Source: a virus
Virus record (IMG/VR): IMGVR_UViG_3300032213_001988
Span: 1 to 64,000 of that record
Length of the DNA stretch: 64,000 bases
Reading direction: 5' to 3' (one strand)
Positions 1-64,000 of the stretch are shown here, piece after piece. Each line of letters opens with the position of its first letter. Positions within the stretch are counted from its first letter, which is position 1. A model generated the notes under the pieces. The model saw nothing but the letters and a program-made list of their open reading frames with translations, was not told the DNA's origin and searched no databases. The position numbers and the translations under genes were made by a program.

Positions 1-2041
1 CAGTTATGGTTGTGTACTGAGTTGTTATTGATGGGCTTTCAGTATAAGTTCCTGGATGAACAATAATTGTTTTGCGTTGTGCGGTTATTAAAGTTAGTGC
101 TTTGGTAATAGAAGCAACTGGAGCAAGTAGATCTCCATTACCAGTAGTATCATTACCGTCTATCTGACTGACGTGAATCTCATAGTCAAAGCCAGCAAAG
201 GCTGTACCTGCAGCACCAGTTGGACCCGTAGGACCAACGTTAGATGAAGCGGACTCAACCCAATAGCCATCATAGTAAATGTAGATCTGTCCAGACGAGC
301 TGTTAAACCAAGCGTCACCAGTAGCTGGAGATGTAGGAGGGGTATCAGCAGATGTTGTAAACTTTCCAACTGCTCCTGTAGGACCAGTTGCTCCTGTTGC
401 AGATGCTGAACCAGGAATACCCTGTGCTCCTGTAGGTCCCGTTGGTCCGGTAACAGTGCTTGCTGGACCAGTAGGTCCTGTTGTTCCTTGCGCACCTGTT
501 GGACCTGTAGGTCCACCACTAGGTCCTGTTGGTCCAGTAGGGCCAGTGTCACCGATGTTACTTGACGCAGACTCTACCCAGAACCCGTCGTAGTAGACAT
601 AGATCTGACCAGTTGAACTATTAAACCAAGCGTCGCCGACATTAGGGTTTGCTGGTGGAGTGTCTGCTGAAGTTGTAAACTTACCGAGAGGACCAGTTGC
701 TCCTGTTGCACCAGTCGATGATGCAAAACCTGGAACACCTTGCGGTCCTGTTGGGCCAGTCGGGCCTGTAGGTCCCGTAGGACCTGTAACTGTAGAGGCA
801 GGGCCAGTTGGACCAGTAGGTCCACCACTTGGTCCGATTGGGCCTGTAGGACCCGTTTCACCAATGTTAGACGACGCAGACTCTACCCAAAAGCCATCAT
901 AGTAAACGTATATTTGACCAGTAGTTGAGTTAAACCAAGCATCACCAATAGATGGGTTTGCTGGAGGTGTGTCTGCTGCAACAGTAAAGCGGCCAGTGCC
1001 AGTCGCACCAGTTGCGCCCGTTACACCAGTAAGTCCTTGAATACCTTGTGTACCTTGCGGTCCTGTCGGGCCAGCTTGCCCCTGTGGGCCAGTAGCACCT
1101 GTTGCACCAACAGCACCAGTTGGACCAGTGACAGTTGATGCTGCCCCTGTAGCGCCAGTTGCACCAGTAGCACCCGTTGCTCCTGTTGGACCAGTAGGAC
1201 CAGTGACTGTACTAGCTGCTCCAGTTGGTCCAGTCGGACCAGTATCACCCCGGGTTCCAACAGCACCAGCAAGATTTATTTTCCAAGAAGTGTACGTGCC
1301 TGAGCCTGTTTTGTTTTTAAGATCAACTACAAGACTTCCCGTTGCTTTGTTATAAGAAACAACTTCACCGTGCATGTGATTGCTTATGTCGTAAGCAATA
1401 GTTACACTTTGAGCTATCGAGTAATCAAGTTGTAGATCTGCTGTAGTAAGAGTAATTTGACCGTTAGAAGCAATAGTTAACGAAGTTGTAGACGTTGTGC
1501 TGTATGTGTCACCATCTAAACCAGCAGCGCCTGTCGGTCCCGTTGGACCTGCAACTGTAGACTGCGCGCCTGTTGGTCCCGTTGCGCCAGTTGCACCAGT
1601 AGCTCCCGTCGCACCCGTTGCGCCAGTTGCACCAGTAGCTCCCGTGGGCCCTGCGTTCCCTTGCGGTCCTGTTGGTCCAACTTCTCCAGGAACACCTTGA
1701 TTACCCTGGACGCCTTGTGAACCGGTGGGACCAAGATCTCCTGTCGCGCCTGTTGGCCCCGTCGGTCCCATTAGACCAGTCGGACCACGCGCTCCTTCAA
1801 GACCTTGGCTTCCCGTCGCACCAGTTGCACCTGTCGCACCGGTTGGACCCGTTGCGCCAGCTAAACCTGCAGTACCTGTTGGGCCGGTAGCTCCAGTGGC
1901 TCCAGCAGATACCCAGGATGTTCCGTCATAGATGTAGAGTTTCTTGTCAGTGGTATTGAAATAGACATCACCCACTGCCGGACCGGCTGGCGCTTCGGCC
2001 AGCTGCAGTACGTTTAGCGGTACAAGAAATCTACGGCTCAT
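1..2041 (-). CDS. Collagen-like tail fibre/adhesin, partial (runs off the left edge); enters a probable beta-helix domain at the edge
   Basis: Not in the ORF track because it is open-ended. ATG at 2041 with [19 protein letters not shown]..., long G-P/A-T triplet tracts, repeated [15 protein letters not shown] modules, and at the edge [14 protein letters not shown]...PVASITKAL...[10 protein letters not shown]. Confidence 0.85.
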
Positions 2042-2074
2042 GTAGCCTCCTATATTACTAGGTTGCTATCGAAA

Positions 2075-3625
2075 TTAGCCGACGATGACTACGCGATATT
2101 GGTTTGTTGTTGGAGCAACTGCGAAGGCAATTGTTACGGTGTCTACCGTTGAGTGTGTGGCGTCAGCAAATACCTCTGCGTATGTAGAGTTGTCATACAC
2201 GGTAATAGCGACGTCACGAGTGTTGAAGCTGTGGGTAAGCACGAAGCTGGTTGCTGCGTTGTTTCCAACTGAGGCTGCAAACTTACGGGCAACGACTGTT
2301 GTATCAATCGCAATGGTGTCAGAGCTTACAGTGATACCAGTTCCAGCGCCAACGTTGAGGGTGTTGCCACTCTTTGTGAGACCGTCACCAGCAACTATCT
2401 GGCCAAGGCCAGTAAATTGTGTAAAGACAAGCTCTGTTGTTCCAATGGTGACTGCGCCGTCAGTTGTTAGTACGTAGCCGGAATCTGCGTTAGCAGTTCC
2501 TTCCTCTACGAATACTGCAAATGATGCGGTGACCTCGGTTGCGACGTCAGCATCTGTAGAGCGGTCTGGAGCTCCAGATGCCTTAACAACGTAGATACCG
2601 TTTTGTGCAGCGTTTGTCTGGTTCTTAACGAGTACTCGGTCGCCAGTAGCAAGAGTTACTCCGTCAATAACATCTCCGTTTTCAAGAGCGTTTGAAAGGT
2701 TTACGTTCGCAGTTGTTGCTACACGAACAGATCCCTTCCAGTCAATGCCTTGAACTGCGGTGTCTACGTAGGACTTTGTTGCTGCGTCTGACGCAGATGT
2801 AGGCGCGCCAAGACCTGTGATCTTGTTACCACCAGCAGCAAGGTCACTACCAAGTGTCTTGTTTGAAAGTGTCTGAGTGTCGGTTGTACCAACGACTGCG
2901 CCGGTTACTCCATGTACACCAGTTGATGCACCTGTGTGGGTTGTAAGGCTTGATGATGAAGCCTTGGCGTCCAACTGTGTCTGGATATTAGAGGTTACAC
3001 CGTTAAGGTAACCAATCTCTGTATCATCTACATCTGTGACTCTAAGTTGAACAGTTCCTGTAGCATCTGGGAAGGTAATTGTACGATCTGCAGTTGGATC
3101 TGTGACTGCAAGTGTTGTCTCGTGAGCGTCTGCTGTAGCGCCCTCAATAACGATACTTCCGTCTGAAACTGTAAGCCCTGAAACTACTGGGCTTGTGAGA
3201 GTCTTATTTGTAAGAGTCTGAGTATCAGATGTTCCAACAACGTTACCAGTTACACCGTGAATGCCGCTTGATGCATTGTGAGTTGAGACTGCACCCGAGA
3301 TGGAATCATCGATGTACTTCTTGGACTCGCCGATCTTTGCCCACGCGGTACCGTTGTCATAGTAAAGTACTAGCTCGGTGGCGTCGGTTGCAAAGAAAAG
3401 ACGACCAGCAGAACCAGCTGCAGGACGTGATGCAAGGGTTCCAGCAACGATCTTGCCAACTGCCTCAAATGCTGTGCCGTTGTAGACGTAGGTGGTCTTG
3501 TCTCCAGTGTTGTAGTAGACGTGACCTTCACCCAACGCTGTGGGTGCGGTTGCTAAGTTCTGGAACTTAACATTTAAGATCTCTAAACCGGTGAGATCAA
3601 TCGGGGTTAAAAACTTACGTGACAT
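2075..3625 (-). CDS. Tail fibre / minor virion protein
   Basis: 516 aa. N-terminus MSRKFLTPI is paralogous to the 2041 gene. Contains the widespread fibre motif DWKGSVRVATTAN...IDGVTLATGDRVLVKNQT...QNGIYVV. Confidence 0.75.
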   Translation of the reverse strand: MSRKFLTPIDLTGLEILNVKFQNLATAPTALGEGHVYYNTGDKTTYVYNGTAFEAVGKIVAGTLASRPAAGSAGRLFFATDATELVLYYDNGTAWAKIGESKKYIDDSISGAVSTHNASSGIHGVTGNVVGTSDTQTLTNKTLTSPVVSGLTVSDGSIVIEGATADAHETTLAVTDPTADRTITFPDATGTVQLRVTDVDDTEIGYLNGVTSNIQTQLDAKASSSSLTTHTGASTGVHGVTGAVVGTTDTQTLSNKTLGSDLAAGGNKITGLGAPTSASDAATKSYVDTAVQGIDWKGSVRVATTANVNLSNALENGDVIDGVTLATGDRVLVKNQTNAAQNGIYVVKASGAPDRSTDADVATEVTASFAVFVEEGTANADSGYVLTTDGAVTIGTTELVFTQFTGLGQIVAGDGLTKSGNTLNVGAGTGITVSSDTIAIDTTVVARKFAASVGNNAATSFVLTHSFNTRDVAITVYDNSTYAEVFADATHSTVDTVTIAFAVAPTTNQYRVVIVG

Positions 3626-3635
3626 TTAGAGCTCC

Positions 3636-4721
<1,086 letters not shown>

Positions 4722-4725
4722 TCAT

Positions 4726-4848
4726 CTACCTCGCACCAAAGATTGCAACTTCGACTACTTCTTCTGTAACAACGACCTCAATGGTTCCGTCTATTACCTC
4801 AAAAGTGATAGGCGAGGTAAAAACTTCTAGTGTCGCATTTTGCGTCAT
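4726..4848 (-). CDS. 40-aa micro-protein paralogous to the N-terminus of the 3636-4721 protein
   Basis: MTQNATLEVFTSPITFEVIDGTIEVVVTEEVVEVAIFGAR*. Its ATG overlaps the upstream TGA (ATGA coupling). Below the ORF-track size cut-off. Confidence 0.7.
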   Translation of the reverse strand: MTQNATLEVFTSPITFEVIDGTIEVVVTEEVVEVAIFGAR

Positions 4849-5195
4849 CTAGTTACCTCTGGTGTAACAACAAACTTACCTTCTAAGATTCTTTGAACGG
4901 TTGTATCTGGAGCAACCAGCTCCATGTCATAGAGGTAGGTTCCTGCAGGTATGCTTGAAGTAGCACCTGCGGTGATAGTTATAACTATTGTGCCAGTTGC
5001 GCCTGTAATGGTTATCCCATTACCTACCGACAGATTCACAATTAAGTTATCTGAGGTGTAGTCCGGGCGAACCTGCATCCTTGCAGTATAGCCTGTGAGG
5101 TTAACAACCTCGTTGCTGATCTTATACACTAGGCGACGAGTAAATGTAGATCCCTGGTTGCAGGTAAGGGTTAACGAGCTGTCCTTATACCTCAT
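4845..5195 (-). CDS. Small Ig-like virion protein (BppU-N-like fibre anchor)
   Basis: 116 aa beta-rich: NLTGYTARMQVR...GTYLYDMELV...RILEGKFVVTPEVTR; AGGAG RBS. Confidence 0.65.
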   Translation of the reverse strand: MRYKDSSLTLTCNQGSTFTRRLVYKISNEVVNLTGYTARMQVRPDYTSDNLIVNLSVGNGITITGATGTIVITITAGATSSIPAGTYLYDMELVAPDTTVQRILEGKFVVTPEVTR

Positions 5196-5301
5196 GTAGA
5201 TTCACTCCTACCAATTAAATAGACCTAGCTCCCCAAGCATATTTTAGCCCGTTTTATCTTTGTCTACTAGGTGTTTTGACGATACCACGCGGTGAAAACC
5301 C

Positions 5302-5310
5302 TGCTATAAT
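5302..5310 (+). promoter_or_regulatory. Extended -10 promoter (TGCTATAAT) upstream of the recombinase
   Basis: TGnTATAAT consensus in the intergenic region. Confidence 0.5.
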
Positions 5311-5397
5311 CATACACGTTTAACCAAAAGGGTGTACACTAGTTTTACGGGTAAAGAATTGTACATTCATGCGGAATTTGATGAATATGGAGAATTT

Positions 5398-6060
5398 ATG
5401 ACAGCAGGGATAGCACTACTTTATGCACGCGTTTCAACCCAAATGCAGGCCTCAGATGGCATGTCTTTGGACGCTCAGGAGAGGGAACTTCGGGCAGCAG
5501 CTACGTTTGCAGGCTACACCGAGATGGAACTTGTTCGCGAGGAGGGACGCTCTGGCAAGTCAATTAAAGGTCGCCCTGCCCTGCTTGGCGCACTTAGTAG
5601 ATTAGACAATGGAACAGCCTCGGCGCTGATTGTTACCCGTGTGGACCGCCTCGCACGTTCCACAAAGGACTTCTTAAACATCGTTGACAGAGCAAACCAG
5701 AAGGGTTGGCGTCTAGTGATGCTAGATCTTAATCTCGATACATCAACTTATCAAGGACGCTTCGTTGTGACAATCATGTCTGCTCTTGCTGAAATGGAAC
5801 GATCTATCATCTCAGAAAGACAGAAGTCAGTTCACAAGTATCGCCGTGAGACAGGGCAAAACTGGGGAGTTGATCTTGGCCCTAAAAGTAAGATCTCAGA
5901 AGATGCGATAAAGATCATCACAGAACTGCGAGATAAAGGTGTTTCATATCATGAAATAGCTCGTCAATTAAATGCTCAAAACATTCCAACTGCTTTGGGT
6001 GGAAATTGGCACGGATCAACTATTCGTAAAACTCTTAACTTCTTAAAAGGTAATAAATAG
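5398..6060 (+). CDS. Small serine recombinase (resolvase/invertase family) with C-terminal HTH/recombinase domain
   Basis: YARVST...SLDAQ, SGK...RPAL, VTRVDRLARS motifs. Likely start is ATG 5398 after GGAGA; the ORF track starts at 5332. Confidence 0.9.
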   Translation: MTAGIALLYARVSTQMQASDGMSLDAQERELRAAATFAGYTEMELVREEGRSGKSIKGRPALLGALSRLDNGTASALIVTRVDRLARSTKDFLNIVDRANQKGWRLVMLDLNLDTSTYQGRFVVTIMSALAEMERSIISERQKSVHKYRRETGQNWGVDLGPKSKISEDAIKIITELRDKGVSYHEIARQLNAQNIPTALGGNWHGSTIRKTLNFLKGNK

Positions 6061-6086
6061 AAGAAGGGCCTGATCTCTCAGGCCCT
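6052..6086 (-). terminator. Intrinsic terminator for the leftward primase operon
   Basis: 9-bp stem agggcctga/tcaggccct (6065-6086) with a GAGA loop on the minus strand, followed by a U-rich tract; lies between convergent genes. Confidence 0.7.
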
Positions 6087-6177
6087 CCGGGATTTACGTG
6101 TCTCTCCCAAGTACGTAGTTGATCCTGTTTGTACTATATACCTTTTTGTTGTACTTTGGCGTATTCTTGGGTGTTTC

Positions 6178-6720
6178 TTATTTTTCTTCTACAGCAGTAA
6201 AGGCACTCAACGGCGCGGATACTTCGTCGCCATTCTCATCTATCGGTGTAAGCGTAACTTCATGCTGCCTATCTAGCGAGGTAAGCATTCCTCCTACTGG
6301 AGGCAGTTTTGCAGCCTGCTCATCATTTTCTACATACTCAACAACGATTAAATCTAGTTCGGTAGCAATTGCAGCCTCAAGACGAGCACCCTTGCTTTCT
6401 TCCCAGCCTGGCAGCAGAACAATCGTGTCAGCCTCAAGTAGATACTTAACAGCTTCACGCATGTACTCCTTGCGCTCTTTTGTTAGGTCACCATCAAAAA
6501 ACTCGGCAGGGCTGCACACTGCAAAATTGGCGTCCCTAAACTCTTTTGCAACTCTATCAAAAAGTTCGTGGTTGTAGTTAGGAATTCCAGTCATTGGACC
6601 ACTTAGGTACATCCTGCTCATTCCATGCTCTACACTTTCAACCACGTCCTCGTTGCGAATTACAGTTACACCTTCAACATCTTCGCTGATGATCTCTGCA
6701 TCTATAATTTCTTCACTCAT
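6178..6720 (-). CDS. DUF4406-like protein (nucleoside 2-deoxyribosyltransferase-like fold)
   Basis: YLSGPMTG.PNYN...F...SPAEF...LLEADTIVLLPGWEESKGARLE. Confidence 0.75.
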   Translation of the reverse strand: MSEEIIDAEIISEDVEGVTVIRNEDVVESVEHGMSRMYLSGPMTGIPNYNHELFDRVAKEFRDANFAVCSPAEFFDGDLTKERKEYMREAVKYLLEADTIVLLPGWEESKGARLEAAIATELDLIVVEYVENDEQAAKLPPVGGMLTSLDRQHEVTLTPIDENGDEVSAPLSAFTAVEEK

Positions 6721-6952
6721 TTTCTTTATCCTCCTGTTGTCTTTCTTCCCGTGGCGGGCCAGATAACGCTATATTAGCTGCCACGTCTAGTCCGCTAATA
6801 AAGTAGTTTGATATTCCACGTTCTAAGGCAAATGCTGAGTAGGCAGATATCTCGTTAGATATTTTACTGCGAATCTCTGACTCGATCTCTAAGCGAATCT
6901 GAGACATCTGACTCCAAGGCATTTGCCATGATTCTGCACTCTGTTCTCCCAT
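6713..6952 (-). CDS. Hypothetical protein
   Basis: 79-aa ORF tightly packed between primase and the DUF4406-like gene. Confidence 0.6.
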   Translation of the reverse strand: MGEQSAESWQMPWSQMSQIRLEIESEIRSKISNEISAYSAFALERGISNYFISGLDVAANIALSGPPREERQQEDKENE

Positions 6953-6961
6953 ACGTGTTTT

Positions 6962-9595
6962 CTACCCTCTCGCAAAACGCGTAGCAGTTGCCCAGTCGAC
7001 ATCTCCAGTAGGAACAGCACGTGGTATAAGTACTCTACCAACTATCTCGGCTCTTGAACCTAAACCAGTAATATCGTGACCACGATCTGATATCTTTCTC
7101 TGGAAGGCAATCTGCGTCATCGCACGTTCACCACGTTCTTCACTCCATAGACGATATACAGCATATAGAGCCTTAACTGGTAGACGCGCGCCTTCAGACT
7201 CCTTAGTTTCTTCATTTAAGAAGATACCGATTCGGTCTTCATTCTTACGGTACATGTCTGCAGCCTCTGACACAGCAGCACACCACCCAAGTGAGTCGCG
7301 CGCGCTTGAACCTAGAAGTTTGATTGCGCCTTCAACTGCCCAAGAAAGAACAGCAGGCAACGCACCTTCAGGATCAAATATGTAAGCTTTTAACTCTGGG
7401 TCTGGAGATTCTGGAACCTTTGACCAAGGAATTGGTCTAATACGACGCCACATCGCGTCGTCAGTGATAATAGGTCTGTGGTTTGTAGTAACCCATAGTT
7501 TTGCACGTGATTGAAACGTAAAAGGTTTCTCTCCAGGTGAACGAGCAGAGATTTCAGAAGAACCAGTTAATTTCTTAACTGCGTTTTCTTTCATGCGCTC
7601 GCCGTCTGGCAACTCGTCGACCCAAACCATACGGCGTCCACGTAACTCAGCCCAGTGATAGAGATCTGATCCACTTGAGTTTCCATCATTTTGTGCAAGG
7701 ATTGACGAGTCAAGTGGCCAAGCATATTGTTGCGTTCCAAGGCACTTTACAAGAGCTTCAACAAATGTATTTTTACCTGAGCCTGAAGGGCCGTAGACTA
7801 AGAACATTACGTCGTGCGTGCGTAGACCAGTTAGCGAGAAGCCCGCTGCACGCTGGAGCCAATCCTGTAGTTCCTTATCTCCACCAGTTGCGAAGTCAAT
7901 AAACTGTTCCCAACGTATGTTGCGCATTCCTTGAGTGTAAGCTACTGGTGCGCGACGCGTGATGTAAAGATCAGGCCGTCCTTTCAGTAGCTCGCCGGTG
8001 CGAAGATCTATAACGCCGTTTATGACACCAAGAAGATGTTCATCACTGTCCCAGTTTTCCACGCCAACAAGAATACGTGGATCAGACGTAGCAGATTCAA
8101 TCGCACCGGCAAGTCTAGAGTTTGATTTTGCTTGCTGTGCCCATTTAATTACTTCACCTTGCTTGTCAGGGTCTTCGTAGTTTACTACCTCACTAGCAAT
8201 GATTGGCGCAAGTTTCTTTGTGAGCTCACGCATTTCAAGGTTTTCAACATCAGGCTTCCAATAGTTACCATCCCAGTGAAACCAACCAAGCCCTGGAGTG
8301 TAACGAACTGCTGGGCCAAACGCGTCTACAAGACGACGACCATTGCCTGTATCAGTTAACGTTCTTTTTCCAGGTTCTCCGCCTTCGTTCTCACCGATGG
8401 CATCTGCGTCACCTGGTACATCAATGTTAGAAAGATTAGAGGCGTCACGAACAGAGTCACCATCATGAATACCAGCGCTAATACTTCCACCAACAGTACC
8501 TGGTAGATGGCTGTTTTCGTTAAAGCCGTGAGAACGAGTTTCTACTGATGCAGCAGGCTGTTCGCCATTTTTCTTTGCTACAACTTTTGCCTGTGATTCT
8601 TGCTGCGATTTTTGTGCCCACTCTGTAAGACCTGGCCACATGCGGTCTGTTTTTGGATTTTCAATAACAAATGTAATTGCACGACGAACGTGCATAAGTA
8701 ATCCGCCTTGCCCTTCAAGCTCTAGCGGAGGGCGCACCTTCTCTGCGTTAAATCGAATCATCATTGTTTCAACTGCAAGACGTCCAGCCTCAGTTTGCAC
8801 TGGGAATTTATTTGCAAGAGCACAAGCCATACGAAATATGTCTACAGCGCGTGAGCCTTCATCAATTCCTTCTTCAAGAAGTTTTTCAATGTCGACTCTT
8901 TCGCCACCAAAGTCTAATCCATCAAGCCAACCCCACTCAGCTTCGCCTAAAGCAGTTCCGCCACGGCGTTGTCTCTTGCGTAGAACTGATAAAAGCTCTT
9001 CAGGTGCCTGCGCCATCTCAATTTCCCAAGGCGCTTTGCCTGGAACCCACTCGTAGCAATTGCCAGAGAAGTGACGTGACGGAGCAATAAGAACATATCC
9101 GTTGTGCTTAATATCAATTCCGTTAAGTCCGTTTTTCTTTAAGTTGCCAACAAGTCCTTCGTTGTCATCACATTTATAGAATAAGTGACGTCCACGAGCT
9201 TGCCCATTCTTGTATGAGTAGTTTCCAGTGAGAGCCTCAACTGTTGGAGGAAGAGCTCCGTCAAGTAGCGCCTCAAACTTCTCAAAAGAGGCAGGGCCAT
9301 CAGAACGTGGATCAATGTCAATAACAAAGAAACCAGAAGCTTGACAGTGAACACCGATGTTGTTATCAGGCGCCTGGGTGTACCAGCTGTTAATTGTTTC
9401 AAGATCTGATGTCGCGCGAGTATTCCACTCGGGTATAGATGGGTGCTTGCCTACATCCTTAGGCTCCGCATGTGGGCTGCTACATGTGCACCTTCCACCA
9501 GTAATTCCGTAACATGGAAGAATCTTCCACCCCTGCGATGCGTACCATACTGCCGCAGGTTGAAGACGACCCAGCGCTGAATCCCAATTTGTCAT
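6962..9595 (-). CDS. Bifunctional primase-polymerase plus D5/P4-type SF3 helicase
   Basis: N-terminal Prim-Pol (NIGV...FFVIDIDP, GRHLFY, DIK..GYVLIAPSRH); C-terminal Walker A GPSGSGKNT, VWVDE, LWVTTNH. Confidence 0.92.
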   Translation of the reverse strand: MTNWDSALGRLQPAAVWYASQGWKILPCYGITGGRCTCSSPHAEPKDVGKHPSIPEWNTRATSDLETINSWYTQAPDNNIGVHCQASGFFVIDIDPRSDGPASFEKFEALLDGALPPTVEALTGNYSYKNGQARGRHLFYKCDDNEGLVGNLKKNGLNGIDIKHNGYVLIAPSRHFSGNCYEWVPGKAPWEIEMAQAPEELLSVLRKRQRRGGTALGEAEWGWLDGLDFGGERVDIEKLLEEGIDEGSRAVDIFRMACALANKFPVQTEAGRLAVETMMIRFNAEKVRPPLELEGQGGLLMHVRRAITFVIENPKTDRMWPGLTEWAQKSQQESQAKVVAKKNGEQPAASVETRSHGFNENSHLPGTVGGSISAGIHDGDSVRDASNLSNIDVPGDADAIGENEGGEPGKRTLTDTGNGRRLVDAFGPAVRYTPGLGWFHWDGNYWKPDVENLEMRELTKKLAPIIASEVVNYEDPDKQGEVIKWAQQAKSNSRLAGAIESATSDPRILVGVENWDSDEHLLGVINGVIDLRTGELLKGRPDLYITRRAPVAYTQGMRNIRWEQFIDFATGGDKELQDWLQRAAGFSLTGLRTHDVMFLVYGPSGSGKNTFVEALVKCLGTQQYAWPLDSSILAQNDGNSSGSDLYHWAELRGRRMVWVDELPDGERMKENAVKKLTGSSEISARSPGEKPFTFQSRAKLWVTTNHRPIITDDAMWRRIRPIPWSKVPESPDPELKAYIFDPEGALPAVLSWAVEGAIKLLGSSARDSLGWCAAVSEAADMYRKNEDRIGIFLNEETKESEGARLPVKALYAVYRLWSEERGERAMTQIAFQRKISDRGHDITGLGSRAEIVGRVLIPRAVPTGDVDWATATRFARG

Positions 9596-9596
9596 A

Positions 9597-9806
9597 TTAT
9601 CCTTGTGTCTTACTTGCTACGAGAAGGGTAGCAAACCAGCGTTCTGCATCATCTGTAGAAATGTAGGCGCGCTCTCTTCCAGTCTCAGTTGTAGTTAGTA
9701 CTGCTGGTAGATCGCCAGAGTCAACTGCACGAGAAACAGTTCGAGCAGGTATTCCGTAAGTTAAAGCTACGTTTCTTATACTCATACGTCGTTGCGTCTG
9801 CTGCAT
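9597..9806 (-). CDS. MerR/excisionase-like helix-turn-helix DNA-binding protein
   Basis: MSIRNVALTYGIPARTVSRAVDSGDLPA; likely start ATG 9806 after GGGAGAG. Confidence 0.7.
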   Translation of the reverse strand: MQQTQRRMSIRNVALTYGIPARTVSRAVDSGDLPAVLTTTETGRERAYISTDDAERWFATLLVASKTQG

Positions 9807-10005
9807 GCTCTCCCTTTCAATACTGACAAAAACCCTAGTACATAACGCTTTTATAGGCATTGCTTAATGCAGAAGCAGTTTTGTATAATATGCGGAATTT
9901 GTGATAAATCAACTATAACGGGTATCTACCACTCATGTAAACAAACATACATACCAATTTTATGATTACAATTATTCTTACCCACTGCCGCAAAGGATCC
10001 TTTTA

Positions 10006-10377
10006 ATGCCACAAGAAGTAATCATTACCATTGCCGCTGTAATGGGTGGACTTGTCGTCATACTTGGCGGAATAATGTCAATATACAAGGTTGCTCGCCG
10101 CATCGATGAAGCCCTGGCTGTGGATGATCTAGGCAGAACAGTATCGGACCGTATGTCGCGCGTTGAGTACCAGCTTTACCGGAACGGCGGAAGCTCACTA
10201 GCTGATGAGGTAAGCGAGACGCATAGAATTGCAACGGAGACAGCGACGCAGGTACAAATAATGAAGGATATACTGTTAACTTTAATCGGGCAAGCCCCAG
10301 AATCTGCGCCAGCAAGAAGAAGAAAACCACGCGCTGCTACTAGCTTTGCTCTTAAAACATTCGATAAAGAAGACTAA
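10006..10377 (+). CDS. Single-TM membrane protein (actinophage lysis-cassette-type small protein)
   Basis: N-terminal hydrophobic helix and an NGGSSLAD motif typical of actinophage membrane proteins. Confidence 0.55.
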   Translation: MPQEVIITIAAVMGGLVVILGGIMSIYKVARRIDEALAVDDLGRTVSDRMSRVEYQLYRNGGSSLADEVSETHRIATETATQVQIMKDILLTLIGQAPESAPARRRKPRAATSFALKTFDKED

Positions 10378-10619
10378 CACCACTTAAAACTGCGCAAGTA
10401 GAAGCAGTTATCTCGACACTGTAGTAATTATATTAAACAGGGCGAGTCTGCTCAGCAGTACAGTTAGGTACACTTTTTATTAAAAAAAGATAGTCTTCAA
10501 TAGTGTACAGTTGAGCGTTACTTTTTTTACATTATTGTTTATAATATAGTTAAGTGTTTACTATAGGTATATAGTTTGCATCGTGCTGCGGCACCTACTT
10601 AGCGTTAAGATTGGTAAAA
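10378..10619. promoter_or_regulatory. AT-rich intergenic region (promoter, possibly origin)
   Basis: Non-coding, poly-T/A runs, TATAAT at 10540-10545. Confidence 0.4.
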
Positions 10620-10898
10620 ATGTCCTTAACTGAGAGGCTTTCTGTAGCCTCAGGCACAACAGTTGGTCTCCCATGCAGAGTCGGAAGTTTACTTGCTGGA
10701 GATCAGCTTTCAAAGGAAGATAAGGCAAAGCTTGCCGAAGTTCTAGAGGTTCCATACGGAGCCGCGGGGCGTCTACCTAATACAGCAATTGGTGCTGCCC
10801 TGCGTGATGAAGGCTTTGACGTTGGAGATGCAGCAGTCACAAAACACCGTCGTGGAGGATGTCGTTGTTTCGGTCCTAACCCCAAGGTTGCAATGTAA
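10620..10898 (+). CDS. Small HTH-like protein ending in HRRGGCRC
   Basis: ORF directly abuts the phosphoesterase; CRVG...HRRGGCRC may bind a metal. Confidence 0.6.
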   Translation: MSLTERLSVASGTTVGLPCRVGSLLAGDQLSKEDKAKLAEVLEVPYGAAGRLPNTAIGAALRDEGFDVGDAAVTKHRRGGCRCFGPNPKVAM

Positions 10899-12071
10899 AT
10901 GAGTCTAGCAGACAAGTTCTCTATGCCAGGAAGGTCTGGGTCTGATGTACGTCACACTAAGACACCTGAAGAATGGCGTCCCCGCATGGAGATCGATGAA
11001 GAAGGTGGCTATGCCATATCAACTCCAAAGGTTATGCCACCAGACGCGGTAGATATCTTAAAAGAGTTTGATCTTAGCCCAGATGATTGGATTATTACCT
11101 CAGTCCGCCGCTCTCGATGGCAACGCTACGATGAAGAGTGGCTGCACTCAGCTCGAGTTAACTTGGTCCCTGTCGCGCAAGGACTACAGGATAAGGCTGA
11201 TATTCAGTCCTTAATTGATGATATACGTAAGTGGAAGCCAAAGAAGTTTGAGAAAAAAGTAGGCAACCTCGCGTTTGTATTTGCCCCAAGCGACCAGCAG
11301 ATTGGTAAGAAACAAGGAGACCAAGGCACGGAGCAGACTATTCAAAGAATTCTTACTGCAACCGACGGCGCAGTTCAACGACTACATGATTTAAGAAAAG
11401 TTGGCCGTGAGATTGATACGGTCGTTATCGCGCTACTTGGAGATCACGTTGAAGGAAACGTGTCTCAAGGCGGGCGTCTTCAAAGCCACTCAGCATCTGA
11501 TCTTGGTCTTACAGAGCAGACGCGAGTTGGCCGTAGACTTCTTATGGCGCAGATTAAGGCATTTTCTCCTTTGGTAAACCGCATAGTAGTGGCGGTAGTG
11601 AATGGAAATCACGATGAGGTAAGTCGACAGTTTTCATTAGACCCAGCAGAAGGTTGGAACACTGAAATTGCAAGTGCTGTTCAAGATGCCTGCGCAGAGA
11701 ACGAAAATCTATCTCACATCGAGTTTAGATACCCTGCTAAGAGTCACCAGACCCTGGCTGTGGAGGTCTGTGGAACTATGATTGGCTTATTCCACGGACA
11801 TCAAACTGGCAAGGATGTAGTTAAGTATTTGTCAGAGCAGGCGGCAGGTCAGACTGCTCTCGGCGGATGCGACGTTTGGCTATCAGGGCACTACCATAAC
11901 TTTAGAAGTATGGACGTTGGTTCTCGCTTCTGGGCTCAGTGCCCAACAGTTGACCCTGGCTCAGCCTGGTATCGAGATCGACGTGGCTTAGAATCTAATC
12001 CAGGAATACTTACATTAGTTGTCGGTGAAAATCATGATCCGCGTCTTGACGTGAGTGTGATACCCGCATAG
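10899..12071 (+). CDS. Calcineurin-like metallophosphoesterase
   Basis: SDQQ, LGDHVEG, GNHDE, HGH and GHYH motifs. Confidence 0.85.
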   Translation: MSLADKFSMPGRSGSDVRHTKTPEEWRPRMEIDEEGGYAISTPKVMPPDAVDILKEFDLSPDDWIITSVRRSRWQRYDEEWLHSARVNLVPVAQGLQDKADIQSLIDDIRKWKPKKFEKKVGNLAFVFAPSDQQIGKKQGDQGTEQTIQRILTATDGAVQRLHDLRKVGREIDTVVIALLGDHVEGNVSQGGRLQSHSASDLGLTEQTRVGRRLLMAQIKAFSPLVNRIVVAVVNGNHDEVSRQFSLDPAEGWNTEIASAVQDACAENENLSHIEFRYPAKSHQTLAVEVCGTMIGLFHGHQTGKDVVKYLSEQAAGQTALGGCDVWLSGHYHNFRSMDVGSRFWAQCPTVDPGSAWYRDRRGLESNPGILTLVVGENHDPRLDVSVIPA

Positions 12072-12093
12072 CAAGAAAGGCGATGGTGCACAC

Positions 12094-12459
12094 TTGATAA
12101 GAAACCGTCGCCCGCACAAGGACCCAAGAAAAAGAGTACTACGCGAGGCAGAGGACAAGGTCACCAAGCCAGAGTACGAGCAGTCCGATGAGATAACTCG
12201 CATCGGTATTGTGTGGGCTGGCATACTCGATCTTGACGATGTCTTACCCGCAACTACAGTTGCAGCAATGATGTCTGCCGCAGAACTAGTGCAAGCTACC
12301 AGCTCAACCGACGCAGAACAGCATTGGATAGGCGCTGCCGCATACGCAGCAATGGGTGCCTATAGTGAGCCTGAGGAAGACGATTCTGACCGTGGTAAAC
12401 TAACCACGCCTGCTCCAACCATTGGTTTTGGAGTCCCAAGTCCACCTCAACAGTTGTAG
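12094..12459 (+). CDS. Divergent DUF6378-like helical protein
   Basis: VLREAED...RIGIVWAGIL...VAAMM...HWIGAAAYAAMG resembles the 37369-37692 protein. Confidence 0.5.
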   Translation: MIRNRRPHKDPRKRVLREAEDKVTKPEYEQSDEITRIGIVWAGILDLDDVLPATTVAAMMSAAELVQATSSTDAEQHWIGAAAYAAMGAYSEPEEDDSDRGKLTTPAPTIGFGVPSPPQQL

Positions 12460-12519
12460 GATTTGTTAGTATTAGTAAGGTAAATATACCTGACTTCCAT
12501 TACGTGGAATGGAGTTGCA

Positions 12520-15500
12520 ATGGCTTATGGTAATGATGTCGTTACTCGTGTTGTAACGGGGACATACCTTACTGGTCGCGGCGTACCTGCTCGTGGAAGA
12601 GTAACCTTTACTCCAACAGCAGTTGTAGTAGATCTAAACAACGCAGTCATAATTCCAGGCGCGATAGTCGCGACGTTAAATACTAGTGGTGCTTTCACAG
12701 TAACTCTTCCAACGACAAACAACCCAAATCTTTCGCCTGCCGGCTGGGCATATGAAGTAAACGTAAGATTATATGGTGTAAAACCACAAAGATTCTTTGT
12801 TTTCATTCCTAGTGGAAATACCGCACTAGATCTCAGCGTAGAGCTAAGCAGTGCGTCTCCTGTAGCAGACACAACAGAACTTCCTCCAATGCCACGTGGA
12901 CCAATTGGCCCTGTCGGTCCTACCGGCCCATCAGGCTCGGGTATTCGTGTTCTTGGTTCATTCGCAACATTAGGAGCTTTGCAAGCAGCATTCCCAACTG
13001 GCTCGACTGGTGACGGATACATAGTTGCTACTAATCTTTATGTGTGGAGTGCAAATACTTCAGCGTGGATTAACGTTGGTCCGTTTCTTGGACCTACAGG
13101 TGCTCAAGGTGTAACAGGCCCAACAGGTTCAACAGGCCCAACAGGCGCCACTGGTCCACAAGGAACAGTAGGACCTACCGGCCCGCAAGGAGTATCTGGC
13201 CCTGCGGGTGCTCAAGGTATTCAAGGAACTGTTGGTGCAACAGGCTCACAAGGTCCAACAGGCGCTACAGGAGCAACTGGTATTGCTGGTCCAACAGGAC
13301 CTACAGGCGCGACAGGCGCAACTGGTGCTGCATCTACAGTTACTGGTCCAACAGGTGCTACCGGTGCAACAGGATCCGCTGGAACTTCAGTAACAATTCT
13401 TGGTTCATATGTAAGCCTTGCCGCACTACAGGCAGCACAACCAACAGGCCTTCCTGGTGATGGGTATTTAGTTCTTGGAAACTTATACGTCTGGTCTGCA
13501 TCATCTGCAGCATTCGTAAATGTTGGACAGATTCAAGGACCAACAGGCCCAATAGGTGGAACAGGTTTAACTGGAGCAACTGGTGCGACCGGAGCTCAAG
13601 GAGTGACAGGACCTACAGGTTCACAAGGTATTCAAGGAGCAACAGGCGCCACAGGTGCACAAGGATCAACTGGTCCAACAGGCGCACAAGGCCCAACAGG
13701 CGCACAAGGTGTTCAAGGTAACGTTGGTGCAACAGGTCCAACAGGTCCGCAAGGACTTGCTGGAATAACAGGTCCAACAGGAATTGCTGGCCCAACAGGT
13801 CCAACAGGTGCGCAGTCAACAGTAACTGGTCCAACAGGTGCGCAAGGCGCAACAGGTCCAACAGGTGCGCAAGGTATTCAAGGTGTAAAGGGTGACCAAG
13901 GAGATCTTGGTCCTACTGGTGCAACAGGTGCGACAGGCGCAACAGGTGCAGCAAGTACAGTAACGGGACCAACAGGAAGTGTAGGACCTACTGGTCCAAC
14001 TGGAGCAACCGGTGCAACAGGATCTGTCGGACCAGCTTCTACAGTCACAGGACCGACAGGCGCTACAGGCGCTACAGGCGCTACAGGCCCACAAGGTATT
14101 CAAGGTGTAAAGGGTGATACTGGTAATGTCGGTGCTACAGGCGCTACAGGCCCACAAGGTTTAATAGGCGCTACAGGTGCGACTGGCTCAACAGGTGCAA
14201 CTGGCCCAGCAGTTACAGGCCCTACTGGTCCTCAAGGTCTAATCGGTGAAACTGGTCCGCAAGGAAGTACTGGTCCAACTGGACCTAACGGTGTAACCGG
14301 TCCAACAGGCGCAACAGGCCCAACCGGTGCTACAGGCGCAGCCTCTACAGTAACTGGTCCAACAGGTGCAACAGGTGCTACAGGCGCAACAGGCGCAACA
14401 GGCGCTACTGGTGCTGCGTCGCAAGTTACCGGCCCAACAGGCGCAACTGGTCCTACAGGTGCACAAGGTGTAATAGGCTCTACCGGTCCGACAGGCGCAG
14501 TTGGTGCAACAGGTGCAACAGGCGCAAGTATCACTGGTCCAACAGGAGCAACCGGTGCGACAGGCTCAACAGGCCCAACAGGCGCACAAGGAACAGCAGT
14601 TCGTATTCTTGGCTCATTCGCAACATTAGGAGCTTTGCAAGCAGCTTATCCTACAGGAGCTGCAGGCGATGGATATCTTGTAGTTGGAAATCTCTATGTA
14701 TGGAATGGAACTGCCTGGGAAAACGTTGGAACTATTCTTGGTCCAACTGGCCCAACAGGTGCAACTGGTCCTCAAGGTACAAACATTAACTTTAAGGGAA
14801 GCGTTGCTAACCTAACTGCACTAAACGCAATTACTGGTCAGGTGCGTAATGACGCATACATCGTAGACTCAGATGGAAATCTTTACGTATGGAGTGGAAG
14901 CGTTTGGGTAGACGCTGGGCAGATCGTTGGACCACAAGGTCCTACAGGCCCAACGGGTCCTACCGGACCAACAGGACCAACTGGAGCGCTTGGAAACTTT
15001 GCACCTACTGGAGCAACACCGCCATCTCCTGCAGTTGCAGGTAACGCCTGGTTTAACTCAGACAGCGGAAAAGTTTATATCTACTATGATAATTTTTGGG
15101 TAGAGGTTGGCGCGGCACCGGTGGGACCTACAGGTCCTCAAGGGCCACAGTCTACAGTTACCGGCCCAACCGGTCCGACTGGTATTCAAGGACCAACGGG
15201 TCCAACAGGCGCGCAAGGTCAACTAGGAACTACAGGAGCAACAGGTCCAACTGGTCCAACTGGCGCACAGTCAACAGTCACAGGACCTACGGGAGCAACA
15301 GGTCCTACCGGCCCAACAGGCGCTACAGGAGCTGCCTCTACTGTCACTGGACCTACAGGTTCACAAGGTATTCAAGGCCCAACCGGCCCAACAGGTCCAG
15401 TCGGACCAGTTGGTGCTGCATCAACAGTTACTGGTCCTACTGGAGCAACAGGCCCAAGTGTAACTGGTCCAACTGGCCCAACGGGTCCTACTGGAGTTCG

Positions 15501-17169
15501 TGGAGCATTCATTCCAAACTCTGCAACACCCCCAGCATCACCGGTAACTGGTGACACGTGGTTTAACACCGACAACGGTGCGGTATTTATCTATTACGAT
15601 TCATATTGGGTTGAAGTAGGAACCTCTGAGTTTGGTGGAGCAACAGGTCCCGCAGGAACACCTGGCGCAACTGGACCAACCGGTCCAACAGGAGCAACGG
15701 GTCCTACAGGTGCTGCTTCAACTACACCTGGTCCAACTGGTCCAACTGGTGCTTCAGTAACAGGCCCAACAGGCCCGCAAGGCCAGGCAATCATTGTTCA
15801 AGGTTCATATCAAGACTACGCTGCGTTTGCTGCAGGAGCTGGTGCAACCCCAGGTACAGTTGGGCATGCCTGGCTAATCGTAGCTGAGGATACACTCTTT
15901 GTTTACTCTGCAACGCAAGGTTGGATTGACGCAGGAGCAACAATTGGACCGACAGGTGCAACGGGTCCAGGATTCTCAAATGTAACTTCGTCCTCGTCTG
16001 TTCTAATCGGATCTGGAAACAAAACATTTACAATCACCGCAGGAAGTGCATTCTCATCTGGCCAACGCGTAAGAGCAATCAACACCGCGAATCTTGCTAA
16101 CTTTGTTGAAGGTGTTGCAACTGTCGCTGGTACAACTATGATTATAGCAACAGATCTTGTTGGTGGCTCTGGCACATATGCAGCATGGAGAATAGTATTA
16201 GTTGGAAATGTTGGAGCTACAGGACCAGCGGGTACTGCAGGAGCAATAGGACCAACTGGTCCTGGTATAACTGGTCCTACAGGACCAGCTTCAACAATTA
16301 CCGGCCCAACAGGCGCAACAGGGCCTCGTGGTCTTGACGGTGGAGTTCGTTATGTCGTAAGAAATACATCAGGTGAGTTTACGTTTGATGGCATTGCTGG
16401 AAATAACCCAAACATCACTGCAATTCGTGGAGAGACAGTGTACTTTGATGTTAGCAACGTAACAGTAGATCGCTCGTTTGCGCTGCGTCTTGCAAGCGCA
16501 AGCACCACCTCAGTTCCTGGAACAACAAACAACAGCCCGGCTGTTGGTCGTGACTCAGCATCGGCAGACACAGTTATCGTGTATCAGGTTCCGTTTAACG
16601 CACCTAATGCGATATTCTATCAGTCACCAGACAGCGCAGGACTATTCGGGCAGATTGACATCATCGCTAAGCAGGGACCAACAGGTCCAACTGGTGCACA
16701 AGGCGCAGCAGGCACTAACGGGGCTGTTGGAGACACAGGTCCAACCGGTCCAACTGGACCAGCCTTCGCGCAGTCAATAACATCGATTAGCTACAACCCA
16801 ACATTTGCTGGAACTGCACCCTATGCACAGGTAGGAACTACCGCTTTTGGTAAGTACACTAAGGCAGGGCAGATGGTGACCTTTGCGATTAGCATAAGTA
16901 TGGCAAACGTAACTAACTTTGGAGCTGGAAACTTTACAGTAACTCTCCCGGTAGCTCCATCAGCAGATACATATATGTTTACAGGATACCTGTATGATAC
17001 GCAAGGAGAGTACATAATTCATGCTTTATCAGAAGGCAGCGCAACAATGACACTTTACATATCTGGAGTAAATGGGCTATTAACTCCGCTGAGCCCTACG
17101 TCTCCAGTTACACTTGATATTTCAAGTGAAATAAATCTAAGCGGATCTTACATAAGTTTAACAGCGTAA
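12520..17169 (+). CDS. Large collagen-like tail fibre (1549 aa)
   Basis: Actinophage-type Ig-like N-terminal domain, very long GPT/GAT tracts broken by recurring globular modules, a degenerate cupredoxin-like domain and a C-terminal beta domain. Confidence 0.85.
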
Positions 17170-17190
17170 TAGAGATAAGGAGACCTAATC

Positions 17191-17868
17191 GTGCCAATTG
17201 ACTTTCCAGCAGGGCCAACAGTAGGTCAGACCTATACTTTTTCAACTCAGACTTATCAGTGGAACGGCACATCTTGGCGACTTGTTCGCACAAGTGCAGT
17301 TGGTCCTACTGGTCCAACTGGTCCCGCATCAACAGTGCCAGGACCAACTGGTCCAACTGGTCCAAGTGTAACTGGTCCAACTGGTGCAGCAAGCACTGTA
17401 ACTGGACCTACAGGACCGACTGGCCCAACAGGTAGCTTTGCAATAGCTGCTTGGAGTACTTACACTCCAACCTGGTACACAACTGGCACAGCAGCCTCAG
17501 TTGGAAATGGAACACTGACAGGCAGATACCAAAGCATTGGAAGAACAATAGTTGGAGAAATTCGTCTTGTGCTTGGTTCAACCTCTGTTCGCGGAACTGG
17601 AACGTATCGTTTTTCTCTTCCAACGCCTGGTATAGCGGAAAACTACCAGCCTATTGGACAAGTTGTTGTTCGCGATGAGGGTCCTGGAAGCACGTTCTTT
17701 GGCACAGTACTTTTCAACGCAGGATTGACAGACCGCATTGAGCTCTGGCTTCACTCACAAAGCGGAACTATCGTTGAGGGAGTTCAAATGACTCACGACA
17801 CTCCAATGTTGATCTCAACTAACGATAAGATTCTTATATACTTCCAATACGAAGCGAATCCAGCTTAG
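17191..17868 (+). CDS. Short collagen-like fibre protein
   Basis: MPIDFP N-terminus, short GPT tract, C-terminal beta domain similar to the C-terminus of the 12520 gene. Confidence 0.75.
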   Translation: MPIDFPAGPTVGQTYTFSTQTYQWNGTSWRLVRTSAVGPTGPTGPASTVPGPTGPTGPSVTGPTGAASTVTGPTGPTGPTGSFAIAAWSTYTPTWYTTGTAASVGNGTLTGRYQSIGRTIVGEIRLVLGSTSVRGTGTYRFSLPTPGIAENYQPIGQVVVRDEGPGSTFFGTVLFNAGLTDRIELWLHSQSGTIVEGVQMTHDTPMLISTNDKILIYFQYEANPA

Positions 17869-17878
17869 GAGATGACAC

Positions 17879-19624
17879 ATGCCAATTGATTTTCCTAACT
17901 CACCAACTTTAAATGATCAATTCACCTCAGGCTCAACAACCTGGAAGTGGGATGGTGCCAAGTGGAACATACTTGTTACACAGTCAAGCGGACCGACAGG
18001 ACCAACAGGTCCACAGGGAAACTTAGGACCAACAGGCTCAACTGGTCCAACTGGCTCGCGTGGAGTTTTTACAACATCATCTGCAACACCACCTTTAAAC
18101 CCATCAATTGGTGACGCGTGGTTTGACTCTGAGAGTGGACAGATCTACATTTACTATGATGGCTATTGGGTTGAGTCCGCTTCTTCAAACGTTGGTAATC
18201 AAGGAGATCTTGGTCCAACAGGTGCGACTGGCCCAATGGGTATTCAAGGATTAACAGGTCCAACTGGCCCAATAGGTCCGCAAGGGCCGCAAGGGACCGT
18301 AGGAGTGACAGGTGCGCAAGGACCAACTGGCTCAACCGGACCAACTGGTCCACAAGGAGTTACTGGCCCACAAGGAGCAACTGGTCCACAAGGACTTCAA
18401 GGCTCTACCGGAGCAACTGGCTCGCAAGGACCGCAAGGAACTCAAGGAACAATTGGTGACCTTGGGCCTACAGGTGCAACAGGACCTACCGGCCCGTTAG
18501 GTCCAACTGGACCACGAGGATTTACTGGTTTTACAGGGCCACAAGGTCTAACAGTTACAGGGCCAACTGGCGCGACAGGCGCGACAGGCGCGTCCGGCCC
18601 AACAGGTCCTTCAGGTGGACCTACCGGTCCTACAGGCTCGACAGGAGCAACGGGAGCAACTGGACCAACAGGTGCTCGTGGAGCAACAGGCGGCTCAGGC
18701 CCAACGGGCCCAACAGGTGCAGCCTCAAACGTTATAGGACCTACAGGACCTACAGGACCTCAAGGCGTAAACATTGTTATGCGAGCAAGTGTCGCAACAG
18801 TCGGAGCTCTTCCTTCAGTCGGAAACACAGTTAACGATGGACGCATAGTTGATGCAGATGGAAATCTTTATATTTGGACAGGCTCAGCCTGGAGTGACGC
18901 TGGGCAGATCGTTGGACCACAAGGTCCTACAGGCCCGCAAGGTGTTACAGGACCTACGGGCCCAACAGGTTCACAAGGTCTAACTGGATTGACTGGCCCA
19001 ACCGGTCCAACTGGCGCAACAGGCGAAGCACTTAGAATTCTTGGCTACTACTCAACATTAGCTGCCTTGCAGGCTGGTGACCCATTTGGTGCCGGTGGCG
19101 AAGGTTACGTAGTTGGCCTAGGACTTCTTTACGTCTGGTCTGTTGCAACTAATCAATGGATAAACGTTGGAAACATTCTTGGACCTACCGGTCCAACGGG
19201 CCCAGCAGTTACAGGCCCAACAGGTGCTGCATCTACAGTTACTGGTCCAACCGGACCAACCGGTCCAACCGGTCCAGCCTCAACAGTAACGGGACCAACT
19301 GGTCCTGCGTTCTTTAACTTAGTTGGAGCAACATACACTGCAAACCGCATTCTTGGTGCAGCAGACGCTGGTTCTCTTGTGAGAATGAACCTTGGAGTCG
19401 CAAACACAGTTACAGTCGCACCAGATCTCACATATAACTTCCCCATTGGAACTCAGATAGTCGTAGTTCAACTTGGCGCGGGGCAAACAACATTTGTTGC
19501 AGGCTCTGGAGTTACGATACGAAGTGAAGGAAACAAGCTTATCACCAAGGCGCAGTACGCAACTGCGTCACTAATCAAGTTAGCCGCAGACACGTGGTTG
19601 CTAGCTGGAAACTTGACGGTGTAA
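17879..19624 (+). CDS. Collagen-like fibre protein
   Basis: MPIDFP N-terminus, GPT/GPQ tracts, C-terminal [16 protein letters not shown]...TWLLAGNL domain. Confidence 0.8.
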
Positions 19625-19625
19625 T

Positions 19626-20531
19626 GTGCTAGTTGCCCAACATGGAGTTTTTTCTACGTATGAGTACCCATTTGTTCCAGTAGAGTGGTCAGCAGTTCCT
19701 ACATCTAGTTTTGGAACAACAAATATCAACTCGCTTGCGTTTGGCAACTCCGTCTATGTGGCAGCTGGAAACTCTGGCAAGATCGGGACCGCGCCTGATG
19801 GCGTTACATGGACCCAAAGAACATCGTCCTTTGGCACAACTCCAATCTATGCTGTTGCGTATCTAAATGGAGTTTTTTACGCTGCAGGAAGCACAGGGAA
19901 GCTTGCAACATCCGTTAACGGGACCTCAACCTGGACGCAGCGCACATCATCATTTGGCTCAAGTGTAATTCTTGGACTTGCCTATTCATCTGCTCTTTCA
20001 GTCTACGTTGCAGTCGGTGGAGATGGTAAGCTCGCCACATCAAGCGACGGTCTAAGTTGGACGCAGCGCACATCATCATTTGGTACTACATTTATTCGTG
20101 GAGTTGTTGCTTTTGGTGGAACTCTCGTAGCAGTTGGAGATGACGGAAAACTTGCAACATCAACTAACGGTTTGGTGTGGACACAAAGAACATCGTCCTT
20201 TGGTTCAACTCGTATCTACGGAGTTACCCTTGCCTCAAGTCGCCTCGTCGCCTTTGGCGCGGCTGGAAAGATAGCATCATCAGCCGATGGAATTAACTGG
20301 GTTCAAGGAAACTCGAGCTTTGGAAGCTCTGACATTCGCTCAGTGGCATATGCATCAAACGGCGTATATGCTTCTGCTGGAGCAGATGGCAAGATAGCAA
20401 CGTCCTTTGACGGCGTCGGTTGGGTAATTCGCCCTTCATCATTTGGAACGTCCACAATAAATGGTATTCACGTAAGTTTAACAAGGTCAATAGCCACTGG
20501 AGACAGCGGAAAGATCTCACTTTCAGTCTAA
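19626..20531 (+). CDS. Beta-propeller protein (WTQRTSSFG repeats, Asp-box/BNR-like)
   Basis: About seven ~40-aa repeats of the form W.QRTSSFG..I..VA....VAVG..GK.ATS.DG. Confidence 0.75.
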   Translation: MLVAQHGVFSTYEYPFVPVEWSAVPTSSFGTTNINSLAFGNSVYVAAGNSGKIGTAPDGVTWTQRTSSFGTTPIYAVAYLNGVFYAAGSTGKLATSVNGTSTWTQRTSSFGSSVILGLAYSSALSVYVAVGGDGKLATSSDGLSWTQRTSSFGTTFIRGVVAFGGTLVAVGDDGKLATSTNGLVWTQRTSSFGSTRIYGVTLASSRLVAFGAAGKIASSADGINWVQGNSSFGSSDIRSVAYASNGVYASAGADGKIATSFDGVGWVIRPSSFGTSTINGIHVSLTRSIATGDSGKISLSV

Positions 20532-20550
20532 GAAAAACAGGAGGTAAGAC

Positions 20551-20718
20551 ATGTATACATACGAGGTAACAAGCAACCCTCCAATGTGCAAGATTCTAAA
20601 GGATGGTCAATTAGTTGACCATAGTGGACCTTGGGAGTCAGAGGAGGCTGCCACATCATGGGCAGTGCTCTTTGTAGAAAAGTGCAACGGCGGATATGAT
20701 CCGTTCTCTGCGGCCTAA
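20551..20718 (+). CDS. 55-aa hypothetical protein, possibly a fibre assembly factor
   Basis: AGGAGG RBS; MYTYEVTSNPPMCKILKDGQLVDHSGPWESEEAATSWAVLFVEKCNGGYDPFSAA*; below the track cut-off. Confidence 0.7.
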   Translation: MYTYEVTSNPPMCKILKDGQLVDHSGPWESEEAATSWAVLFVEKCNGGYDPFSAA

Positions 20719-20779
20719 TCTTGAAGAACTTAAGTTACAATAAACCACGTAAGGACCATCAAATGAACGGAGATAGCGC

Positions 20780-21427
20780 GTGCCAGCTATAGATTTTCCA
20801 AACACGCCTACGCTAAACCAGGTATTTACAGCTGGTGGAAGCACCTGGGTCTGGGACGGAGCCAAGTGGGAAGTCTCCCGCGTTGCGCCAATTGGCCCAA
20901 CAGGTCCTCAAGGTATACAAGGAGCTACTGGTCCAACAGGTCCAACAGGTCCGCAAGGAAACCAAGGATTTACCGGTCCAACCGGAGCAGTATCAACTAC
21001 ACCTGGACCTACAGGACCGACTGGTTCACAAGGTGTAGTTGGCCCAACCGGCCCACAAGGGCCTACAGGCACCCAAGGTGTCACTGGTCCTACAGGTCCT
21101 ACAGGTGCACAGTCTACAGTGACTGGCCCAACTGGACCTACAGGTCCGCGTGGTTTAACAGGACCAACTGGAGCATCTTCAACGGTAACTGGCCCAACAG
21201 GCTCAACTGGCCCGTCAGGCCCAATCGGTAAGTTTACCGCAGGTCCAAATCAGCCAGGAGGCTCACTAACAAATGGAGATGCCTGGTTTAACACAATTAC
21301 AGGTGTTACATACGTTTATTATGAAGGAGTCTTTGTTGCTGCTGCCGGTGGAACAACTGGACCAACAGGCCCAATTGGAAATCCAGGCTCATATTCAATC
21401 ACTACTTCCTGGTGGTTAGGTGCATAA
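20780..21427 (+). CDS. Short collagen-like fibre protein
   Basis: MPAIDFP N-terminus, GPT tract, GDAWFN module. Confidence 0.75.
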
Positions 21428-21496
21428 CATGTATAGAATAATGACATTCAACTTAAGCTTTAATGTAACTCTTTTTAGAACGAGAGGTGTAAACTA

Positions 21497-24379
21497 ATGC
21501 CAGGTTTTATCGGCGGCAGTAGCGCAGGTTCAGGAGGCACCGGCGGAGAGATTTCCTTCCCAAAGGAGTTCATTGATCCGGTAACTAAGCTCCGCGTTTC
21601 CCAACCAGAAACGTTGATTGATACCGACTTCGAGTATGGTCTTCAGCCTACTAAGTGGGAAACCGTTGAGCTTATCAACAACACTCCATCTTTCTTTTCT
21701 AAGGGTGGCGACACAACCATACCTAACATCTCTGCAGTTGTTACAAACGCAGGTACACGCGAGATCACGGTAACAACAACAATTGAGCACGGCCTATCTG
21801 TTGGAATTCCAATCTCTGTAACAGGCACAAAGTCCGTCACCGCAGATGGCACCTATATTATTAACTCAATTCCAAATACAACGTCATTTACCTACCTATG
21901 TAAGGAAAATCAGCCAACCACTGCATCAATCGAGGATCTTTACACATCAATTATTACTGGTGAGTTTTTTCAAGGATCTCAGATTCGTATTGCTGCAACA
22001 GGTGGAATGGTTACAAACGCGTCAGCAACATCTACTATTACTGTAACTACCCCAAGCGCTCACGGCTTTAAGGTTAACACGCCGTTCTACTTCTTAAATC
22101 TAAACTCAACGGTTTCGCAGGTCTTTGACTCATCAAACTCAACAACAAAGTCATTTGACGCTTCAAACTCAGCTACCGCCCAGACCTTTGACGGATCAAA
22201 CACACTTAACTCGACAAACATTGACTTCTCAAACAGCGCGGTTGTTGGTGGAGCTACAAGCTCAATAACAGCAATAGATGCTGCAGCAGATACAATCAGC
22301 GTCTCGCATGGTACTGAAAACTTCCAAGGCAAGCCTATTGGAACACCTCTTTATTACAACGTTACAACTAGCTCAAATTACTTTGCAACAAATCCTCGTG
22401 GAGTTGTGTATCTTAAGACAAACACCACCTTAGGAACAATAAGCTCAACTTTTCAGGTGAGTGCACTCCCTGACGGAGATGTAATTGACATCACCGCAAA
22501 CATGACAGGCACCTTCCAGCTTGCAAATCAGGCTCGCACCTTCGCAGGAAACAACGTTGATCTTGTTACTGAGCAGACGATATCTATCGTGAACGATACA
22601 GCCAAGACATTTAACGGAACAAACACAGGAGGCCTTTACGGAACCTGTACCTCGTTTCCTGGAACCTCAACAGTTAACGTACTTAGCGGCTCTGGTCTTG
22701 CAGATCTTGCCTGGTATGAAGGCAGCATGGTTTTGTATACAACGACAGGAACCGCGCCGGCAGGTTTATCAAACAACACTACCTACTTTGTTACTAACTT
22801 CTTTCAACAAGGAACCTCAACTACATATTCATTCAGTCTAAAACCACTTCCAAATCAGTCACCGATTACCACCATCTCTGGTGGAACAGGCACTCATACC
22901 TTTACAGCAATTGGCGTATCGGTTGATCGAGACGTATTCCATATACAAAATCATGGATACGTGACAAATGACATGGTTAGATACAACTACCCTGCAGGTG
23001 GCAAGTTTGGTGTGGTTTCAATCGACCAGGACAAGGACTTCTACTTTGTCTCTCAGGTATATGACGCTCACAACTTTAATCTAAATCAGATTATTGGAGA
23101 GCTTACACCTTCAACAGACTCTCGCACAGGAACAAACGCAGGAACAGCAATCGCTCCTACCTCAGTTACAGCGATTGGATTTGGCGCAGGCCTTACATAC
23201 GCGGTGACGAGTGGAACTCTTCCTCCAGGTCTTTCTCTCAATGTATCAACAGGCGTTGTTTCTGGTACACCAAATGCTGCCTACAGTACTGCAAACGTTG
23301 TAATTACTGCAACCGACTCCGCAGGCACAACAGGCACACAGACTATTACGTTCCAGTTTAATCCTGCTCCAGAGATATACGCCTTTACTACCGCTACCTT
23401 TTCAACGCCTCTCACTGGTCGTTTCGGCCCTAGCGTTGCACAGATGAGAAGCAGCGTTGGAAGCCCAGCATGGGCCAATACATACTTGAATCAAGGTCGA
23501 GCAACCGGCTATCAGCTGTGGACTGTTCCAGCAACTGCAACATACGAAATTACAGCTGCTGGAGCAAGAGGTCAAATAAGTACAGCTAACAATCAAGGTA
23601 CTCCTTTGGGTGCGGTTGTTCGTGGAAGAGTTAGCTTAACTCAAGGGAGCACACTAGAAATAGTTGTTGGCCAGATGGCAAATAGCGGTGCTTCAGCTCC
23701 CGATTCTAATGCTGCTGGTGGCGGTGGAACATTCGTTTGTATTGGTAGCACAAATACTCCAGTGATGGTTGCCGGTGGCGGCGGTGGAAGTTATGCTGCA
23801 TGGGGTGGACAGCAATATCACAGCGGTCAAACTCGTCGCCGACCTATCTGGTCTGGAAGCTTAGCTCCAGCAAACAGCGGTGACGGAATAAACCCAGCTG
23901 ATGGTCAAGGTGGTCCTGGTTATCACGGCGGCGGCGGTGGTGGTCTTCTTAGCGGAGGTCAGGTGTACTCTGGTCGTTCACTTAGTGAGTCTGCTGGATC
24001 TTCTGACGGTAACCAACATCAATTTACTCAAGGCGCTGGGTTTAGCGGCTCAAATATCTTTGGAACTTTTTATGCAATCGGCGGTAACGCTAGCAGCTCT
24101 ACTAACGTTCTTGGTGGCTTTGGCGGTGGAGGCGGCGGTCACACAGGTAACAACACCGGTGGCGGTGGCGGTGGCTACTCTGGTGGTCCTGGCGGCTACA
24201 CCTCAGGTGGTGGAAACATCAACTCTGGTATTGGTGGAGGCTCATTTATTATTAGTTCAGCAACTAACGTAGGCACAAGCGACGGTCAATATGAAGGTTC
24301 TGGCACATTTAACGGTGTCGGAATTACAAACATTGGGTACCGCGACGGTACCGGCTACGTCACAATTACAAAGCTATAA
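21497..24379 (+). CDS. Large virion adhesin-like protein with putative Ig domain and C-terminal glycine-rich (ALK/LTK-GRD-like) domain
   Basis: KLRVSQPETLIDTDFEYG N-terminus; HG-type beta repeats; VTSGTLPPGLSLNVSTGVVSGTP (putative Ig); GYQLWTVP...GARG...GGGGTFV...VAGGGGG. Confidence 0.7.
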   Translation: MPGFIGGSSAGSGGTGGEISFPKEFIDPVTKLRVSQPETLIDTDFEYGLQPTKWETVELINNTPSFFSKGGDTTIPNISAVVTNAGTREITVTTTIEHGLSVGIPISVTGTKSVTADGTYIINSIPNTTSFTYLCKENQPTTASIEDLYTSIITGEFFQGSQIRIAATGGMVTNASATSTITVTTPSAHGFKVNTPFYFLNLNSTVSQVFDSSNSTTKSFDASNSATAQTFDGSNTLNSTNIDFSNSAVVGGATSSITAIDAAADTISVSHGTENFQGKPIGTPLYYNVTTSSNYFATNPRGVVYLKTNTTLGTISSTFQVSALPDGDVIDITANMTGTFQLANQARTFAGNNVDLVTEQTISIVNDTAKTFNGTNTGGLYGTCTSFPGTSTVNVLSGSGLADLAWYEGSMVLYTTTGTAPAGLSNNTTYFVTNFFQQGTSTTYSFSLKPLPNQSPITTISGGTGTHTFTAIGVSVDRDVFHIQNHGYVTNDMVRYNYPAGGKFGVVSIDQDKDFYFVSQVYDAHNFNLNQIIGELTPSTDSRTGTNAGTAIAPTSVTAIGFGAGLTYAVTSGTLPPGLSLNVSTGVVSGTPNAAYSTANVVITATDSAGTTGTQTITFQFNPAPEIYAFTTATFSTPLTGRFGPSVAQMRSSVGSPAWANTYLNQGRATGYQLWTVPATATYEITAAGARGQISTANNQGTPLGAVVRGRVSLTQGSTLEIVVGQMANSGASAPDSNAAGGGGTFVCIGSTNTPVMVAGGGGGSYAAWGGQQYHSGQTRRRPIWSGSLAPANSGDGINPADGQGGPGYHGGGGGGLLSGGQVYSGRSLSESAGSSDGNQHQFTQGAGFSGSNIFGTFYAIGGNASSSTNVLGGFGGGGGGHTGNNTGGGGGGYSGGPGGYTSGGGNINSGIGGGSFIISSATNVGTSDGQYEGSGTFNGVGITNIGYRDGTGYVTITKL

Positions 24380-24390
24380 GGAGAACATAG

Positions 24391-27300
24391 ATGCCAATTA
24401 ACGTAACATCCGTAGGTGCTGCAGGTACCCACTCCTTCGCTAAGACAAACGTCAACACCGCAGAGGACTACATCTTCTACAAGAACACCGGCGGAGACAC
24501 AATCCCAGCTGCCTACTCTACAGGACGAACCTTTATCTACTCTGCAGGCGCAGGAACTATTACCGGGCTAACAACTGGAGATCTTGTCTATGTAATTGCG
24601 TCAGGAAACGTGCGTCAACTTAAGTTTAGCTTTTCATCTGGTGGTGCAGCGATTAACTTCACAGGCGCAACCGCAGGATCAATTAAGTTCAACACACCAA
24701 CGATCTATGACAACAAGCTTAACATTGACGGCTCGTTCACAAATAACCAGGCGGTAAAGTACTACACCACTGGAACTCCGATGACAGGTCTTGTCAGCGG
24801 AAACACATACTTTTTACGCAACGTTTCAATCTCCTCCTTCGCAGGAGCGCAGGCACTTTACACTCTTACATCAAACACACATACATTTACATCAGGTGGT
24901 GTCACCGGACGCGTAGGCCCAGATCTTGCTACACTACGAGCATCATACACAACTGCAGCAGCGTGGCGCGACACATATCTGCAGCAGGGTAGCTTTCAAG
25001 GATACCAGGACTGGACAGTTCCGGTTTCAGGAATCTACGAGTTTGACGCGCGAGGAGCCTCGGGCTTTGACGGTGCAGGCGCAGGTGGCGTTGGCCGCGG
25101 TGCGATAGTTAAGGGACGCGTATCTCTTACAAAGGGTGAGATCATCACCATCGTGTGCGGTCAGACTGGAGTAGCACCAACCTCTGGAGCTGCAGGTGGC
25201 TCAGGCGGCGGAACATTCGTTGTTCGTAAGGCTGGAAACGTGCCGTTGTTCGTTGCAGGCGGAGGCTCTGCTGAGTCTGGTTCAGGCGCTGGACGTGACG
25301 GAGTCACAACAAACCTTGGAGGAACTTCAACTGCAGGAATTGCTGCCGGTGGTCAGTCAGGATTTGGTGGACGTTCAACTAACGGATACTCAGCAGGCGG
25401 TGCAGGATTTAATGGCGCTGGACAAGATGGTTTTTCTGGCAGCGGAGCCAACGCCGGTATTCAACTAGGTGGAGGAACATACGCAACGGGGCTATTCCAC
25501 AACGCAAACGCTCGTGTTGGTGGCTTTGGTGGCTTTGGTGGAGCAGGACAGTCAGACGGAACTGCATCAGTTCAATCAGGCGGAGCCGGTGGATACTCAG
25601 GCGGCGGTGGAGCTCGTACAACTAATGCCAACCAGTCAGGCGGCGGCGGCGGATCGTTTATTACAGCAGAGGCAAACACCATCTCAACATCAGACGGTCT
25701 ATATAACACATCATCTTCATTTAACGGTGTTGCAATCACAAACCTTGCTGCGTACAACACTGGAAACGGTACAGTTATTATGACACTAGTCTCTTCATTT
25801 ACCGCTGGTAACGAGTTGTACCCAACTGCTCTTGACGCAGAAAACGGCACAAACAAGATTCTAATTGCGTCTGCTGGAAACTCCTACCACGCGCTTACGC
25901 CGATCTCTCTTGACGCGCAAAATGATACTATTCATACTGCTGCAGGACACGGTCTTTCAAACGGACAGGCTGTTACATACTTCTTTAACGGAACTGTGCC
26001 TGCAGGTATAGCAAACAACACTACCTATTACATTAACACTGTAAACAACTATACATATCGAATTAGCACGACGCCTAGCAGCCCATCTTTTACAACAATC
26101 AACCTTACTACTCCGTCATCTCGCTCGACTGCAACATCAGACGTTGTGCGCGGTGTTGTTGTTAACACTGCACTTGACACGCTTACAATTAACAACCACG
26201 GTTTCCAGGTAGATCAGCCTATTCAGTATGATGCTGGCGGTGGAACTCCAATTGCGCCTCTACAGGATCAAACAACCTACTTCGTGCAGGAGGTTATTGA
26301 TGCGAACAACATTCGTCTCAAGATCTCACTGAACGCCTTAACATACATCAACTTTACCGCAGCTGGCACATCGACAACAAACAGCTTTATCTTCGTTACT
26401 GTCAACCTTCTTAACGATGAGTTATACCTGCCTAACCACGGTCTCTCAACCGGACAGGCTGTTAAGTACTCAAACGGCGGCGGAACAACAGTTGGCGGCC
26501 TAACCCACAACTCAACGTATTTTGTTATCAAGAGAGATAACAGCATTATCCGTCTAGCTTCCACTGCTGCAAACGCTGCAGTAGGAACAGCGGTTAACTT
26601 AACCGCAGTGGGAACTGGAACACAGACTCTTACCGTTACCTCACTTGACTTTACAACAGATACTATTACAATTCCGGGACACGGTTTCCTACAGGGTGAG
26701 CTAGTTCAGTATGACTCACAGGGACAGACTGTTATCAACGGTCTTACAACCGCAACTCCTTACTACGTCATCTTTGTTAACGGCGATAACATCAAGCTTG
26801 CCACAACTCCCGAGAATGCTACAGCAGGAACAGCGGTTAATCTCATTGCATCTCCTGCAGGAGTTGGAACTCATAAGATAACGTCTCTTAGCAAGACTCC
26901 TGATGGAACATACGAGATTGCGACCGTACCAAGTGCAACGTCATTTACTGCAATCGCGCGAGGAACAGTTCCTACAATCGTAAAGACCTTTAACCCACGC
27001 TCAACTGTGGATCCTAATCTCGAGACATTTAAGATTCCATCGCACGGTTTCTTAACTGGAACCGCGGTAACGTACTCTCGTGGCGGAGATACTGCAATCT
27101 TAGGACTAACACACAACACCGTCTACTATGTAGTTGCGGTAAACCGTGACTACATAAAGCTTGCAACAAGTGCCTCTGACGCCGAGTCTGGCATCACACT
27201 TAGCGTTTCTGACTTTGGTACAGGTGCGACTCACTCCTTTACAACATCTCAAATTAACGGAAACGTTACTGGTGGCGGAAACGTAACAATTGCCTCAGGC

Positions 27301-30231
27301 TCGGTTCTTGTTAACGGCTCAGGTACCTCGTTCTCTAAGGTTCTTAAGGTAGGAGACCAATTTAGACTGTTCCCACCTAACACCACGATTTCAAAGAACT
27401 TTGCCCCAACGGACGTTAACACAACAAACAACCGCATTACAATTGCGTCACATGGGTTTACCACAGGAGATGCCGTTGTGTTCTCAGCGGGCGGCGGAGT
27501 AGCGCCTAGCCCACTGATTGACCTTTACTATTACTTTGTCCGCGCAGTCTCAGCATCTGAAATCACCCTACACGGGTCACAAGCAGATGCTACCGGTAAC
27601 ACAAGCGTTGTAGCATTCTCAACTCAAGGAACAGCAGGAGCTACGCCGTTTAACCTAACAAAAACAACTCCACTTTCTCCGATCATTCGTAAGATCACCG
27701 CCATTGGGTCTGATACTCAGCTCTCTGTAGATCGTCCTTACTCAGCTGCGTACACCGCACAGTCATATTCGTATCCAACGTTTATCTACGTGCGCCCTCA
27801 AGGGTACGCGCTTCACCGCCCGTTTGACGGCGGAGTTGAGATGTCGACAGGCGCAAACATCTCGCTTGGCGTTATCGTTCGTCAGACACGTAAGTACTTC
27901 CGCTACCAGTCAGGTAAGGGTATTCAGACCTCCTGCGGTATTAACTTCCAGCCATCAATTGATATTGACAGCATGGTGAGAACTACTTCTACAACAGTAA
28001 CAGTAACTACACGTCGTCCTCACGGACTTATCTCAGGTTTGTTCGTTCGCATCTCCCAGGCTGAGGACTCCTTTGGAGTCACCAGCCAGGTATACAACGG
28101 CGATTTCCAGGTAACTGTTCCTGCAGGATCTCTTACAACGTTTACAATTAACCGCGTAGCACAGGTTGGCGCGGAGGCTAGGGCATATGGCTTCCCACAG
28201 TTCTACGTTCGTGAGTGGACCGGTGGAGCTGTTCGTTCAGGTATGTTTGACTTCCAGAACGGTATGTTCTACGAGTTTGATGGACAAAAGATCTACGCAT
28301 GCCGTCGCTCATCAACGCAACAGATGGCTGGAACAATCTCAGCACTTCAAGGCTCAGAGGTTGTATTCGGAACAGGAACAAACTTTACAGGACAAGTTCA
28401 CGTTGGAGACTACATCGTTCTACGTGGACAAAGTTACCGCGTAGCTGAGATTACCTCCGACACTCAGATGTCAATTCGTCCAGAGTACAAGGGTGCTTCT
28501 GGAACTGAGAGGGAGTTTAACCCTGCAACAGTTGTTAACACAACAACGAACTTGTTCTCAATCGTAAGTCATGGCTTCTCTCAAAACTTGCCACTTGTCT
28601 ACAACTCAATTGACGGTGAGCCTATCGGTGGTCTTATCAACGGTAGAGCATACTACTGTGACATCATTGATAACAACTCGTTTAAGCTAATGGCAAACCC
28701 AAATACATCTGGCACAAACGTAGATCTTTCAAGCGTAGGAACAACAACTGTTCACTCGTTTACACCTGCTAAGTCAGGCATCATTGCAACACTTACAGTG
28801 GACGTAAAGGTTCCGCAAGAAGACTGGAACATCGATCCTTGCGATGGAACAGGCATAACTGGATACAATCTAAACCTTGCAAGAATTCAGATGGCGTACA
28901 TCGATTACTCTTGGTACGGTGCTGGTAAGATTCGCTTTGGATTTAAGGATGGCGAAGGTATAGTCAAGTACGTTCATGAGTTTGTTCACAATAACATTCT
29001 TTACGAGTCATACCTGCGCTCTGGTAACCTTCCAGCACGCTATGAGGTTGTCACCTATGACAGCCCGACATATATTCCGTATCTGTTCCACTGGGGTACC
29101 TCTGTCATCATGGACGGCCGATATGACTCCGACCGTGCGTACTTGTTTACTGCAACAGGCCAGACGCTTAACGTCCCTGGAACAACCCGCAAGACATTCG
29201 CGTCTACTGGAATCAATCTTGCAACTGACCTTCTAACAGTTCAGACTCACGGTTTTAACAACGGTGACATCGTGCAGTTCCAGTCAATTGCTGCAACAGG
29301 TGCAAGAGGCGCTAACGCGCAAAACCCTGCAACATCAGTTGTTGGGTCAAACACACTTGCTAACCTAACAAACAATACATCATACAAGATTCTTGTAAAC
29401 TCTGTCAACCTGATACACTTACTTCCAGTTAGTGCAACGATTAGCCTAGGAGCAACTCAGGCTATCACCAGCGCACAAAGCGGCAATACCGTAACGATTA
29501 CAACAGCTAATCCTCACGGAATAACAACTGGTATGCCTGTTGGTTCATACTTTGGTCGCGTGCCTACCGGAGTGTACACAGCTACTAGAGTTAGTGATAC
29601 AGTATTTACCTACCAAGCAACTACCTCAGCTACAGTCGCATCCGCGGCTGACCCTAACATTGCAGTCACCGAGGTTATTAACCTTACCTCACAAGGAAGT
29701 ACACAGTTTACATACTTCCTGTTCCCAGACGGATCTGTAAACAACACATCTGGTCCAAACTATCAACCGCTGCTTTCAATTCGCCTCTCTCCATCAGTGT
29801 CCTCCGGTCTAACCGGCAAGCTTGGTGATCGAGATGTTATCAACCGCATGCAGTTACGTCTACAGGAAATTGGTATCTCATCTACACAGTTGGTTGACGT
29901 TAAGCTACTTCTTAACGCTCGTCTTAACAACCTTAACTTCGTAGGTGTAACAGCACCTTCCCTCTGTCAGATCGTTGAGCACACCGCGGCAGACACCGTC
30001 TCCGGTGGCGTTCAGGTCTACAACTTCCGCGCGTCTGGTGGTTCAGCTGCTGGTGTTGAAGGAACAACAAGTGTTAATATCGACGAGTTGTTTGAACTTT
30101 CAAACTCAATCCTCGGTGGAGACAGCGTTTTCCCTGACGGACCTGATATTTTAACCGTTGCCGTTTCACGTTTAGTAGGCGGTACCACGCTCACATCAGC
30201 TAAGTTATCATGGACTGAAGCACAGGCTTAG
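24391..30231 (+). CDS. Giant virion protein (1946 aa) with glycine-rich domain and many HG beta repeats
   Basis: GYQDWTVP...GASG...GGGGTFV...VAGGG domain; repeated (N/G)HG(F/L)..G..V.Y...G units; Thr-rich. Confidence 0.75.
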   Translation: MPINVTSVGAAGTHSFAKTNVNTAEDYIFYKNTGGDTIPAAYSTGRTFIYSAGAGTITGLTTGDLVYVIASGNVRQLKFSFSSGGAAINFTGATAGSIKFNTPTIYDNKLNIDGSFTNNQAVKYYTTGTPMTGLVSGNTYFLRNVSISSFAGAQALYTLTSNTHTFTSGGVTGRVGPDLATLRASYTTAAAWRDTYLQQGSFQGYQDWTVPVSGIYEFDARGASGFDGAGAGGVGRGAIVKGRVSLTKGEIITIVCGQTGVAPTSGAAGGSGGGTFVVRKAGNVPLFVAGGGSAESGSGAGRDGVTTNLGGTSTAGIAAGGQSGFGGRSTNGYSAGGAGFNGAGQDGFSGSGANAGIQLGGGTYATGLFHNANARVGGFGGFGGAGQSDGTASVQSGGAGGYSGGGGARTTNANQSGGGGGSFITAEANTISTSDGLYNTSSSFNGVAITNLAAYNTGNGTVIMTLVSSFTAGNELYPTALDAENGTNKILIASAGNSYHALTPISLDAQNDTIHTAAGHGLSNGQAVTYFFNGTVPAGIANNTTYYINTVNNYTYRISTTPSSPSFTTINLTTPSSRSTATSDVVRGVVVNTALDTLTINNHGFQVDQPIQYDAGGGTPIAPLQDQTTYFVQEVIDANNIRLKISLNALTYINFTAAGTSTTNSFIFVTVNLLNDELYLPNHGLSTGQAVKYSNGGGTTVGGLTHNSTYFVIKRDNSIIRLASTAANAAVGTAVNLTAVGTGTQTLTVTSLDFTTDTITIPGHGFLQGELVQYDSQGQTVINGLTTATPYYVIFVNGDNIKLATTPENATAGTAVNLIASPAGVGTHKITSLSKTPDGTYEIATVPSATSFTAIARGTVPTIVKTFNPRSTVDPNLETFKIPSHGFLTGTAVTYSRGGDTAILGLTHNTVYYVVAVNRDYIKLATSASDAESGITLSVSDFGTGATHSFTTSQINGNVTGGGNVTIASGSVLVNGSGTSFSKVLKVGDQFRLFPPNTTISKNFAPTDVNTTNNRITIASHGFTTGDAVVFSAGGGVAPSPLIDLYYYFVRAVSASEITLHGSQADATGNTSVVAFSTQGTAGATPFNLTKTTPLSPIIRKITAIGSDTQLSVDRPYSAAYTAQSYSYPTFIYVRPQGYALHRPFDGGVEMSTGANISLGVIVRQTRKYFRYQSGKGIQTSCGINFQPSIDIDSMVRTTSTTVTVTTRRPHGLISGLFVRISQAEDSFGVTSQVYNGDFQVTVPAGSLTTFTINRVAQVGAEARAYGFPQFYVREWTGGAVRSGMFDFQNGMFYEFDGQKIYACRRSSTQQMAGTISALQGSEVVFGTGTNFTGQVHVGDYIVLRGQSYRVAEITSDTQMSIRPEYKGASGTEREFNPATVVNTTTNLFSIVSHGFSQNLPLVYNSIDGEPIGGLINGRAYYCDIIDNNSFKLMANPNTSGTNVDLSSVGTTTVHSFTPAKSGIIATLTVDVKVPQEDWNIDPCDGTGITGYNLNLARIQMAYIDYSWYGAGKIRFGFKDGEGIVKYVHEFVHNNILYESYLRSGNLPARYEVVTYDSPTYIPYLFHWGTSVIMDGRYDSDRAYLFTATGQTLNVPGTTRKTFASTGINLATDLLTVQTHGFNNGDIVQFQSIAATGARGANAQNPATSVVGSNTLANLTNNTSYKILVNSVNLIHLLPVSATISLGATQAITSAQSGNTVTITTANPHGITTGMPVGSYFGRVPTGVYTATRVSDTVFTYQATTSATVASAADPNIAVTEVINLTSQGSTQFTYFLFPDGSVNNTSGPNYQPLLSIRLSPSVSSGLTGKLGDRDVINRMQLRLQEIGISSTQLVDVKLLLNARLNNLNFVGVTAPSLCQIVEHTAADTVSGGVQVYNFRASGGSAAGVEGTTSVNIDELFELSNSILGGDSVFPDGPDILTVAVSRLVGGTTLTSAKLSWTEAQA

Positions 30232-30240
30232 GAGAAAACA

Positions 30241-32950
<2,710 letters not shown>

Positions 32951-32954
<4 letters not shown>

Positions 32955-33190
32955 TAATGGAAACCGTAGGAAACTGGCAGTGGCACGCTGAGGAAAGCGA
33001 AAATGCTCCTCTACTTAACCTAACAATTAGAAGTATCTCAGACAACAAGACGATTCGTATCTCTGACGTCGTTTGGGCAACCGGCCGCGAGGACTTTCTT
33101 GAAGGTGTCTACAACACCGCAGTTGAGACCTTAGATGGAGCAGATCACTGTTGCTATGAAGGAAAGGTCACTTTAGTACCTAATACGTGA
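32951..33190 (+). CDS. Hypothetical protein
   Basis: 79-aa ORF coupled (ATGA overlap) to the upstream gene. Confidence 0.6.
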
Positions 33191-33230
33191 TAAGATAACT
33201 GCGTAGCGACGAACAACAGGGAGAGAAAAA

Positions 33231-34307
33231 ATGAAGGTAGCTATCTACACAATCGCGCTTAATGAACTTCAATTTGTACAGCCTTGGTATGACTCCGCAA
33301 AGGAGGCAGACTACCTTCTAATAGCGGACACAGGTTCAACTGATGGCACAATCGAGGCAGCGCAGAAGCTAGGAATTAACGTAATAAACGTTCTTGTAAA
33401 GCCTTGGCGTTTTGATATGGGCCGCAATGCGTCTCTTGCAGCGTTACCAGCTGATATTGACTACTGCATCGCACTTGACATGGACGAGGTACTTTTACCA
33501 GGTTGGCGTGAAGAGCTTGAAAAAGCGCACGCAGAAGGTTGGACTCGTCCACGCTACGAGTACACATGGTCATGGAACGAAGATGGGACACCTGGTCTGG
33601 TCTACGGCGGAGATAAGATTCATAAGCGTTTTGGATATCGCTGGAAGCATCCCGTTCATGAGGTCTTGATGACATACGGAGATACTCACGAAACACAGGG
33701 CTGGACAGGATTAAAGATTCATCACCACGCAGACAACACTAAGCCACGTAGTCAGTATCTTCCACTGTTAAAGTTTGCAGTTGAGGAAGACCTAAGTGAT
33801 GACCGCAACGCATTTTACTACGCACGCGAGCTATATTTTTACGGACGTAACGAGGAAGCTGCAGTTGAGTTTAAGCGTCACCTTGCACTACCTCGCGCAA
33901 CATGGCCGCCAGAGCGTGCTGCGTCAATGCGCTATCTTTCAAAGATTGAAACTGATAAGACAGAGTACTGGGCAAACCGTGCAGTTGAAGAAGCGCCTGG
34001 TCGCCGCGAGCCACTAGTGGATCTATCAAAGTACTATTACGAAACATCAAATTGGACAAAGTGCCTTGATTACGCGCAGGCTGCACTAGATATTAAGGAG
34101 CGTCCTCTTGAGTATCTTTGTGAAGACGAGGCTTGGGGATACACTCCACATGACATGCTTTCAATAGCAGCATATCATCTAGGAAAGTTTGATCTTGCTG
34201 CAGAGCACGGAAATCTAGCTCTTCAGTTAGCTCCAGCAGGTGAAAAGTCTAGGATTTCTTCAAATCTTTCTTTTTACGTTTCTTCTCTAGACGCTCCTTC
34301 TTCTTAG
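33231..34307 (+). CDS. GT2 (GT-A) glycosyltransferase with TPR-like C-terminus
   Basis: VAIYTIALNE...IADTGSTDGT...RFDMGRN...IALDMDE (DxD)...VHE; helical repeat C-terminus. Confidence 0.88.
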   Translation: MKVAIYTIALNELQFVQPWYDSAKEADYLLIADTGSTDGTIEAAQKLGINVINVLVKPWRFDMGRNASLAALPADIDYCIALDMDEVLLPGWREELEKAHAEGWTRPRYEYTWSWNEDGTPGLVYGGDKIHKRFGYRWKHPVHEVLMTYGDTHETQGWTGLKIHHHADNTKPRSQYLPLLKFAVEEDLSDDRNAFYYARELYFYGRNEEAAVEFKRHLALPRATWPPERAASMRYLSKIETDKTEYWANRAVEEAPGRREPLVDLSKYYYETSNWTKCLDYAQAALDIKERPLEYLCEDEAWGYTPHDMLSIAAYHLGKFDLAAEHGNLALQLAPAGEKSRISSNLSFYVSSLDAPSS

Positions 34308-34788
34308 CCTTTTCACGAGCTTGGCGTTCTAGCTTTTCGTTACGCTCAACGTGATATGCATCTACCGCGTTTGCACTTGTTCGTGAGCGCCAGGTAAAAT
34401 CACAGGCAGTGCAGTGAACTAATCTCATTGTTGCCCAGCGTCCACCGTTAGGCGTATCAACAACTAGTGTTTCTAGCTTATTAGGACGAGCTGTGCAATG
34501 AGGACATTGAGGGTATCGTTGACGACGGGATTCCTGACCGTTCCATGAAACGCTAAGCGCACGACGTATTTCACCTTCATCTTTTCCTCCCCAGATTCCC
34601 CAGATCTGCCGATGCTCTAGTGCCCACTTTAAACAGTCCTGTCGTGCAGGACACAAAAAGCAAAGGTTCTTTGCCTGGTACTTTTCAGTAGGCTCAGTTG
34701 AAAAGAAGTAATCACGAAGTTTCTCATTCTGCGGCAGTGCGCAAATCGCTTCTTTTTGCCAACTTAGATCTGTGGTTGCTCTGCTCAA
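34249..34788 (-). CDS. whiB: WhiB-family Fe-S transcription factor with C-terminal Zn-ribbon-like extension
   Basis: WQKEAIC...AKNLCFLCPARQDCL...GIWGG; followed by CPHC...CTAC and a Lys-rich tail. Confidence 0.88.
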   Translation of the reverse strand: MSRATTDLSWQKEAICALPQNEKLRDYFFSTEPTEKYQAKNLCFLCPARQDCLKWALEHRQIWGIWGGKDEGEIRRALSVSWNGQESRRQRYPQCPHCTARPNKLETLVVDTPNGGRWATMRLVHCTACDFTWRSRTSANAVDAYHVERNEKLERQAREKAKKKERLEKKRKKKDLKKS

Positions 34789-34789
34789 C

Positions 34790-35128
34790 TTACTGTAGCT
34801 CCACCCAGGTTGTTAAGATTGCGTAGTCTAGAAGATCTCCTTGTGGAGTTTCTCTATCTTCATCACAGACTGTCAAGTCTCTTTCGCCCGGGAGGTAGCC
34901 ACAGTAGCCTTGCGTCACTGTTGCAGTGTCGATTGATCCGTATCCGTTACCTAATGAAAATACTAAACCTTCGCGTTGAATTGCAGATGCAAGCGCACGA
35001 CGGACAACCTCATTTTCGATATCTACGTGCGCATCAGTGTAGAATATGTACGCAGCGTCGGTTTTAGGCTCGTAGCCCTCACCTTCCCATATAGACCATA
35101 AGGACTGGCCTGCTCTTGAATCTCGCAT
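34790..35128 (-). CDS. Hypothetical protein, probably leaderless
   Basis: 112-aa ORF; TACAAT lies 6 nt upstream of the ATG with no RBS. Confidence 0.65.
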   Translation of the reverse strand: MRDSRAGQSLWSIWEGEGYEPKTDAAYIFYTDAHVDIENEVVRRALASAIQREGLVFSLGNGYGSIDTATVTQGYCGYLPGERDLTVCDEDRETPQGDLLDYAILTTWVELQ

Positions 35129-35243
35129 GTATACATTGTATCTTGAGTCTCGCTCGTTTGCGCAGGAAACACCGGTATTTTTTAGACGTGAAGATATATG
35201 GACCCAGGCGTGAAAGTGTCTCTAATGACGACTGAGCGCCCTG

Positions 35244-35771
35244 CTATAGGTTGTTAAACGTGCCTAAGTATAGGTTGCCGTTAACGTCAGGCCATAGGTA
35301 CTGATAATGAGGAGGGCGATAGCCAGGGTCTTCTTCCCAGCCAAACTGGCTATACCAGCTGTAATCTTTGCGTAAAAGTGACACACGGTGCGTGGACGCA
35401 ACCTGTTCAAACTTATCTCTGTCTGCCATCCAGCCAGGAAAGACTAGCTCTGGAGAGATTAACTTGCGCTCAACTGCAATATCAAATGTGCCGTAGATCT
35501 TGCCAAGCATTGTAGACTTGTAGCCGCGCTTACGCCACTCGAAGTACGTCGCTGCAAGATAAGAGACTAGCACGGCTTCGTGTCCGCGCCACATGTGCGC
35601 AACAGGATGATTAACCCAACCTTTAGGGTCACGAAACTCGCCCGCAGGATTAAGCTTAGTTAAGGCTAGTAAACACTGCCAGCCTTCTAAGGTTTGCTTG
35701 TGAAGGCGCTTGTTATCAAGCTCAGCAGCAATGCGCTCGAACGAATCGGTCTGTTGCATAAACGTTTGCAT
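35244..35771 (-). CDS. Pyrimidine-dimer DNA glycosylase family (DenV/MSMEG_6728-like)
   Basis: MQTF...LDNKRLHKQTLE...HPVAHMWRG...HRVSLLRKD..WY.QFGW...Y.WP. Confidence 0.8.
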   Translation of the reverse strand: MQTFMQQTDSFERIAAELDNKRLHKQTLEGWQCLLALTKLNPAGEFRDPKGWVNHPVAHMWRGHEAVLVSYLAATYFEWRKRGYKSTMLGKIYGTFDIAVERKLISPELVFPGWMADRDKFEQVASTHRVSLLRKDYSWYSQFGWEEDPGYRPPHYQYLWPDVNGNLYLGTFNNL

Positions 35772-35800
35772 GTTGTGCGTCCTTTGTCATTTGGTAGATA

Positions 35801-35809
35801 AATTATATC
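35801..35809 (-). promoter_or_regulatory. Extended -10 promoter TGATATAAT
   Basis: TGn-TATAAT just upstream of the glycosylase RBS. Confidence 0.55.
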
Positions 35810-36086
35810 AGGTGCCCTTGCTATATGGGTCAGTATTGAGATCGTCTAGGTTAAGAGGATCAACGTCATACTGAACCTCATCTGCCTCCATGTTTGCGTA
35901 TATTCCTACTATAGTAATATCTCCACATGAGGCACAGACGTTAATCTCGCCTGTCTTTAGCTCATCTGGAACTGTCACCGCAGTTAGCTTAGATATTAAA
36001 CTTCCATCGTCTCCAACAGATTCTGGCTCCCACTGTGTGTTCTCTTCAAGATAACACTTCTCGCACTGCGGATAGGCTTTTGTCAT
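35808..36086 (-). CDS. Hypothetical Zn-binding protein
   Basis: CEKC...CASC. Confidence 0.6.
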   Translation of the reverse strand: MTKAYPQCEKCYLEENTQWEPESVGDDGSLISKLTAVTVPDELKTGEINVCASCGDITIVGIYANMEADEVQYDVDPLNLDDLNTDPYSKGT

Positions 36087-37318
36087 TCGTAGCGCTTCTT
36101 TGCTGCGTGCCTTGAGAAGCCCTTATCAGTGTCTATAAGCCATTCACGATCTCCGATTAGTTCACCCTGGGGTCCGTTAGGTTCCCCACTCAGAGAGGCA
36201 ACTACGGCATCTCCTAGCCACTTAGCAGCGTGCACTGGAACTGCCTTTCCCCACGTAGCTTGCATCGCAGAGTAGTCCTTAGCACCTTCAATGTCCCAAT
36301 CGTCTGGCAGACCTTGCATGCGTGCACACTCGCGGTGAGTAAGAAGTCGCGGTTCAGTTGGGTGAACAACATGATCTAACGCAGAGCCAGTAAGCACGTT
36401 ACACCAGTGATCTTCCTTCCAGCGATACGGCTGAGAAAACCCAAGTTTATACTGCTTGCGTACAACACGCGCAGATATGTCGACCCAACGTTGAGGAAAC
36501 TTGCCATCATTCATTTCAACGGCCTTCTTTATGGCTCCGCCAAGATCTCCGTTCCCTGGCCACCCGTCATTTCCAATGATGTCAAACACCTCTTGAATTC
36601 TCTGTGAGTGAATCGTGTCCTTGCCAATGTGCCCGTTTACCTTGCCGTTTTTTGAGCGCAAGGACTTAGTAAACTTAGAGTGTTTTTCAATGTAAGGCTG
36701 CGCCTCCCACTGTTGTGGAAGATGCGCAAGATCACCTATGATGTCCATGATCTTAGGGAATTCCTTAGGCTCTGTCACCTGCGCACCAAACTTTAATCCT
36801 TTGCGTACCGCAACCCAGAAGTAACGTGGTCGATACGAGAATCCACCAAGTTGAAGATTGTTTTGTTTTACGTGATATAAGTCGTATTTCTTACCAGAGA
36901 TCTCTTCTACCATAAGACGATACTTGTTCATCGTCTCTCTCCCTTGTGTATAGGCTTGCTGCACGCACTCAAACACAATAATCTTTGGCGCAACTCGCCC
37001 TGCGTATCTCATAAAGGCGCGCGTATGCTCGTGCGCTGCAGAATCAGGACCACGATTTGCAGGACCAGACCAGACTGACCAACCAGAGCATGGAGGACAG
37101 CCAACGACAGCATCAACCTTGTGAACTGGCCACTCGTTTGCGTCATCTGAGAAAAATGTGCTCCACTTATTGCCTAGATGATGACGATTAGCTTCTGCAA
37201 CTGCGTTGCCAAAGTTAAGTGTGCCCGTGCGATTTGTCATTTCCATTCCAGCCTGCACAAGGCCTAAGCTCATGAAACCTGCAAGCCCGTTGCAGTCAGT
37301 AAATGTTGGTGTAGTCAT
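36083..37318 (-). CDS. C5-cytosine DNA methyltransferase homologue with degenerate SAM-binding motif
   Basis: Motif IV GCPPCSGWS, motif VI FECV, motif VIII YRPRYF, motif IX RLLTHRECARMQGLPDDW, motif X WGKAVP; motif I reads DCNGLAGF. Confidence 0.8.
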   Translation of the reverse strand: MTTPTFTDCNGLAGFMSLGLVQAGMEMTNRTGTLNFGNAVAEANRHHLGNKWSTFFSDDANEWPVHKVDAVVGCPPCSGWSVWSGPANRGPDSAAHEHTRAFMRYAGRVAPKIIVFECVQQAYTQGRETMNKYRLMVEEISGKKYDLYHVKQNNLQLGGFSYRPRYFWVAVRKGLKFGAQVTEPKEFPKIMDIIGDLAHLPQQWEAQPYIEKHSKFTKSLRSKNGKVNGHIGKDTIHSQRIQEVFDIIGNDGWPGNGDLGGAIKKAVEMNDGKFPQRWVDISARVVRKQYKLGFSQPYRWKEDHWCNVLTGSALDHVVHPTEPRLLTHRECARMQGLPDDWDIEGAKDYSAMQATWGKAVPVHAAKWLGDAVVASLSGEPNGPQGELIGDREWLIDTDKGFSRHAAKKRYE

Positions 37319-37368
37319 AAAGTATCTCCCGTAGTAGCCACGGAAGGACTGTATACTGGCTTTTAAGC

Positions 37369-37692
37369 TTAAGGCTGCTCTAGGGGAGCAGTTTTATTGC
37401 TTTTTTCAGCCTCAAGTTGTCCTACCTCGTATCCACACCCAGCGTAGCCTGCAATATCAATCCAAGTATCAGGCTGAAAACCAGACTTTGACCCATAGCG
37501 AGCAAGTTTAAGCCCTACCATCATCATTGCAACGTCTTCGCGTGTAAAGTTGTAGTTAGTGATAACACTCCACACCTTTGCGATACGTTCAAAGTTCTCT
37601 TCTGGTCCTCCGTATTGAACGTCACGCTCGCCGGCAATAATTCTTGCCGCCTCGCGTAACGCCTCAACACGTGGTTTATTTTCCTGGCTCAT
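37369..37692 (-). CDS. DUF6378-like helical protein
   Basis: LREAARII.GER...YG.PEENFERIA.VW...DVAMMM..LKLAR...DTWIDIAGYA. Confidence 0.7.
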   Translation of the reverse strand: MSQENKPRVEALREAARIIAGERDVQYGGPEENFERIAKVWSVITNYNFTREDVAMMMVGLKLARYGSKSGFQPDTWIDIAGYAGCGYEVGQLEAEKSNKTAPLEQP

Positions 37693-37694
37693 CG

Positions 37695-37904
37695 CTAAAC
37701 TCTCACCTTGACTTTACAGTCTGCTGAAAACGTTAAGTCCATTGGTCCTTCTTCTCCACAGAAAATAAACATTTCTATGTCAATTTTTTCTTTTATAGAA
37801 TCGTAATCTTCTACTTTAAAATAAGAACATATTCTTTCTATAAGCTTTCCTTCAATTTGTTCTTTTGTTTTTCCAATAATCTGAAAAGTTATGGTTGCTC
37901 TCAT
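37695..37904 (-). CDS. Hypothetical protein, locally AT-rich
   Basis: 69-aa ORF coupled to its neighbours. Confidence 0.55.
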   Translation of the reverse strand: MRATITFQIIGKTKEQIEGKLIERICSYFKVEDYDSIKEKIDIEMFIFCGEEGPMDLTFSADCKVKVRV

Positions 37905-38323
37905 TATTTGATCCTTCTTTCTAACTTGTATGGTGAATAGTGAACTCCGTCAAGAAAAGGCTTCTTGTCGTCGTTTGAGCGAATAATAATATCTCCGCTT
38001 CTTATTGCAACTACTATACCTCTCCGTCCGTTGTGCATTGCGCCCGTTGAGTCGCTGAAGGCGTCGTTCATTACGCGCACCTCTTCACCGACTGTTAAGA
38101 AACCCGCCTGAGCAGGTACCCAAACCTCGTCCTTTGGTGGATCAACAAGCGAGTGGTTAAGCGCAAGTTTGCTAAATACCTCAACGGCAGACTTTGCATG
38201 CTCTGGTTTTAGCTCAAGCGCCTTCCATGTGTCTAGTAGCTCAAGAACAGCCTTGCCAACAACAACACGAACTTTTGCTGAGACAAACTGTTCTCTTGCC
38301 CATTCCTCATTTATATCTGGCAT
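37904..38323 (-). CDS. Hypothetical protein with SH3/KOW-like C-terminus
   Basis: LTVGEEVRV...HNGRRGIVVAIRSGDIIIR. Confidence 0.6.
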   Translation of the reverse strand: MPDINEEWAREQFVSAKVRVVVGKAVLELLDTWKALELKPEHAKSAVEVFSKLALNHSLVDPPKDEVWVPAQAGFLTVGEEVRVMNDAFSDSTGAMHNGRRGIVVAIRSGDIIIRSNDDKKPFLDGVHYSPYKLERRIK

Positions 38324-38324
38324 T

Positions 38325-38795
38325 TTACCCCTCCACTACTGGTCTGCACTTTGCGCAGACGTCTGGCGTCTTGCCAACGCCAACATCGTCAATTGCCCTT
38401 GAGCACATCGCGCACTTGACGCCGATGTCCTTTACCTTATATCCATTTAACTGACGCTGCTTATTCTTTTCCATCTTTTCAAGATAGAACTTGTTAAGCT
38501 GCTCGTCTGTTCCTCCCGCCGCAACGATGATGTTTGCAACAAAGTGTAGAACGTCAACAGCTTCCTTAACAATCTCTTCGCGGTCTGCGTAAGGCTTATC
38601 GTGCTGCCAAGGCTTCCACGAAATTGCCTGCCGCATCTCTGCAAGCTCATCGTCGATGGCTAACATGTTCCAGCGCATGTACTCAACAAGACGGCGGATA
38701 TTCGCGTCCTTGTCGCCTTCCATCTCTTCGTAGTTAATGTAGTAGACGTCCTTCTGCAGGTCGCGTGTCTTCTTTAGCCAGCTATCAAACAGCAT
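38325..38795 (-). CDS. Dimeric all-alpha dCTPase/dUTPase (T4 gp56-like) with C-terminal Zn ribbon
   Basis: DELAEM...WKPW...KEAVDVLHFVAN...FYLEKMEKNKQRQLNGY matches the gp56 pattern WKPW...E..D..HF..N...Y..K...N..RQ..GY; then CAMC...CAKC. Confidence 0.8.
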   Translation of the reverse strand: MLFDSWLKKTRDLQKDVYYINYEEMEGDKDANIRRLVEYMRWNMLAIDDELAEMRQAISWKPWQHDKPYADREEIVKEAVDVLHFVANIIVAAGGTDEQLNKFYLEKMEKNKQRQLNGYKVKDIGVKCAMCSRAIDDVGVGKTPDVCAKCRPVVEG

Positions 38796-39804
38796 ATACT
38801 GCTCCTTTTATGTTAAGTGTTCTTTCTAAGTTGTGCAGTGCTTCTTCCTTGCCCGGTGAGTTAGCTAAGTAGGCGCTACTCTGAGTTCTTGACAGATCGT
38901 ATCTTTCCTGTGGTGTCATATCCTCAATCGTTGCTGCAAGGTACCTCCAAGAATTGCCAATTGCAGACGTGCTTGTCCAAAGTGACGCGATTGGCGTTGC
39001 AGTGTTCATTGCTTGGATATAACGATACGTCCACCAGGTTCTATCCTTGTGCGGGGATATAAGTGCACCAATAGACTGCCTGATCTGTTCTTCAACCTGT
39101 GAGTCAGTCCAGCCCTTGTTCCACTTCATTGGCATGGCCGGATAGTTTAAGGTTGAAAGCTTTTTCTTTGTCCACGGTGAATCATGACTATCTGCTACCC
39201 ATCGCGCAGTTCTATCTGTTACACCCTGCGTGTTTTTCTCGACGATATACGCATCAAGGTTTACTCCGTGCAGTGATGCAGCAGCTCCTTCAGGCAGTTG
39301 GTCACTGGCGCTTTGTTTTGTGTCCCAAGGAAGAACAGGGCACAATGTAGTTGGCCATGTTTCATTTAGTAGAAACTCAACAACGGCAAGCATCTCATTT
39401 GATCTTGCAACCGCAAGACGGTATCCCTTGCGGTTCTTGTAGAACTCCTTTGTAAGGTTTCCGTTCCAGGTGCTGATTGATGTCAAACTCGATCTAATCT
39501 GCACAGGATTAGGCGCGTCAATAAAAAACCTAAGCTTATCTGTACCCTTAAGCAGATCAATAAGGTGTAGTGCTCCATACGCGTAGTTTGCGCTTAAACT
39601 TGTTAACGGAGAGATGCCAACAAGAACTGAGTCGTAGTAGTCCAGGTGTTGAGCTTCCCACGTAATATCTGGCTCAAGCATCACGACTTGATGCCCTGCG
39701 TCAGTAAGAACCTTGTCAACAAGACCTGCAAAAGATAGCGAGCGCTTGTTTGCACTGGTTGATACCTGTGGCGCAGACATACCTGTAATAAGAACGCGAC
39801 TCAT
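38785..39804 (-). CDS. GT-B fold glycosyltransferase, putative DNA transferase 2
   Basis: RVLITG...LTDAGHQV...YDSVLVG...RFFID; C-terminal WWTYRYIQAMNTATPI. Confidence 0.6.
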   Translation of the reverse strand: MSRVLITGMSAPQVSTSANKRSLSFAGLVDKVLTDAGHQVVMLEPDITWEAQHLDYYDSVLVGISPLTSLSANYAYGALHLIDLLKGTDKLRFFIDAPNPVQIRSSLTSISTWNGNLTKEFYKNRKGYRLAVARSNEMLAVVEFLLNETWPTTLCPVLPWDTKQSASDQLPEGAAASLHGVNLDAYIVEKNTQGVTDRTARWVADSHDSPWTKKKLSTLNYPAMPMKWNKGWTDSQVEEQIRQSIGALISPHKDRTWWTYRYIQAMNTATPIASLWTSTSAIGNSWRYLAATIEDMTPQERYDLSRTQSSAYLANSPGKEEALHNLERTLNIKGAVYAV

Positions 39805-41006
39805 GCATCGGTACCGTCTGCGTTTAACTTAACGCCCTTGTCCTCGCGTAGTGCGCGCGCAATGATGCGTTCACAGTGATCCTTAAACTGGTCATACGTT
39901 CCGATGTAAGGGCGTAACGCGTCAGCCTGTGCCTTTGCTGCTGCAACTAGCTCTGTATCTGACATCTTTTCAACGTCTGCGATGGTTAACTTATAGGCAT
40001 CACCTAACGGATCACCTTCGCCTTTATCGGTAACGAGAATAGATCCAATGTGCGCTGCGTAGAGGAAGCGCGAACGCCACCAACCTGAACCTGCGTGTGG
40101 ATACGGTGGAGAAAGAATTCCCCAACGAGTGTTGTAATACTCAAGTACTTCCTGCTCTGTATCAAGACGCTTTCCACCAAGCTTACGAATAAGTTTACGA
40201 CTACCAATAATTTCAACAGCCCAGTCTGGTTTCTTACGACCTAGCCATTCATCGTGTGGCATTAGTGCGCCAAGCACCCACGCACGATTCTTTTCTGTCG
40301 ATGGAGTTACAGCTGCGAGCGTATCGTTAACCACTACACTAGGGTCCAGTGCCTCAATGGGACCGACTTCTTTTGGCATACGTTTACGAACACCGGTGCG
40401 GTCACCCCACGCATACATCGGACAAACTGGAACCATACCAGCTTCCCAGCGGCGGTCAATCATGTCTGTTGCTGCCTGCACAAGACGTTTTTCGTAAGGC
40501 TGAACGTTTTCGTCTGTGTCCATCATGTAGTAACGTTCAATGTAGCATTTCTTCGCCGCAACTGGATCTAATACACGAACACGTTCTAACGCTGCCTCGA
40601 TATCTGCGCGACTAAAGTAGGTTGCGCCTTCTTCACCGCGATGCTCTGTTCCAACAAGCAGATGCTTATAGAGCATTGAAGGCTTTTTCATCATAGCGCG
40701 AGCGCCATTGAACACAGTATTAAACTGCCAATCATCAAAAAATCCAACCGCAGGCAAGCCTGAGGATAAAGTATAGAGAGCGCCCATAGCGCCTTGTCGT
40801 CCATTTAGCGAGTTCAACGGAGCAAGGTTAACCCAAGCAACATCGTATGAGGACAAATCCTCGCCAGGCGTTACCTTACGCCAGTCAACTTCATGACCTA
40901 AATCTGTTAATGCCTTTACAATTAACGCAGGCACATCAATCTTTTGTATTGTGCGTCGTTCTGTGTTAATCTGTAACGCAGTAAAACCAGTCATCAAGAT
41001 TTTCAT
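39801..41006 (-). CDS. GT-B fold glycosyltransferase resembling T4 beta-glucosyltransferase, putative DNA transferase 1
   Basis: MKILMTG...LTDLGHEVD...DLSSYDVAWVN.APLN...GFFDDWQF parallels the BGT N-domain (DVNDYD.LIVVNSSIN...YLFTDIRL); C-terminal WWRSRFLYAAHIGSILV. Confidence 0.65.
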   Translation of the reverse strand: MKILMTGFTALQINTERRTIQKIDVPALIVKALTDLGHEVDWRKVTPGEDLSSYDVAWVNLAPLNSLNGRQGAMGALYTLSSGLPAVGFFDDWQFNTVFNGARAMMKKPSMLYKHLLVGTEHRGEEGATYFSRADIEAALERVRVLDPVAAKKCYIERYYMMDTDENVQPYEKRLVQAATDMIDRRWEAGMVPVCPMYAWGDRTGVRKRMPKEVGPIEALDPSVVVNDTLAAVTPSTEKNRAWVLGALMPHDEWLGRKKPDWAVEIIGSRKLIRKLGGKRLDTEQEVLEYYNTRWGILSPPYPHAGSGWWRSRFLYAAHIGSILVTDKGEGDPLGDAYKLTIADVEKMSDTELVAAAKAQADALRPYIGTYDQFKDHCERIIARALREDKGVKLNADGTDA

Positions 41007-41029
41007 ACTACTCCTTAAATAATTGCTGG

Positions 41030-41061
41030 ATCATTACCCATGCTTGTGCATGGGTAATGAT
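41030..41061 (-). terminator. Perfect 14-bp stem-loop between the SSB-like and glycosyltransferase genes
   Basis: atcattacccatgc-ttgt-gcatgggtaatgat; only a weak U-tract follows. Confidence 0.55.
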
Positions 41062-41076
41062 ACCAGACAATCGTTG

Positions 41077-41631
41077 TTAGAACGGTGCAGCAGGTGGTGC
41101 AGCAGGCGCTGGAACTGATGCAGCAGCGGCAGGCGCTGGTGCAGGAGCAGGCGCAGCGGCAGGCGCTGGTGCAGGGGCAGGTGCAGGCGCAGCTGCCACT
41201 ACAGGTGCAGCAGCTGATGCTGTTGCAGTGTAGTACATCTTGATTTCGTTCTTCTTAGAGCCGTTCCACGTGCGAGAACCAATCTGCGCGCGGAAGGCAC
41301 GATTTTGCAGTGCTGCCTCAATAGCAGCGTTGCTTGGTGAAGTTGCGAAGTACTCACGGCCAAGGCCTAGAGCTGCCATCTTACGGAAGAACATTCCGAG
41401 TGCTGCAGGACTGTCTGGTGTAACAACAAGGTTATCCCAAACACGACGCTTAGCGTGCGCGCCACCTGTAACTTGCGCTGTTATCGCAAACATTGTCTTA
41501 CCAGATTGTGCAACCTTTGCAGTTGCTTCAATTACGATTAAATCGTAGTCTCCATCGGGAAGCGGCTCAAAATTACCACCACCGACATCTCCAGCGTCCT
41601 TTACAAGGTCGCCCCAGTTGAGTGAACTCAC
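41077..41631 (-). CDS. DUF669-like single-stranded DNA-binding protein with Ala/Pro-rich tail
   Basis: FEPLPDGDY.L.V.EA...SGK.M...G..RRVWDNL...KNEIK; (AP)n tail ending in PF. Confidence 0.75.
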   Translation of the reverse strand: MSSLNWGDLVKDAGDVGGGNFEPLPDGDYDLIVIEATAKVAQSGKTMFAITAQVTGGAHAKRRVWDNLVVTPDSPAALGMFFRKMAALGLGREYFATSPSNAAIEAALQNRAFRAQIGSRTWNGSKKNEIKMYYTATASAAAPVVAAAPAPAPAPAPAAAPAPAPAPAAAASVPAPAAPPAAPF

Positions 41632-41665
41632 GGTTATCCTTTCAATAGTGCGCTAACCAATTTGG

Positions 41666-42436
41666 TTAGGACGCGGCTTTCTTTGCTTTGGCTTCTGTCT
41701 TTTCGCCAAAAATCATGTCTAACATGCGCTCAATGCCAAGGTCTTGTTGTTCAACAATTTTACCAAGGCGTCCTTGAACACGCTCACCAGCTTCAAACTC
41801 GTCTGTTCGTTCGACGTACATACGACGAACTTTATACGGAGCTTGCAGTGGATCTGGGTTAGGAAAAGTCTCGACGTTGATTGCGCCAAGAATGTCGTAA
41901 AAGTATGGTGCCTGAATAGCAAGTTGACCCTGTAGGTACGGACGCATACGCCCGTCCTGGCCTGGTCGTGCCATAGCAGTAAGCACAACAGCTTCTAACG
42001 GTTGAGTTGGGTGCATTGTAAGGTCACGTAGGTCACGCAAAAGTGCGCCCATGTGACGAAGCAACTCGCCCCACTGTTGCATCTTCATCTGCTCTGTACC
42101 TGCAATTGAATCCATGCACTTCACTTGAAGCTCAGAGATAGAATCAATGATAAGAGATTTGAACTGATGCTTTCCAGTTTGTAACCACTGGAATGTTTTG
42201 ATAACAACGTCGTAGTCACGAACATTTACTACGACAGTGTCCCATGTGCCATCTGCGACTGGTGGTTCTTCGCGCAGAGGGTCCCAGTACCTTACGGTGA
42301 TAGGTAGGAATCGGTGCCCACCTTCAACGTCGAGCATGAGACGAGGATAGGGTGCAGTTACGGCAAAAGTTGACTTACCAACCTTTGACTCGCCATACAC
42401 CATGATAGTCAGCGAACGCTGTACTTCATTTGACAT
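41666..42436 (-). CDS. AAA/RecA-like ATPase (Sak4-like annealase)
   Basis: YGESKVGKST Walker A; LIIDSISE Walker B. Confidence 0.8.
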   Translation of the reverse strand: MSNEVQRSLTIMVYGESKVGKSTFAVTAPYPRLMLDVEGGHRFLPITVRYWDPLREEPPVADGTWDTVVVNVRDYDVVIKTFQWLQTGKHQFKSLIIDSISELQVKCMDSIAGTEQMKMQQWGELLRHMGALLRDLRDLTMHPTQPLEAVVLTAMARPGQDGRMRPYLQGQLAIQAPYFYDILGAINVETFPNPDPLQAPYKVRRMYVERTDEFEAGERVQGRLGKIVEQQDLGIERMLDMIFGEKTEAKAKKAAS

Positions 42437-42439
42437 ACG

Positions 42440-43375
42440 TCACTCACTTCCTTTCTTCTCTTCGATGTGGTAATACCCGTATGGATCGGATGATTCATAC
42501 GCCTCGCTAAGTGCTTGTTCGGCGGCGCTTCCGTCGTCAAACATTGGGCATATAGCGAAAAATTGACATTTCCATTTGCAATCACGACTTGGTCGTGGAT
42601 ACGCAACAAGCTGATGAGATGATCCATCGTCTAAGGCTTGACGCACGTTGAGCATATCAGATAGTGTTCCATGAATACGTTGCCAGAAGTTACGTAACGC
42701 AAAAACATTGTGTCGAACTTCCATCTGCTCATAAAAAGGTGGTCGTGCATTTGCAGAGCGTTTTACCTTCTTAAGCATTGTAAAGATTCCGCCTTCAGAA
42801 CGTTCGCCTTCTTTGTTCTGTGCAGTCTCAAGCATCATATATGTAAGGATCTGCTCATTCATGTGCGCCATCGCCGCAAAGTCTGTGAATGACCCTCCAA
42901 CAGTCTTAAAGTCACGGAACATACGCACGCCGTCAGCCTTACGACGAACACGCATATCAATCTTGCCTTGAAGAATAACCTTGCCATCAAACAACGGCAT
43001 CTCGATAATTTCTTCTGTAGAGATCATCTCTAGCTCAGCATCAATTCCATTTTCTTCAATCCACTCAAGATATCCTTCGAGCATGATGCGCCCAAGCTCA
43101 GCCTCAGCGTCAAGATCATACGTATCTCTAATCTGCGCTTCTAGGTCTGCCTTATCCTTTGCAATAAGAGCAGAGTGCGCCTCAAGAAGAGGTATTCCTT
43201 TTGAGTAGTAGTCATCAAGCGCCTGGTGAATGCGAGAACCAAGCGCTAACGCACCAGTCTTTGACTCTGTGCGTGGACGTAAACGACGGTAGTAGCTTAG
43301 CCACCACTTACGTCGACAATCCTTAAATGTTTGGATCTCTGAGTTTGATATGCGTATTGGTTCTACTACGCTCAT
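42440..43375 (-). CDS. PD-(D/E)XK RecB/Cas4-like exonuclease
   Basis: SNSEIQTFKDCRRKW...LGSRIH...GKID...RDFKT...Q...Y; C-terminal CKWKCQF..IC. Confidence 0.85.
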   Translation of the reverse strand: MSVVEPIRISNSEIQTFKDCRRKWWLSYYRRLRPRTESKTGALALGSRIHQALDDYYSKGIPLLEAHSALIAKDKADLEAQIRDTYDLDAEAELGRIMLEGYLEWIEENGIDAELEMISTEEIIEMPLFDGKVILQGKIDMRVRRKADGVRMFRDFKTVGGSFTDFAAMAHMNEQILTYMMLETAQNKEGERSEGGIFTMLKKVKRSANARPPFYEQMEVRHNVFALRNFWQRIHGTLSDMLNVRQALDDGSSHQLVAYPRPSRDCKWKCQFFAICPMFDDGSAAEQALSEAYESSDPYGYYHIEEKKGSE

Positions 43376-45177
43376 AGCTTTCCTGCCTTGTCGTCTTTAA
43401 GTAGTGATAACAATTGTGCCTTATCGCGAACGATTTGCTCAAAGTTATCAGCCTTGGTTTCAAGGACTTGAATTACGCGTTCCTCAATAGTTCCTTCAGT
43501 AACATAGTCACTAATGATAATTGAGTCATGAATCTCAGAACCAATGCGGTGCACACGGTCAAGAGCTTGCTTGTGATCAACAAGTGACCAAGGGCGCTGC
43601 AGCATGATTAAACGACGTGCTGCAGTTAGCGTGATTCCAACACCACCAGCCTGCGCTGTAAAAAGTATCCACTTGATCTTGCCAGCCTGAAAATCATCAA
43701 CCGCTTGTTGACGTTCATCCTCAGACTGAGCACCAGTGATGAGACCATGTGGAATTTTTTCCTTAGTCATTTCTGCACTAAGTAAATCTATAAGTTGGCG
43801 TGATACCGCGCATACTGCAACTGAGTCATCGCCAAAGTCGCCGTTCTTAATATCATCCATAACTGCATCAACCTTGCATGATGGGCCAATAAGTGTTACC
43901 TTGCTCTCACCGGTTGTCTCATCAACGCTCATTTCAGCGAAAGAACTTGCAAACTGCAGCAACCTTATTGTTTGTGTTAAAGGGCTAGGTGCTGTAACTG
44001 ACTCACCGTCCTCGAGTTCAGCAATCATAAGATCACGCATCTGGTCATAAGCTTTCTTTTGCTTAGTGGACATTTCTACGTCCTTGCGTTCAAACATCAT
44101 TTCTGGAAGCCAAGGAAGAACCTTTTGCTTAAGCATACGACGCATACGCGGATTTATCGCCGCGTAGAACTCTTGTTCCATGTGAGGCTTTACACCTAGA
44201 ACCATCATTCCGCCAAAGGCATTCATCATTGTGTTAATCATGCGGTCAATCCAACGCGTCTTACTTGGCCATTCATCTGGTGATAACCAGTGCAATATAG
44301 ACCACATATCTAATACGTTATTGGCGATAGGTGTTCCTGTAAGAGCAAACCGAATATCAGCGTCACCTGTTGCCGCCCAAAGAGCACGAGTTTGTTTTGA
44401 CTTAGGCTCCTTAGATCTGTGGATCTCATCAGCAACGACTGCCTTAAAGTCAATTGTGTTTAATTCACGCAGGTGAACCTCGCAGCGATTCTCTGAAACT
44501 CTATCATCGTGGCCACCGCACTCTGGGCACTTTGCAAGTGCAATTGAACCGTAGCCAGAAAGACGAGAATGCGAGCGCAGAGATTCCCAGTTAATGACGT
44601 ATACGTCAGCCTCTTCCTCAAAAATCTTGCGACGTTGAGTTGCAGAACCTTTAATAACTTCTACATCAACTCCAGGCCACCAGCGTTCAAACTCACGCTT
44701 CCAGTTTTTCTTCAATGTATTAGGGCAAACGATTAACGCAGGAAATACGTCTTCACCGCGATCTTGTAGTTCTTTAAGTGCACGGATCGCCTGTGCTGTC
44801 TTGCCAAGGCCAGGTTCATCTGCAAGCAGCGCACGTCGGGCTACTGCTAGAAACTTTACGCCAGCTCGCTGGTGCGGGAATAGATCCTCGTTAGAGCCGT
44901 CCTCAATTACTTCTAGTTCACGTAGTTCGTTTGCTGGCGTAATTCTACTTGAAACCTCCTGCCCTGCCCATACGGCTAACCTTGGGCCGATTACGAGATC
45001 ATCGCGAAACGTTGAGCGCAAAGCTAGGCAGGTTGCCCAGGATGTAGGAACGCGCCATTGCTGCTCTTTAGGGTCCCACTTAGAACCAGGGATACTTTTG
45101 CAAAGCTCCTTAAAGCGCCACTCTGTATGGATAACTACATTCTTACCCAGTTCATCGAGCTCTACGTTTACTGGCAC
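43372..45177 (-). CDS. SNF2-family DNA helicase
   Basis: LLADEPGLGKT, VADEIH, LTGTPI, GVGITLTAA, QALDRVHRIG. Confidence 0.92.
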   Translation of the reverse strand: MPVNVELDELGKNVVIHTEWRFKELCKSIPGSKWDPKEQQWRVPTSWATCLALRSTFRDDLVIGPRLAVWAGQEVSSRITPANELRELEVIEDGSNEDLFPHQRAGVKFLAVARRALLADEPGLGKTAQAIRALKELQDRGEDVFPALIVCPNTLKKNWKREFERWWPGVDVEVIKGSATQRRKIFEEEADVYVINWESLRSHSRLSGYGSIALAKCPECGGHDDRVSENRCEVHLRELNTIDFKAVVADEIHRSKEPKSKQTRALWAATGDADIRFALTGTPIANNVLDMWSILHWLSPDEWPSKTRWIDRMINTMMNAFGGMMVLGVKPHMEQEFYAAINPRMRRMLKQKVLPWLPEMMFERKDVEMSTKQKKAYDQMRDLMIAELEDGESVTAPSPLTQTIRLLQFASSFAEMSVDETTGESKVTLIGPSCKVDAVMDDIKNGDFGDDSVAVCAVSRQLIDLLSAEMTKEKIPHGLITGAQSEDERQQAVDDFQAGKIKWILFTAQAGGVGITLTAARRLIMLQRPWSLVDHKQALDRVHRIGSEIHDSIIISDYVTEGTIEERVIQVLETKADNFEQIVRDKAQLLSLLKDDKAGKL

Positions 45178-45206
45178 CTATTGGTCCTCTCGTCGTTACG
45201 TAATAC

Positions 45207-45215
45207 ATACTATCA
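45207..45215 (-). promoter_or_regulatory. Extended -10 promoter TGATAGTAT
   Basis: Upstream of the helicase, with TTTACA 16 bp upstream of the hexamer. Confidence 0.5.
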
Positions 45216-45276
45216 GGATTTGCACTTTTGTAAATACTATTTATGCTTAGTATCTATGGAAATAATATATCACGTA

Positions 45277-45732
45277 TTACTGCAATAAACGCACTGGCTT
45301 CCAGCCTGTTTTTACAAGTTTAAGTAGACCGTGCCTTATCGCGTCAAGTGCGTGACCTTCTCCACCTTTGTGCCAGTACTCAAGTTTCTTGAGCTTAGGA
45401 TTGTCAAACATTGCCTTTGCATCTGCCGGTGATTGAAAGTAGATGTCATCTGGCTTTCTACCTGCGTCCATAAGGCACTGCTTAAGGATGCCAATTTGCT
45501 CAAGCGAGTACGGCGCCTGTGAGTTGCGAACCGTCTGCGCGTTAATGGTAAATCGCTCACACACAACGTCTAAAGTGTCCCCGTAAGAGGCTAGAGTGTC
45601 CCGTATAGGCTTGGCGTATTCCTCCTGTTGGAATTCACCAGACCAGATTAAAACCGGCTCCTGGCCGCTCTCAAGGCTAAATAAAGCCATTCCAGTGGAT
45701 TTCCCTGGGTCTACTGCAAGAACGTATCTCAT
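45277..45732 (-). CDS. RuvC-like Holliday junction resolvase
   Basis: VLAVDPGKSTG...VVCERF...H..DAIRH. Confidence 0.7.
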   Translation of the reverse strand: MRYVLAVDPGKSTGMALFSLESGQEPVLIWSGEFQQEEYAKPIRDTLASYGDTLDVVCERFTINAQTVRNSQAPYSLEQIGILKQCLMDAGRKPDDIYFQSPADAKAMFDNPKLKKLEYWHKGGEGHALDAIRHGLLKLVKTGWKPVRLLQ

Positions 45733-47555
45733 TAGTATTTATCTCCCCAAGTCTCCATTGGACCGTCAATACCGGCGGTAAGTGGGACGTCCCAACCCTC
45801 AGTTGTAGTCATGCATTGTTTAACAACTTGCATAATCTCCTGGGCGTCCTCGCGTGGTGCGTTAAGAACAATTTCGTCGTGTACTGGCACGATAAGAAGC
45901 TCGGTTAGATCTGCCTGGTCAAGTTTAATAAGATTTGCCTTGAACACCTCGGCAGCTCCACCTTGAATGAGATAGTTAACAAGTGTGTACGCGCGATCTT
46001 CATCACAAGGTAGGCGTCGACCTGTCCAGGTGTAGACGTATCCTTGTCCCTCTGCCTTCAAGCGTCTCATTCCAGCATCTTCAATTTGACGTTGAAAGAG
46101 CGCCATGCCAGGGAAGCGTAGATCAAACGCGTCTGATGTTTGGCGCATCTGTGGCTCAGTAACTCCTGCTGTTAACGCCTGCTTAGCAACTCCTGCTCCG
46201 TAGAGACGTCCATACACAGTTCCCTTAATTAGGTTACGGCGCTTATCTGACCGTTGCATCGTTGGATCTCCGTAGATTTCACGACCAATTTCAGTGAAAG
46301 GATCTGACCCTGTTGCATCTGCACGGTTAAAGAGCGTGATGAGATTTGGGTCCTGTGAGAGGGAGGCAAACATTCTAAATTCAACCTGGTCAAGGTCTGA
46401 GGTAATGATGACATGATCCTTATCCTTTGGTATGAATGCGGTGCGAACAGTTGCGTCGCCTTTAGGCAACGTCTGTAGCGCAGGGTTTTGGATTGACATG
46501 CGGGAGGTACGAGCGCCAAGCGTCTTTACAGAGGGATGTACAAAACCGTTCACGTTGTCATTGATAAAGTTTGCAAAGTATGTGTTGGCAAGCTTATCTG
46601 CCTTGCGTTGTTTTAGCACCACATCAGCGAGATTCTTTACGTCAGCGTTGCCTGAGATTGCAAGAAATGCAAGTTGGTCCTTATCGGCAGATTTTTGACC
46701 AGATGCTGTAAATGTTGTGATCTCTGCACCAAGCGACTCGAACAAGCGAACAAGTTGAATGTTACTTGTGATTGATACTCCGTTATACGTTTTCTTTGCC
46801 CAGTCTTTTACGGACTCTGCATACGCAGTTAGTTCATCAAACTTCTTCCTTGAGTAGTCAAGATCAATACGTGCGCCGTTAATCTCCATGCGGGTGACAA
46901 TCTTGCGCGCAGCCATTTCCAATTCATATGCACGATGATAAGGCTGTCCTGGCCCGCACTTCTCCCAGAACTGTTCCCATATGCGCATTGTTAAAACTGT
47001 GTCAAGTGCACCGTAAGCCCAATAAGGCTGGAAGTTTGTAGGGACAGTTCCCCATGTCCAGCCGTTTGTTGCTAGTGATGTATCAAGAGTTTCCTGCATT
47101 GCAGCTGCGCGTCCATCAACGTAAAGTGACGCAAGACGTTTTAACGCACCTGAGCCAAGAGGATCAATAATGTGCGCCATAATCATCGTGTCGTGTGCGC
47201 GTTCCCACGGCATCTTCCAGGTTGAGTGAACATCAAACCAACGAGCTTCAAACGCAATGTTATGGCAGACTATTGGGCCATCAAACTTATCCATAGCCTC
47301 GTAAAAAACACCAGACCATTCCTTCCAAGGAATTGCCCAACCTGTTAATCCATCGCCTACCTGCACTAAACGTAGTTGCCCGTGCCAAGGAGATAGAGCG
47401 TCCTTACGCTCACCACCTGGATTCTCACCAGTTTCAGTGTCAATTGAAATTGCGTTGTGAGGGCGACGTTCACCTAGCCACGCAATAAACTCGCGCGCGG
47501 TATCAACGTTATCAACGAGATGTAGTTTTACGTCGCTTAGTCCTGTAGTTGTCAT
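45732..47555 (-). CDS. polA: Family A DNA polymerase (3'-5' exonuclease plus polymerase)
   Basis: Exo SIDTET, HN..FE, HDTM, YGALD; Pol motif A SDLDQVEFR, motif B R..IKG..YG..YG, motif C VHDE. Confidence 0.95.
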   Translation of the reverse strand: MTTTGLSDVKLHLVDNVDTAREFIAWLGERRPHNAISIDTETGENPGGERKDALSPWHGQLRLVQVGDGLTGWAIPWKEWSGVFYEAMDKFDGPIVCHNIAFEARWFDVHSTWKMPWERAHDTMIMAHIIDPLGSGALKRLASLYVDGRAAAMQETLDTSLATNGWTWGTVPTNFQPYWAYGALDTVLTMRIWEQFWEKCGPGQPYHRAYELEMAARKIVTRMEINGARIDLDYSRKKFDELTAYAESVKDWAKKTYNGVSITSNIQLVRLFESLGAEITTFTASGQKSADKDQLAFLAISGNADVKNLADVVLKQRKADKLANTYFANFINDNVNGFVHPSVKTLGARTSRMSIQNPALQTLPKGDATVRTAFIPKDKDHVIITSDLDQVEFRMFASLSQDPNLITLFNRADATGSDPFTEIGREIYGDPTMQRSDKRRNLIKGTVYGRLYGAGVAKQALTAGVTEPQMRQTSDAFDLRFPGMALFQRQIEDAGMRRLKAEGQGYVYTWTGRRLPCDEDRAYTLVNYLIQGGAAEVFKANLIKLDQADLTELLIVPVHDEIVLNAPREDAQEIMQVVKQCMTTTEGWDVPLTAGIDGPMETWGDKY

Positions 47556-48026
47556 TTAATCCTCTAGTATCGTTACATCAATACTGCAATTTTTAAGATA
47601 ATCAATTGTAGCTTCTGGCTTTCGGTGAATTGCCTTACTGCCAACACGCATAACAACTCTTGCAACTCCTGAGTTAGACACAAGCTTTGCGCATTGTAGG
47701 CATGCTACGTCTGTTATGTATATTGTTCCACCTTCAATACGTGATCTATCAACGTATAAAAGAGCATTTGCTTCTGCATGAATTGACGGACACGTGTCAT
47801 ACATGTTATCTAGTGGTACAAGACCTTGCGCACGCGGGCACCACTCAATGCAGTCGCCCTCAACGTCAAGAGTTGCAGCAGGCCCATTATACCCGGTAGA
47901 CGCAACGCGCTGGTTGGAAGAAACTACAACCGCGCCAATCTGTGCACGAGAACAACGTGAACGTTTAGCAATGGTGTCTGCTACGTCCATCCATACCTTG
48001 TCCCATGAAGGTCTATCTAAGCTCAA
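47556..48026 (-). CDS. dCMP deaminase
   Basis: CSRAQIGAV...TGYNG...HAEANAL...ACLQC (H.E...C..C zinc motif). Confidence 0.9.
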   Translation of the reverse strand: MSLDRPSWDKVWMDVADTIAKRSRCSRAQIGAVVVSSNQRVASTGYNGPAATLDVEGDCIEWCPRAQGLVPLDNMYDTCPSIHAEANALLYVDRSRIEGGTIYITDVACLQCAKLVSNSGVARVVMRVGSKAIHRKPEATIDYLKNCSIDVTILED

Positions 48027-48256
48027 AACGGAACATCTCCCTTATCATCGTCATCATCAATGTGACCGTACTCGTCCATTCCTTCGTGAACTCCTGCAGC
48101 AAGAATATGCGCAACAATAGTTACAGCCTGTCGACGTGTAAAACCAGCACGCGTAAGTTCGCGATACATCTCATGCATCTGTAGTGCAGCCTCGCGCAAA
48201 GGACTTATATTAAAGTCCTCCTCGTTAAGACCGCCTTCTTTCTTATTGTCCGTCAT
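48023..48256 (-). CDS. Hypothetical protein
   Basis: 77-aa ORF coupled to both neighbours. Confidence 0.65.
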   Translation of the reverse strand: MTDNKKEGGLNEEDFNISPLREAALQMHEMYRELTRAGFTRRQAVTIVAHILAAGVHEGMDEYGHIDDDDDKGDVPF

Positions 48257-49134
48257 TATTTACTTTTCTTGTCTGCTTGCTTTTCATCCTTCTGTAAGTT
48301 ATTTAGAACAGCGCGTTTCATCGAGTCAGTATACCACTTCTCAGCGTCGTTAAGACGCGCATACGTTGGCTCACTCACAGTTGCCTGCATTGCAAGCATG
48401 GCAGATGACTTAACCTCGTTCCAGGTGCGTCCAGTGATTGCAGGAATTGTCGGGCTATGCAGTGCGTGTGCAAGCTTATCTGCTGAGGCGTAGTGCTGCT
48501 CATAAATGTGAAGTGATCCTACGTGGTGATTGTATGTTCCAGGCTCGATACCTAAAACAGATGCCATAGCAATTTGCACGCGAGTAAACTGGAAGAAGTC
48601 ATACGCTGCACCTAGCCATACATCGTTTGAGCGCATATACACACTCATGTTAAGCTTGTTATTACGAATACGGAACTGATGCAGGATTGTGCAAGGGTAG
48701 TCACGCTTTCGTTCCTGTAGGTCAAGCTGCGGGTTCCAAATTGTAACTACTGCCTGTCGTGTATCAGGGTCTTGCATAAGTCTGTCAATAATCATGTCGT
48801 ATTGCCCTGCAGTTCGAGGACCGTATGCTCCGTGAAATAAACCGTTGTCCTCCGCGTAGTTTGCAAACTGCGGGCCAACGGAGATAACTAAGTCTGGAAT
48901 AGTTACACCTGCAAGAAGTTGACACGCCTCAACCGCACCGATGCCAGGAACTGTTCCTCGACCAACCTCAAGAGGTAAGGTGTTAAACACGTTGTCAATG
49001 CGAATAATCGCATCCTCGATCTCAAGGGTCTTCATACCACGTGGAGCAACCTCCTTGCCGTGCTCAAGTACATGCTTAACAAGATCAACGTATCCGTTGA
49101 CTCCGTCTTCTATATTTATTATCGCAGTATCCAT
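48256..49134 (-). CDS. Thymidylate-synthase-fold enzyme, dCMP hydroxymethylase-like
   Basis: DYPCT catalytic Cys; MRSNDVWLGAAYDF has Asp at the dUMP/dCMP specificity position; GSLHIY. Confidence 0.85.
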   Translation of the reverse strand: MDTAIINIEDGVNGYVDLVKHVLEHGKEVAPRGMKTLEIEDAIIRIDNVFNTLPLEVGRGTVPGIGAVEACQLLAGVTIPDLVISVGPQFANYAEDNGLFHGAYGPRTAGQYDMIIDRLMQDPDTRQAVVTIWNPQLDLQERKRDYPCTILHQFRIRNNKLNMSVYMRSNDVWLGAAYDFFQFTRVQIAMASVLGIEPGTYNHHVGSLHIYEQHYASADKLAHALHSPTIPAITGRTWNEVKSSAMLAMQATVSEPTYARLNDAEKWYTDSMKRAVLNNLQKDEKQADKKSK

Positions 49135-50132
49135 GCGTCATCCTTTTCTTGTAGTGTAGCAACTCGTAGAATTGCATCTCCGTATTCTTCCTTGCTTTTG
49201 TTAAAGAACCTACGCACATACTGCGGGTGAGGCAGAACAGAGTAGTAGTCCTCGTGTACGGGAATTGACGCCAACGTCTTCTCCGCAAGACGCCCAAGAA
49301 CAACTATTCTTGGGAAACCTAACGTTCTCCATAACTTTAAGAAGGAGTCCTTCACACCTTCATCGTTTATATTGACGATGCCCACGGCACGCCAAAGCTC
49401 CTCGGACATTGCAGTAAGTAGATACTCCGCAGAGTTACCATCAACAGGCATAAACGGAAGTTTTGTTTCCTCGCCGTATTTCTTTACGATGTTACGCGTA
49501 TCTCCAATAAGCAGCACCTTCGGGCTTGGGTTTCCAATATAGTATGGAAAAGGCTCGAGCTTGGCTGCCATTAACTCAACCTGCTCCGCGCTATCAACTA
49601 TATACTTTGCAACCTCAGGTATAAGATCAATGCTGTCTGCTGGAGGCTCAATCTTTGCAATGATGTTTGATGAGCCACAGGCAATTTCATATTGTTTAAG
49701 AATATCACTGAGGTCATCTACGTCTACAAAGTCGTCGCCGCGAGAGGCAAGACGCTGCTGAATAACATCAAGAGGCTGATATAGCCAAAATTGAGCAACG
49801 CCACGAGACATAAGGAAGAGTTCAACCCAACGCCAACCGGCCTTGCCTAATAGACCATATCCATCCTTGTTTGTACTTGGGCGAAACTTAGGAGCGTATG
49901 TTACTTCGCCCCAGTGCCAACGATCTGATAATCCAATTTTATTAAACCAATTTATTGGTTCAATTGACATGACGTAGTCGTTTAACACCCAACGGCGTGT
50001 TTGTTCTTCAGGACGCCCCTTGTGAAAAAGACGCGTTGGAGTAGTTGCAAAGCGCTCGTTAAGCTCGTGCTCAACTGCAGCGATAAGAGAGCTCTTACCC
50101 GATGCGTCGGTACCTTCGATTACTATAAACAT
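49119..50132 (-). CDS. dNMP (thymidylate-type) kinase fused to a uracil-DNA-glycosylase-like domain
   Basis: IEGTDASGKSS P-loop and DRWH; C-terminal VLLIGDTRN...FMP..GNSAEYL...IVVLGRLA...LPHPQY. Confidence 0.75.
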   Translation of the reverse strand: MFIVIEGTDASGKSSLIAAVEHELNERFATTPTRLFHKGRPEEQTRRWVLNDYVMSIEPINWFNKIGLSDRWHWGEVTYAPKFRPSTNKDGYGLLGKAGWRWVELFLMSRGVAQFWLYQPLDVIQQRLASRGDDFVDVDDLSDILKQYEIACGSSNIIAKIEPPADSIDLIPEVAKYIVDSAEQVELMAAKLEPFPYYIGNPSPKVLLIGDTRNIVKKYGEETKLPFMPVDGNSAEYLLTAMSEELWRAVGIVNINDEGVKDSFLKLWRTLGFPRIVVLGRLAEKTLASIPVHEDYYSVLPHPQYVRRFFNKSKEEYGDAILRVATLQEKDDAWILR

Positions 50133-50158
50133 CTTGTCCTTTTGTCCTTAGTAGAATG

Positions 50159-50167
50159 ATTATAACA
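50159..50167 (-). promoter_or_regulatory. Extended -10 promoter TGTTATAAT
   Basis: Upstream of the kinase-TS-deaminase-polymerase operon. Confidence 0.6.
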
Positions 50168-50179
50168 CGTTAAATTGTC

Positions 50180-50650
50180 TTAGGGAATAAGCTCAATTCT
50201 GTACATCTTTTCAATACCTTTATCCTTAATAGACGCCTCCTCAAGTAAGCGCTCTGCAACCTTAGTAAGATAGCGAGCGCCACCTTGGTCATACTTGTAT
50301 AGCGCCTCAAGCACCGCGTCTGGCTCATCGGATACCTGTGCCCAGTATCTTGGCTTCTCTGGAAACACGAGATCAACCTCGAACGTAGGGTTGCACTGCT
50401 CGCAAGGAACTGAGTCTGCATCTAGATTATTAACAGGCCCCTCAGATAGGCCGTATCTTTTTACAAGAGGGCAAGCTGCACCGTGAAATACAAGCGATAT
50501 TCCAATGCGCGAAAGAATGTATGCGCCGTTCTCTGTCTTATAGAGCTCGAACTCGATCCAGCGAGTAGAACCACGACGCCAGGAGGAAGACGAGGCTAGA
50601 AGTTTGCCGTTGAACTGCAGTATGCGAGTTCCGTCTTTTACCTCAAACAA
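50180..50650 (-). CDS. Hypothetical protein
   Basis: 156 aa, TTG start with AAGGGG RBS; extended -10 TGATACTAT at 50687-50695. Confidence 0.65.
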   Translation of the reverse strand: MFEVKDGTRILQFNGKLLASSSSWRRGSTRWIEFELYKTENGAYILSRIGISLVFHGAACPLVKRYGLSEGPVNNLDADSVPCEQCNPTFEVDLVFPEKPRYWAQVSDEPDAVLEALYKYDQGGARYLTKVAERLLEEASIKDKGIEKMYRIELIP

Positions 50651-50721
50651 TTATTGTCCCCTTAGTCATAACGTCGTTAGACGTAAATAGTATCATAAAA
50701 TCTGTGCTACAGCGACTAGTA

Positions 50722-51045
50722 CTACTCATTTTCTTGTCCTCTGTCTATGCGCATTGGATTTTCTGTTGCATACTTTATACAAAAATTCATAACTTCTAGC
50801 ATTTTCATAGATACGTCAGGTCCGGCTAGAGTTTGCGCGTCCATGAACTCTGCAACTCCTCTAAAGTATAGGCTTACTTTATTAAAGTAATCTTCAATAG
50901 ATGTAGGGTCTGCCTCTAGGGCTTCCTTGTGAGAGCATTCTGAGTAGCTTAACGCCTCGTTGTCCTTATAGACTACTCTGTATATCTTAGGGTACCCGTT
51001 ATCACCTTCGTCGATTATTGTTGTGTATCTTACCTCAAGTGCCAT
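50722..51045 (-). CDS. Hypothetical protein at the end of the tail operon
   Basis: 107 aa, coupled to the tail fibre gene. Confidence 0.6.
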   Translation of the reverse strand: MALEVRYTTIIDEGDNGYPKIYRVVYKDNEALSYSECSHKEALEADPTSIEDYFNKVSLYFRGVAEFMDAQTLAGPDVSMKMLEVMNFCIKYATENPMRIDRGQENE

Positions 51046-52628
51046 TACTTTTTGTCCTTTCGTATGTTATTTATGTCCTCAAGGTGATCTACCCTGAGAG
51101 AAAGTTCTTGAATTGACTTAATAACAGGGGAGATAAGCTGGTAGTAGTCAATTCTTCTTACAGGGCTTGGTGCAAGTCCAGGTTCAGGCGCAAGCTCGCT
51201 TTCATCACGGAAGACAAGACCATAGTTCTCAATACCTTCGCTTGACATGAGTTTTTCAACGTCCTGCGCAATAAGACCGTACTGCACAGAGTCAGCTTGC
51301 TCATTCCACGCGAACGAAACAGGAGTAAGCTTATTGATGAAGTTTAGACCAAGCCCAACTGGAGAAACCTTTTGCTTTAGGCGTAAGTCAGACTTTGCAC
51401 CGGGAGCGCCTGCAGGACCAGGAGCACCTTTAGGGCCAGGAGGGCCAGGAGGGCCAATAGGACCAGTAGGTCCTGCAATGAAAGGTCCACGAAAAATTGT
51501 TCCGCTGCTATTGATATATGCAAGACCAGTGCCAGAGCCTTTAAGGCCAGAGGCAAAATACGAGCCAGTGATGTCCATATTTCCGGCTACAAAAACATTA
51601 CCAACGGTTGAAATTGTGTAGCCAGACACAATTGATCCAGAGACAAGAAGCCCACCAGTTAACTGAGCCTTACCCGACATTTGAAGCCCACCGAACAACG
51701 AGTTAACGCCTAAGAAGCCCATGCCAAGAAAGTTAGTTCCAGAATGCTGTAGAATAGCTCCAGTAGATCCAAGAAATATCCTAGGAACACCATTATTGAC
51801 AGCACCAAGATTCATTCCCGTGCCAAACGTAGGGTCACCATCACTAGCAGATAGAGATCCTAACGGTGTTCCGCTATTTCCATAAATTGTTAAGGTACGA
51901 TTGCCACCATCAAGCTCTACTCTAGCTTTCTCTCCAAGCAAGGGATCTCTTGTTCTCACTGTTCTACCTGTAAGTGTTCCAGCAGTAATGTTAGTTGCGT
52001 TGATGTTCTCAACGATAATATCTGTTGCGTTTATTGTGCCAGTCGAACCGTCAAAGGTTAGTGTATTCACTCCGGCAGAGTTTATTGCACGCAAACCTTG
52101 TGCGGTAAGTTCAATGCGCGAAACATCGTTTACGTTATCCTTAAGCTCAATCTTCTTGCCTTGAATCAGCGACGCGGTAATTGCGTTGGCTGAGATCTTG
52201 TCTGCAACAATGGCGTTAGCAGAGATCTCATCCGCGGTAATTGCGTTGGCTTGAATCTCGCGCGCGGTAATGGCATCAGCGCTAATCTTGCCTGCAATAA
52301 TGGCGTTGGCGTTAATTACACGTGCGTCAATCGCGTCAGTGGTGATGTTACGGTTTGTGACCGCGTTGTTGTTCAGCTCAGAGTTGGTAACCGCGTTCGC
52401 GTCAATGGTACGAGTAGAGATCTCATTGGTTCCAATTGAGTTTTCTACAACCGCAAGATTTTTTATCGTCTCCGTGACAACTGCTGCACGTGGAAGCTTC
52501 TCTGTTGTAACAACCTGTGCCTGTAGACGTTTTGCAGCAGGGCGTTTTTCAATGTAGCGTAGACGCGAGTCAATGTTAGTTGTCATGTTACCTACAGACT
52601 TACGAGATCTAAAGCGACGACTAGCCAC
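51045..52628 (-). CDS. Tail fibre/spike with C-terminal intramolecular chaperone (peptidase S74)
   Basis: 10-aa repeats AITA.EI.AN; short GPP collagen; SDLRLK...GLIAQDVE...IDY.QLI..VIKSIQEL. Confidence 0.88.
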   Translation of the reverse strand: MASRRFRSRKSVGNMTTNIDSRLRYIEKRPAAKRLQAQVVTTEKLPRAAVVTETIKNLAVVENSIGTNEISTRTIDANAVTNSELNNNAVTNRNITTDAIDARVINANAIIAGKISADAITAREIQANAITADEISANAIVADKISANAITASLIQGKKIELKDNVNDVSRIELTAQGLRAINSAGVNTLTFDGSTGTINATDIIVENINATNITAGTLTGRTVRTRDPLLGEKARVELDGGNRTLTIYGNSGTPLGSLSASDGDPTFGTGMNLGAVNNGVPRIFLGSTGAILQHSGTNFLGMGFLGVNSLFGGLQMSGKAQLTGGLLVSGSIVSGYTISTVGNVFVAGNMDITGSYFASGLKGSGTGLAYINSSGTIFRGPFIAGPTGPIGPPGPPGPKGAPGPAGAPGAKSDLRLKQKVSPVGLGLNFINKLTPVSFAWNEQADSVQYGLIAQDVEKLMSSEGIENYGLVFRDESELAPEPGLAPSPVRRIDYYQLISPVIKSIQELSLRVDHLEDINNIRKDKK

Positions 52629-54642
52629 GCTTATCTACCTCCCACTCTGCAATTAGTTTTAACGATACCTTTTCAGGAAACGTTGGGCTGTTTCCGACTG
52701 AAACCGTGTACGAGTCAATCTTACGCACAATAACGGTGTCACGTGGCTCAAGATCTGACGCAAGACGCATCTTAACAAACTCGTCATCAATTACGAGCGA
52801 GCACCAGTCACCTGGTGCATACGTCCCAACTACGGGATTAAGTGAACCGTTAACACCTACCGTGATGTCGGCAAGTGGCGGACGAAACTCACTAAGATAG
52901 CGTGAAGCTGTCTCGTAAAGAGCAACCTCATCTACTTCATCGTTCTCTGAGACGTCGTCCTCAAGAATAGGCCAGCCATCAAGTAGTAGTTCTAACGAGG
53001 CAGCAGCGGAGTATGGCTGACTTGCACCTTCACCAAGATCACCGATGTTGCCAACCGCCCACATGCGCGTTACCGCGTCATCTGACTTTTCATCAAGAGA
53101 AAAATCACTTATCTGTCCAGGGTACTCAAATACAAGTTCATCTGCGCCAAAGCGACTTATTGGAGATACCTCGCCTGGTGCTGGAGGATTAGGATAGTTT
53201 ATTGGAAGTAGAACAAACTCTCGCTTAAACGACGCCGTGTTTGGGTCATAGAAGCAGTCGATGCGATACTCAAAGCCGTCTGTTCGTTCAACAGGAGAAG
53301 CTGATCTTCTCTTTGAGCTCGAAAGACGATCTGAATACTTATCAAGCTCCTCGCCAACGTTTCTTAACTCAAAGCCGCGATAATTTTCTGGCTCAAGATC
53401 AATTCCGGAGTATTCGTCTGTGGAGTAGTCAAGTCCTCCAATGTCAGAGTTGGCGGTGTATGGTCCGTATGTTCCAACAAGAACATATGGAGTTACAACC
53501 GCGGTAGCACCTGCTGCAACAGCTGATGGCGCGATGTTGACAAGACCAGAGGTAAGATAGCTAAACGTGTTTGCAGTCGTTGAAAGAATAATGTACTCTC
53601 CGTTAAGAATCTCTGAGAACGAGTTGCCTTGATCAACGCCAGATATAACTACTCTTTGTCCAACTGAGAACCCATGACTCCCAGAGGTAGTAAGCGTTGC
53701 AACGTAGTCAACTAGCTGCTTGTTTGTAACTGTTCTTGTGTTAACAGACACTGCAGTAGGTGGAACCGTTCCACTTTTTGCGTAGGTTAGTGTTGTTGCT
53801 GTTGGAGTGCTTGCAACGATGTATTGCCCGTTAAACGTCTGGTCAACGTTTCTTATAAGAACAACCTGCCCTGGACTAAGCCCATGAGCAGTAGAGGTAG
53901 TTATAGTTGCAAAACCACTTGCTATTTGCTTATTTGTTATTAAAACTCTCTCTGCTAAACCAGGCTCAATTTCATCGTTGGCAAACTCTAGGTTTGTAAA
54001 ATCAGCTAACATGGAGTCGATAAGACTCTTAACCCAATCATACGTATCGGTGTTTACAAGAACAGTAACTAGAGGATAGGTTCCGTTTGCAACTCCTACA
54101 GCGTCAATAGAGAACGTGGTGCTAGTCGGAGCTGGGCTACTTCTTACAGTGTAGAACCCGTCAAATGGAAAATGTTGTACCTCACGAAACGACATCTTTA
54201 CAGATGATCCTGCTGCTATCTCATATGTGTAACCTGGATCTAATGTAACTGCACCGATGCCGCCAGACACAACTATCGTGGCTCCAAGATCATGTGACCA
54301 CGTCTTCCACACACGGCGACGAAATAGGTAGCTTGTCCACTCTGACGCATTGATGTCAAGCGTGCGGCTAATAAGGTTGTAGTTGCGAGACCAGATAACT
54401 CCTCCCCACACACATACTCCGTCTCTAGTTACATATAGCGCAGTTTTTCCTGGCATTGTCGAGTCGTAAAGATTAAATGACGCTGTCTTGTCAATAACAG
54501 GGATGTTGCCGCTAAAGCTCCCTGCGCCTTTTAGCGCACGTCCATAGCTTACACCTTGAAATGGAATCTCCGCTAGTAGCGTGTTACTTACAATGTCGGT
54601 AACAAAGTACCGATACGTTGCAGCCTCTGTATTAAAACCCAT
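52621..54642 (-). CDS. Minor tail protein (Tal/hub-like) with inserted HG beta domains
   Basis: YRYFVTDIVSNTLLAEIP; follows the Dit-like gene; three FCCH-like inserts. Confidence 0.75.
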   Translation of the reverse strand: MGFNTEAATYRYFVTDIVSNTLLAEIPFQGVSYGRALKGAGSFSGNIPVIDKTASFNLYDSTMPGKTALYVTRDGVCVWGGVIWSRNYNLISRTLDINASEWTSYLFRRRVWKTWSHDLGATIVVSGGIGAVTLDPGYTYEIAAGSSVKMSFREVQHFPFDGFYTVRSSPAPTSTTFSIDAVGVANGTYPLVTVLVNTDTYDWVKSLIDSMLADFTNLEFANDEIEPGLAERVLITNKQIASGFATITTSTAHGLSPGQVVLIRNVDQTFNGQYIVASTPTATTLTYAKSGTVPPTAVSVNTRTVTNKQLVDYVATLTTSGSHGFSVGQRVVISGVDQGNSFSEILNGEYIILSTTANTFSYLTSGLVNIAPSAVAAGATAVVTPYVLVGTYGPYTANSDIGGLDYSTDEYSGIDLEPENYRGFELRNVGEELDKYSDRLSSSKRRSASPVERTDGFEYRIDCFYDPNTASFKREFVLLPINYPNPPAPGEVSPISRFGADELVFEYPGQISDFSLDEKSDDAVTRMWAVGNIGDLGEGASQPYSAAASLELLLDGWPILEDDVSENDEVDEVALYETASRYLSEFRPPLADITVGVNGSLNPVVGTYAPGDWCSLVIDDEFVKMRLASDLEPRDTVIVRKIDSYTVSVGNSPTFPEKVSLKLIAEWEVDKRG

Positions 54643-54684
54643 GTCGCGTTAGCCTATGTCTCTCGTCGTTGTTATCATTGTAAA

Positions 54685-55632
54685 CTATCCAATCCACCCA
54701 GAGCGGTAGTAAACACGCAAGGTTGCATTACTTGCAGCGTTGCCTTCATCAATTACAGTGATTGTGTTTTGTCCTGGAGAAAGTCGTATCCAGTCAACAA
54801 GCGTGTCAATCATCGAGCGTGTGCCTTCAATTGAGCCGTCAAGTGCAACCTCTCGGTCCTGGGTGTCAATCTCTAGAAACTGTCCGTTTGGCACAGGATC
54901 AATAACAAGAATCAACTCGTCACGAGTCGAGTTTGTGATAGTTAGAGGGCCTGTTACTCCTCCAGAAAGTTCAAGGATAACGTAGACCTCGTAGTTACCG
55001 ATGTTTGTAACAACACCTGTTCCAGTTTTTCCTGCGCCAGTGTTACGCACAGGAATTTCAACAACAGAGTATCCTTCTGGGTCAGAGTCGTCCCACTCAT
55101 ACTTAATTGGATCTGCTGCTCTTAGCGTTATAGAAAACTCAGTTCTTCCACGAGCGTTAACTGTCTCAATGTCAGGTTGACCACTTAGACGCACGAACGA
55201 AGCGCGTGGTGGATCCTCAAATGTTCTAAACCAGGCGCCTCGATAGACAAGGTTTGTATCGCGAATAAGTTTATCTCGTGCCGCAGCAACGTATGATGGG
55301 CTTGGCGGAAGAAACACTCCTTCAAGAGTAAAGGTGCGAGACTGCCAACGCCCGTTGATGTCATAGGATCCGTCAGCAAAACCGCGCTGTATGTTCGGCA
55401 TGTCAAGGTCAGGGTGACCCCACCAACCTTTAATGCTGGTGCATACCCAGATCACGTTGTTCTCGTCAATTGCGTTAAGAATAAGATCTCCAAGAATGAT
55501 GTCAGAGTTTAACTTCATTCCAGAGATGTAAGGCTCTGGCAAAGGAGTTAGCGCACGCTTGACTACCTTGTTTTCACGGTATTGCTCTATCGCACTAGGC
55601 GCTACGTCAATGTATTCTTTTTCCTCTGACAC
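54685..55632 (-). CDS. Distal tail protein (Dit-like)
   Basis: Immediately after the tape measure gene; GWWG.P...DG...R.FTLEG...LSPGQNTI...YYRSGW. Confidence 0.8.
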   Translation of the reverse strand: MSEEKEYIDVAPSAIEQYRENKVVKRALTPLPEPYISGMKLNSDIILGDLILNAIDENNVIWVCTSIKGWWGHPDLDMPNIQRGFADGSYDINGRWQSRTFTLEGVFLPPSPSYVAAARDKLIRDTNLVYRGAWFRTFEDPPRASFVRLSGQPDIETVNARGRTEFSITLRAADPIKYEWDDSDPEGYSVVEIPVRNTGAGKTGTGVVTNIGNYEVYVILELSGGVTGPLTITNSTRDELILVIDPVPNGQFLEIDTQDREVALDGSIEGTRSMIDTLVDWIRLSPGQNTITVIDEGNAASNATLRVYYRSGWIG

Positions 55633-58600
55633 TATGCAGCTCCTTTACGCATTGCAAATGCAATCTTGCGAGATACGATCTCTGCAAGCTCTGACTCATT
55701 CATACCCTGTGAAGGATACACGTTTATTGTAGTTCCACCACCAGCACCGCCGGAAAGCATCTGAATCATCGCCTTGTCACGCTTTGATAGACCGTCTGGG
55801 TCAAGAGGCTCAACACGCTCTGCACGACCAGCCTCACCAATACGTGCAAGCATTCCTCCTGGTGTTGCAGGGACGATTCCACCCATCGCTAGGGCAATAG
55901 GAGGAATCTTTTGAAGTTGATCTATGTCCTTACCGATTTTTACCTTATTTGCTTGTCTAATTGCCCAGTTAATTCCATCTATGACGTTGTTAAGTCTGTC
56001 AATGATAAAGTTTACAACTCCCGAAAGCCCAGATTTTAATCCGTCCCACAGTCCAGTTGCAAGGCTGGTTATCTTTGTTTTAATTCCAGTAATGAACGGA
56101 TAGATTGTGTTTGTAAAGAAGCCAGATACCTTGTCCCAAGCTGCAGAAATTCCACCAGAGATAAAGTCCCAGATGGCACCAGCTCTAGTTTTTACGGCGT
56201 TAACAATACCAGAAACAAAAGGGTAGATAGTTGTATCCCAGAAACCCTTTACAGTGGTCCATACTGCCATGATTTTGTCATAGATCCAATTCCAGATCAT
56301 TGCGCCAAATGCTGCAACCTTTGCAACAATTGCGGTAATGAATGGCAGAATGGTGTCGTTCCACCAGCCTGAAACAGTCCCCCACACCTCAACAATCTTG
56401 TCATACAGGAAGTTCCAGACGATAAGACCAATTCCGATGATGATCTCAACGATGGCCTTCCAAAAACCATATATAGCTTTAAAGTAGTCTTCTACTAAGC
56501 CCCACACAAACTTAAGCGCATCAATAAAGAAGTCCCAGATCTTAGCTCCAACTTCAGCTATTTTTCCAAAGATATCCTTTATAAACTCCCAGGCAGCGCC
56601 AATTGCATCCTTAACTGCAGCCCATACCTTATCAACGAGCTCTCGGAACGCCTCGTTCTTTTTGTAGAGAGTAACAAATATAGCAACAAGAGCAACGATG
56701 GCTAAGACTACGAGGGCAAAAGGGTTGTTAATCAGCGCTGTTGAGAGAAGTTTGAACACGGCTGTAAAGACCTTAACTGCAGTGCTAACAACACCAAATA
56801 TAGTTGCAAGGGCGTTAAACGCAAGAATAAGAACATACAGAATAAAGTTTCCTACAGCTATAAGAATAATCTTAATTAGGCCAAATGCAAGTAGGAAGCC
56901 TGTGATCGGGCCAAGTACCTTTGCTATAGCTTGAACAACATCGTTCTCAAGAATCTTTCTTACGACAGTCGCAGCGACGTTTAGGGTGTCAAAGAAGGTC
57001 TTCATCTGTCCGGAGTCGGTGAGCAGATCAATGATCTTAATTACATTTACAGTAAGCTCTGCAAGCGCAGGTCCAGCCGCGTTTGACTTTGTAAGAATGT
57101 TTCCAAAAGCGTCAGCGCCGCCCTTTAGAATATCAAACGCCTTGCCAACGTTTGGATCAGCACCAGCTTTTAGGATCTCCTTAAAAAACGCGCCGACAGC
57201 CTCGAGAGCAGATGCAGCGTTCTTTGAAGAGTTAAGGAAGAACTCCTTGAGTTCCTTTTGTCCTTCTACTGTTTTTCCAAATTCCTTGAATCCCTTTAAT
57301 GAACCTTCTAACCAGTCAAGTAGGAACTGTCCGCCGGTACCTGGACCGACGTTTGCCTTGATGACAACTCCGAGAGCACCAAATGCTTCCTTAAATACTT
57401 GACCAATTTCAGCAGCAACGTCTCCTGCCGTATTGAAGAACTCTTCGAGCTTTCTCTTGCCTTCCTCGGTGTTGAAGTAGGTGTCCCACTTCTTTCCTTG
57501 CGCATCTAGGAACTTAAGGAACCGCTCGGTGACAGGCTGAGCCGCGTTTAGAACAGATAAAGCTATTCCCCAGGCTGACCCAATAATAGAACCCAAAGTA
57601 CGAATGTTTGTTGCAGCATCCTCAAACAGCTTAGCTAACTTGTCAAGGTTCTCTGATTTTGCGATTGCGTTTGCTATTTCAATTGCAGCGTCACCTAAGG
57701 CAGAACCGACTCCTGCAAGGCCAGTCTTAAACACCTCAAAGGCTTTGCCGTCTGTTAGGATCTTAATTGCTTCTTCTAGCTTAGGAAGAAATTCCTTTGC
57801 GATGGCTTCCTTTAGCTCTTTAATCTTTCCTTGCAGCGAGACAATAAACTCTGCAAAATCCCTTTGCGAAGGTGTAAGACCAGCAAAAGGATCATCTCCT
57901 CCACCTTCTTGTGCCTTCTTTAGATCGCGCTCTGCTCGCTCAATCTCTCGTTTTGCGTCTGCTTCCTTGCGCGCGCCTTCGATAATCTTTTTATTCTTCG
58001 CGTCCTCTGCGTCAAGAACCTTTTGATTAGCATCTGCAAGACGTTGAGACGCCTCAATAACGGCTTCAACTCCTTCAGGTCCAGTCTTTGCAAGACGATC
58101 TTGCTCCTTGGCAAGATCACCGTTGCGGTCCTTTGCCTTGCGTAGGTTTAACTCTGCCTCTGCGTAGGCAAGCTCTGCTTCCTTGCGAGCACGAGAGTTA
58201 GGTGGAAGATCTTGAGCACGCTGTAGAGTCTCGCGAGCCTTCTCAAGCTCAAGGGCTGCCTTCTTCTCGGCAAGTGCCGCGTCCTCCGCGTCAAAGCCAA
58301 GTTGCTGGATTGTTTCATTTGCTTTTTCAAGTGCCAGGTTGTACTCGCGCTGGGCTTCCTCGGCGTCCTTTGTTGACTCTGCTATTTCTTTATTAGCCGC
58401 AAGGATTGCTTCCTTGTTGCTTTCAACAACCTCACCAAAACGGCGATAGGCATCATCAACTCTATCTTGAGCAGCAGTAGTGTCCTTTGCTCCTTTTTTC
58501 TGAGCATTAAGATACTTTGATACAGCTTGTCCCACTCCGCCTAATGCTAGTTTAGCAGCTATTGCTCCTATACCTACAGAGACAAAAGCCGAGCCAAGCG

Positions 58601-58955
58601 CCACAACAGAAGGTATTGCTGCCGCAAAAGATGCGCCTAGTGAGACTGCAGCGGTGATAATAGAGCCTAGCCCACTGACAAGCACAGACAAGGTAGTCTG
58701 GAGAGTCATTCCAGCTCTTTGTAGAGTAGCAAATGCCTTTCCGACAGCTAGCGCTTTTCCTATTTGGTCGTTATCAAATATCTTAGCGCCATCTGGACCA
58801 AACGCCTTTCCAAAGGCTCCGCCAAATGTTTTTCCAGCACGTGCACCCGCACTACCGGCAAGTCCGCCAACTCTGTCAAGATCTTTCTTAACAGCTCCAG
58901 CAAAACCGGTAGTGATTGGTCGAATAATTATCGACGCCTCGCCAACTACTGCCAC
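55632..58955 (-). CDS. Tape measure protein
   Basis: 1107 aa; VGEASI N-terminus, coiled-coil segment, W/F-periodic repeats, LARIGEAGRAERVEPL C-terminus. Confidence 0.92.
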   Translation of the reverse strand: MAVVGEASIIIRPITTGFAGAVKKDLDRVGGLAGSAGARAGKTFGGAFGKAFGPDGAKIFDNDQIGKALAVGKAFATLQRAGMTLQTTLSVLVSGLGSIITAAVSLGASFAAAIPSVVALGSAFVSVGIGAIAAKLALGGVGQAVSKYLNAQKKGAKDTTAAQDRVDDAYRRFGEVVESNKEAILAANKEIAESTKDAEEAQREYNLALEKANETIQQLGFDAEDAALAEKKAALELEKARETLQRAQDLPPNSRARKEAELAYAEAELNLRKAKDRNGDLAKEQDRLAKTGPEGVEAVIEASQRLADANQKVLDAEDAKNKKIIEGARKEADAKREIERAERDLKKAQEGGGDDPFAGLTPSQRDFAEFIVSLQGKIKELKEAIAKEFLPKLEEAIKILTDGKAFEVFKTGLAGVGSALGDAAIEIANAIAKSENLDKLAKLFEDAATNIRTLGSIIGSAWGIALSVLNAAQPVTERFLKFLDAQGKKWDTYFNTEEGKRKLEEFFNTAGDVAAEIGQVFKEAFGALGVVIKANVGPGTGGQFLLDWLEGSLKGFKEFGKTVEGQKELKEFFLNSSKNAASALEAVGAFFKEILKAGADPNVGKAFDILKGGADAFGNILTKSNAAGPALAELTVNVIKIIDLLTDSGQMKTFFDTLNVAATVVRKILENDVVQAIAKVLGPITGFLLAFGLIKIILIAVGNFILYVLILAFNALATIFGVVSTAVKVFTAVFKLLSTALINNPFALVVLAIVALVAIFVTLYKKNEAFRELVDKVWAAVKDAIGAAWEFIKDIFGKIAEVGAKIWDFFIDALKFVWGLVEDYFKAIYGFWKAIVEIIIGIGLIVWNFLYDKIVEVWGTVSGWWNDTILPFITAIVAKVAAFGAMIWNWIYDKIMAVWTTVKGFWDTTIYPFVSGIVNAVKTRAGAIWDFISGGISAAWDKVSGFFTNTIYPFITGIKTKITSLATGLWDGLKSGLSGVVNFIIDRLNNVIDGINWAIRQANKVKIGKDIDQLQKIPPIALAMGGIVPATPGGMLARIGEAGRAERVEPLDPDGLSKRDKAMIQMLSGGAGGGTTINVYPSQGMNESELAEIVSRKIAFAMRKGAA

Positions 58956-58985
58956 TCTGTTCTCACCTCCTTCCTTAAGTTCTTA

Positions 58986-59438
58986 CTAGTTATTTTCTAA
59001 TGGTGCGTCCAGCACATTACCAAACGGAAGCGGTGAGTCTGCATCAACTGCTGTTGGTGCAACGTAACGCTTTGGCTTCATTGCTGGGTTGAACGGTTCG
59101 GGCATCTTCTCTTCAGGATCATCAAAATCTTTTATCGTAGACGCGTCAAACGAGTTAGCTGTATTTTTCTTACTATACTTATAGGTAGTGTCATACATGC
59201 TTTCGTAGATTTGAGTACGAACGGCATCACGAGCATCGGCTTGCTCTGCGGTACCATAATTCATATCATCCTCAAGGAAGTAGTGAAGAACGTCTAACAT
59301 GTCTGAAGCAGGCATGCTTGCGAGTTGCAGTCCGTTCACTAATGCTCTTCCATTCACATAGGGCCAGAGGTCAATCCCCCACTCTAGGAGACTTCTGGCC
59401 GCTCCGTAGGGCGGCCTGAGTATTCCTCTACAAGCCAC
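58986..59438 (-). CDS. Tail assembly chaperone, -1 frame extension (gpGT-like)
   Basis: Overlaps the end of the chaperone in the -1 frame; directly precedes the tape measure gene. Confidence 0.65.
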   Translation of the reverse strand: MACRGILRPPYGAARSLLEWGIDLWPYVNGRALVNGLQLASMPASDMLDVLHYFLEDDMNYGTAEQADARDAVRTQIYESMYDTTYKYSKKNTANSFDASTIKDFDDPEEKMPEPFNPAMKPKRYVAPTAVDADSPLPFGNVLDAPLENN

Positions 59439-59719
59439 GCCGTGATATTTGCCAGTGTTTCTACCGGCACAATTTTTTCGCTAGCAAGAAGAGTTGAAAA
59501 GCGTGTGTAGCTTTCCTCAAGAAGTACTTGCGCAAAAAACGTGTCAATCATTCCTGCTGCCTTAGATGGGTCATTATCCCCAGAGCTTGCAGCAAGTTGC
59601 AGCATAAGCTTTCCTTGCACTGCTGGAACGCAGTGAAATTCCTCGTTGTGAAGCTTAAAGGACAACGGGCTAGTTTCAACACCTTCACCCGATCCAAAGT
59701 CCTTGAATCTAGTAGTCAT
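59384..59719 (-). CDS. Tail assembly chaperone (gpG-like)
   Basis: Position before TMP; ends WLVEEYSGRPT. Confidence 0.8.
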   Translation of the reverse strand: MTTRFKDFGSGEGVETSPLSFKLHNEEFHCVPAVQGKLMLQLAASSGDNDPSKAAGMIDTFFAQVLLEESYTRFSTLLASEKIVPVETLANITAWLVEEYSGRPTERPEVS

Positions 59720-59776
59720 GTATTATTTTTCTCTCTTTCCTGTGTCATTGAGACGGTTGTCTCCGTTATTATTTTA

Positions 59777-60169
59777 TCAAACTAGAGCAAGTCCTAGGTT
59801 GTCTTTTAGGTATCTATTCGGCTTAGTTCCTGGGTGTCTAACTATAGGAGTAAACACCATTCCTCCGTTAGTTACAAACCTAAGTTTGCCTCCCCCGCTG
59901 CGCGTAATCGTATGACGGCGTGTGCCTTCATGGTGCATGTATGCGTAGCTAACCGTTGAACCTACGTACCAATAAGGTCCGAAGGTGTCACGGCTTCTCC
60001 TCGAGTGAATTGACTTTTGGAGAAAATTAGTTTGTTTTCCAACCTGCCTGCGCGCTGCAGCTTGAACTGAAAGTGCGCGACGTCGCATGTCGTTGTCAAC
60101 CATTCCACCTGCTCCATTTAGCATGTGGTTGAAATTTGGATAAAACTTTATGTCTACGACGTTTGCCAC
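59777..60169 (-). CDS. Neck/tail completion protein (HK97 gp10-like)
   Basis: Basic 130-aa protein; YA..HHEGT...HPGTKPNRYL. Confidence 0.65.
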   Translation of the reverse strand: MANVVDIKFYPNFNHMLNGAGGMVDNDMRRRALSVQAAARRQVGKQTNFLQKSIHSRRSRDTFGPYWYVGSTVSYAYMHHEGTRRHTITRSGGGKLRFVTNGGMVFTPIVRHPGTKPNRYLKDNLGLALV

Positions 60170-60675
60170 TATGGCACCACCACAGAGAGCTGCATGTTGA
60201 CAAGTTGAAAACCACCCTCAACAGTTGGAGCATCAACAGTTGCAATAACTCCAAGCCCTAGGCCAGTCTCATCCCAAGGATCAAATGACTTCATTGACTC
60301 CATAAGTACCCACGCGTCGACAGCAGACAGCGCACTGCCAGCCTCGATCTTTTCAGCTGATGGAGGACGACCGTTTATCCCAACTACAGGCACCTCACGG
60401 GCAATAGAGATAGCTAAAACTGCCGTTCTTGGCATGTGACATCTTTGCGGGCTAGAAGCTTGATCACCTGGAGTCCCAAGATACATTTGAATGAATGAAA
60501 CGACAAGCTGTTCGCAGTCAATGGCAGGATTTCCCATTGTCCAGTAGCAGCGAGCAGGTAGAGGAACACCATATGATGTAAGAACGGATGTAACCTTCTC
60601 GAGGACCTGGTCCATCATGTTTTTAAGACTAAGTGCGTCTGGATCTACACTGGAAACGTCGTATACGGCAGCCAT
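60169..60675 (-). CDS. Tail terminator-like protein
   Basis: Position; YWTMG.PAIDCEQL...RE.P. Confidence 0.55.
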   Translation of the reverse strand: MAAVYDVSSVDPDALSLKNMMDQVLEKVTSVLTSYGVPLPARCYWTMGNPAIDCEQLVVSFIQMYLGTPGDQASSPQRCHMPRTAVLAISIAREVPVVGINGRPPSAEKIEAGSALSAVDAWVLMESMKSFDPWDETGLGLGVIATVDAPTVEGGFQLVNMQLSVVVP

Positions 60676-60685
60676 TTAGATACCC

Positions 60686-60820
60686 TTATTCCGTACCTGT
60701 GGAATTTAGCCTTGGAGAGGACGAAAGTGTCTCTAATCCCTTGTGAGCAGCCTTGCTAGCTGCGTTAGAGCGGTTTAGAGCAGGACTCGAGATCTTAAAC
60801 GTTGTTTTGCTGTCTTGCAT
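60686..60820 (-). CDS. 44-aa hypothetical protein
   Basis: AAAGGAG RBS; MQDSKTTFKISSPALNRSNAASKAAHKGLETLSSSPRLNSTGTE*; fills the gap between adaptor and terminator genes. Confidence 0.5.
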   Translation of the reverse strand: MQDSKTTFKISSPALNRSNAASKAAHKGLETLSSSPRLNSTGTE

Positions 60821-60846
60821 CGTTATTTCTCCTTTATGTCGTTGGT

Positions 60847-61983
60847 CTACGCTCCACCAAGCGTGAACGCGTTGATATTCGAGTTCGCTAGTTGGAATCT
60901 TATGTTACCTGAGCAGATAAGAACGGTTTCAGTGGTTCCCGGTGATTCCACGCTTGGTCTAGATGCGTAAAGATCATAAGTACCAGGGTCAACCATCCCT
61001 ATAACACTAAGGGCATTCGCATAGCTGACATTAAATGTAATGTCATACGCTGCCTCATCAATACTTACCGCTCCCTGGTCAGTATCAAGCTGCTTTGTTT
61101 GTCCATAGTTGCGAATAATAAGATTTGGGACCCAGTTGCCTTGCTCAACAAGAAACTCTGCCGCGATGTACTCGAGAGGAACGGTTACAGATCCTCCAGT
61201 TGATTTTACTTCAATATCAAGCTCGCTTGTGCCAAGACGAAGAGGCTTTGGAGTGTAGCGGCGTCCGCGCGGAACATCAGGAGAAAACACACGAGCCTTT
61301 GCTCGTGCCTTGTCCGGGTTTGTGGACTTAAGAAATAGATCTACCATGTAGATACCAGTGCGCATCTCTTCAATGAAGTCCTGGCTGTCTAGAAGCGTGT
61401 AGGATACGCCTTGTCGTGCTATAGATGTGACACGCTGTGGAAGAGCACAGTCATCAGACCCTTCAAAAAGCTTTACAAATTCAATTGCAAGTGTTCGTGC
61501 AGCCATTCTTCCCATAGTAGGAGCATACGTTCCATACGAGTACGTAATTTCTAGGTTACAAGGCGTCCAAGGAATACCTGTGGCAGCTTGAACTGTTGAG
61601 TGATCTACTAGGTAGTACGCTGATGGGTCAAGAATAACTCCGTCGCGACGACGAATCGAGTGAATCTTTGTTACAGGGCGTCCGCGAAGACGAATACGGG
61701 ACTCTGGAGATAAACCGTCAGTTACTCCGCCCTCAAACTCGTCAGCTGGAATGTTAAATACTGCTCCGTCAAGAAGCACCGCTTGATACGTGTTTGTAGA
61801 CGCGCCGTAGCGGAAAATTCTGTTTTGGCAGACGTATCGCTCAGTTACAGTCGTGATTCCGCTGTACTTGCGACCTGACATTGACCAAAGAAGTCCAGAT
61901 GCTGACTTACAAGCTTCATAGGCAAATTCCGAGTCGGCGTAAGGTGTGCCGAGCTCGTCGGGTGTTACCCAAAGGTTACTCAT
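60847..61983 (-). CDS. Head-to-tail adaptor protein with C-terminal extra domain
   Basis: ASGLLWSMSGRKY...LPQRVTSIARQGVSY...TGIYMVDLFL..NP. Confidence 0.75.
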   Translation of the reverse strand: MSNLWVTPDELGTPYADSEFAYEACKSASGLLWSMSGRKYSGITTVTERYVCQNRIFRYGASTNTYQAVLLDGAVFNIPADEFEGGVTDGLSPESRIRLRGRPVTKIHSIRRRDGVILDPSAYYLVDHSTVQAATGIPWTPCNLEITYSYGTYAPTMGRMAARTLAIEFVKLFEGSDDCALPQRVTSIARQGVSYTLLDSQDFIEEMRTGIYMVDLFLKSTNPDKARAKARVFSPDVPRGRRYTPKPLRLGTSELDIEVKSTGGSVTVPLEYIAAEFLVEQGNWVPNLIIRNYGQTKQLDTDQGAVSIDEAAYDITFNVSYANALSVIGMVDPGTYDLYASRPSVESPGTTETVLICSGNIRFQLANSNINAFTLGGA

Positions 61984-62005
61984 ACCGTCCCTCTTGTCCC
62001 ATTTA

Positions 62006-62057
62006 ATAAAAACAGGCGGTGTACCTGTGTATACCTATTACACATCGGCACACCGCC
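62006..62057 (-). terminator. Intrinsic terminator after the major tail protein gene
   Basis: caggcggtg...caccgcctg outer stem plus an inner tgtgta/tacaca stem, followed on the minus strand by TTTTTATT. Confidence 0.65.
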
Positions 62058-62070
62058 TGCTGTACTTAAA

Positions 62071-63117
62071 TTACGCTGTTGGATCCTCGTTTGAAGCAAT
62101 GATAAAGTCGATTGGTAGATCGGCGTTGTAGTCATTGTTTCCTGGGATGTTGTACGCAGACGTTGATCCCTGGCTTGTGAAGTCAGAAACTGCGCGGCTG
62201 TTTGTTGGTACGGTTGCTGCGCCTACAGGTGATACTGCTGTTGAGGCAACGTCTCCTGTTGTCTTAGCGTAGCGGAACTGTGTAGTGCTTGGCACTGCGG
62301 TAATTGTGTAGGTACCGTTTAGTGTTGCATCTACTCCAGTAACTACGACGCTGTCACCAATCTCAAATCCGTGAGCAGCTGATGTCGTAAGTGTTGCAAC
62401 GTTAGTTGTAACTGCCTTATTTGACACAGCAGCCACAAGAGTAGGGTGCCATCTGTAGAAACCATTACGTCCTGTTGGTGCCCATGTTGAACGTGCGTAT
62501 GAGTACGGACGCTCTGTGGCAACTGGGTACTCCCAGCGAGAATCAAGTCCTTCTCCGAACAAAGAGTTTCCAAGGCCGTAACCTTCAAATGTATTTGCAA
62601 GCAAACCATTCTCAATTACACGGTCACCAGATTGGCGAACCTTTACGTATGGGAAGACCCAGTGGAAGTAAGGCAATGTAGATGACTTCTTGCCATCCTT
62701 GATTGCGTGTGACCAGCACTCGATTGCGACACCAGTTGCTGCAGGATCATCTCCTACTGCTGGTGAAGACCAACCGATTGACTTACGGTTTGGTGCTGCG
62801 AATGTTCCGAGGTTCTTGCGAAGCAAGAGACCGCCGGACAAAAGTTGTGTTAGTTCAGGATCTGGCTCACAAATTGCCAGTTCCATTGTGATACGCTTTA
62901 GCGTATCTGGAGACTTGTAAACTACACAGACGGTGCCATCGGCAGCCTTCTCTGTGATTTCGTCTCCTTCTTCATATTCAGGCGTAAACGAAACGCGGAT
63001 GAAAGCTGACGTAGTGTAGCTGTCTCCTGGTGTGTTCAGAAGATTACCGGCCGCATCGAGGCGAGTAACCCGAATGGACACGCCTTGAATACTTGCGGCG
63101 TAATCTTGAGTTGCCAT
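62071..63117 (-). CDS. Major tail (tube) protein with C-terminal accessory domain
   Basis: IRVTRLD..G...EEGDEI.EK.ADG.VC...PDTLK...CEPDPEL; inserted AAHGFEIGDSVVVTG...NGTYTI domain. Confidence 0.85.
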   Translation of the reverse strand: MATQDYAASIQGVSIRVTRLDAAGNLLNTPGDSYTTSAFIRVSFTPEYEEGDEITEKAADGTVCVVYKSPDTLKRITMELAICEPDPELTQLLSGGLLLRKNLGTFAAPNRKSIGWSSPAVGDDPAATGVAIECWSHAIKDGKKSSTLPYFHWVFPYVKVRQSGDRVIENGLLANTFEGYGLGNSLFGEGLDSRWEYPVATERPYSYARSTWAPTGRNGFYRWHPTLVAAVSNKAVTTNVATLTTSAAHGFEIGDSVVVTGVDATLNGTYTITAVPSTTQFRYAKTTGDVASTAVSPVGAATVPTNSRAVSDFTSQGSTSAYNIPGNNDYNADLPIDFIIASNEDPTA

Positions 63118-63157
63118 GTGTTTCTTTCTCCTTATTTAGCTATCAACGTAGATAATT

Positions 63158-64000
63158 CTACGCTGTTAGATCGATTCTTACTGCGAGGTGAATGGTCGTA
63201 TCAAAATAAACAGCCGCTGGGCGGATTGCCTTGATACGCATATCATTTTGGTTCCCTGCCACGTCGTAGCCTTGAGCTAGCGTGTCAGTAACGACATCGA
63301 CGTCGCCAAGAATTGTCCTGACTTCACCGGTGCCGTACATCCATTTGTTTGTCGCTGACGCCGTTGCGCCTGTCTGTCCTGTAGGCCCGTTTCCACTGTA
63401 GCCAGAACCAAGAATGATCTTAGTTCCGCTGACTGTCTGAAGGTGGCCTTTTTCTTTATTATCAAAGATCATGTAGTTAGCTGATAGAAGACCAGCAACG
63501 TCCTTTGTCATGTGAATGACACCATTTTCTCCACAAGGAGAGGTATCTGCTAGTTCATAGTCAAGTAGGGCAAGCGCACGTACAGCTGACAGCGCTGTGG
63601 TGCCGTTAAGAAGTGTCGCAGTTGAGTCACTAAGTGCTTTATTTGCGTGGCTTCTACCTTTTCTAACTCCGCCATCCCAGAGCTCGCGCTCCATTGCCTT
63701 CTGTGTTATACCGTCAAGCTGACGCTTAACTCGTTCTATGTAATCAATGCCGTTAGCATCTAGTGTTGAGCGGTAATCTTCAGCTTCAATAAAAAATGGT
63801 TTAATTTCAGTGTATCGCACAGGTGTTGCATCTGAGGCAATAGTGATAAGCGTTGTGTCTGTGTCGTCGATATTCTTTGCAGAATAGATGTCAGTGTTCC
63901 ACTCCTGTGAGAATCCTCTGATCCATTGATCCTCGCTTGAACGAGTGTCAGGCTTTGCTACGGTGAATAGACCGAACTCCGAAGGTGTAATCTTCGGTGC
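63158..64000 (-). CDS. Capsid-type protein, partial (resembles the Rosebush/Patience-type pentamer capsid protein)
   Basis: Frame stays open to the window edge (APKITPSEFGLF...WIRGF...PFFIEAED...AMERELWDG); lies upstream of the major tail gene. Confidence 0.55.
   Translation of the reverse strand, partial: APKITPSEFGLFTVAKPDTRSSEDQWIRGFSQEWNTDIYSAKNIDDTDTTLITIASDATPVRYTEIKPFFIEAEDYRSTLDANGIDYIERVKRQLDGITQKAMERELWDGGVRKGRSHANKALSDSTATLLNGTTALSAVRALALLDYELADTSPCGENGVIHMTKDVAGLLSANYMIFDNKEKGHLQTVSGTKIILGSGYSGNGPTGQTGATASATNKWMYGTGEVRTILGDVDVVTDTLAQGYDVAGNQNDMRIKAIRPAAVYFDTTIHLAVRIDLTA

Follow-up and report, generated by a model that had tools for sequence, protein, structure and literature searches.

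A GT2-TPR glycosyltransferase related to C. difficile SgtA closes the collagen-fibre module of a lake actinophage and is a candidate for fibre O-glycosylation

A lake phage of actinobacteria encodes, as the last gene of a module of Thr-rich collagen-like fibres, a glycosyltransferase (GT) that is most likely an SgtA-type protein O-glycosyltransferase, soluble and cytoplasmic, with the phage fibres probably glycosylated. We put the probability of this reading at about 0.55. Fibre glycosylation is proposed because the GT is related along its whole length to SgtA, the collagen-glycosylating enzyme of C. difficile. The record, IMGVR_UViG_3300032213_001988, is a complete phage genome of 131,518 bp with direct terminal repeats of 123 bp, and the window analysed here is its first 64 kb.

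All eight collagen ORFs named by the earlier note are present, six in 12520-34307 and two at 1-4721. In seven of them, runs of five or more Gly-X-Y triplets add up to 24 triplets or more, and the eighth (17191-17868) has short runs only. Over the 579 triplets of the seven longest collagen ORFs, Thr occupies 59% of Y positions, Pro 43% and Ala 30% of X positions, and the commonest triplets are GPT (169 times) and GAT (117 times). The phage collagens have ∼340 Gly-X-Thr sites. The description of these genes as Thr-rich GPT/GAT collagens is therefore borne out. Yet a Thr-rich Y position is normal, and the 59% is near the published Gram-positive baseline; Thr is the usual Y residue of bacterial collagens, at 48% in Gram-positives (PMC8968730). 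The Pfam Collagen family (PF01391) scored above cut-off in five of the eight ORFs and below it in 30241-31287, and a search of 17191-17868 gave no match.

On the minus strand, the gene at 2..2041 spans the circular junction, and encodes in the window the N-terminal 680 of 921 aa of a collagen-like fibre (98 triplets, Y = Thr 58%; Pfam Collagen E = 2e-34). The non-collagen C-terminal part of this protein is rich in short repeats, and is possibly a β-helix. A fibre protein of 516 aa at 2075..3625 (−) has no collagen in its translation and no Pfam match, and its N-terminus is similar to that of the adjoining collagen fibre. It is followed by a collagen-like fibre protein of 361 aa at 3636..4721 (−; 60 triplets, Y = Thr 68%; E = 2e-26), and there is a recombinase at 5332-6060. 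The plus-strand module opens with a collagen-like fibre of 1549 aa at 12520..17169 (222 triplets, Y = Thr 58%; E = 6e-68), in which 21 collagen runs have small globular modules between them; it matches PHROG tail and tail-fibre families. Next on this strand are a 225-aa fibre protein with short interrupted GPT runs (17191..17868; PHROG tail collar and collagen-like minor tail families), a 581-aa collagen-like fibre protein (17879..19624; 80 triplets, Y = Thr 56%; E = 2e-32), a 301-aa repeat protein (19626..20531; Pfam DUF6242, E = 2e-12) and a 215-aa collagen-like fibre protein (20780..21427; 39 triplets, Y = Thr 54%; E = 1e-12). Two large structural proteins lie beyond these. The 960-aa Ser/Thr/Gly-rich protein at 21497..24379 (+) has Ig-like and glycine-rich domains (Pfam He_PIG, E = 1.5e-10; ALK_LTK_GRD below cut-off; PHROG virion structural protein) with 14% Thr and 11% Ser, and the giant protein of 1946 aa at 24391..30231 (+), which has sub-threshold Pfam matches only, contains 13% Thr and 9% Ser. 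The last two collagen-like fibres are of 348 aa (30241..31287, +; 24 triplets, Y = Thr 50%; PHROG tail and tail-fibre families) and 555 aa (31287..32954, +; 47 triplets, Y = Thr 72%; E = 2e-13). The fibre proteins differ from one another in their non-collagen heads and carry tail-fibre motifs at the N-terminus, which is the pattern of receptor-binding fibres, and the spore-nap-like filament coat envisaged in the earlier note finds no support.

The GT gene (33231..34307, +) closes the module. It is intact and encodes 358 aa (Pfam GT2; PHROG 13126, E = 1e-111), its 3′ end overlaps a converging WhiB gene by 59 bp, and it is separated from the last collagen gene by a 79-aa ORF (32951..33190, +), called from sequence, that has no match in NCBIfam. 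In a consensus scan, promoters and terminators were no more frequent than expected, so the term operon, used previously, reflects gene packing only. Glycos_transf_2 scores 31.5 bits against a cut-off of 23.3, and TPR_2 falls below its cut-off (21.9 bits against 27). An AlphaFold2 model (pLDDT 97.2) has a GT-A domain at 1-170 followed by a helical-repeat domain at 176-354 that aligns with consensus TPR proteins (Z ∼ 17), and contains no membrane segment and no wall-polymer-binding domain. The best solved matches over both domains are SunS and ThuS (Foldseek E = 1e-17 to 1e-14; Z = 21.6-22.6 over 258-311 aligned residues), but phmmer found no match to them at E up to 1. For the GT-A domain alone the best match has Z = 17.9, with the wall-teichoic-acid glycosyltransferases TarP, TarS and RmlT at Z ∼ 15. 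By sequence, the GT domain matches GmaR best among PDB entries (E = 8.7e-5), and Foldseek gave E = 7.6e-7 for the model against GmaR (PDB 7X9R, 22AO). Residues D33, G35, S36, D38, D62, D83, D85 and E144 are invariant in 75 homologues. These include the nucleotide-binding residues (D33, G35, S36, D38) and the DxD motif (D83, D85), and the enzyme thus looks active.

The C. difficile sgtA gene was located via a primer printed in PMC7157674 (locus L095:2037-3113:-). BLASTP aligned 348 of 358 residues of SgtA and the phage GT with 26% identity (E = 2e-25, 92 bits), and hhalign of the 75-sequence family profile against SgtA gave a probability of 99.9% (E = 1.3e-31, 341 columns). Judged by sequence, the phage GT is a full-length homologue of SgtA; what had been offered as an analogy with SgtA and BclA turns out to be homology. 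BclA3, the gene for which adjoins sgtA, has Thr in 71% of Y positions, and its top triplets are the same GAT and GPT. In vitro, recombinant SgtA is reported to modify Thr in peptides of the BclA3 collagen repeat with β-O-GlcNAc (PMC7157674). Since the identity is only 26%, the acceptor and donor of the phage enzyme may differ from those of SgtA.

The GT is inherited together with the fibre cassette. In a set of 80 loci with GTs 62-100% identical, a same-strand collagen gene lies upstream of the GT in 33 of the 41 loci having at least 5 kb upstream, while such a gene is found downstream in just one of 58. Among WhiB-anchored related loci the converging GT2-TPR gene is kept beside WhiB in 64 of 69. 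Conserved synteny inside a single phage lineage may stem from shared ancestry alone. One relative (G011) lacks the entire cassette, and hence both the GT and all collagen genes. Another, 90% complete (G012), has two large collagen genes and a TPR-only ORF of 194 aa with no catalytic domain; the catalytic domain is therefore not required for having collagen fibres. The spacing from collagen gene to GT varies from ∼120 to several thousand bases in related loci, so the 79-aa ORF is not always present.

Of the five GT-carrying phage lineages examined, four have several collagen genes. None of 10 hand-picked large phages that lack the GT, taken as controls, has several, and two of these controls have one collagen match each. 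A homologue of 25-32% identity is encoded by five jumbo phages of Proteobacteria. Each of them has four or more collagen ORFs, with Thr in only 14-24% of Y positions, and the homologue lies between DNA ligase and head maturation protease, far from the collagen genes. In another large-phage lineage both contigs checked have several collagen genes. However, homologues closer than SgtA (37% identical, E = 8e-62) occur in the tail modules of small phages, with a tail protein gene on one side and tape-measure-like or virion structural genes on the other, and no collagen match was found in these phages, including one 100%-complete genome of 42 kb. The family must then have acceptors besides collagen. 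The proposal of virion O-glycosylation gains from the homology to SgtA, the shared GAT/GPT triplets and inheritance with the cassette. A strict link to collagen is weakened by the collagen-free phages, by the TPR-only relative and by the closeness of 59% Thr to the 48% baseline.

We suggest the following mechanism. The GT would be made late in infection along with the fibre genes. Its helical TPR half may hold unfolded or partly folded fibre chains, while the GT-A half, probably metal-dependent given its DxD motif, would move a sugar from a host UDP-sugar (UDP-GlcNAc, by analogy with SgtA) onto the hydroxyl of Thr, and perhaps also Ser, at Y of Gly-X-Thr. Transfer would precede winding of the chains into triple helices and their joining the virion, and the collagen stalks of receptor-binding fibres would become coated with sugar. 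The initial sugar may be lengthened or tailored by additional sugar and methyl transferases encoded at other places in the genome; in sister phages, sulfotransferases and extra GTs may do likewise.

The acceptor might instead be other virion proteins, such as the giants of 21497-30231, non-collagen parts of the fibres, or capsid or tail proteins, as happens in glycosylated mycobacteriophages; we regard this as unlikely. The 37% homologues beside tail and structural genes in collagen-free phages fit it, as do the position of the jumbo-phage homologue by the head maturation protease and the Thr and Ser content of the 960- and 1946-aa proteins, and whole-cassette loss fits any acceptor in the cassette. 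Against this, SgtA, the only characterised close homologue, uses Gly-X-Thr collagen peptides, such sites abound in the phage, and several collagens accompany the GT in most lineages but in no control. It is rather improbable that the GT modifies a host envelope glycan (a cell-wall polysaccharide, teichoic-acid-like polymer or lipoglycan), blocking superinfection or changing receptors. This is the usual database reading, with annotations such as ‘glycosyltransferase involved in cell wall biosynthesis’ and ‘beta-1,4-glycosyltransferase’, and the GT-A domain alone resembles TarP, TarS and RmlT; for GTs of freshwater actinophages, envelope-glycan modification or DNA protection has been suggested (PMC10202952). 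Yet those names are automatic, the model offers only a TPR half where a membrane segment or wall-polymer-binding domain might be, and the two-domain matches are peptide or protein glycosyltransferases. Moreover, the GT closes a late structural cassette and disappears with it, and does not lie beside the recombinase, where a lysogenic-conversion gene might be.

Addition of a further sugar to phage hydroxymethylcytosine DNA is very improbable. Phages do hypermodify DNA with several sugars, according to work cited within PMC12619734, but two GT-B-like genes in the replication module (38785-41006), matching a DSL-LC01 gene annotated as glycosyltransferase and its neighbour, are the obvious DNA transferases, and DNA glycosylation is apparently covered by them. 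The GT2-TPR gene belongs to the fibre module, and its product combines a protein-binding TPR half with homology to a protein glycosyltransferase; in C. difficile, homologues lie beside bclA3. We give least credence of all to a glycocin-type system, in which the substrate of the GT would be a small secreted peptide. The 79-aa ORF, which has an adjacent Cys pair and lies 41 bp upstream of the GT, might encode it. The closest solved folds, SunS and ThuS, do S-glycosylate small bacteriocin peptides; however, phmmer gives them no match where SgtA scores 92 bits, the variable spacing shows that the small ORF is not conserved, and no transporter or thiol-disulfide genes were found nearby.

GmaR, the flagellin O-GlcNAc transferase of Listeria monocytogenes, also O-glycosylates a filament protein. 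It shares the GT2 plus TPR architecture, but it is longer, its similarity to the phage GT is far weaker than that of SgtA, its substrate is not collagen, and it is also the MogR anti-repressor that regulates transcription. SunS and ThuS (PDB 7MSN, 7MSP, 7MSK) likewise combine GT-A with TPR and glycosylate a polypeptide; unlike the phage GT they act on Cys of small bacteriocins and lack phmmer similarity to it, and there is no bacteriocin cluster at the phage locus. In mycobacteriophages, glycosyltransferases encoded by actinobacteriophages decorate virion structural proteins, as proposed here, with the glycans on C-terminal extensions of capsid and tail-tube subunits (Freeman et al. 2023, Cell Host Microbe, cited in PMC12619734); that system, as described there, is without collagen fibres or SgtA-like GT2-TPR enzymes, and Myrna gave no collagen match. 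Mimivirus modifies its own collagen-like proteins with sugar, using L230, a collagen lysyl hydroxylase/glucosyltransferase (Luther et al. 2011, cited in PMC8968730). As cited there, its route is via hydroxylysine with a different enzyme family, and no hydroxylase was found in the 64-kb window. The closest counterpart is SgtA (CD3350) with BclA3. SgtA serves in bacterial spores, and its transfer of β-O-GlcNAc to Thr is proven (PMC7157674). Its gene is directly upstream of one collagen gene, whereas the phage GT gene stands last, at the 3′ end, in a 22-kb cassette that contains six, in a family that extends to collagen-free phages. Nevertheless, both enzymes have 358 aa with GT-A followed by TPR and are homologous end to end, their DxD and nucleotide-binding motifs align, and both genes lie beside collagen-like genes rich in GAT and GPT.

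The 22-kb plus-strand fibre module at 12520-34307 includes six collagen-like open reading frames (ORFs), two giant proteins and, as its last gene, a glycosyltransferase (GT, 33231-34307). The earlier note had placed two further collagen-like ORFs at 1-4721, and all eight are present where it put them. Its description of the collagen as Thr-rich and built of GPT and GAT repeats also holds. The seven ORFs with long runs together contain 579 Gly-X-Y triplets, of which GPT (169) and GAT (117) are the most frequent. Thr occupies 59% of the Y positions, and Pro and Ala 43% and 30% respectively of the X positions. The longest uninterrupted Gly-X-Y runs are 31-40 triplets. Of the eight ORFs, five pass the cut-off of the Pfam Collagen family (PF01391), and a genome-wide collagen search returned 33 matches, 32 of them inside the first 33 kb. 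In PHROG these ORFs match tail and tail-fibre families. Abundant Thr at Y is by itself no evidence of glycosylation. Gram-positive collagens have 48% Thr at Y (reviewed in PMC8968730).

A nine-residue motif resembling ASTVTGPTG interrupts the collagen tracts at 31 places (12520-32954 and 2-4721). Small modules also break them, GDAWFN...YIYYDG.WVE six times and ...LYVW... eight times. From their sequences, the tract-breaking modules may be registration or folding knots. The minus-strand ORF at 2-2041 extends over the circular junction to a total of 921 aa, and its C-terminal part is non-collagen. The C-terminal ~110 aa of the last collagen fibre (31287-32954) form a non-collagen head that matches the PHROG 'baseplate wedge tail fiber connector' family. 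The head ends in C-x2-H-x2-M (CSIHAGM), a pattern like that of a cupredoxin copper site.

The gene that terminates the module had been read as a GT2-TPR enzyme, and we find the same. The match to Pfam Glycos_transf_2 is above the cut-off; the TPR half is seen in the structural model, the Pfam TPR match being below the cut-off. An NCBIfam search of the GT gave nothing; the GT matches PHROG 13126 over its full length (E 1e-111). The AlphaFold2 model (pLDDT 97.2, pTM 0.91) has a GT-A domain at residues 1-170, helical repeats at 176-354 and no membrane segment. D33, G35, S36, D38, D62, D83, D85 and E144 are invariant in an alignment of 75 homologues, so that the catalytic site is kept. A prolyl-4-hydroxylase peptide-binding domain in the TPR part of one homologue was rejected as too weak (24.7 bits against the Pfam cut-off of 27 bits).

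Foldseek comparison with the PDB placed the glycocin S-glycosyltransferases SunS and ThuS at the top (E 1e-17 to 1e-14), followed by TarP, the TPR domain of OGT and GmaR, each at ~1e-7. Using VIA-align, SunS and ThuS superimpose on the GT with Z = 21.6-22.6 over 258-311 residues, while matches to the GT-A domain alone reach at most Z = 17.9. By sequence, GmaR alone among PDB entries matches the GT domain (E 8.7e-5). The nearest solved two-domain relatives therefore glycosylate polypeptides.

The analogy drawn earlier with SgtA, the spore glycosyltransferase of C. difficile, is in fact homology over the whole enzyme. Recombinant SgtA transfers beta-O-GlcNAc from UDP-GlcNAc onto Thr of collagen-repeat peptides of the exosporium protein BclA3, with a preference for Mn2+ (PMC7157674). 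We located sgtA in C. difficile genomes using the forward primer of that study (ORF L095:2037-3113, minus strand), where bclA3 adjoins it. BLASTP aligns the GT with SgtA over 348 of 358 aa with 26% identity (E 2e-25, 92 bits), and hhalign of the 75-sequence alignment against SgtA gives a probability of 99.9% (E 1.3e-31, 341 columns). The DTGSTD and LD-x-D motifs of the GT align with SgtA. In the BclA3 fragment 71% of the Y positions are Thr, and GAT (47) and GPT (41) are the leading triplets. The same two triplets dominate BclA3 and the phage collagens, and the acceptor motif is the same. The last collagen gene of the phage is on the same strand as the GT, with its 3' end 277 bp upstream. Between the two lies a 79-aa ORF (32951-33190) with an adjacent Cys pair, for which NCBIfam gave nothing and no family match was found; spacing suggests that it is often absent from relatives.

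The phage genome is complete, with 131,518 bp and direct terminal repeats of 123 bp, and the window is its first 64 kb. Its closest named relative is Actinomycetia phage DSL-LC01, assembled from a metagenome of Dishui Lake and annotated with major tail protein, tail assembly chaperone, tape measure and WhiB genes. On these annotations DSL-LC01 looks like a siphovirus of actinobacteria. The two genomes have a common gene order, i.e. collagen genes, giant glycine-rich proteins, more collagen, and then the GT converging on WhiB. The description of DSL-LC01 (PMC10611076) makes no mention of collagen.

We examined 80 IMG/VR loci with a GT 62-100% identical to that of the window. Collagen lies upstream on the same strand in 33 of the 41 loci with at least 5 kb of upstream sequence, and in 30 of those 33 Thr occupies at least 40% of the Y positions. 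Collagen is found downstream in just one of the 58 loci with at least 5 kb on that side. Six close relatives seemingly have no collagen upstream of the GT, and the whole contigs were searched for five. Two have many collagen genes farther upstream, one has weak matches only and two have none; the latter two contigs end ~8-9 kb upstream of the GT. None of the five is a counter-example. A scan of 16000-35500 for promoter and terminator consensus sequences gave chance levels (18 against 18.4 expected, and 19 against 16.6), which says nothing on operon structure.

Anchoring on the WhiB gene (34249-34788 in the window), a converging GT2-TPR gene is present in 64 of 69 loci, and two more are cut by the contig end. 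Two types of GT2-TPR occupy the same locus (L115-L194), 59-100% and 30-36% identical to that of the window, the latter being full-length. The WhiB proteins of phages carrying either type are 73-100% identical to that of the window. The two types may reflect replacement or diversifying selection. In a related 127-kb genome (G011, IMGVR_UViG_3300027708_000033; 76% complete) there is neither a GT nor a collagen match. Here (L189:9983-20484) WhiB abuts a 193-aa protein, methyltransferase-like by eye, and the phosphoesterase that in the window precedes the module; the 22-kb cassette is thus missing in its entirety. The same neighbourhood contains a 941-aa non-collagen fibre rich in Thr, Ser and Gly, and a 265-aa GT-like gene. 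In another relative (G012, 121 kb, 90% complete), two large collagen genes are present, yet there is only a 194-aa TPR-only ORF.

The GT family is large, with 860 cluster representatives at E <=1e-30; a word-index search found at least 6,438 members with E <=1e-5 among the 8,000 candidates scored. One family representative, P0259, has no relative in IMG/VR. Cultured phages with a family member, at 23-32% identity, are PaBG, Lu11, HRDY3, jumbo phages of Erwinia, Dickeya and Yersinia, and a few others. We opened five genomes, mostly of jumbo phages (PaBG, Lu11, Alexandra, Afa-NA1 and NCTB; L082-L091). In these the GT is flanked by an NAD-dependent DNA ligase on one side and by the head maturation protease, or its neighbours, on the other. 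At least four collagen ORFs are present in other parts of each of the five genomes. Thr makes up 14-24% of Y in these collagens, mostly clustered toward the C-terminal end of the tract. Each of the five phages has four length-matched collagen genes, in most with tracts of 23, 24-25, 29 and 34 triplets, and every tract carries a Cys at its middle and, close to the C-terminal end, a cluster of Gly-X-Thr. Another lineage of large phages (contigs of 55-329 kb) has the GT, and both contigs checked contain several collagen genes. We compared ten hand-picked GT-negative control phages of other lineages (123-498 kb), none of them on the GT hit list. Two have a single collagen match (E <=1e-6) and none has several.

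No collagen match was found in three small-phage contigs with the GT, G008 (36 kb, 86% complete), G009 (42 kb, 100% complete) and G010 (a 16-kb fragment). The G008 enzyme is 37% identical to that of the window (E 8e-62), closer than SgtA. The GT of these small phages has a tail protein on one side, and tape-measure-like and virion structural genes on the other. They speak against a strict link between GT and collagen. The co-occurrence of GT and collagen stands in the lineage of the window, in the five mostly jumbo phages and in the large-phage lineage, and does not extend to the three collagen-free contigs or to G012 with its TPR-only ORF. What is constant across lineages is the position of the GT among virion structural genes; collagen is its commonest companion, not its sole one.

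Taken together, the position among structural genes, the homology to SgtA and the shared acceptor motif make O-glycosylation of Thr in the phage's own collagen fibres the most likely function of the GT, with a probability of about 0.55. That it would glycosylate a virion protein of any kind can be held with greater confidence. The collagen-free small phages leave room for a different virion acceptor, which for the enzyme of the window we consider unlikely beside the GAT and GPT repeats of its neighbours. Less likely again is modification of a host envelope glycan. Papers on freshwater actinophages imply such a role (PMC10202952), as do database names, which usually label the family a glycosyltransferase of the cell wall or of lipo-oligosaccharide (LOS). 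The wall-teichoic-acid glycosyltransferases TarP, TarS and RmlT, in which polymer-binding or trimerisation domains follow the GT-A domain, resemble the GT in the GT-A domain alone (Z ~15); its C-terminal half is TPR-like instead.

The family is also taken for a DNA-protection or superinfection gene. Addition of a further sugar to DNA by the GT is very improbable because two candidate GT-B-like DNA transferases at 38785-41006, in the replication module, fit that role. These tandem ORFs are 30-33% identical to two adjacent DSL-LC01 genes, one of which is annotated 'glycosyltransferase', and have no Pfam or NCBIfam match. Moreover, the GT has a GT-A fold, not the GT-B fold of the phage DNA glucosyltransferases (T4 alpha- and beta-GT type), and sits in the fibre module, not among nucleotide-metabolism genes. 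The likeness to SunS and ThuS, in fold over both the GT-A and TPR domains, raises a glycocin-like peptide as substrate. We give this the least credence, as its surroundings contain no cluster of glycocin precursor peptide, transporter and thiol-disulfide oxidoreductases; fibre genes and WhiB flank the GT, and relatives do not conserve the upstream 79-aa ORF.

If collagen Thr is the acceptor, the neighbouring genes fit extension and decoration of the first sugar. Fusion of the GT to methyltransferase domains (the rhamnosyl O-methyltransferase type among them) or to another GT2 domain is common in the family, and in DSL-LC01 a halogenase adjoins the GT. A sister phage (IMGVR_UViG_3300042569_001733, L152:10505-19932) has an enlarged cluster at the GT position, in the order collagen, two unknown genes, sulfotransferase, APS kinase, unknown, Anp1-like GT, GT2-TPR (35% identical to that of the window), second Anp1-like GT and WhiB. 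This cluster suggests sulfated, multi-sugar glycans. A second sugar-related group lies outside the window at ~125000-129700 of the genome (L195:3006-7672); reckoned across the genome junction, it is within a few kb of the minus-strand collagen genes. It contains a GT-like gene of 283 aa, a SAM methyltransferase, a cupin of the mannose-6-phosphate-isomerase type and a 320-aa homologue of a DSL-LC01 gene annotated beta-mannosyltransferase, together with an AdoMet decarboxylase and an HNH endonuclease.

More tentatively, many aquatic phages might carry such a glyco-collagen cassette. An SgtA-like enzyme would place the first sugar on Gly-X-Thr, and a variable set of neighbouring enzymes (extra GTs, methyltransferases, sulfotransferase plus APS kinase, and the halogenase of DSL-LC01) would build a hypervariable glycan coat on the fibres. 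Such a coat would adjust host range or stability, or help the phage evade recognition by host and grazer, as a phage counterpart of O-antigen diversification. The two GT2-TPR types, ~35% identical to each other at one locus, hint at diversification of this kind. If the assignment is correct, bacterial viruses would make glycosylated collagen with a homologue of a spore enzyme, and virion glycosylation would be much more widespread than the few mycobacteriophages with demonstrated cases suggest. It would also change the reading of phage "auxiliary metabolic" glycosyltransferases, and show how sugars could stabilise triple helices that lack hydroxyproline. The idea is directly testable in the cultured models PaBG, Lu11 and jumbo phages of Erwinia and Dickeya.

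The SgtA-BclA3 system and the glycosylation of mycobacteriophage virions are already known. A literature search found no description of glycosylated phage collagen fibres, or of a phage SgtA homologue paired with them. Transfer of O-GlcNAc to Thr has been demonstrated only for SgtA (PMC7157674). SgtA has 358 aa and combines a GT-A domain with four TPRs (PMC7157674). The phage enzyme is like it in size (358 aa), in its GT-A plus TPR build, in its DxD residues and in the Gly-X-Thr collagen gene that adjoins it.

Follow-up and report, generated by a model that had tools for sequence, protein, structure and literature searches.

A predicted T4-type pathway for glycosylated hydroxymethylcytosine in a freshwater actinobacterial siphovirus

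Introduction

T4 makes glucosyl-hydroxymethylcytosine with gp42, gp1, gp56, Cd and the alpha- and beta-glucosyltransferases (AGT and BGT), and the logic of that pathway, together with most of its enzyme families, recurs in the phage described here. Glycosylated 5-hydroxycytosine pathways are found in RB69, DLP3 and Rhizobium phage RL38J1 (Lee et al., NAR 2026, PMC13326640). Like the present locus, these phages cluster a thymidylate synthase (TS) homologue and a thymidylate-kinase/YorR-like "nucleotide kinase" with at least one GT-B DNA glycosyltransferase, and they encode a dCTPase (PMC13326640). Metaviromes contain clusters of C5-MT, 5mYOX (TET) and GT genes as well as contigs that carry GT-B plus ThyS genes; about 28% of the surveyed GT-B contigs adjoin ThyS, and a dCMP deaminase and methyltransferases frequently lie in the vicinity (Pyle et al., bioRxiv 10.1101/2023.12.21.572611; Burke et al., PMC8256090). 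What those clusters share with our locus is BGT-like GT-B enzymes that act, here by prediction, on 5-hydroxymethylcytosine (5hmC) in DNA.

IMGVR_UViG_3300032213_001988 is the complete 131.5-kb genome of a freshwater actinobacterial siphovirus, and the window analyzed here is its first 64,000 nucleotides. The original prediction held that one gene block in this window encodes a T4-like pathway for glycosylated hydroxymethylcytosine. Supported by the TS active-site signature, gp56 homology and BGT-like folds, that reading came through the computational tests aimed at refuting it, and we regard T4-type pre-replicative replacement of cytosine, followed by post-replicative glycosylation, as the best explanation of the locus, with a probability of roughly 70%. 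The likeness to T4 extends to an identical TS signature, a gp56 homologue, a dCMP deaminase and GT-B enzymes that match BGT. Unlike T4, this virus is an actinobacterial siphovirus with a family A polymerase, its kinase is thymidylate-kinase/YorR-like and has an extra C-terminal domain, its two glycosyltransferases are paralogues of each other, and a C5-methyltransferase (MTase)-like enzyme belongs to the conserved set.

Results and Discussion

The pathway genes form a single, tightly packed minus-strand block at 36083-50132, as judged by ORF calling and Pfam (Table 1); all of the genes named at the outset were located in it by ORF calling, Pfam and AlphaFold2. The assignment to an actinobacterial siphovirus likewise holds, since its genes include one for a WhiB regulator and another for a Dit tail protein of the SPP1 type, and its relatives are actinophages. 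At the junctions kinase/TS, TS/77-aa ORF, 77-aa ORF/deaminase, deaminase/PolA, GT/GT and GT/dCTPase, the stop codon of one gene overlaps or adjoins the start codon of the next, an arrangement that suggests co-transcription and translational coupling. Recombination and replication genes (41077-45732, minus strand) interrupt the modification pathway. Pfam and PHROG searches returned no match for the 77-aa ORF; the 107-aa ORF matches DUF6378 (Pfam, E=3e-26), and in Actinomycetia phage DSL-LC01 three hypothetical genes occupy the position equivalent to the three small ORFs.

Table 1. Features of the minus-strand gene block, with positions in the window
Feature	Position	Strand	Remarks
C5-cytosine methyltransferase-like enzyme	36083-37318	minus	PF00145, E=9e-23
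Three small ORFs	37369-38323	minus	139 aa, 69 aa, 107-aa DUF6378 protein
gp56-like dCTPase/dUTPase (dUTPase_2)	38325-38795	minus	156 aa; PF08761, E=2.2e-12
GT-B glycosyltransferase 2 (GT 2)	38785-39804	minus	339 aa; distant paralogue of GT 1
GT-B glycosyltransferase 1 (GT 1)	39801-41006	minus	401 aa; BGT-like, predicted DNA 5hmC glycosyltransferase
DUF669 SSB-like	41077-41631	minus	Pfam, PHROGs, DSL-LC01 synteny
AAA_24 RecA-like	41666-42436	minus	Pfam, PHROGs, DSL-LC01 synteny
PD-(D/E)XK nuclease	42440-43375	minus	Pfam, PHROGs, DSL-LC01 synteny
SNF2 helicase	43372-45177	minus	Pfam, PHROGs, DSL-LC01 synteny
RuvC-like	45277-45732	minus	Pfam, PHROGs, synteny with DSL-LC01 annotation
Family A DNA polymerase (PolA) with 3'-5' exonuclease	45732-47555	minus	PF00476, E=2.8e-54; PF01612
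dCMP deaminase (Cd-like)	47556-48026	minus	PF00383, E=3.6e-18
77-aa ORF	48023-48256	minus	between TS homologue and deaminase
TS-fold dCMP hydroxymethylase (predicted 5hm-dCMP synthase)	48256-49134	minus	PF00303, E=3.7e-27
dNMP kinase with C-terminal domain fusion	49119-50132	minus	337 aa; P-loop GTDASGKS, DRW motif
Kinase C-terminal domain (residues about 195-337)	49122-49610	minus	weak UDG-superfamily resemblance

The TS homologue scores under every cut-off of the NCBIfam ThyA models, and its best PDB match is the CMP hydroxymethylase MilA (E=5e-23). Judged by experimentally validated residue criteria (PMC13326640), its diagnostic residues in the alignment are those of T4 gp42: L143D, C146, H147T, Q165M, D169 kept and N177D. 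The aspartate typical of dCMP enzymes, originally predicted here, is confirmed at the position of ThyA Asn177 and speaks against an enzyme that acts on dUMP; L143D is the mark of a hydroxymethylase. RB69 gp48, unlike this enzyme and T4 gp42, carries D169N in the alignment; that substitution characterizes the TS homologues of RB69, DLP3 and RL38J1, which carry out flavin-dependent C5 hydroxylation (PMC13326640). Since D169 is kept here, the product is predicted to be 5-hydroxymethyl-dCMP, and the sugar would hang on the hydroxymethyl group, not directly on C5. N177D is common to all three enzyme types (PMC13326640) and so would also suit an enzyme making 5-methyl-dCMP, as in Xp12, or 5-hydroxy-dCMP, as in RB69; we consider either product highly improbable, because position 143 is Asp and not hydrophobic as in the methylases, position 169 is Asp and not Asn as in the hydroxylases, and 5-methylcytosine would offer the glycosyltransferases no hydroxyl to use.

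The putative dCTPase, first recognized by a WKPW...RQ..GY motif, is a true homologue of T4 gp56 (BLASTP E=3e-11, 31% identity over 107 aa, the terminal RQxNGY included); it has a C-terminal CxxC...CxxC motif, and its PDB matches are dimeric dUTPases. The dCMP deaminase, which follows the TS homologue and the 77-aa ORF, brings up a different base: it could turn 5hm-dCMP into 5hm-dUMP, so that glycosylated 5-hydroxymethyluracil would replace some or all of the thymine. Certain phage dCMP deaminases are reported to favor 5-substituted cytosines (bioRxiv 10.1101/2024.12.05.627091), and PDB titles record T4 AGT crystals with HMU-containing DNA. The same gene pair is present in T4, however, where Cd feeds dTMP synthesis; a gp56-like dCTPase fits exclusion of dCTP, and no dTTP-excluding function appears among the annotated genes of a genome in which many small ORFs lack annotation. 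We give a thymine-type base very little credence.

The kinase, which differs in type from T4 gp1, has a predicted role in converting 5hm-dCMP to 5hm-dCDP. Its kinase domain (residues 1 to about 155) is thymidylate-kinase/YorR-like: it matches the PHROG thymidylate kinase family (E=1.2e-12), and a profile of five homologues matches YorR (2axp, E=2.7e-6). The fusion to an extra C-terminal domain is borne out, with GDxRN, LPFMP and PHPQYVRRF invariant across the five homologues, but the UDG label originally attached to that domain is weak and not secured. The Pfam UDG match covers positions 4-135 of the 141 in the profile at E=0.006 and 17.1 bits, under the 24.3-bit cut-off, and is found in two of the five homologues; a PDB sequence search of the domain gave no match.

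Neither glycosyltransferase ORF has a match in Pfam. High-confidence AlphaFold2 models (pLDDT 95.6 for GT 1 and 93.5 for GT 2) bear out the expectation of two tandem GT-B folds. Foldseek places T4 BGT first for GT 1 (E=2.5e-7), and VIA gives Z scores of 19.1 for T4 BGT (rmsd 4.0, 305 residues aligned), 17.3 for SenB and 16.4 for T4 AGT; the corresponding values for GT 2 are 17.9, 16.7 and 15.5. In other words, the best solved match of both is T4 DNA beta-glucosyltransferase, with a lead of more than one Z unit, and AGT also ranks high, which answers the concern that these ORFs might bear no likeness to DNA glycosyltransferases. They share just 13% identity with BGT, and their profile alignment with it falls short of significance; a weak hhalign match aligns the invariant D96 of GT 2 (FFID) with the catalytic D100 of BGT. 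GT 2 is related to GT 1 (BLASTP E=1e-8), and since these ancient paralogues stand side by side in distant relatives too, they probably have different jobs, for example forming two linkages or adding the first and then the second sugar.

A fold match speaks of ancestry and shape and says nothing of the acceptor, so that 5hmC in DNA is a predicted substrate. The phage might make 5hmC DNA and yet use its GT-B enzymes on some other target, such as a virion protein, a polymer of the host wall or a small molecule, leaving the base as plain or otherwise modified 5hmC. The GT-B fold is very broad, small-molecule enzymes such as SenB lie within 1.2-1.8 Z of BGT, the phage has collagen-like fibers that are possibly glycosylated, and three contigs with family members (L016, L017 and L024) have no TS gene inside 10 kb. 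We nevertheless think a non-DNA target unlikely. A separate GT2-TPR gene adjoins the collagen-like fiber genes and is a better candidate for virion glycosylation, and the two GT-B genes are embedded among the replication and nucleotide genes, overlapping that of the dCTPase. Moreover, at least seven lineages have members of the GT 1 family (627 clusters) adjacent to hm-type TS or TET/JBP genes: these stand beside an hm-type TS in DSL-LC01, GodonK, Manatee Spring siphovirus and metagenome contigs L022 and L023, a T4-like Aeromonas phage has one beside a gp42-type TS, and cyanophage C48C1 has two, with a TET/JBP gene immediately upstream.

T4-type replacement followed by glycosylation would thus proceed as follows. 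The gp56-like pyrophosphatase, by homology, would convert dCTP (and dUTP) to the monophosphate and so empty the pool of dCTP; the TS-fold enzyme, with its gp42 signature, would use methylene-tetrahydrofolate to convert dCMP to 5-hydroxymethyl-dCMP. To judge from homology, the kinase would raise this to the diphosphate, host NDP kinase would yield 5hm-dCTP, and the phage polymerase would incorporate it. The deaminase would supply dUMP for host thymidylate synthesis; no ThyX, second TS or TET/JBP gene occurs in the complete genome. After replication, the two GT-B enzymes would move sugars from host sugar nucleotides onto the 5hmC hydroxyl. As originally observed, genes for sugar-nucleotide synthesis are not apparent: the UGM, NTP_transferase and Epimerase Pfam families have no match in the complete genome, unlike the RL38J1 type, and the sugar donors are therefore most likely host-derived. 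The expected outcome is DNA that resists restriction enzymes and probably some CRISPR nucleases as well. The identity of the sugar, the completeness of cytosine replacement and the anti-restriction role are points that we infer.

A final step would fall to the C5-MTase-like enzyme. Flagged at first as an odd methyltransferase, it is indeed a C5-MTase homologue, and it belongs to a divergent, pathway-linked subfamily and is not a stray gene. Its PF00145 match begins at profile position 56, and its match to NCBIfam dcm, at 48.9 bits under a cut-off of 100.65, begins at position 58; the motifs PPCS, E[CS]VQ, RxR and GKxVP are kept in five lineages. The subfamily is present in 15 of 50,697 phage records (DSL-LC01, 13 GodonK-group Gordonia records and Kurnik), and the representatives inspected all have an hm-type TS, a dCMP deaminase, a MazG-like gene and GT genes. 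Since the catalytic Cys, Glu and Arg are kept and the gene is inherited with the pathway, the most likely targets of the enzyme are those cytosines of the phage DNA that were not replaced. Unlike in the metavirome TET clusters, no TET/JBP gene is at hand, so the MTase-like gene accompanies the pre-replicative TS route, in which 5hmC needs no methylation step. Full replacement would leave a C5-methyltransferase without an obvious substrate; it may therefore be that only part of the cytosine is replaced, or that the enzyme has an unforeseen activity.

Previously unrecognized homologous modules occur in DSL-LC01, the cultured GodonK-group Gordonia phages and Micrococcus phage Kurnik, and the literature searched held no description of modified DNA in any of them. 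Public annotations call the module genes thymidylate synthase, thymidylate kinase and methyltransferase, as though ordinary nucleotide-metabolism and orphan-methylase genes were neighbors by chance in DNA that is unmodified or site-specifically C5-methylated. That reading is very hard to credit: Asn177 is missing from the TS homologue, which falls short of every ThyA equivalog cut-off, and the gene set is kept as a unit in Gordonia, Micrococcus and freshwater phages. All three relatives share with this phage the hm-type TS signature and, in common order, the TS, deaminase, PolA, RuvC, helicase, nuclease, RecA-like, GT, MazG-like and MTase-like genes; in DSL-LC01 and GodonK the kinase precedes the TS, as it does here. 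Kurnik differs in its two GT genes, each encoding about 250 aa, which escaped a tblastn search of its record with the 401-aa GT-B protein as query. GodonK has two additional GT genes and a kinase without the C-terminal domain. DSL-LC01 carries a UDP-galactopyranose mutase gene between its two GTs, and RL38J1 encodes this enzyme as well (PMC13326640).

A Predicted Route to Glycosylated 5-Hydroxymethylcytosine

The original prediction was that this virus follows a T4-like strategy, in which 5-hydroxymethylcytosine (5hmC) is made before replication and then glycosylated. That prediction is supported by every computational test available, and we give the presence of glycosylated 5hmC in virion DNA a probability of about 0.7. 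The source record is a complete virus genome of 131,518 bp with direct terminal repeats (IMG/VR), the window being its first 64 kb, and the proposed identity of the virus as an actinobacterial siphovirus is backed by the presence of a WhiB regulator and an SPP1-type Dit tail protein. Only one phage record, that of Actinomycetia phage DSL-LC01, has DNA-level similarity to the genome. ORF calls and comparisons with Pfam and PHROGs place the genes named in the prediction where they had been reported, on the minus strand from 36083 to 50132, in a tightly packed block in which, by their coordinates, neighboring genes overlap or abut at most junctions.

Positions of the features discussed; block genes are in order of transcription, and positions refer to the window unless another record is named
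Feature	Position (strand)	Size or content
Block gene 1, P-loop kinase	49119-50132 (-)	337 aa
Block gene 2, thymidylate-synthase (TS) homologue	48256-49134 (-)	292 aa
Block gene 3, ORF		77 aa
Block gene 4, dCMP deaminase		
Block gene 5, family A DNA polymerase (PolA)		
Block genes 6-10, recombination/replication		RuvC-like, SNF2 helicase, PD-(D/E)XK nuclease, AAA_24, DUF669
Block gene 11, GT-B ORF (GT 1)	39801-41006 (-)	401 aa, no Pfam match
Block gene 12, GT-B ORF (GT 2)	38785-39804 (-)	339 aa, no Pfam match
Block gene 13, dUTPase_2-family protein (gp56-like dCTPase)	38325-38795 (-)	156 aa
Block genes 14-16, three small ORFs		one is DUF6378, 37369-37692 (-)
Block's last gene, C5 DNA-methylase homologue (MTase-like)	36083-37318 (-)	411 aa
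Pyrimidine-dimer DNA glycosylase, T4 DenV-like	35244-35771 (-)	
WhiB regulator	34249-34788	
GT2 glycosyltransferase with TPR repeat and adjoining collagen-repeat fibre genes	33231-34307 (+) and 30241-32954 (+)	
SPP1-type Dit tail protein	54685-55632	
Very long ORFs	12520-17169 (+); 24391-30231 (+); genome 72171-79796 (-)	1549, 1946, 2541 aa
Ribonucleotide reductase, AAA_5/VWA-like pair, SAM methyltransferase (together)	genome 122221-124260 (-), 100012-102888 (-), 125846-126634 (+)	beyond the window
DSL-LC01 (L001), UDP-galactopyranose mutase	13031-14128	
Aeromonas phage 50AhydR13PP (L028), tandem ORFs	4895-8164	three, ~350 aa
Cyanophage C48C1 (L027), Tet_JBP ORF and tandem ORFs	7586-11033	472, 344, 336 aa
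Metagenome contig L016, GT-family member	9553-10569	
Metagenome contig L017, GT-family member	10001-11017	

The TS Homologue

The protein has the TS fold (PF00303, E = 3.7e-27), with the equivalents of C146 and E58 conserved, and among solved structures its best match is MilA, a CMP hydroxymethylase (E = 5e-23). The positions that are diagnostic within this fold were validated experimentally in a recent study of 5-hydroxycytosine in phages RB69, DLP3, and RL38J1 (Lee et al., NAR 2026; PMC13326640): replacement of Leu143 by Asp or Glu admits water, so that a hydroxymethyl product forms in place of a methyl one, and replacement of Asp169 by Asn marks the flavin-dependent 5-hydroxy-dCMP synthases. 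When aligned with E. coli ThyA, T4 gp42, and RB69 gp48 from public records, the TS homologue has Asp for Leu143 (RDYPC aligned with ALAPC), the hydroxymethyl-type mark; it retains Asp169 (RSND, versus RSQN in RB69 gp48), which indicates folate-type chemistry; and it carries the previously noted Asp at the position of ThyA Asn177 (AAYD aligned with PFN), the dCMP rather than the dUMP type. H147T, Q165M, and the MRSND motif are also common to this protein and T4 gp42.

With both Asn177 and Leu143 changed, the protein fails the test for a canonical ThyA, and it scores below all of the NCBIfam ThyA cut-offs (87.4 bits versus 174.55; 71.9 versus 108.35). The substitution at Asn177 and these low scores uphold the view that the enzyme is not of the dUMP type. 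Given the residue signature (Asp at 143, Asp169 retained, Asp at 177) and the sub-cut-off ThyA scores, the predicted product is 5-hydroxymethyl-dCMP. That signature does not predict a maker of dTMP or 5-methyl-dCMP, and we reject a 5-hydroxycytosine route of the RB69 gp48 or DLP3 gp80 type because Asp169 is retained.

Nucleotide Enzymes and the Kinase Fusion

The 156-aa protein passes PF08761 (48 bits, against a cut-off of 22.9) and matches T4 gp56 in BLASTP at E = 3e-11, with 31% identity over 107 residues that include the C-terminal RQxNGY. By these matches it is a direct homologue of the T4 gp56 dCTPase/dUTPase, with a predicted preference for dCTP. Its C-terminal 35 residues contain a CxxC-x13-CxxC motif, which T4 gp56 lacks and which may form a zinc ribbon. 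The complete genome contains neither ThyX nor a second TS gene, so the simplest role for the dCMP deaminase is, as in T4, to supply thymidylate synthesis by the host.

The kinase has a thymidylate-kinase P-loop and a DRW motif and is closest by profile to YorR (2axp, E = 2.7e-6). For the "nucleotide kinase" of DLP3, the top reported Foldseek match is again YorR (3kb2, the same protein as 2axp), whereas those of RB69 and RL38J1 match thymidylate kinases; in all three phages a single gene, for a glycosyltransferase, separates the kinase from the TS homologue (PMC13326640). The kinase-UDG fusion that had been proposed here holds in part. The extra C-terminal domain is present, its ~140 residues being conserved in five freshwater relatives with GDxRN, LPFMP, and PHPQYVRRF invariant; the label "UDG-like" is unproven, the domain missing the Pfam UDG (PF03167) gathering score at 17.1 bits versus 24.3 (E = 0.006). 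This sub-threshold match covers profile positions 4-135 of 141, and UDG matches at E<=1 are found in two of five homologues. Motif A of UDGs is GQDPY, GEAPG, or GINPG, and motif B is His-Pro-Ser; the domain has GDTRN in the place of the first and PHPQY in the place of the second, both invariant in five homologues. Its Atlas look-alikes (score 0.88), with UDG in 18-30% of members, provide a lead only. The domain has no match in PHROGs or NCBIfam, and a five-sequence profile of it has none among PDB sequences. The kinase of Gordonia phage GodonK lacks the domain, and a search beside that gene found no stand-alone copy; the AAA ATPase of Micrococcus phage Kurnik, considered as a kinase homologue, proved not to be homologous.

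The GT-B Pair and Its Predicted Acceptor

The two GT ORFs have no Pfam match even at E<=10. Their AlphaFold2 models (pLDDT 95.6 for GT 1, 93.5 for GT 2), together with structure searches, establish the GT-B folds foreseen for this tandem pair, and the expected resemblance to DNA glycosyltransferases is found in both, the best solved structure being T4 DNA beta-glucosyltransferase (BGT) for GT 1 (Z 19.1, rmsd 4.0 A, 305 residues aligned) and for GT 2 (Z 17.9, rmsd 3.6 A, 295 residues aligned). SenB follows (Z 17.3 and 16.7, respectively), and then T4 alpha-glucosyltransferase (Z 16.4 and 15.5); the Foldseek match of GT 1 to T4 BGT has E = 2.5e-7. BGT is matched at 13% identity, neither GT profile aligns significantly with T4 BGT in hhalign, and a profile search of the family against PDB sequences returns no GT, only chance flavodoxin-level matches. 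Since the links at the level of sequence are not significant, it is structure that carries the homology of the pair to BGT. In the weak hhalign alignment (E-value 0.14) the invariant D96 of GT 2 (FFID) falls on the catalytic D100 of BGT (LFTD), and D92 of the 401-aa protein is aligned with D96 in the paralogue alignment (FFID/FFDD strand). GT 1 and GT 2 are distant paralogues (E = 1e-8, 20% identity). The family alignments draw on a search of the whole library, which gave 627 clusters at E<=1e-3, and on a homologue search; three single distant representatives, when searched in IMG/VR, found nothing.

Because fold alone cannot show the acceptor, we turned to gene context. An hm-type TS homologue has a member of the GT family nearby in DSL-LC01, the GodonK group of Gordonia phages, a Manatee Spring siphovirus, and two unrelated metagenome contigs (L022 and L023), and every TS homologue of the compared set has the hm-type signature in alignment. 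The family also occurs with a gp42-type TS in the T4-like Aeromonas phage 50AhydR13PP, where three tandem hypothetical genes follow motA; the middle ORF, the sole one matched by the search, matches the N-terminal third of the 401-aa GT, and the three may constitute a triple DNA glycosyltransferase array. Cyanophage C48C1 has no TS homologue; directly upstream of two tandem ORFs both spanned by the GT-family match, it has an ORF in which a Tet_JBP domain scores 65 bits. The annotation of all three ORFs is "hypothetical," and their arrangement resembles a cassette for post-replicative glycosylation of hydroxymethyl-pyrimidines, here in a Kyanoviridae phage. Found beside hm-type TS or TET/JBP genes, the GT family therefore tracks the enzymes that create hydroxymethyl-pyrimidines, by either route, as would fit a glycosyltransferase whose predicted acceptor is a 5hm-pyrimidine in DNA; gene context thus points to sugar transfer to 5hmC DNA as the predicted activity of the present pair. 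For this genome a post-replicative route through a C5-MT, TET/JBP, and a GT is rejected, as TET/JBP (PF12851) has no match in the complete 131.5 kb.

Three metagenome contigs (L016, L017, and L024) have no TS gene within 10 kb of their GT-family member; in L016 and L017 that gene lies in a PolA / SNF2 / PD-(D/E)XK / AAA_24 module with a DUF932 gene adjoining. In a metavirome survey, approximately 28% of contigs with a BGT-like GT-B neighbored a ThyS gene (Pyle et al., bioRxiv 10.1101/2023.12.21.572611; Burke et al., PMC8256090), so the general pairing of TS with GT-B was already known.

The earlier observation that no sugar-nucleotide synthesis genes are visible in the window extends to the complete genome, in which searches for the UGM, NTP_transferase, and Epimerase families (UDP-galactopyranose mutase, nucleotidyltransferase, and NAD-epimerase), which are not every possible sugar gene, gave no match. 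With these three families absent, a phage-encoded donor route is rejected, and, as in T4, host UDP-sugars are the probable donors. The gene order of DSL-LC01 is identical except for a UDP-galactopyranose mutase between its two GTs. Its authors read that mutase as an auxiliary gene for the host wall; by analogy with RL38J1 (PMC13326640), we consider it more likely that the enzyme supplies galactofuranose for DNA.

The C5-Methylase Homologue

Of the "odd MTase" of the original prediction, the homology to C5-MTases stands (PF00145, 81.6 bits against a cut-off of 22), and the protein falls below the NCBIfam dcm cut-off (48.9 bits versus 100.65). Its catalytic residues are invariant (PPC, E117, R163, and R165), and because the motif IV Pro-Cys, the motif VI Glu, and the Arg-x-Arg of motif VIII are kept, the protein should still attack C6 of a cytosine-type base. 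Three of its motifs depart from those of the family, with PPCS replacing PCQ, E[CS]VQ replacing ENV, and GKxVP replacing GN[SA]V, and these readings are conserved in five lineages. The Pfam and NCBIfam models align only from positions 56 and 58, missing the SAM-binding motifs I to III, for which FxGxGG and an acidic residue in motif II are canonical; a Gly-rich NG[LF][AG]G loop is kept, and motif X is the GKxVP. Two MAFFT runs disagree on the N-terminal alignment to E. coli Dcm. With the loop conserved and this alignment ambiguous, the idea that motif I is lost is set aside, and we do not claim that SAM binding is lost.

By tblastn the gene is present in only 15 of 50,697 phage records: DSL-LC01, Kurnik, and 13 Gordonia records representing eight phages, five of which are represented in both GenBank and RefSeq. 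This set coincides exactly with the phages that carry the hm-type TS module. Contig L023 adds a fourth lineage, in which TS, GT, PolA, dUTPase_2, and an MTase-like gene (31% identity) make up a single run of genes. Between this phage and DSL-LC01 the MTase-like proteins are 69% identical, and the GTs 30-34%. Restricted to hm-type TS phages and better conserved than the GTs, the protein looks like a component of the pathway, not a stray orphan methylase. In a genome predicted to have its cytosines substituted at C5 already, a conservative reading is that it deals with cytosines that escaped replacement. It is also conceivable, and in our view improbable, that it is a hypermodification enzyme that puts its Cys-at-C6 chemistry to a non-conventional job. 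Such an enzyme might act after replication, using a cofactor different from SAM to turn residual cytosines in the DNA into 5hmC, or it might activate 5hmC or glycosyl-5hmC for further substitution; either would imply a cytosine derivative not yet described. What speaks for this is the confinement of the subfamily to hm-type TS phages, conserved changes at normally invariant positions, an identity of 69% against 30-34% for the GTs, and an N-terminal cofactor region that lies outside the family models.

Downstream of the MTase-like gene, across an interval of ~300 bp that contains a 92-aa ORF, is a gene for a T4 DenV-like pyrimidine-dimer DNA glycosylase (PF03013, E = 9e-14); DSL-LC01 carries this gene at the same position.

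The Module in Other Phages

Matches to both GT paralogues, the TS homologue, the kinase, and the MTase-like protein are found in eight Gordonia phages: GodonK, Phendrix, Sixama, Forza, Boopy, BlueNGold, Mareelih, and GMA2. In GodonK, whose annotation was inspected, there are also genes for a deaminase, a MazG-like protein, and two more GTs. Kurnik encodes TS, deaminase, PolA, two GTs of ~250 aa, and MazG-like and MTase-like proteins. Related metagenome proteins number in the hundreds, on contigs of 110-136 kb.

Making 5hmC before replication and then glycosylating it is the textbook strategy by which T-even phages, whose hosts are Gram-negative, counter restriction. The literature searched yielded no report of it in phages of Actinobacteria and none of modified DNA in DSL-LC01, the GodonK group, or Kurnik. 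Systems of this kind are already known, in T4 and in the ThyS plus GT-B contigs that metavirome surveys have described; what is new is a conserved module in actinophages, cultured ones included, with an ancient GT-B pair, a pathway-bound C5-MTase-like subfamily, and a kinase fusion. If confirmed, the strategy reaches abundant freshwater actinophages as well as cultured Gordonia and Micrococcus phages, which are already testable, and the paralogous GT pair becomes a source of new DNA glycosyltransferases. The MTase-like subfamily and the kinase fusion represent steps for which the T4 model has no explanation. DNA modified in this way withstands many of the enzymes on which cloning and library preparation depend and may skew metagenome surveys.

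Other Features of the Genome

The DUF6378 protein is encoded between the dCTPase and the MTase-like gene; the tag "phosphofructokinase" that PHROGs gives to its families is apparently a misannotation that has been carried over. A GT2 glycosyltransferase with a TPR repeat adjoins collagen-repeat fibre genes and is a candidate for virion glycosylation, apart from the DNA pathway. Beyond the window lie genes for a ribonucleotide reductase of the B12-dependent class II, for an AAA_5 ATPase with a VWA-like partner, and for a class I SAM methyltransferase. The genome also contains very long ORFs, two of them in the window.

Follow-up and report, generated by a model that had tools for sequence, protein, structure and literature searches.

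A C5-cytosine methyltransferase-fold enzyme with a rebuilt cofactor side, associated with the predicted hydroxymethylcytosine pathway of a freshwater actinobacterial phage

A freshwater actinobacterial phage encodes a protein that has the fold of the C5-cytosine methyltransferases and is strictly associated with a TS homologue of the dCMP hydroxymethylase type, a gp56-like dCTPase and glycosyltransferases. As judged from alignments, the cofactor side of this enzyme has been rebuilt and yet conserved (Phe to Asn/Gln, Gly to Leu/Phe, PCQ to PCS, ENV to ECV/ESV, and GN to GK), and the enzyme probably carries out other chemistry on cytosine or hydroxymethylcytosine than ordinary methylation. We consider it likely that the enzyme belongs to the hmC pathway and does not act as an ordinary SAM-dependent 5mC methylase; our preferred, although tentative, explanation is that it would be a SAM-independent enzyme acting on 5hmC in the phage DNA.

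The DNA analysed, referred to here as the window, comprises 64,000 nucleotides (positions 1 to 64,000 of IMG/VR record IMGVR_UViG_3300032213_001988), and the complete genome of the phage has 131,518 bp (about 131.5 kb). The phage sequence is derived from assembled contigs of lake metagenomes. The enzyme gene and its ribosome-binding site are located as follows:

36083-37318, minus strand: gene of the C5-methyltransferase-fold enzyme (GK clade), 411 aa, from the open reading frame, PF00145, AlphaFold and Foldseek
37325-37330, minus strand: ribosome-binding site GGGAGA, 6 nt upstream of the ATG of the enzyme gene, read directly from the sequence

The stop codon of the gene overlaps the start of the next gene (ATGA), and a megablast search of the region against phage records gave no match. 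The Pfam profile PF00145 matched the protein with 81.6 bits (cut-off 22), only over profile positions 56-321 of 324, and this match leaves out motifs I-III; with the NCBIfam profile dcm (TIGR00675) the score was 48.9 bits, below the cut-off of 100.65. AlphaFold with 15 close sequences gave a pLDDT of 65; a 71-sequence alignment was used instead, and the resulting model had a pLDDT of 95.7. Its best Foldseek matches were DNMT1, MET1, 3G7U and M.HaeIII, with E-values of 1e-16 to 1e-21 for DNMT1, 3G7U and HaeIII.

Besides the fold, the catalytic set is common to the phage enzyme and the canonical C5-MTases (EC 2.1.1.37; M.HaeIII, M.HhaI, prophage CP-933R 3G7U and the DNMT1 catalytic domain), and a large target-recognition insert is present in both. 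The cytosine-side motifs were assigned by alignment:

37076-37102, minus strand: motif IV, GCPPCSGWS, with the catalytic Cys77 at 37088-37090 and Ser78 in place of the canonical Gln
36962-36973, minus strand: motif VI, FECV, with Glu117 kept and Cys118 in place of the Asn of ENV
36818-36832, minus strand: motif VIII, RPRYF, with Arg163 and Arg165, both invariant
36302-36364, minus strand: motif IX region, HPTEPRLLTHRECARMQGLPD

The Pro-Cys of motif IV, the Glu of motif VI and the Arg-x-Arg of motif VIII by which a C5-methylase is recognised are all present in the enzyme. A sequence-only reading of this DNA had stated that the Cys of PPC, the Glu of FECV and the Arg of RPR are retained, and this was confirmed; all 71 of the 71 clade sequences have Cys77, Glu117 and Arg163/165. 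Similarly, in motif IX, H319 was found in 70 of 71, and R324, R329, E330, R333 and D339 are invariant. The surroundings of the catalytic residues vary slightly: position 118 is Ser in most of the GK clade and Cys in the phage enzyme, and motif IV has the context NPPC in most of the clade and CPPC in the phage enzyme.

The differences from the canonical enzymes lie on the side of the cofactor and at the C-terminus:

37274-37297, minus strand: motif I, DCNGLAGF, with Asn10 in place of Phe and Leu12 in place of the first Gly of FxGxG (alignment)
37208-37231, minus strand: end of strand 2 and loop, RTGTLNFG, with no acid where canonical motif II has Glu (alignment and model)
36236-36253, minus strand: motif X, WGKAVP, with Lys358 at 36245-36247 (alignment to HaeIII GNAVP)
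36131-36166, minus strand: clade-specific C-terminal beta-hairpin, GELIGDREWLID, past the end of the aligned M.HaeIII (alignment and model)

Motif I of the enzyme is N-G-L-A-G rather than F-x-G-x-G. A register placing Cys9 on the Phe was ruled out by gap-free alignment to canonical sequences (LFSGVGGLSLG and FSGAGGLDLG of HaeIII), which sets Asn10 opposite the Phe and Leu12 opposite the first Gly; the earlier description of the motif as NxLxG was therefore in the correct register. The second and third Gly are kept. In the near family D8, C9, N10, G11 and L12 are invariant; across the clade, position 10 is N, Q, H or Y, position 12 is L or F, and Ser is found at position 78. Strand 2 comprises residues 26-32 in the model and ends R30-T31-G32, with Glu29 of HaeIII opposite Gly32; the acid that in motif II serves the ribose hydroxyls at the end of this strand is lacking, in agreement with the first reading. 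A strand-2 Glu was seen in 36 of 61 distant clade members and is absent in the subfamily of the phage enzyme, and the alignment indicates that the clade as a whole can do without the motif II Glu. In strand 3, a stretch that aligns poorly with canonical motif III, no conserved Asp was evident across the clade. The change of GNAV to GKAV in motif X was also borne out: the motif contains Gly357-Lys358 instead of Gly-Asn, Lys358 stands opposite the Asn of GNAVP in HaeIII, and Lys occupies this position in 70 of 71 clade sequences. M.HaeIII (324 aa) was aligned through its last residue. The joint signature of the clade, [NQH]-G-[LF]-[AG]-G, PPCS, E-[SC]-V, G-K and a C-terminal IGDRE hairpin, was found in the enzyme. 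In comparison with the canonical C5-MTases, the phage enzyme thus has NGLAG, no strand-2 Glu, PCS, ECV, GK and an extra C-terminal hairpin; in addition, it has so far been found only in viruses, is tied to the Asp-type TS homologue described below and lies under the NCBIfam cut-off.

The sequence-only reading had called the SAM-binding motifs eroded, and here we disagree. Few parts of the gene are under tighter constraint than its N-terminal region, where dN/dS was 0.025 (codons 1-60); the value was 0.028 for the C-terminal tail and 0.060 over the full gene. Since the cofactor motifs (N10 and its neighbours in the near family) are invariant and dN/dS is low, the pocket is better described as rebuilt under strong purifying selection. 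The GG of motif I is still there, as is the strand-2 Glu in most of the clade, so some adenosyl ligand might yet be bound.

The genes that link the enzyme to hydroxymethylcytosine are the following:

48256-49134, minus strand: TS homologue of the dCMP hydroxymethylase type, with Asp in place of E. coli N177 (48598-48600), a second Asp in place of L143 (RDYPC), and Asp169 kept
49119-50132, minus strand: dNMP-kinase-like protein, 337 aa, beside the TS homologue; phrog_761, weak YorR match, DSL-LC01 counterpart annotated as thymidylate kinase
38325-38795, minus strand: gp56/MazG-like dCTPase-dUTPase (PF08761)
38785-41006, minus strand: two paralogous putative GT-B glycosyltransferases, 339 and 401 aa, conserved in DSL-LC01 and Gordonia phages

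The TS homologue of the window reads RDYPC...RSNDVWLGAAYD; Asp at the N177 and L143 positions together with a kept D169 is the signature of hydroxymethylases (PMC13326640, NAR 2026). For the putative GT-Bs, the DSL-LC01 homologue is annotated as a glycosyltransferase and the ESM Atlas gave a lead to Glyco_trans_1_2, although PDB sequence searches with both genes yielded no glycosyltransferase match. The window also encodes a dCMP deaminase. With the TS homologue (N177D, L143D), the dNMP kinase, the gp56-like dCTPase and the putative GT-Bs, it provides the counterparts of the T4 glucosyl-hmC pathway (gp42, gp1, gp56 and alpha/beta-GT), and 5hmC is predicted in the phage DNA. We know of no C5-methyltransferase-fold gene in the T4 pathway; compared with T4, the enzyme is an extra, uncharacterised component of the phage.

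In the relatives, a conserved module consists of the dCTPase, small ORFs and the enzyme, with the glycosyltransferases upstream; the gp56-like dCTPase adjoins the enzyme or sits within about 1 kb upstream in nearly all of them, and in the near family a T4 endonuclease-V-like glycosylase is found two genes downstream of the enzyme. Co-occurrence with a TS homologue carrying the diagnostic Asp, TS(Asp), had been proposed as a check together with the earlier reading, and the outcome was in its favour. All 6 phage genome records carrying the enzyme had a TS(Asp) gene (Asp checked at the N177 position), as did 18 of the 19 long viral contigs that encode it (Asp checked at N177 as well as L143); the 4 contigs with canonical GN methylases had none. 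All TS homologues on the long viral contigs had Asp at both positions and kept D169. The carrier contigs have a common replication module, so the co-occurrence is partly inherited and not independent. Gene-neighbour clustering of the distant loci gave the replication module, MazG and DUF932 only, and no kinase was found there.

The clade with the rebuilt motifs is large (168 clusters at E<1e-30) and apparently virus-only. When cellular genomes (representatives of 185,579 species) were searched with a 10-sequence alignment, no full-length member was found among the matches listed, which contained only C-terminal matches to canonical methylases; the case for the absence of the enzyme from cells is strong but not absolute. 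Cultured carriers are the Gordonia phages GMA2, Sixama and GodonK and the Micrococcus phage Kurnik. No cultured phage of known DNA composition came up in a tblastn search that used three distant clade members as queries, and the GMA2 paper reports no DNA-modification data.

Relatives of the enzyme carry methyltransferase annotations, and some are fused or adjacent to class-I methyltransferase-fold domains; the fused domains include FkbM-family and UbiG-like O-methyltransferases. The sole class-I methyltransferase of the phage genome (125846-126634 of the full record) is unrelated to these domains. One clade member is fused to the helical domain of a 5-hmdU DNA kinase (HMUDK). In another relative, an intein (Hint and LAGLIDADG) lies near the N-terminus of the enzyme, close to PPC by profile coordinates. 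Inteins often sit in conserved functional sites, so this position is a hint that the site is functionally important.

In our preferred explanation, the phage would replace C by 5hmC before replication, leaving its own DNA without free C5. The enzyme would flip 5-hydroxymethylcytosine, or a derivative of it, out of the phage DNA, and Cys77 would add to C6 of the flipped base. Lys358 would take the place of the transferable group of the donor and, together with the smaller Ser78 and Cys118, would bind or activate the oxygen of the 5-CH2-O substituent; this would leave via an exocyclic-methylene intermediate and be exchanged for another nucleophile. The individual steps have precedents: M.MpeI becomes covalently linked to 5hmC DNA and strips off the hydroxymethyl group (PMC11347137), and in CmoX the C5-bound group is in contact with the residue equivalent to Lys358 (PMC12783734). 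In the amino-acid:DNA transferases (AADTs), thiolate attack on C6 displaces phosphate from the 5-methyl of 5hmU (PMC8989533), and the reaction proposed here would be the cytosine counterpart of that reaction on phosphorylated 5hmU. The AADTs (clade 2 aGPT-Pplases, which occur with 5-HMUDK in thymidine hypermodification) offer a functional analogy only, in that C6 thiolate attack swaps the 5-methylene group (PMC8989533); they are not homologous to the phage enzyme, their fold is of the helix-hairpin-helix, glycosylase-like type, and their substrate is 5hmU that a kinase must first have phosphorylated. A 5-HMUDK-like helical domain was not found in the phage genome, so that the phage would lack the means of activating the hydroxyl, should this be required; nor was a nucleophile-supplying enzyme identified in this genome.

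The earlier proposal of a repurposed, SAM-independent enzyme beside an hmC pathway thus stands in part: it gains from the co-occurrence with TS(Asp) and from a rebuilt cofactor side next to an invariant cytosine side, whereas the notion of erosion has to be given up and the use of carboxy-SAM, considered below, had been missed. We infer SAM independence from the cofactor motifs, and the pocket geometry is likewise deduced from sequence comparison. That 5hmC in the phage DNA is the substrate seems to us quite possible, if short of probable. It is less likely, though by no means remote, that the protein is a natural cofactor-independent C5-MTase-fold enzyme which rewrites 5hmC in DNA; here Cys77 would add to C6, Lys358 would expel either the hydroxyl or an activated oxygen, and another nucleophile would be installed.

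A basic residue at the motif X Asn is known from two other enzymes. CmoX of Synechococcus phage S-B43 (PDB 8YF3), a Cx-SAM-dependent DNA cytosine C5-carboxymethyltransferase, has Arg350 there, and in the engineered M.MpeI N374K a Lys at this position enables the use of carboxy-SAM (PMC12783734). In both, the basic residue faces the C5-bound group, and Lys358 of the phage enzyme occupies the same position, that of HhaI Asn304 and CmoX Arg350. The enzyme might accordingly be an alkyl transferase using an anionic SAM derivative such as carboxy-SAM, in which Lys358 would form a salt bridge with the donor carboxylate; residual or specific cytosines would become 5-carboxymethylcytosine or a similar base. 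Lys358 is nearly universal in the clade, Cx-SAM use is decided by that single position (PMC12783734), and the class-I methyltransferase-fold domains fused or adjacent to relatives have the fold of the Cx-SAM synthase CmoA. Nevertheless, we regard this as improbable. CmoX needs a phage CmoA in the same genome, usually with a ligase (often CmoY), whereas neither CmoA (TIGR00740) nor an Asn-synthetase-type ligase (PF00733) had a match in the complete 131,518-bp genome, and the fused domains of the relatives match FkbM and UbiG O-methyltransferases and not CmoA. CmoX retains the canonical adenosine contacts Phe25, Glu47, Phe48 and Asp69, which are replaced in the phage enzyme (Asn10, Gly32 and no conserved Asp), and Leu/Phe at the first Gly of motif I would be expected to clash with the donor. 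The SPPC motif, which CmoX has and which its authors used as a family filter, is CPPC in the phage enzyme. Moreover, CmoX alkylates after replication, while the partner pathway of the phage enzyme supplies 5hmC before it and the phage cytosines are predicted to be already occupied at C5. Both enzymes are candidate makers of a handle for hypermodification.

It is also conceivable, though in our view unlikely, that the enzyme is directed against unmodified C as a weapon or quality control: after attack by Cys77 the ammonium of Lys358 would protonate C5, and the 5,6-dihydrocytosine would go on to uracil (or the enzyme would be trapped), so that host or other C-DNA would be damaged and 5hmC DNA spared. 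Toxicity to anything with C-DNA would account for the occurrence of the enzyme only with TS(Asp) and for the lack of full-length members among the matches listed from cellular genomes, prophages included, and the endonuclease-V-like glycosylase downstream in the near family would fit. SAM-starved C5-methylases deaminate C. Exchange of H5 by such methylases is also known (PMC11347137). This would, however, leave unexplained the fusions to O-methyltransferase or HMUDK helical domains and the tight embedding in a dCTPase-glycosyltransferase modification module, and the smaller residues in place of Gln and Asn near C5 suggest room for a substituent and not for H. The significant PF00145 match, the methyltransferase fold, the intact catalytic motifs, the kept G-G of motif I, the strand-2 Glu in most of the clade and the annotation of the relatives would all suit an ordinary SAM-dependent C5-cytosine methyltransferase with divergent cofactor motifs, methylating residual cytosines or a host target. 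We nonetheless hold this to be decidedly unlikely, as four hallmark positions on the cofactor side changed together and were then conserved clade-wide, the score is under the curated dcm cut-off, the Pfam match lacks motifs I-III, and restoring the canonical Asn in CmoX (R350N) conferred no use of SAM (PMC12783734); given the exclusive link to a pathway that blocks C5, a C5 methylase would have no substrate in the phage DNA. Recurrent fusions to other enzymes and the constant proximity of glycosyltransferases could finally reflect a non-catalytic, base-flipping accessory that recognises 5hmC or glycosyl-5hmC and presents it to the glycosyltransferases or fused O-methyltransferases, which is very unlikely: the invariance of Cys77, Glu117 and Arg163/165 in 71 of 71 sequences is unexpected for a binding module, and the intein near PPC in one relative hints at a functionally important site.

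The C5-methyltransferase fold is among the best-studied enzyme scaffolds, and natural non-SAM members were first reported only in 2025 (CmoX). A large clade, so far found only in viruses, whose pocket has been rebuilt in another way and which is strictly tied to 5hmC synthesis before replication may hold a missing hypermodification step or a new way of discriminating C-DNA from hmC-DNA; in either case the DNMT superfamily would gain a reaction type. Because cultured carriers exist, the question is directly testable. The answer would have implications for phage escape from restriction and from modification-dependent defence, and the enzyme might become a 5hmC-specific tool for epigenome sequencing, as M.MpeI N374K is for 5mC. 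If cofactor-independent rewriting of 5hmC were true, it would represent an undescribed cytosine hypermodification of actinophages and a new reaction class of DNMTs.

P0001, a 411-residue protein with the C5-cytosine methyltransferase fold, is encoded by the last gene of a block on the minus strand that is devoted to nucleotide metabolism and modification. The source genome, of which the window covers the opening 64 kb, is complete (131,518 bp, direct terminal repeats, 47.6% G+C), and the phage occurs repeatedly in freshwater lake metagenomes. Among named phages the closest to it is DSL-LC01, an uncultured Actinomycetia phage, with 69% identity over P0001.

The P0001 gene, its ribosome-binding site, the next gene, and the genes of the same block
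36083–37318, minus: P0001 gene, single open reading frame, 411 aa
6 nt upstream of the P0001 start, minus: ribosome-binding site GGGAGA
35808–36086, minus: next gene after P0001, 92-aa ORF, function unassigned, its start overlapping the P0001 stop as ATGA
48256–49134, minus: thymidylate synthase (TS) homologue
49119–50132, minus: dNMP-kinase-like gene, beside the TS homologue
Same block, minus: dCMP deaminase
Same block, minus: PolA
Same block, minus: replication module (SNF2, PD-(D/E)XK, AAA_24, DUF669)
Same block, minus: two paralogous putative GT-B glycosyltransferases
Same block, minus: gp56/MazG-like dCTPase-dUTPase (PF08761)
Same block, minus: small ORFs including DUF6378

The 92-aa ORF is translationally coupled to the P0001 gene, and its conservation is limited to the closest relatives. 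Two genes downstream of P0001 lies a T4 endonuclease-V-like pyrimidine-dimer glycosylase (PF03013; 35244–35771, minus), which adjoins the enzyme gene throughout the near family, not so in distant relatives. On the plus strand, 30241–34307 holds two collagen-like (Scl/Lcl-type repeat) fibre proteins, one small ORF and a GT2-TPR glycosyltransferase that probably serves virion glycosylation, apart from the DNA-modification module.

It is clear that P0001 is a C5-cytosine methyltransferase homologue. Pfam PF00145 matched it with an E-value of 9e-23, covering only profile positions 56–321 of 324, phrog_116 was also matched, and the NCBIfam dcm score (48.9 bits) was under the curated cut-off of 100.65. 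The AlphaFold model, with a 71-sequence alignment as input, had a pLDDT of 95.7, and its Foldseek matches were DNMT1, MET1, ZMET2, the prophage methylase 3G7U and M.HaeIII.

The catalytic residues that the sequence-only reading had described as retained are all present: Cys77 in motif IV (GCPPCSGWS), Glu117 in motif VI (FECV), and Arg163 and Arg165 in motif VIII (RPRYF); motif IX reads HPTEPRLLTHRECARMQGLPD. On the cofactor side, the changes it had listed were borne out as well. In motif I, a gap-free comparison with LFSGVGGLSLG and a HMMER alignment to HaeIII gave the same register, placing Asn10 opposite the canonical Phe and Leu12 opposite the first Gly; strand 2 (residues 26–32 in the model) ends in R-T-G, with Gly32 opposite HaeIII Glu29 and thus no acid there; and in motif X (WGKAVP) Lys358 aligns to the Asn of GNAVP. 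The same reading had called these SAM motifs eroded, and here it did not hold, as they are a conserved rebuild. D8-C9-N10-G11-L12 was invariant in more than 260 homologues of 63–97% identity, and over 43 near-family genes dN/dS was 0.025 for codons 1–60 and 0.028 for the C-terminal tail as against 0.060 for the whole gene, so constraint on the region with the odd motifs ranks with the strongest in the gene, level with that on the tail.

When 1.8 billion representative proteins were searched with a profile, 168 clusters passed E<1e-30 and 414 passed E<1e-10. Across clusters motif I recurs as D-[CV]-[QNH]-G-[FL]-[AG]-G, motif IV is NPPCSGFS with Ser in place of the canonical Gln, motif VI is E-S/C-V with Ser or Cys in place of Asn, motif X is G-K (70 of the 71 aligned sequences have the Lys), and a C-terminal hairpin, GExIGDRE, is specific to the clade. 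Cys77, Glu117, Val119, Arg163, Arg165, Arg324, Arg329, Glu330, Arg333 and Asp339 were invariant in the 71-sequence alignment. Of 61 distant members only 36 keep the strand-2 Glu, which the P0001 subfamily lacks; no conserved Asp was found in the clade alignment at motif III, a stretch whose match to canonical enzymes is uncertain. As judged from these alignments, the cytosine side is strictly constrained, new invariant residues stand at the expected site of the donor's transferable group and constraint is relaxed at the expected adenosine site, a pattern that speaks against a normal SAM site.

A known enzyme offers a comparison for Lys358. CmoX of Synechococcus phage S-B43 is a natural Cx-SAM-dependent DNA cytosine carboxymethyltransferase in which Arg350 replaces the motif X Asn (HhaI Asn304) and touches the carboxymethyl group in the crystal structure, and the engineered M.MpeI N374K carries Lys at this position (PMC12783734). 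Lys358 is equivalent to both and should therefore face the group attached or delivered to C5. P0001 is nevertheless not a CmoX: the adenosine residues that CmoX keeps (Phe25, Glu47, Phe48, Asp69) are replaced, it has CPPC where CmoX has SPPC, and CmoX depends on a phage CmoA, whereas neither CmoA nor an Asn-synthetase-type ligase was found in the complete 131,518-bp genome.

The TS homologue in the window reads RDYPC...RSNDVWLGAAYD, with Asp at the position of E. coli N177, Asp at L143 and Asp169 kept. Asp at N177 denotes dCMP specificity and Asp at L143 a hydroxymethylase, not a methylase, while D169N marks 5-hydroxy-dCMP synthases (PMC13326640). From these residues the phage is predicted to replace C by 5hmC before replication and then to glycosylate it, which would leave a C5 methylase without substrate in the phage's own DNA. 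The neighbouring dNMP-kinase-like protein has an additional C-terminal half of about 190 aa, for which there was only a weak ESM Atlas lead (score 0.83) to viral clusters with a UDG domain in 18–30% of members; if it combines a kinase with a base-flipping fold, it could be a DNA-base kinase instead of, or besides, a dNMP kinase. In the source genome no gene was recognisable as a base kinase or as the supplier of a nucleophile.

The gene order glycosyltransferase(s), dCTPase, small ORF, enzyme is common to DSL-LC01, Gordonia phages Sixama, GMA2 and GodonK and Micrococcus phage Kurnik, whose homologues are 35–69% identical to P0001. In the test that the sequence-only reading had suggested, enzymes with these motifs co-occur with the Asp-type TS homologue: Asp at N177 was found in 6/6 phage genomes, the window included, and in IMG/VR contigs from about 38 kb upwards a TS homologue accompanied the enzyme in 18 of 19, all 18 with both diagnostic Asp (N177, L143), and canonical GN methylases in 0 of 4, although these counts are not independent events because most carriers have a replication module in common. 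The one exception is a 45-kb fragment. One carrier, a complete 57-kb genome (L092), is without most of the actinophage replication module and thus adds at least one further independent lineage. In a scan that took one genome per species across 185,579 prokaryotic species, no full-length clade member was among the matches listed. A different atypical C5-methylase homologue, with PCGGLS and a motif X of QGVPV, perhaps a second type of rebuilt enzyme, was seen at 10001–11062 of locus L077 in a complete 45.5-kb IMG/VR contig (G020) that also has a TS(Asp) gene. DSL-LC01 carries two genes that the window phage does not, a UDP-galactopyranose mutase within the glycosyltransferase module (10947–12044 of its locus L001) and a 170-aa free-standing class-I methyltransferase directly upstream of the enzyme (14431–14943).

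We also scanned the 20 longest clade representatives for fusions. FkbM-family domains were present in five, UbiG-like O-methyltransferase domains in three (together P0210, P0217, P0202, P0262, P0170, P0165, P0149 and P0164; n=8), a winged helix in one, and in one the helical domain of 5-hmdU DNA kinases (E 5e-40), without a Walker A motif; none of the FkbM-family or UbiG-like partners was CmoA-like. An O-methyltransferase fusion in another phage (L192, 1071–4061) lies within a locus of dUTPase_2 (dCTPase), small ORF, enzyme and WhiB. The partners that recur have hydroxyl groups or DNA hydroxymethylpyrimidines as their targets. P0212 (752 aa) carries an intein with Hint, LAGLIDADG and splicing domains; it splits the enzyme not far from the N-terminus, at a junction that profile coordinates place near the PPC motif. 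The sole other methyltransferase-fold gene of the source genome (Methyltransf_23, 262 aa; 125846–126634, plus, outside the window) is unrelated to the fused domains.

We propose that the enzyme would flip 5hmC, or a derivative, out of phage DNA, that Cys77 would attack C6 of the flipped base, and that Lys358 and the smaller residues Ser78 and Cys118 would jointly make space for and activate the 5-CH2-O substituent, which could then be swapped via an exocyclic-methylene intermediate. Such chemistry has two precedents. M.MpeI becomes covalently bound to 5hmC DNA and removes the hydroxymethyl group as formaldehyde; SAM-free dehydroxymethylation was reported for other methylases too (PMC11347137). 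In amino-acid:DNA transferases, which are unrelated to P0001, thiolate attack at C6 displaces phosphate from 5-phosphomethyl-dU (PMC8989533).

Other activities have to be weighed against this proposal. A Cx-SAM-like alkyl transferase would suit the position of Lys358, and the relaxed adenosine site makes it unlikely. Just as doubtful is a deaminase or damaging enzyme specific for C-DNA, in which Lys358 would protonate C5, although it would neatly account for tolerance by hmC phages only and for the lack of members found in cells. An ordinary SAM methylase would agree with the retained catalytic residues, and given the constraint pattern and the predicted 5hmC DNA it seems quite improbable; a non-catalytic flipping module, set against the invariant Cys77 and Glu117, is very improbable.

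The earlier suggestion of a repurposed, SAM-independent enzyme stands in part, supported by the fusions, the link to the hmC pathway and a pocket both rebuilt and conserved, and without the erosion of the SAM motifs. It is likely that P0001 is not a plain SAM methylase and is part of an hmC pathway; 5hmC in phage DNA is its tentative substrate, a view on which we are nearly evenly divided, leaning slightly to doubt. The P0001 clade is of high interest for research on phage DNA modification.

Follow-up and report, generated by a model that had tools for sequence, protein, structure and literature searches.

A predicted deoxycytidylate hydroxymethylase of the thymidylate synthase fold in the replication module of a freshwater phage

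The thymidylate synthase-like gene and its neighbours

The window analysed here is a stretch of 64,000 nucleotides (positions 1 to 64,000 of the IMG/VR record IMGVR_UViG_3300032213_001988), and the genome of this uncultured lake phage is complete at 131,518 bp with direct terminal repeats. The genes under discussion are the following.

38325-38795, minus strand: all-alpha NTP pyrophosphatase of the dUTPase_2 family, T4 gp56-like (PF08761 at 2.2e-12)
38785-41006, minus strand: two overlapping paralogous ORFs of 339 and 401 aa, an uncharacterised phage family (hhalign)
45732-47555, minus strand: family A DNA polymerase (PolA) with 3′-5′ exonuclease (PF00476 at 2.8e-54, PF01612)
47556-48026, minus strand: dCMP deaminase (PF00383 at 3.6e-18)
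48023-48256, minus strand: ORF of 77 aa, whose ATG shares one base with the stop codon of the next gene
48256-49134, minus strand: predicted folate-dependent dCMP hydroxymethylase (5hm-dCMP synthase) of the thymidylate synthase (TS) fold, 292 aa (PF00303, AF2 model, diagnostic residues)
49119-50132, minus strand: fusion of a dNMP kinase (residues 1-190) and a UDG family 4/5-like domain (residues 187-331), 337 aa (AF2 pLDDT 92.6)

The ORF at 48256-49134 runs from ATG to TAA on the minus strand, and its 292-aa product, in which YMRSNDVWLGAAYDF and YMRSNDVWLGAAYDFFQF are found, matches PF00303 at 3.7e-27. The active-site Pro-Cys pair, which a preliminary description of this DNA had called intact, is present as P147-C148, with TGC at 48693-48691. 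The next residue, Thr149 (position 147 in E. coli numbering), is shared with T4 gp42 and MilA; Cys148 and Thr149 are both invariant among 149 representatives. Also conserved, in E. coli numbering, are R21, E58, Y94, R126, C146, R166, S167, D169, H207 and Y209; the protein thus has the TS fold and the set of catalytic Cys, Arg, Tyr and His residues by which ThyA is recognised. Against the NCBIfam equivalog models for ThyA (TIGR03284, TIGR03283 and NF002495-9) it scores far under every cut-off, with 87.4 bits against 174.55, 71.9 against 108.35 and 74.9 against 327, the NF002495-9 group giving 43-75 bits where 325-427 are asked for. The name “thymidylate synthase” is attached to near-identical relatives by JGI and to the orthologue of phage DSL-LC01 in GenBank, which is the mislabelling as thyA that the preliminary description had foreseen from automated annotation.

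The stop of the upstream kinase-UDG gene overlaps the start of the TS-like gene by 16 nt. Its kinase part resembles YorR (Z 17.7) and thymidylate kinases (about Z 13.5) in fold, and its C-terminal part the uracil-DNA glycosylases 1l9g, 2d3y and 6ail (Z 11.5-11.7). Among the related loci, counted as relatives at 62% identity or more, the fusion is found in 75 of 80, the dCMP deaminase in 78 of 80, and a homologue of the 77-aa ORF, which has no Pfam or PHROG match, in 56 of 80. The pyrophosphatase is 31% identical over 107 aa to the T4 gp56 dCTPase/dUTPase (E 3e-11). A DNA cytosine-C5 methyltransferase homologue lies at 36083-37318; the Pfam model leaves its N-terminal SAM-binding part unmatched, and its motif I departs from the usual form.

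The complete 131,518-bp genome was searched for dihydrofolate reductase (DHFR), ThyX and a further TS, none of which was found, and outside the fusion gene it has no thymidylate kinase recognisable at Pfam level. The missing DHFR is weak evidence, because a host DHFR could serve. Phage PW916 and a Manatee Springs phage show the same arrangement of pyrophosphatase, TS and deaminase, with enzymes of the D177/D143/D169 type. TS, a MazG-type pyrophosphatase and dCMP deaminase are found together in virome contigs, and this is often confined to contigs whose cytosine is modified (PMC8670742).

Residues setting base, product and sugar

Four codons of the gene are of interest here.

48691-48693, minus strand: TGC, catalytic nucleophile Cys148 (E. 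coli Cys146), placed by the alignments
48700-48702, minus strand: GAC, Asp145 at the hydroxymethyl-versus-methyl position (E. coli Leu143, T4 gp42 Asp145), three residues before Cys148
48622-48624, minus strand: Asp171 (E. coli Asp169), retained; Asp in all 149 representatives
48598-48600, minus strand: GAC, base-specificity residue Asp179 (E. coli Asn177, T4 gp42 Asp179, MilA Asp186)

The preliminary description had reported Asp instead of Asn at the specificity site, and the codon bears this out, bases 48600-48598 reading GAC on the minus strand. In a MAFFT alignment Asp179 shares its column with ThyA Asn177 and T4 gp42 Asp179, gapless from the RS.D motif, and in a phmmer alignment that is gapless from Cys148 to His209 it pairs with the specificity Asp of MilA. 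The strings quoted earlier for comparison, RSCDVFLGLPFN for E. coli ThyA and RSNDVVFGFRND for T4 gp42, are correct. The proposed equivalence of Asp179 to the 177/179 site rests on these gapless alignments and on structural superpositions of the predicted model. An alignment of 148 homologues (143 at 34-47% identity to the query, 4 closer) shows no change at Asp179, the 149 representatives of clusters at 50% identity all have Asp at position 177, and a motif scan found Asp in 267 of the 269 homologues retrieved; given this near-invariance, the residue is no chance substitution.

Position 177 is Asp in the query, T4 gp42, XP12 and MilA, and Asn in ThyA, SPO1-type gp29 and CP-51. The MilA residue, Asp186, corresponds to Asn in TS and dUMP hydroxymethylase (PMC5175136), the base preference is switched by an Asn/Asp swap (mutagenesis cited in PMC8670742 and PMC6400193), and positions 147 and 177 are the two that best tell virome contigs with modified cytosine from those without (PMC8670742). 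The Asn/Asp rule is textbook knowledge and already in routine use on viromes (PMC8670742, PMC13326640); applied here, it would make cytosine the base.

It is very unlikely that the enzyme is specific for uracil despite its Asp, whether as a dUMP hydroxymethylase like SPO1 gp29, giving hydroxymethyluracil DNA, or as an odd thymidylate synthase fed by the deaminase. Among the characterised enzymes compared by BLAST (T4 gp42, SPO1-type gp29 and XP12, with MilA left out), SPO1-type gp29, represented by the Goe10 orthologue, is indeed the strongest match (34% identity over 220 aa, E 9e-38), the others being the XP12 enzyme (25% identity, E 7e-18) and T4 gp42 (about 33% identity over 120 residues, E 2e-16). 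The adjoining dCMP deaminase would supply dUMP, the pyrophosphatase family also includes dUTPases, the C5-cytosine methyltransferase homologue implies some unmodified cytosine, and the PW916 relative is annotated as a deoxyuridylate hydroxymethyltransferase. That annotation, however, is an unverified one on a D177 protein, and all of the proven uracil enzymes compared (ThyA, SPO1-type gp29 and CP-51) have the Asn whose exchange for Asp alters base preference. The deaminase is not diagnostic, because the Asp-type enzyme of XP12 adjoins one too. XP12 is a phage with 5-methylcytosine in place of cytosine.

A quick maximum-likelihood (ML) tree nested the dUMP enzymes of SPO1 and CP-51 within the Asp-type clade. 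We do not claim this nesting, because a tree constrained to hold the Asp-type proteins together and to exclude SPO1 and CP-51 from their group is 80.9 log-likelihood units better (p-AU 0.97), a preference that speaks against a uracil enzyme. T4 gp42 falls outside the query's clade in the ML tree, which left out MilA; its own branch there is very long, however (3.6), and with that reservation the query appears to belong in a lineage separate from T4 gp42.

The second position concerns the product. Asp145 of T4 gp42 activates the substrate water, and its D145N replacement killed activity (PMC6400193). Enzymes that form a methyl group combine a non-acidic residue 143 (Leu in ThyA, Asn in XP12) with Trp80, while the query has Asp145 and a Phe, the hydrophobic shield of ThyA (Leu143 and Trp80/Trp83) being replaced by Asp, Phe and Tyr. 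At position 168 the query shares Asn with the two proven hydroxymethylases to which it was compared. By the published rule Asp143 would indicate a hydroxymethyl rather than a methyl product, and Asp143 and Asp169, with Asp177, make up the 5hm-dCMP signature under rules validated in vivo (PMC13326640).

An XP12-like dCMP methyltransferase, which would form 5-methyl-dCMP by reductive methyl transfer and leave the deaminase to turn part of it into dTMP, is very improbable indeed. Asp177 would suit any cytosine-specific enzyme of the TS fold, XP12 has the same adjacency of TS and deaminase, and in a phage with neither a TS nor ThyX the deamination of 5-methyl-dCMP would neatly give dTMP. Against it stand the query's Asp143 and Asn168, its Phe in place of the Trp80 that XP12 keeps, the weak pairwise match to XP12 given above, and the predicted C-terminus, where MilA-like helices replace the segment of ThyA/XP12 type. 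The XP12 enzyme moreover adjoins a DHFR, which the query's complete genome lacks.

Position 169 separates folate from flavin enzymes. Asn at this site marks the flavin-dependent 5-hydroxy-dCMP synthases, and the D169N replacement occurs in every homologue found making 5hodCMP (PMC13326640); the Asp retained by the query would by this rule indicate a folate enzyme. That the gene encodes a flavin-dependent synthase of the RB69 gp48, DLP3 gp80 or HY126 AfhB type, starting a pathway to ether-linked glycosyl-5-hydroxycytosine, is scarcely credible. Such enzymes also possess Asp177 and an acidic residue 143 (PMC13326640), the HY126 enzyme (9iqc) is the second-best structural match, and a UDP-galactopyranose mutase (UGM) occurs in the same module of DSL-LC01, the closest sequenced relative, as well as in the 5hoC phage RL38JI; yet Asp171 is invariant, the diagnostic D169N is absent, and the folate-dependent MilA is a far better structural match.

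The AlphaFold (AF2) model of the 292-aa protein has a pLDDT of 97.7. Its top fold match is MilA, with Z 30.1 over 274 aligned aa that include the C-terminal helices, followed by 9iqc with Z 24.1, and ThyA structures at about 22-23 (at most 23.0). MilA is also the best PDB match by sequence (E 5e-23). This likeness could suggest a ribonucleotide (CMP) hydroxymethylase such as MilA or BcmA, with a small-molecule or RNA-related role rather than one in DNA precursor supply. Ala176 and Lys133′ give MilA and BcmA their ribose preference, however, and MilA A176S/K133R loses CMP activity (PMC5175136); the query has neither of these ribose-type residues but Ser169 and Arg126 of the deoxyribose type. 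Its gene also lies inside a replication module, between the dNMP kinase and the dCMP deaminase with PolA, and a CMP enzyme is the least credible of the readings weighed here.

The four published diagnostic sites (Asp177, Asp143, Asp169 and Ser167/Arg126, in E. coli numbering) would thus give one answer, Ser167/Arg126 pointing by the published rule to deoxyribose. A further element of the hydroxymethylation signature derived from T4, a Ser or Thr before the catalytic Tyr (PMC6400193), is absent. Two residues before that Tyr, where T4 has Ser94, the query has Gly102, within a stretch, FHGAYGPR, that is nearly invariant in its family; the equivalent residue is Thr in MilA and Ala in SPO1 gp29. 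Since SPO1 gp29 is a proven hydroxymethylase, the Ser/Thr is not universal among such enzymes.

Predicted activity and precursor route

We consider it about 80% probable that the gene product is a deoxycytidylate hydroxymethylase dependent on 5,10-methylene-tetrahydrofolate, as predicted from its residues and modelled fold. The dCMP substrate proposed in the preliminary description, with 5-hydroxymethyl-dCMP as the most likely product, is supported by the alignments, the predicted structure and the published diagnostic residues; the 5-methyl and 5-hydroxy products which it had kept open are now disfavoured, the former by Asp145 and the Phe, the latter by the retained Asp171. Because the enzyme carries the sequence marks of dCMP hydroxymethylation, 5-hydroxymethylcytosine (5hmC) is probably a building block of the DNA in this phage group, as it is in T4.

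By analogy with T4 gp42, Cys148 would add to C6 of dCMP while Asp179 hydrogen-bonds and protonates N3/N4 of the cytosine; C5 would then attack the activated one-carbon unit, and departure of tetrahydrofolate would leave an exocyclic methylene intermediate. Instead of a hydride transfer, water would add to give 5-hydroxymethyl-dCMP, because the site is open and polar, with Asp145 for Leu143, Phe for Trp80 and no C-terminal lid of the ThyA kind.

The neighbouring genes fit a T4-like precursor route, whose steps may be proposed from gene content and order. The gp56-like pyrophosphatase, a candidate for this step, would convert dCTP to dCMP, which the TS-fold enzyme would hydroxymethylate. The overlapping upstream dNMP kinase, as part of a fusion protein that is a candidate 5hm-dCMP kinase, would raise the product to the diphosphate and host NDP kinase to the triphosphate, after which the phage PolA would incorporate 5hmC into phage DNA. 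The dCMP deaminase would turn some of the dCMP into dUMP, from which the host would make dTMP, and the paralogues at 38785-41006 may decorate 5hmC afterwards.

Several features count against a dCMP hydroxymethylase. The strongest BLAST match, MilA being left out, is a dUMP hydroxymethylase of SPO1 type; the signature Ser/Thr is replaced by Gly102, although SPO1 gp29 likewise does without it; no recognisable DNA glucosyltransferase or carbamoyltransferase is found in the genome; and the phage keeps the C5-methyltransferase homologue, which would be left without a substrate if all cytosine were 5hmC.

The two paralogue families at 38785-41006 are related to each other (hhalign probability 100%, E 1e-64) and are possible post-replicative transferases. 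Kinship with the T4 beta-glucosyltransferase was considered and rejected at hhalign probabilities of only 0.6-2.3%. The family has no Pfam match among 25 members and no PDB profile match, and PF09198 is absent from the genome. Support for a glycosyltransferase is limited to the GenBank label in DSL-LC01, an Atlas lead, in which 37% of a single neighbouring cluster carries Glyco_trans_1_2, and the adjoining UGM in relatives. The 401-aa paralogue also gives a weak phmmer match to the plant resolvase MOC1 (E 0.008).

In DSL-LC01, where the orthologues flank a genuine UGM, and in L087 the paralogues adjoin this gene, which suggests galactofuranosyl-5hmC. We offer only tentatively, and consider doubtful, the wider proposal that the enzyme is the entry to an undescribed cytosine hypermodification in a large, widespread group of ~130-kb freshwater actinobacterial phages, with the paralogues decorating 5hmC. 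Two other proteins, the kinase-UDG fusion and the divergent relative of C5-methyltransferases, might work on the modified base once it is in DNA.

A relative of the enzyme is encoded on at least 581 IMG/VR stretches and in hundreds of metagenome protein clusters. Megablast of the 7-kb region against phage records gave no match, and DSL-LC01 is the sole published member of the phage group, which is presumed to infect Actinobacteria. Should the dCMP hydroxymethylase prediction be correct, 5hmC or a derivative takes the place of cytosine in a large group of lake phages. This would bear on how they evade restriction, on the sequencing and cloning of their DNA (library bias, methylation callers, enzymatic conversion methods), and on efforts to find new DNA-modifying transferases within the same block of genes. 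We found no paper on cytosine 5-hydroxymethylation in actinobacteriophages; the principle itself is already known from T4, MilA and virome studies. For annotation, the Asp-type clade, which includes Gordonia phages, Bacillus phage G and PW916, is at present labelled “thymidylate synthase” or “deoxyuridylate hydroxymethyltransferase.”

Comparison with known systems

T4 gp42 (EC 2.1.2.8; PDB 1B5E, 6A9A) has the same TS fold and the deoxyribose-type Ser/Arg residues, and shares Asp145, Cys148, Thr149, Asp171 and Asp179 with the query, the identical numbering being a coincidence. The predicted role is also the same, a first step towards hmC-DNA beside a gp56-like pyrophosphatase, a dNMP kinase and a dCMP deaminase. 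Unlike the query, gp42 keeps Trp80, has Ser94 in place of Gly102, and at 246 aa is without the C-terminal helical extension of about 70 residues. The phages differ as well, that of the query having a presumed actinobacterial host, a PolA replisome and no recognisable alpha- or beta-glucosyltransferase.

MilA, the CMP 5-hydroxymethylase of Streptomyces rimofaciens (PDB 5B6D, 5JNH), shares Asp177, Asp143 and the Thr after Cys, but prefers ribo-CMP through Ala176/Lys133′ where the query has Ser/Arg, and it belongs to a bacterial antibiotic pathway rather than to phage DNA-precursor synthesis. The dUMP hydroxymethylases of SPO1 gp29 type, including CP-51 gp100, share Asp143, Asn168, Gln127 and the loss of Trp80. 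They differ in Asn177, Asn147 and a one-residue insertion before the specificity residue, and act on dUMP to give hydroxymethyluracil DNA; of their pattern of Asn177 with an acidic 143, the query has only the latter, as Asp.

RB69 gp48, DLP3 gp80 and HY126 AfhB (PDB 9IQC) are enzymes of the TS fold that act on dCMP and have Asp177 and an acidic 143, but they use flavin and O2 and carry Asn169, in contrast to Asp169 in the query. The XP12 dCMP methyltransferase and ThyA share the fold and the full catalytic set, and XP12 in addition Asp177 and an adjoining dCMP deaminase; both are set apart from the query by Trp80, a non-acidic 143 and a C-terminus of ThyA type, XP12 further by its neighbouring DHFR and ThyA by Asn177.

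The gene and its specificity residue

The minus strand encodes a 292-residue protein that contains the peptide YMRSNDVWLGAAYDFFQF and is assigned by Pfam to Thymidylat_synt (PF00303, 3.7e-27). Its features, the two codons being read directly from the sequence, are as follows.

48256-49134, minus strand: thymidylate synthase (TS)-fold ORF, ATG to TAA, 292 residues
48693-48691, minus strand: TGC codon of the Cys in the catalytic Pro-Cys (P147-C148)
48600-48598, minus strand: GAC codon of Asp179

Start of the gene and stop of the upstream ORF (49119-50132) overlap by 16 nt, and one base is common to the gene's stop codon and the ATG of a 77-codon ORF (48023-48256), which indicates a tightly coupled operon. 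The Asp codon and the intact Pro-Cys are thus both present, as the preliminary description had it, and its placing of the Asp at the base-specificity position holds as well. In a MAFFT alignment of the protein with E. coli ThyA, T4 gp42, SPO1-type gp29, the XP12 enzyme and two close relatives, RSNDVWLGAAYD is aligned without gaps to RSCDVFLGLPFN of ThyA and RSNDVVFGFRND of T4. The phmmer alignment with MilA, a folate-dependent CMP hydroxymethylase, likewise runs without a gap between the catalytic Cys and the His-x-Tyr motif and sets Asp179 opposite the Asp that the MilA paper numbers Asp186 and gives as the cytosine determinant (PMC5175136). An AlphaFold2 model built from 148 homologues (mean pLDDT 97.7, pTM 0.94) superposes with TS-family structures across the entire core. 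Asp179 is invariant in the 148-sequence alignment, most members of which are only 34-47% identical to this protein, and after mapping to E. coli numbering Asp occupies position 177 in 149/149 cluster representatives, taken from the hits when 1.84 billion protein-cluster representatives were searched. Alignments, superposition and invariance together confirm the observation and mark the Asp as under selection in a large protein family.

Reaction, product and family placement

Residue rules from recent experimental papers were checked one by one (E. coli numbering). At position 177 Asn specifies dUMP and Asp specifies dCMP or CMP (PMC8670742; PMC13326640; PMC5175136); the Asp here (Asp179) speaks against a uracil substrate, which is disfavoured. 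A methyl product is disfavoured by Asp145 at position 143, where Leu keeps water out and correlates with methylation while hydroxymethylases have Asp or Glu (PMC13326640); T4 gp42 relies on Asp145 to activate the substrate water, and its D145N mutant was inactive (PMC6400193). Asn at position 169 marks the flavin-dependent 5-hydroxy-dCMP synthases, as validated with nine diverse homologues (PMC13326640), and the Asp kept there (Asp171) disfavours a 5-hydroxy product. A ribonucleotide substrate is disfavoured by Ser169 and Arg126 at positions 167 and 126′, a pair that confers deoxyribose preference, Ala/Lys giving MilA its preference for ribose (PMC5175136). Position 147, one of the two best separators of cytosine-modified from unmodified virome contigs (PMC8670742), is Thr in this family, as in T4 gp42 and MilA. 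A secondary T4-derived feature, Ser/Thr at the second residue ahead of the catalytic Tyr, is absent, Gly102 standing there in a conserved FHGAYGPR; the proven SPO1-type dUMP hydroxymethylase lacks it too. The protein also has Phe instead of Trp80 and about 70 residues of helix where ThyA has its C-terminal segment.

Among solved relatives MilA ranks first in sequence (phmmer, E 5e-23) and also in structure (Foldseek TM 0.83; VIA Z 30.1 over 274 residues, C-terminal helices included), with weaker matches to the flavin dCMP hydroxylase 9iqc (Z 24.1) and to ThyA structures (Z 23.0 or less). Among the enzymes compared by pairwise BLAST, the strongest match is the SPO1-type dUMP hydroxymethylase (34% identity, E 9e-38), followed by XP12 (7e-18) and T4 gp42 (2e-16). 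Both closest characterised relatives, MilA in the PDB and fold searches and SPO1 gp29 in BLAST, are hydroxymethylases, and the specificity residue is of the cytosine type. None of the eight NCBIfam thymidylate synthase equivalog models reaches its cut-off, all scores falling far short, so that by NCBI's own criterion the protein is no ThyA orthologue.

The phylogeny suggested in the preliminary description separates the protein from ThyA. A quick ML tree also leaves T4 gp42 outside, with XP12 and RB69 gp48, and joins the family to the SPO1/CP-51 enzymes (SH-aLRT 95), whereas a constraint test prefers all Asp-type proteins (Asp at 177) as one group apart from the Asn-type SPO1/CP-51 pair (lnL +80.9, p-AU 0.97).

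Judged by its residues and modelled fold, the product of the gene is most probably a dCMP hydroxymethylase that depends on folate (probability about 0.8), as proposed from the sequence at the outset. Within the TS superfamily the enzyme falls into a large Asp-type lineage that is apparently distinct from T4 gp42 and has MilA as its closest structural match.

Distribution and annotation of relatives

Of the sequenced phages, the closest is DSL-LC01, a metagenome-assembled Actinomycetia phage (66% identity, syntenic), in which the orthologue is annotated as thymidylate synthase, the mislabelling that had been foreseen; the gene goes unmentioned in the DSL-LC01 paper. Gordonia phages of the genus Godonkavirus follow at ~36% identity; they carry the D177/D143/D169 signature and keep the order kinase-TS-deaminase-polymerase. 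Public metagenomes hold hundreds of near relatives on contigs of up to ~150 kb, and at least 581 IMG/VR stretches encode a relative; among 80 loci fetched, the kinase fusion is found in 75 and the deaminase in 78.

The signature also occurs in proteins of cultured phages labelled deoxyuridylate hydroxymethyltransferase or thymidylate synthase (PW916, L093:3280-4098; Bacillus phage G gp319, L095:2995-4041; Gordonia phage Phendrix gp180, L004:7974-8858), which on this ground are probably also dCMP hydroxymethylases. An Endonuclease VII domain is fused C-terminally to the TS-fold enzyme in eight distant Asp-type relatives of 403-452 aa (P0143, P0145, P0165, P0182, P0196, P0212, P0221 and P0250). 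The literature searched yielded no paper linking hydroxymethylcytosine to actinobacteriophages. The principle is not new; a bench test would be justified by the host group, by the size of the misannotated clade and by the unexplained neighbour genes.

Neighbouring genes and possible fate of a modified base

The record is a complete genome of 131,518 bp (47.6% GC) with direct terminal repeats, the window being its first 64 kb; DHFR, ThyX and a second TS homologue are absent from the whole of it. The same-strand order is: 337-aa protein, hydroxymethylase, 77-aa ORF, dCMP deaminase, PolA, a small conserved 151-aa ORF (without Pfam match; the orthologue in DSL-LC01 is labelled RuvC-like resolvase), SNF2 helicase, PD-(D/E)XK nuclease, AAA_24 ATPase, DUF669 protein, two ORFs of no assigned function, dUTPase_2-family pyrophosphatase, a 139-aa ORF (37904-38323, minus; neither Pfam nor PHROG match) and a C5-methyltransferase homologue. 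Other features of the genome are:

5332-6060, plus strand: serine recombinase
6178-6720, minus strand: DUF4406 protein (9e-23); the family presumably falls in the nucleoside 2-deoxyribosyltransferase-like superfamily, and the protein would then be a possible dNMP N-glycosidase or nucleotide-pool enzyme
1-4721, 12520-21427 and 30241-32954, together with 33231-34307 (plus strand): eight large ORFs with collagen-like repeats (scan excluding 24391-30231), which look like fibre proteins, and a GT2+TPR glycosyltransferase that ends the plus-strand block
21497-24379: large ORF with He_PIG and ALK/LTK glycine-rich domains, no collagen-like repeats
genome 122221-124260, minus strand: class II ribonucleotide reductase, upstream of the next
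genome 124500-126634 (L011:4500-6634, beyond the window), plus strand: S-adenosylmethionine decarboxylase homologue (3e-12), 283-aa ORF, class I SAM methyltransferase

The 337-aa protein (49119-50132, minus) is predicted to fold as a dNMP kinase in its N-terminal part (YorR Z 17.7; thymidylate kinases about Z 13.5) and, over its C-terminal 145 residues, like a family 4/5 uracil-DNA glycosylase (UDG; Z 11.5-11.7). The UDG-like part has GDTRN where GEAPG is usual, keeps HPQ in place of HPS, and finds a further structural match in the N-terminal domain of the phiLo family-A polymerase (9qhs, Z 10.4). Metagenome protein clusters with this fusion number 394, with 54-96% identity and 90-100% coverage among the 120 listed.

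Two overlapping ORFs (38785-39804 and 39801-41006, minus) are related to each other as paralogues (hhalign probability 100%, E 1e-64). In DSL-LC01 (L098:285-3430) the orthologues of the pair (30% and 33% identity) stand on either side of a genuine UDP-galactopyranose mutase (E 6e-39 to solved UGMs), an arrangement repeated at a related locus (L087) and recalling the RL38JI DNA-glycosylation clusters with sugar-nucleotide genes (PMC13326640). This suggests sugar-nucleotide-using transferases. The family is phage-only and shows no Pfam, PDB or T4 beta-glucosyltransferase similarity, so the role is a lead only.

The C5-methyltransferase homologue (36083-37318, minus) keeps the catalytic PPC and reads FECV at an ENV-like motif; the Pfam match begins at profile position 56, leaving the N-terminal SAM-binding region unmatched, and motif I is atypical. 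Such an enzyme would lack a substrate on fully 5hmC-substituted DNA, and its presence is surprising given the predicted exchange of C for 5hmC in this phage; the exchange may be incomplete, or the protein may be something other than an ordinary methylase.

Virome contigs can carry TS together with a MazG-type pyrophosphatase domain and dCMP deaminase, a combination often confined to cytosine-modified contigs (PMC8670742). Phage PW916 and a Manatee Springs phage likewise have a pyrophosphatase, an Asp-type TS homologue and a deaminase side by side. In XP12, whose DNA has 5-methylcytosine in place of cytosine, the deaminase adjoins the Asp-type enzyme as it does here, XP12 also having DHFR; the deaminase is thus no argument for a uracil substrate. 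The pyrophosphatase shares 31% identity over 107 residues (E 3e-11) with the T4 dCTPase/dUTPase gp56, and the 5hm-dCTP precursor route of T4 consists of four enzymes (pyrophosphatase, hydroxymethylase, kinase and deaminase), all of which appear to have counterparts in this genome.
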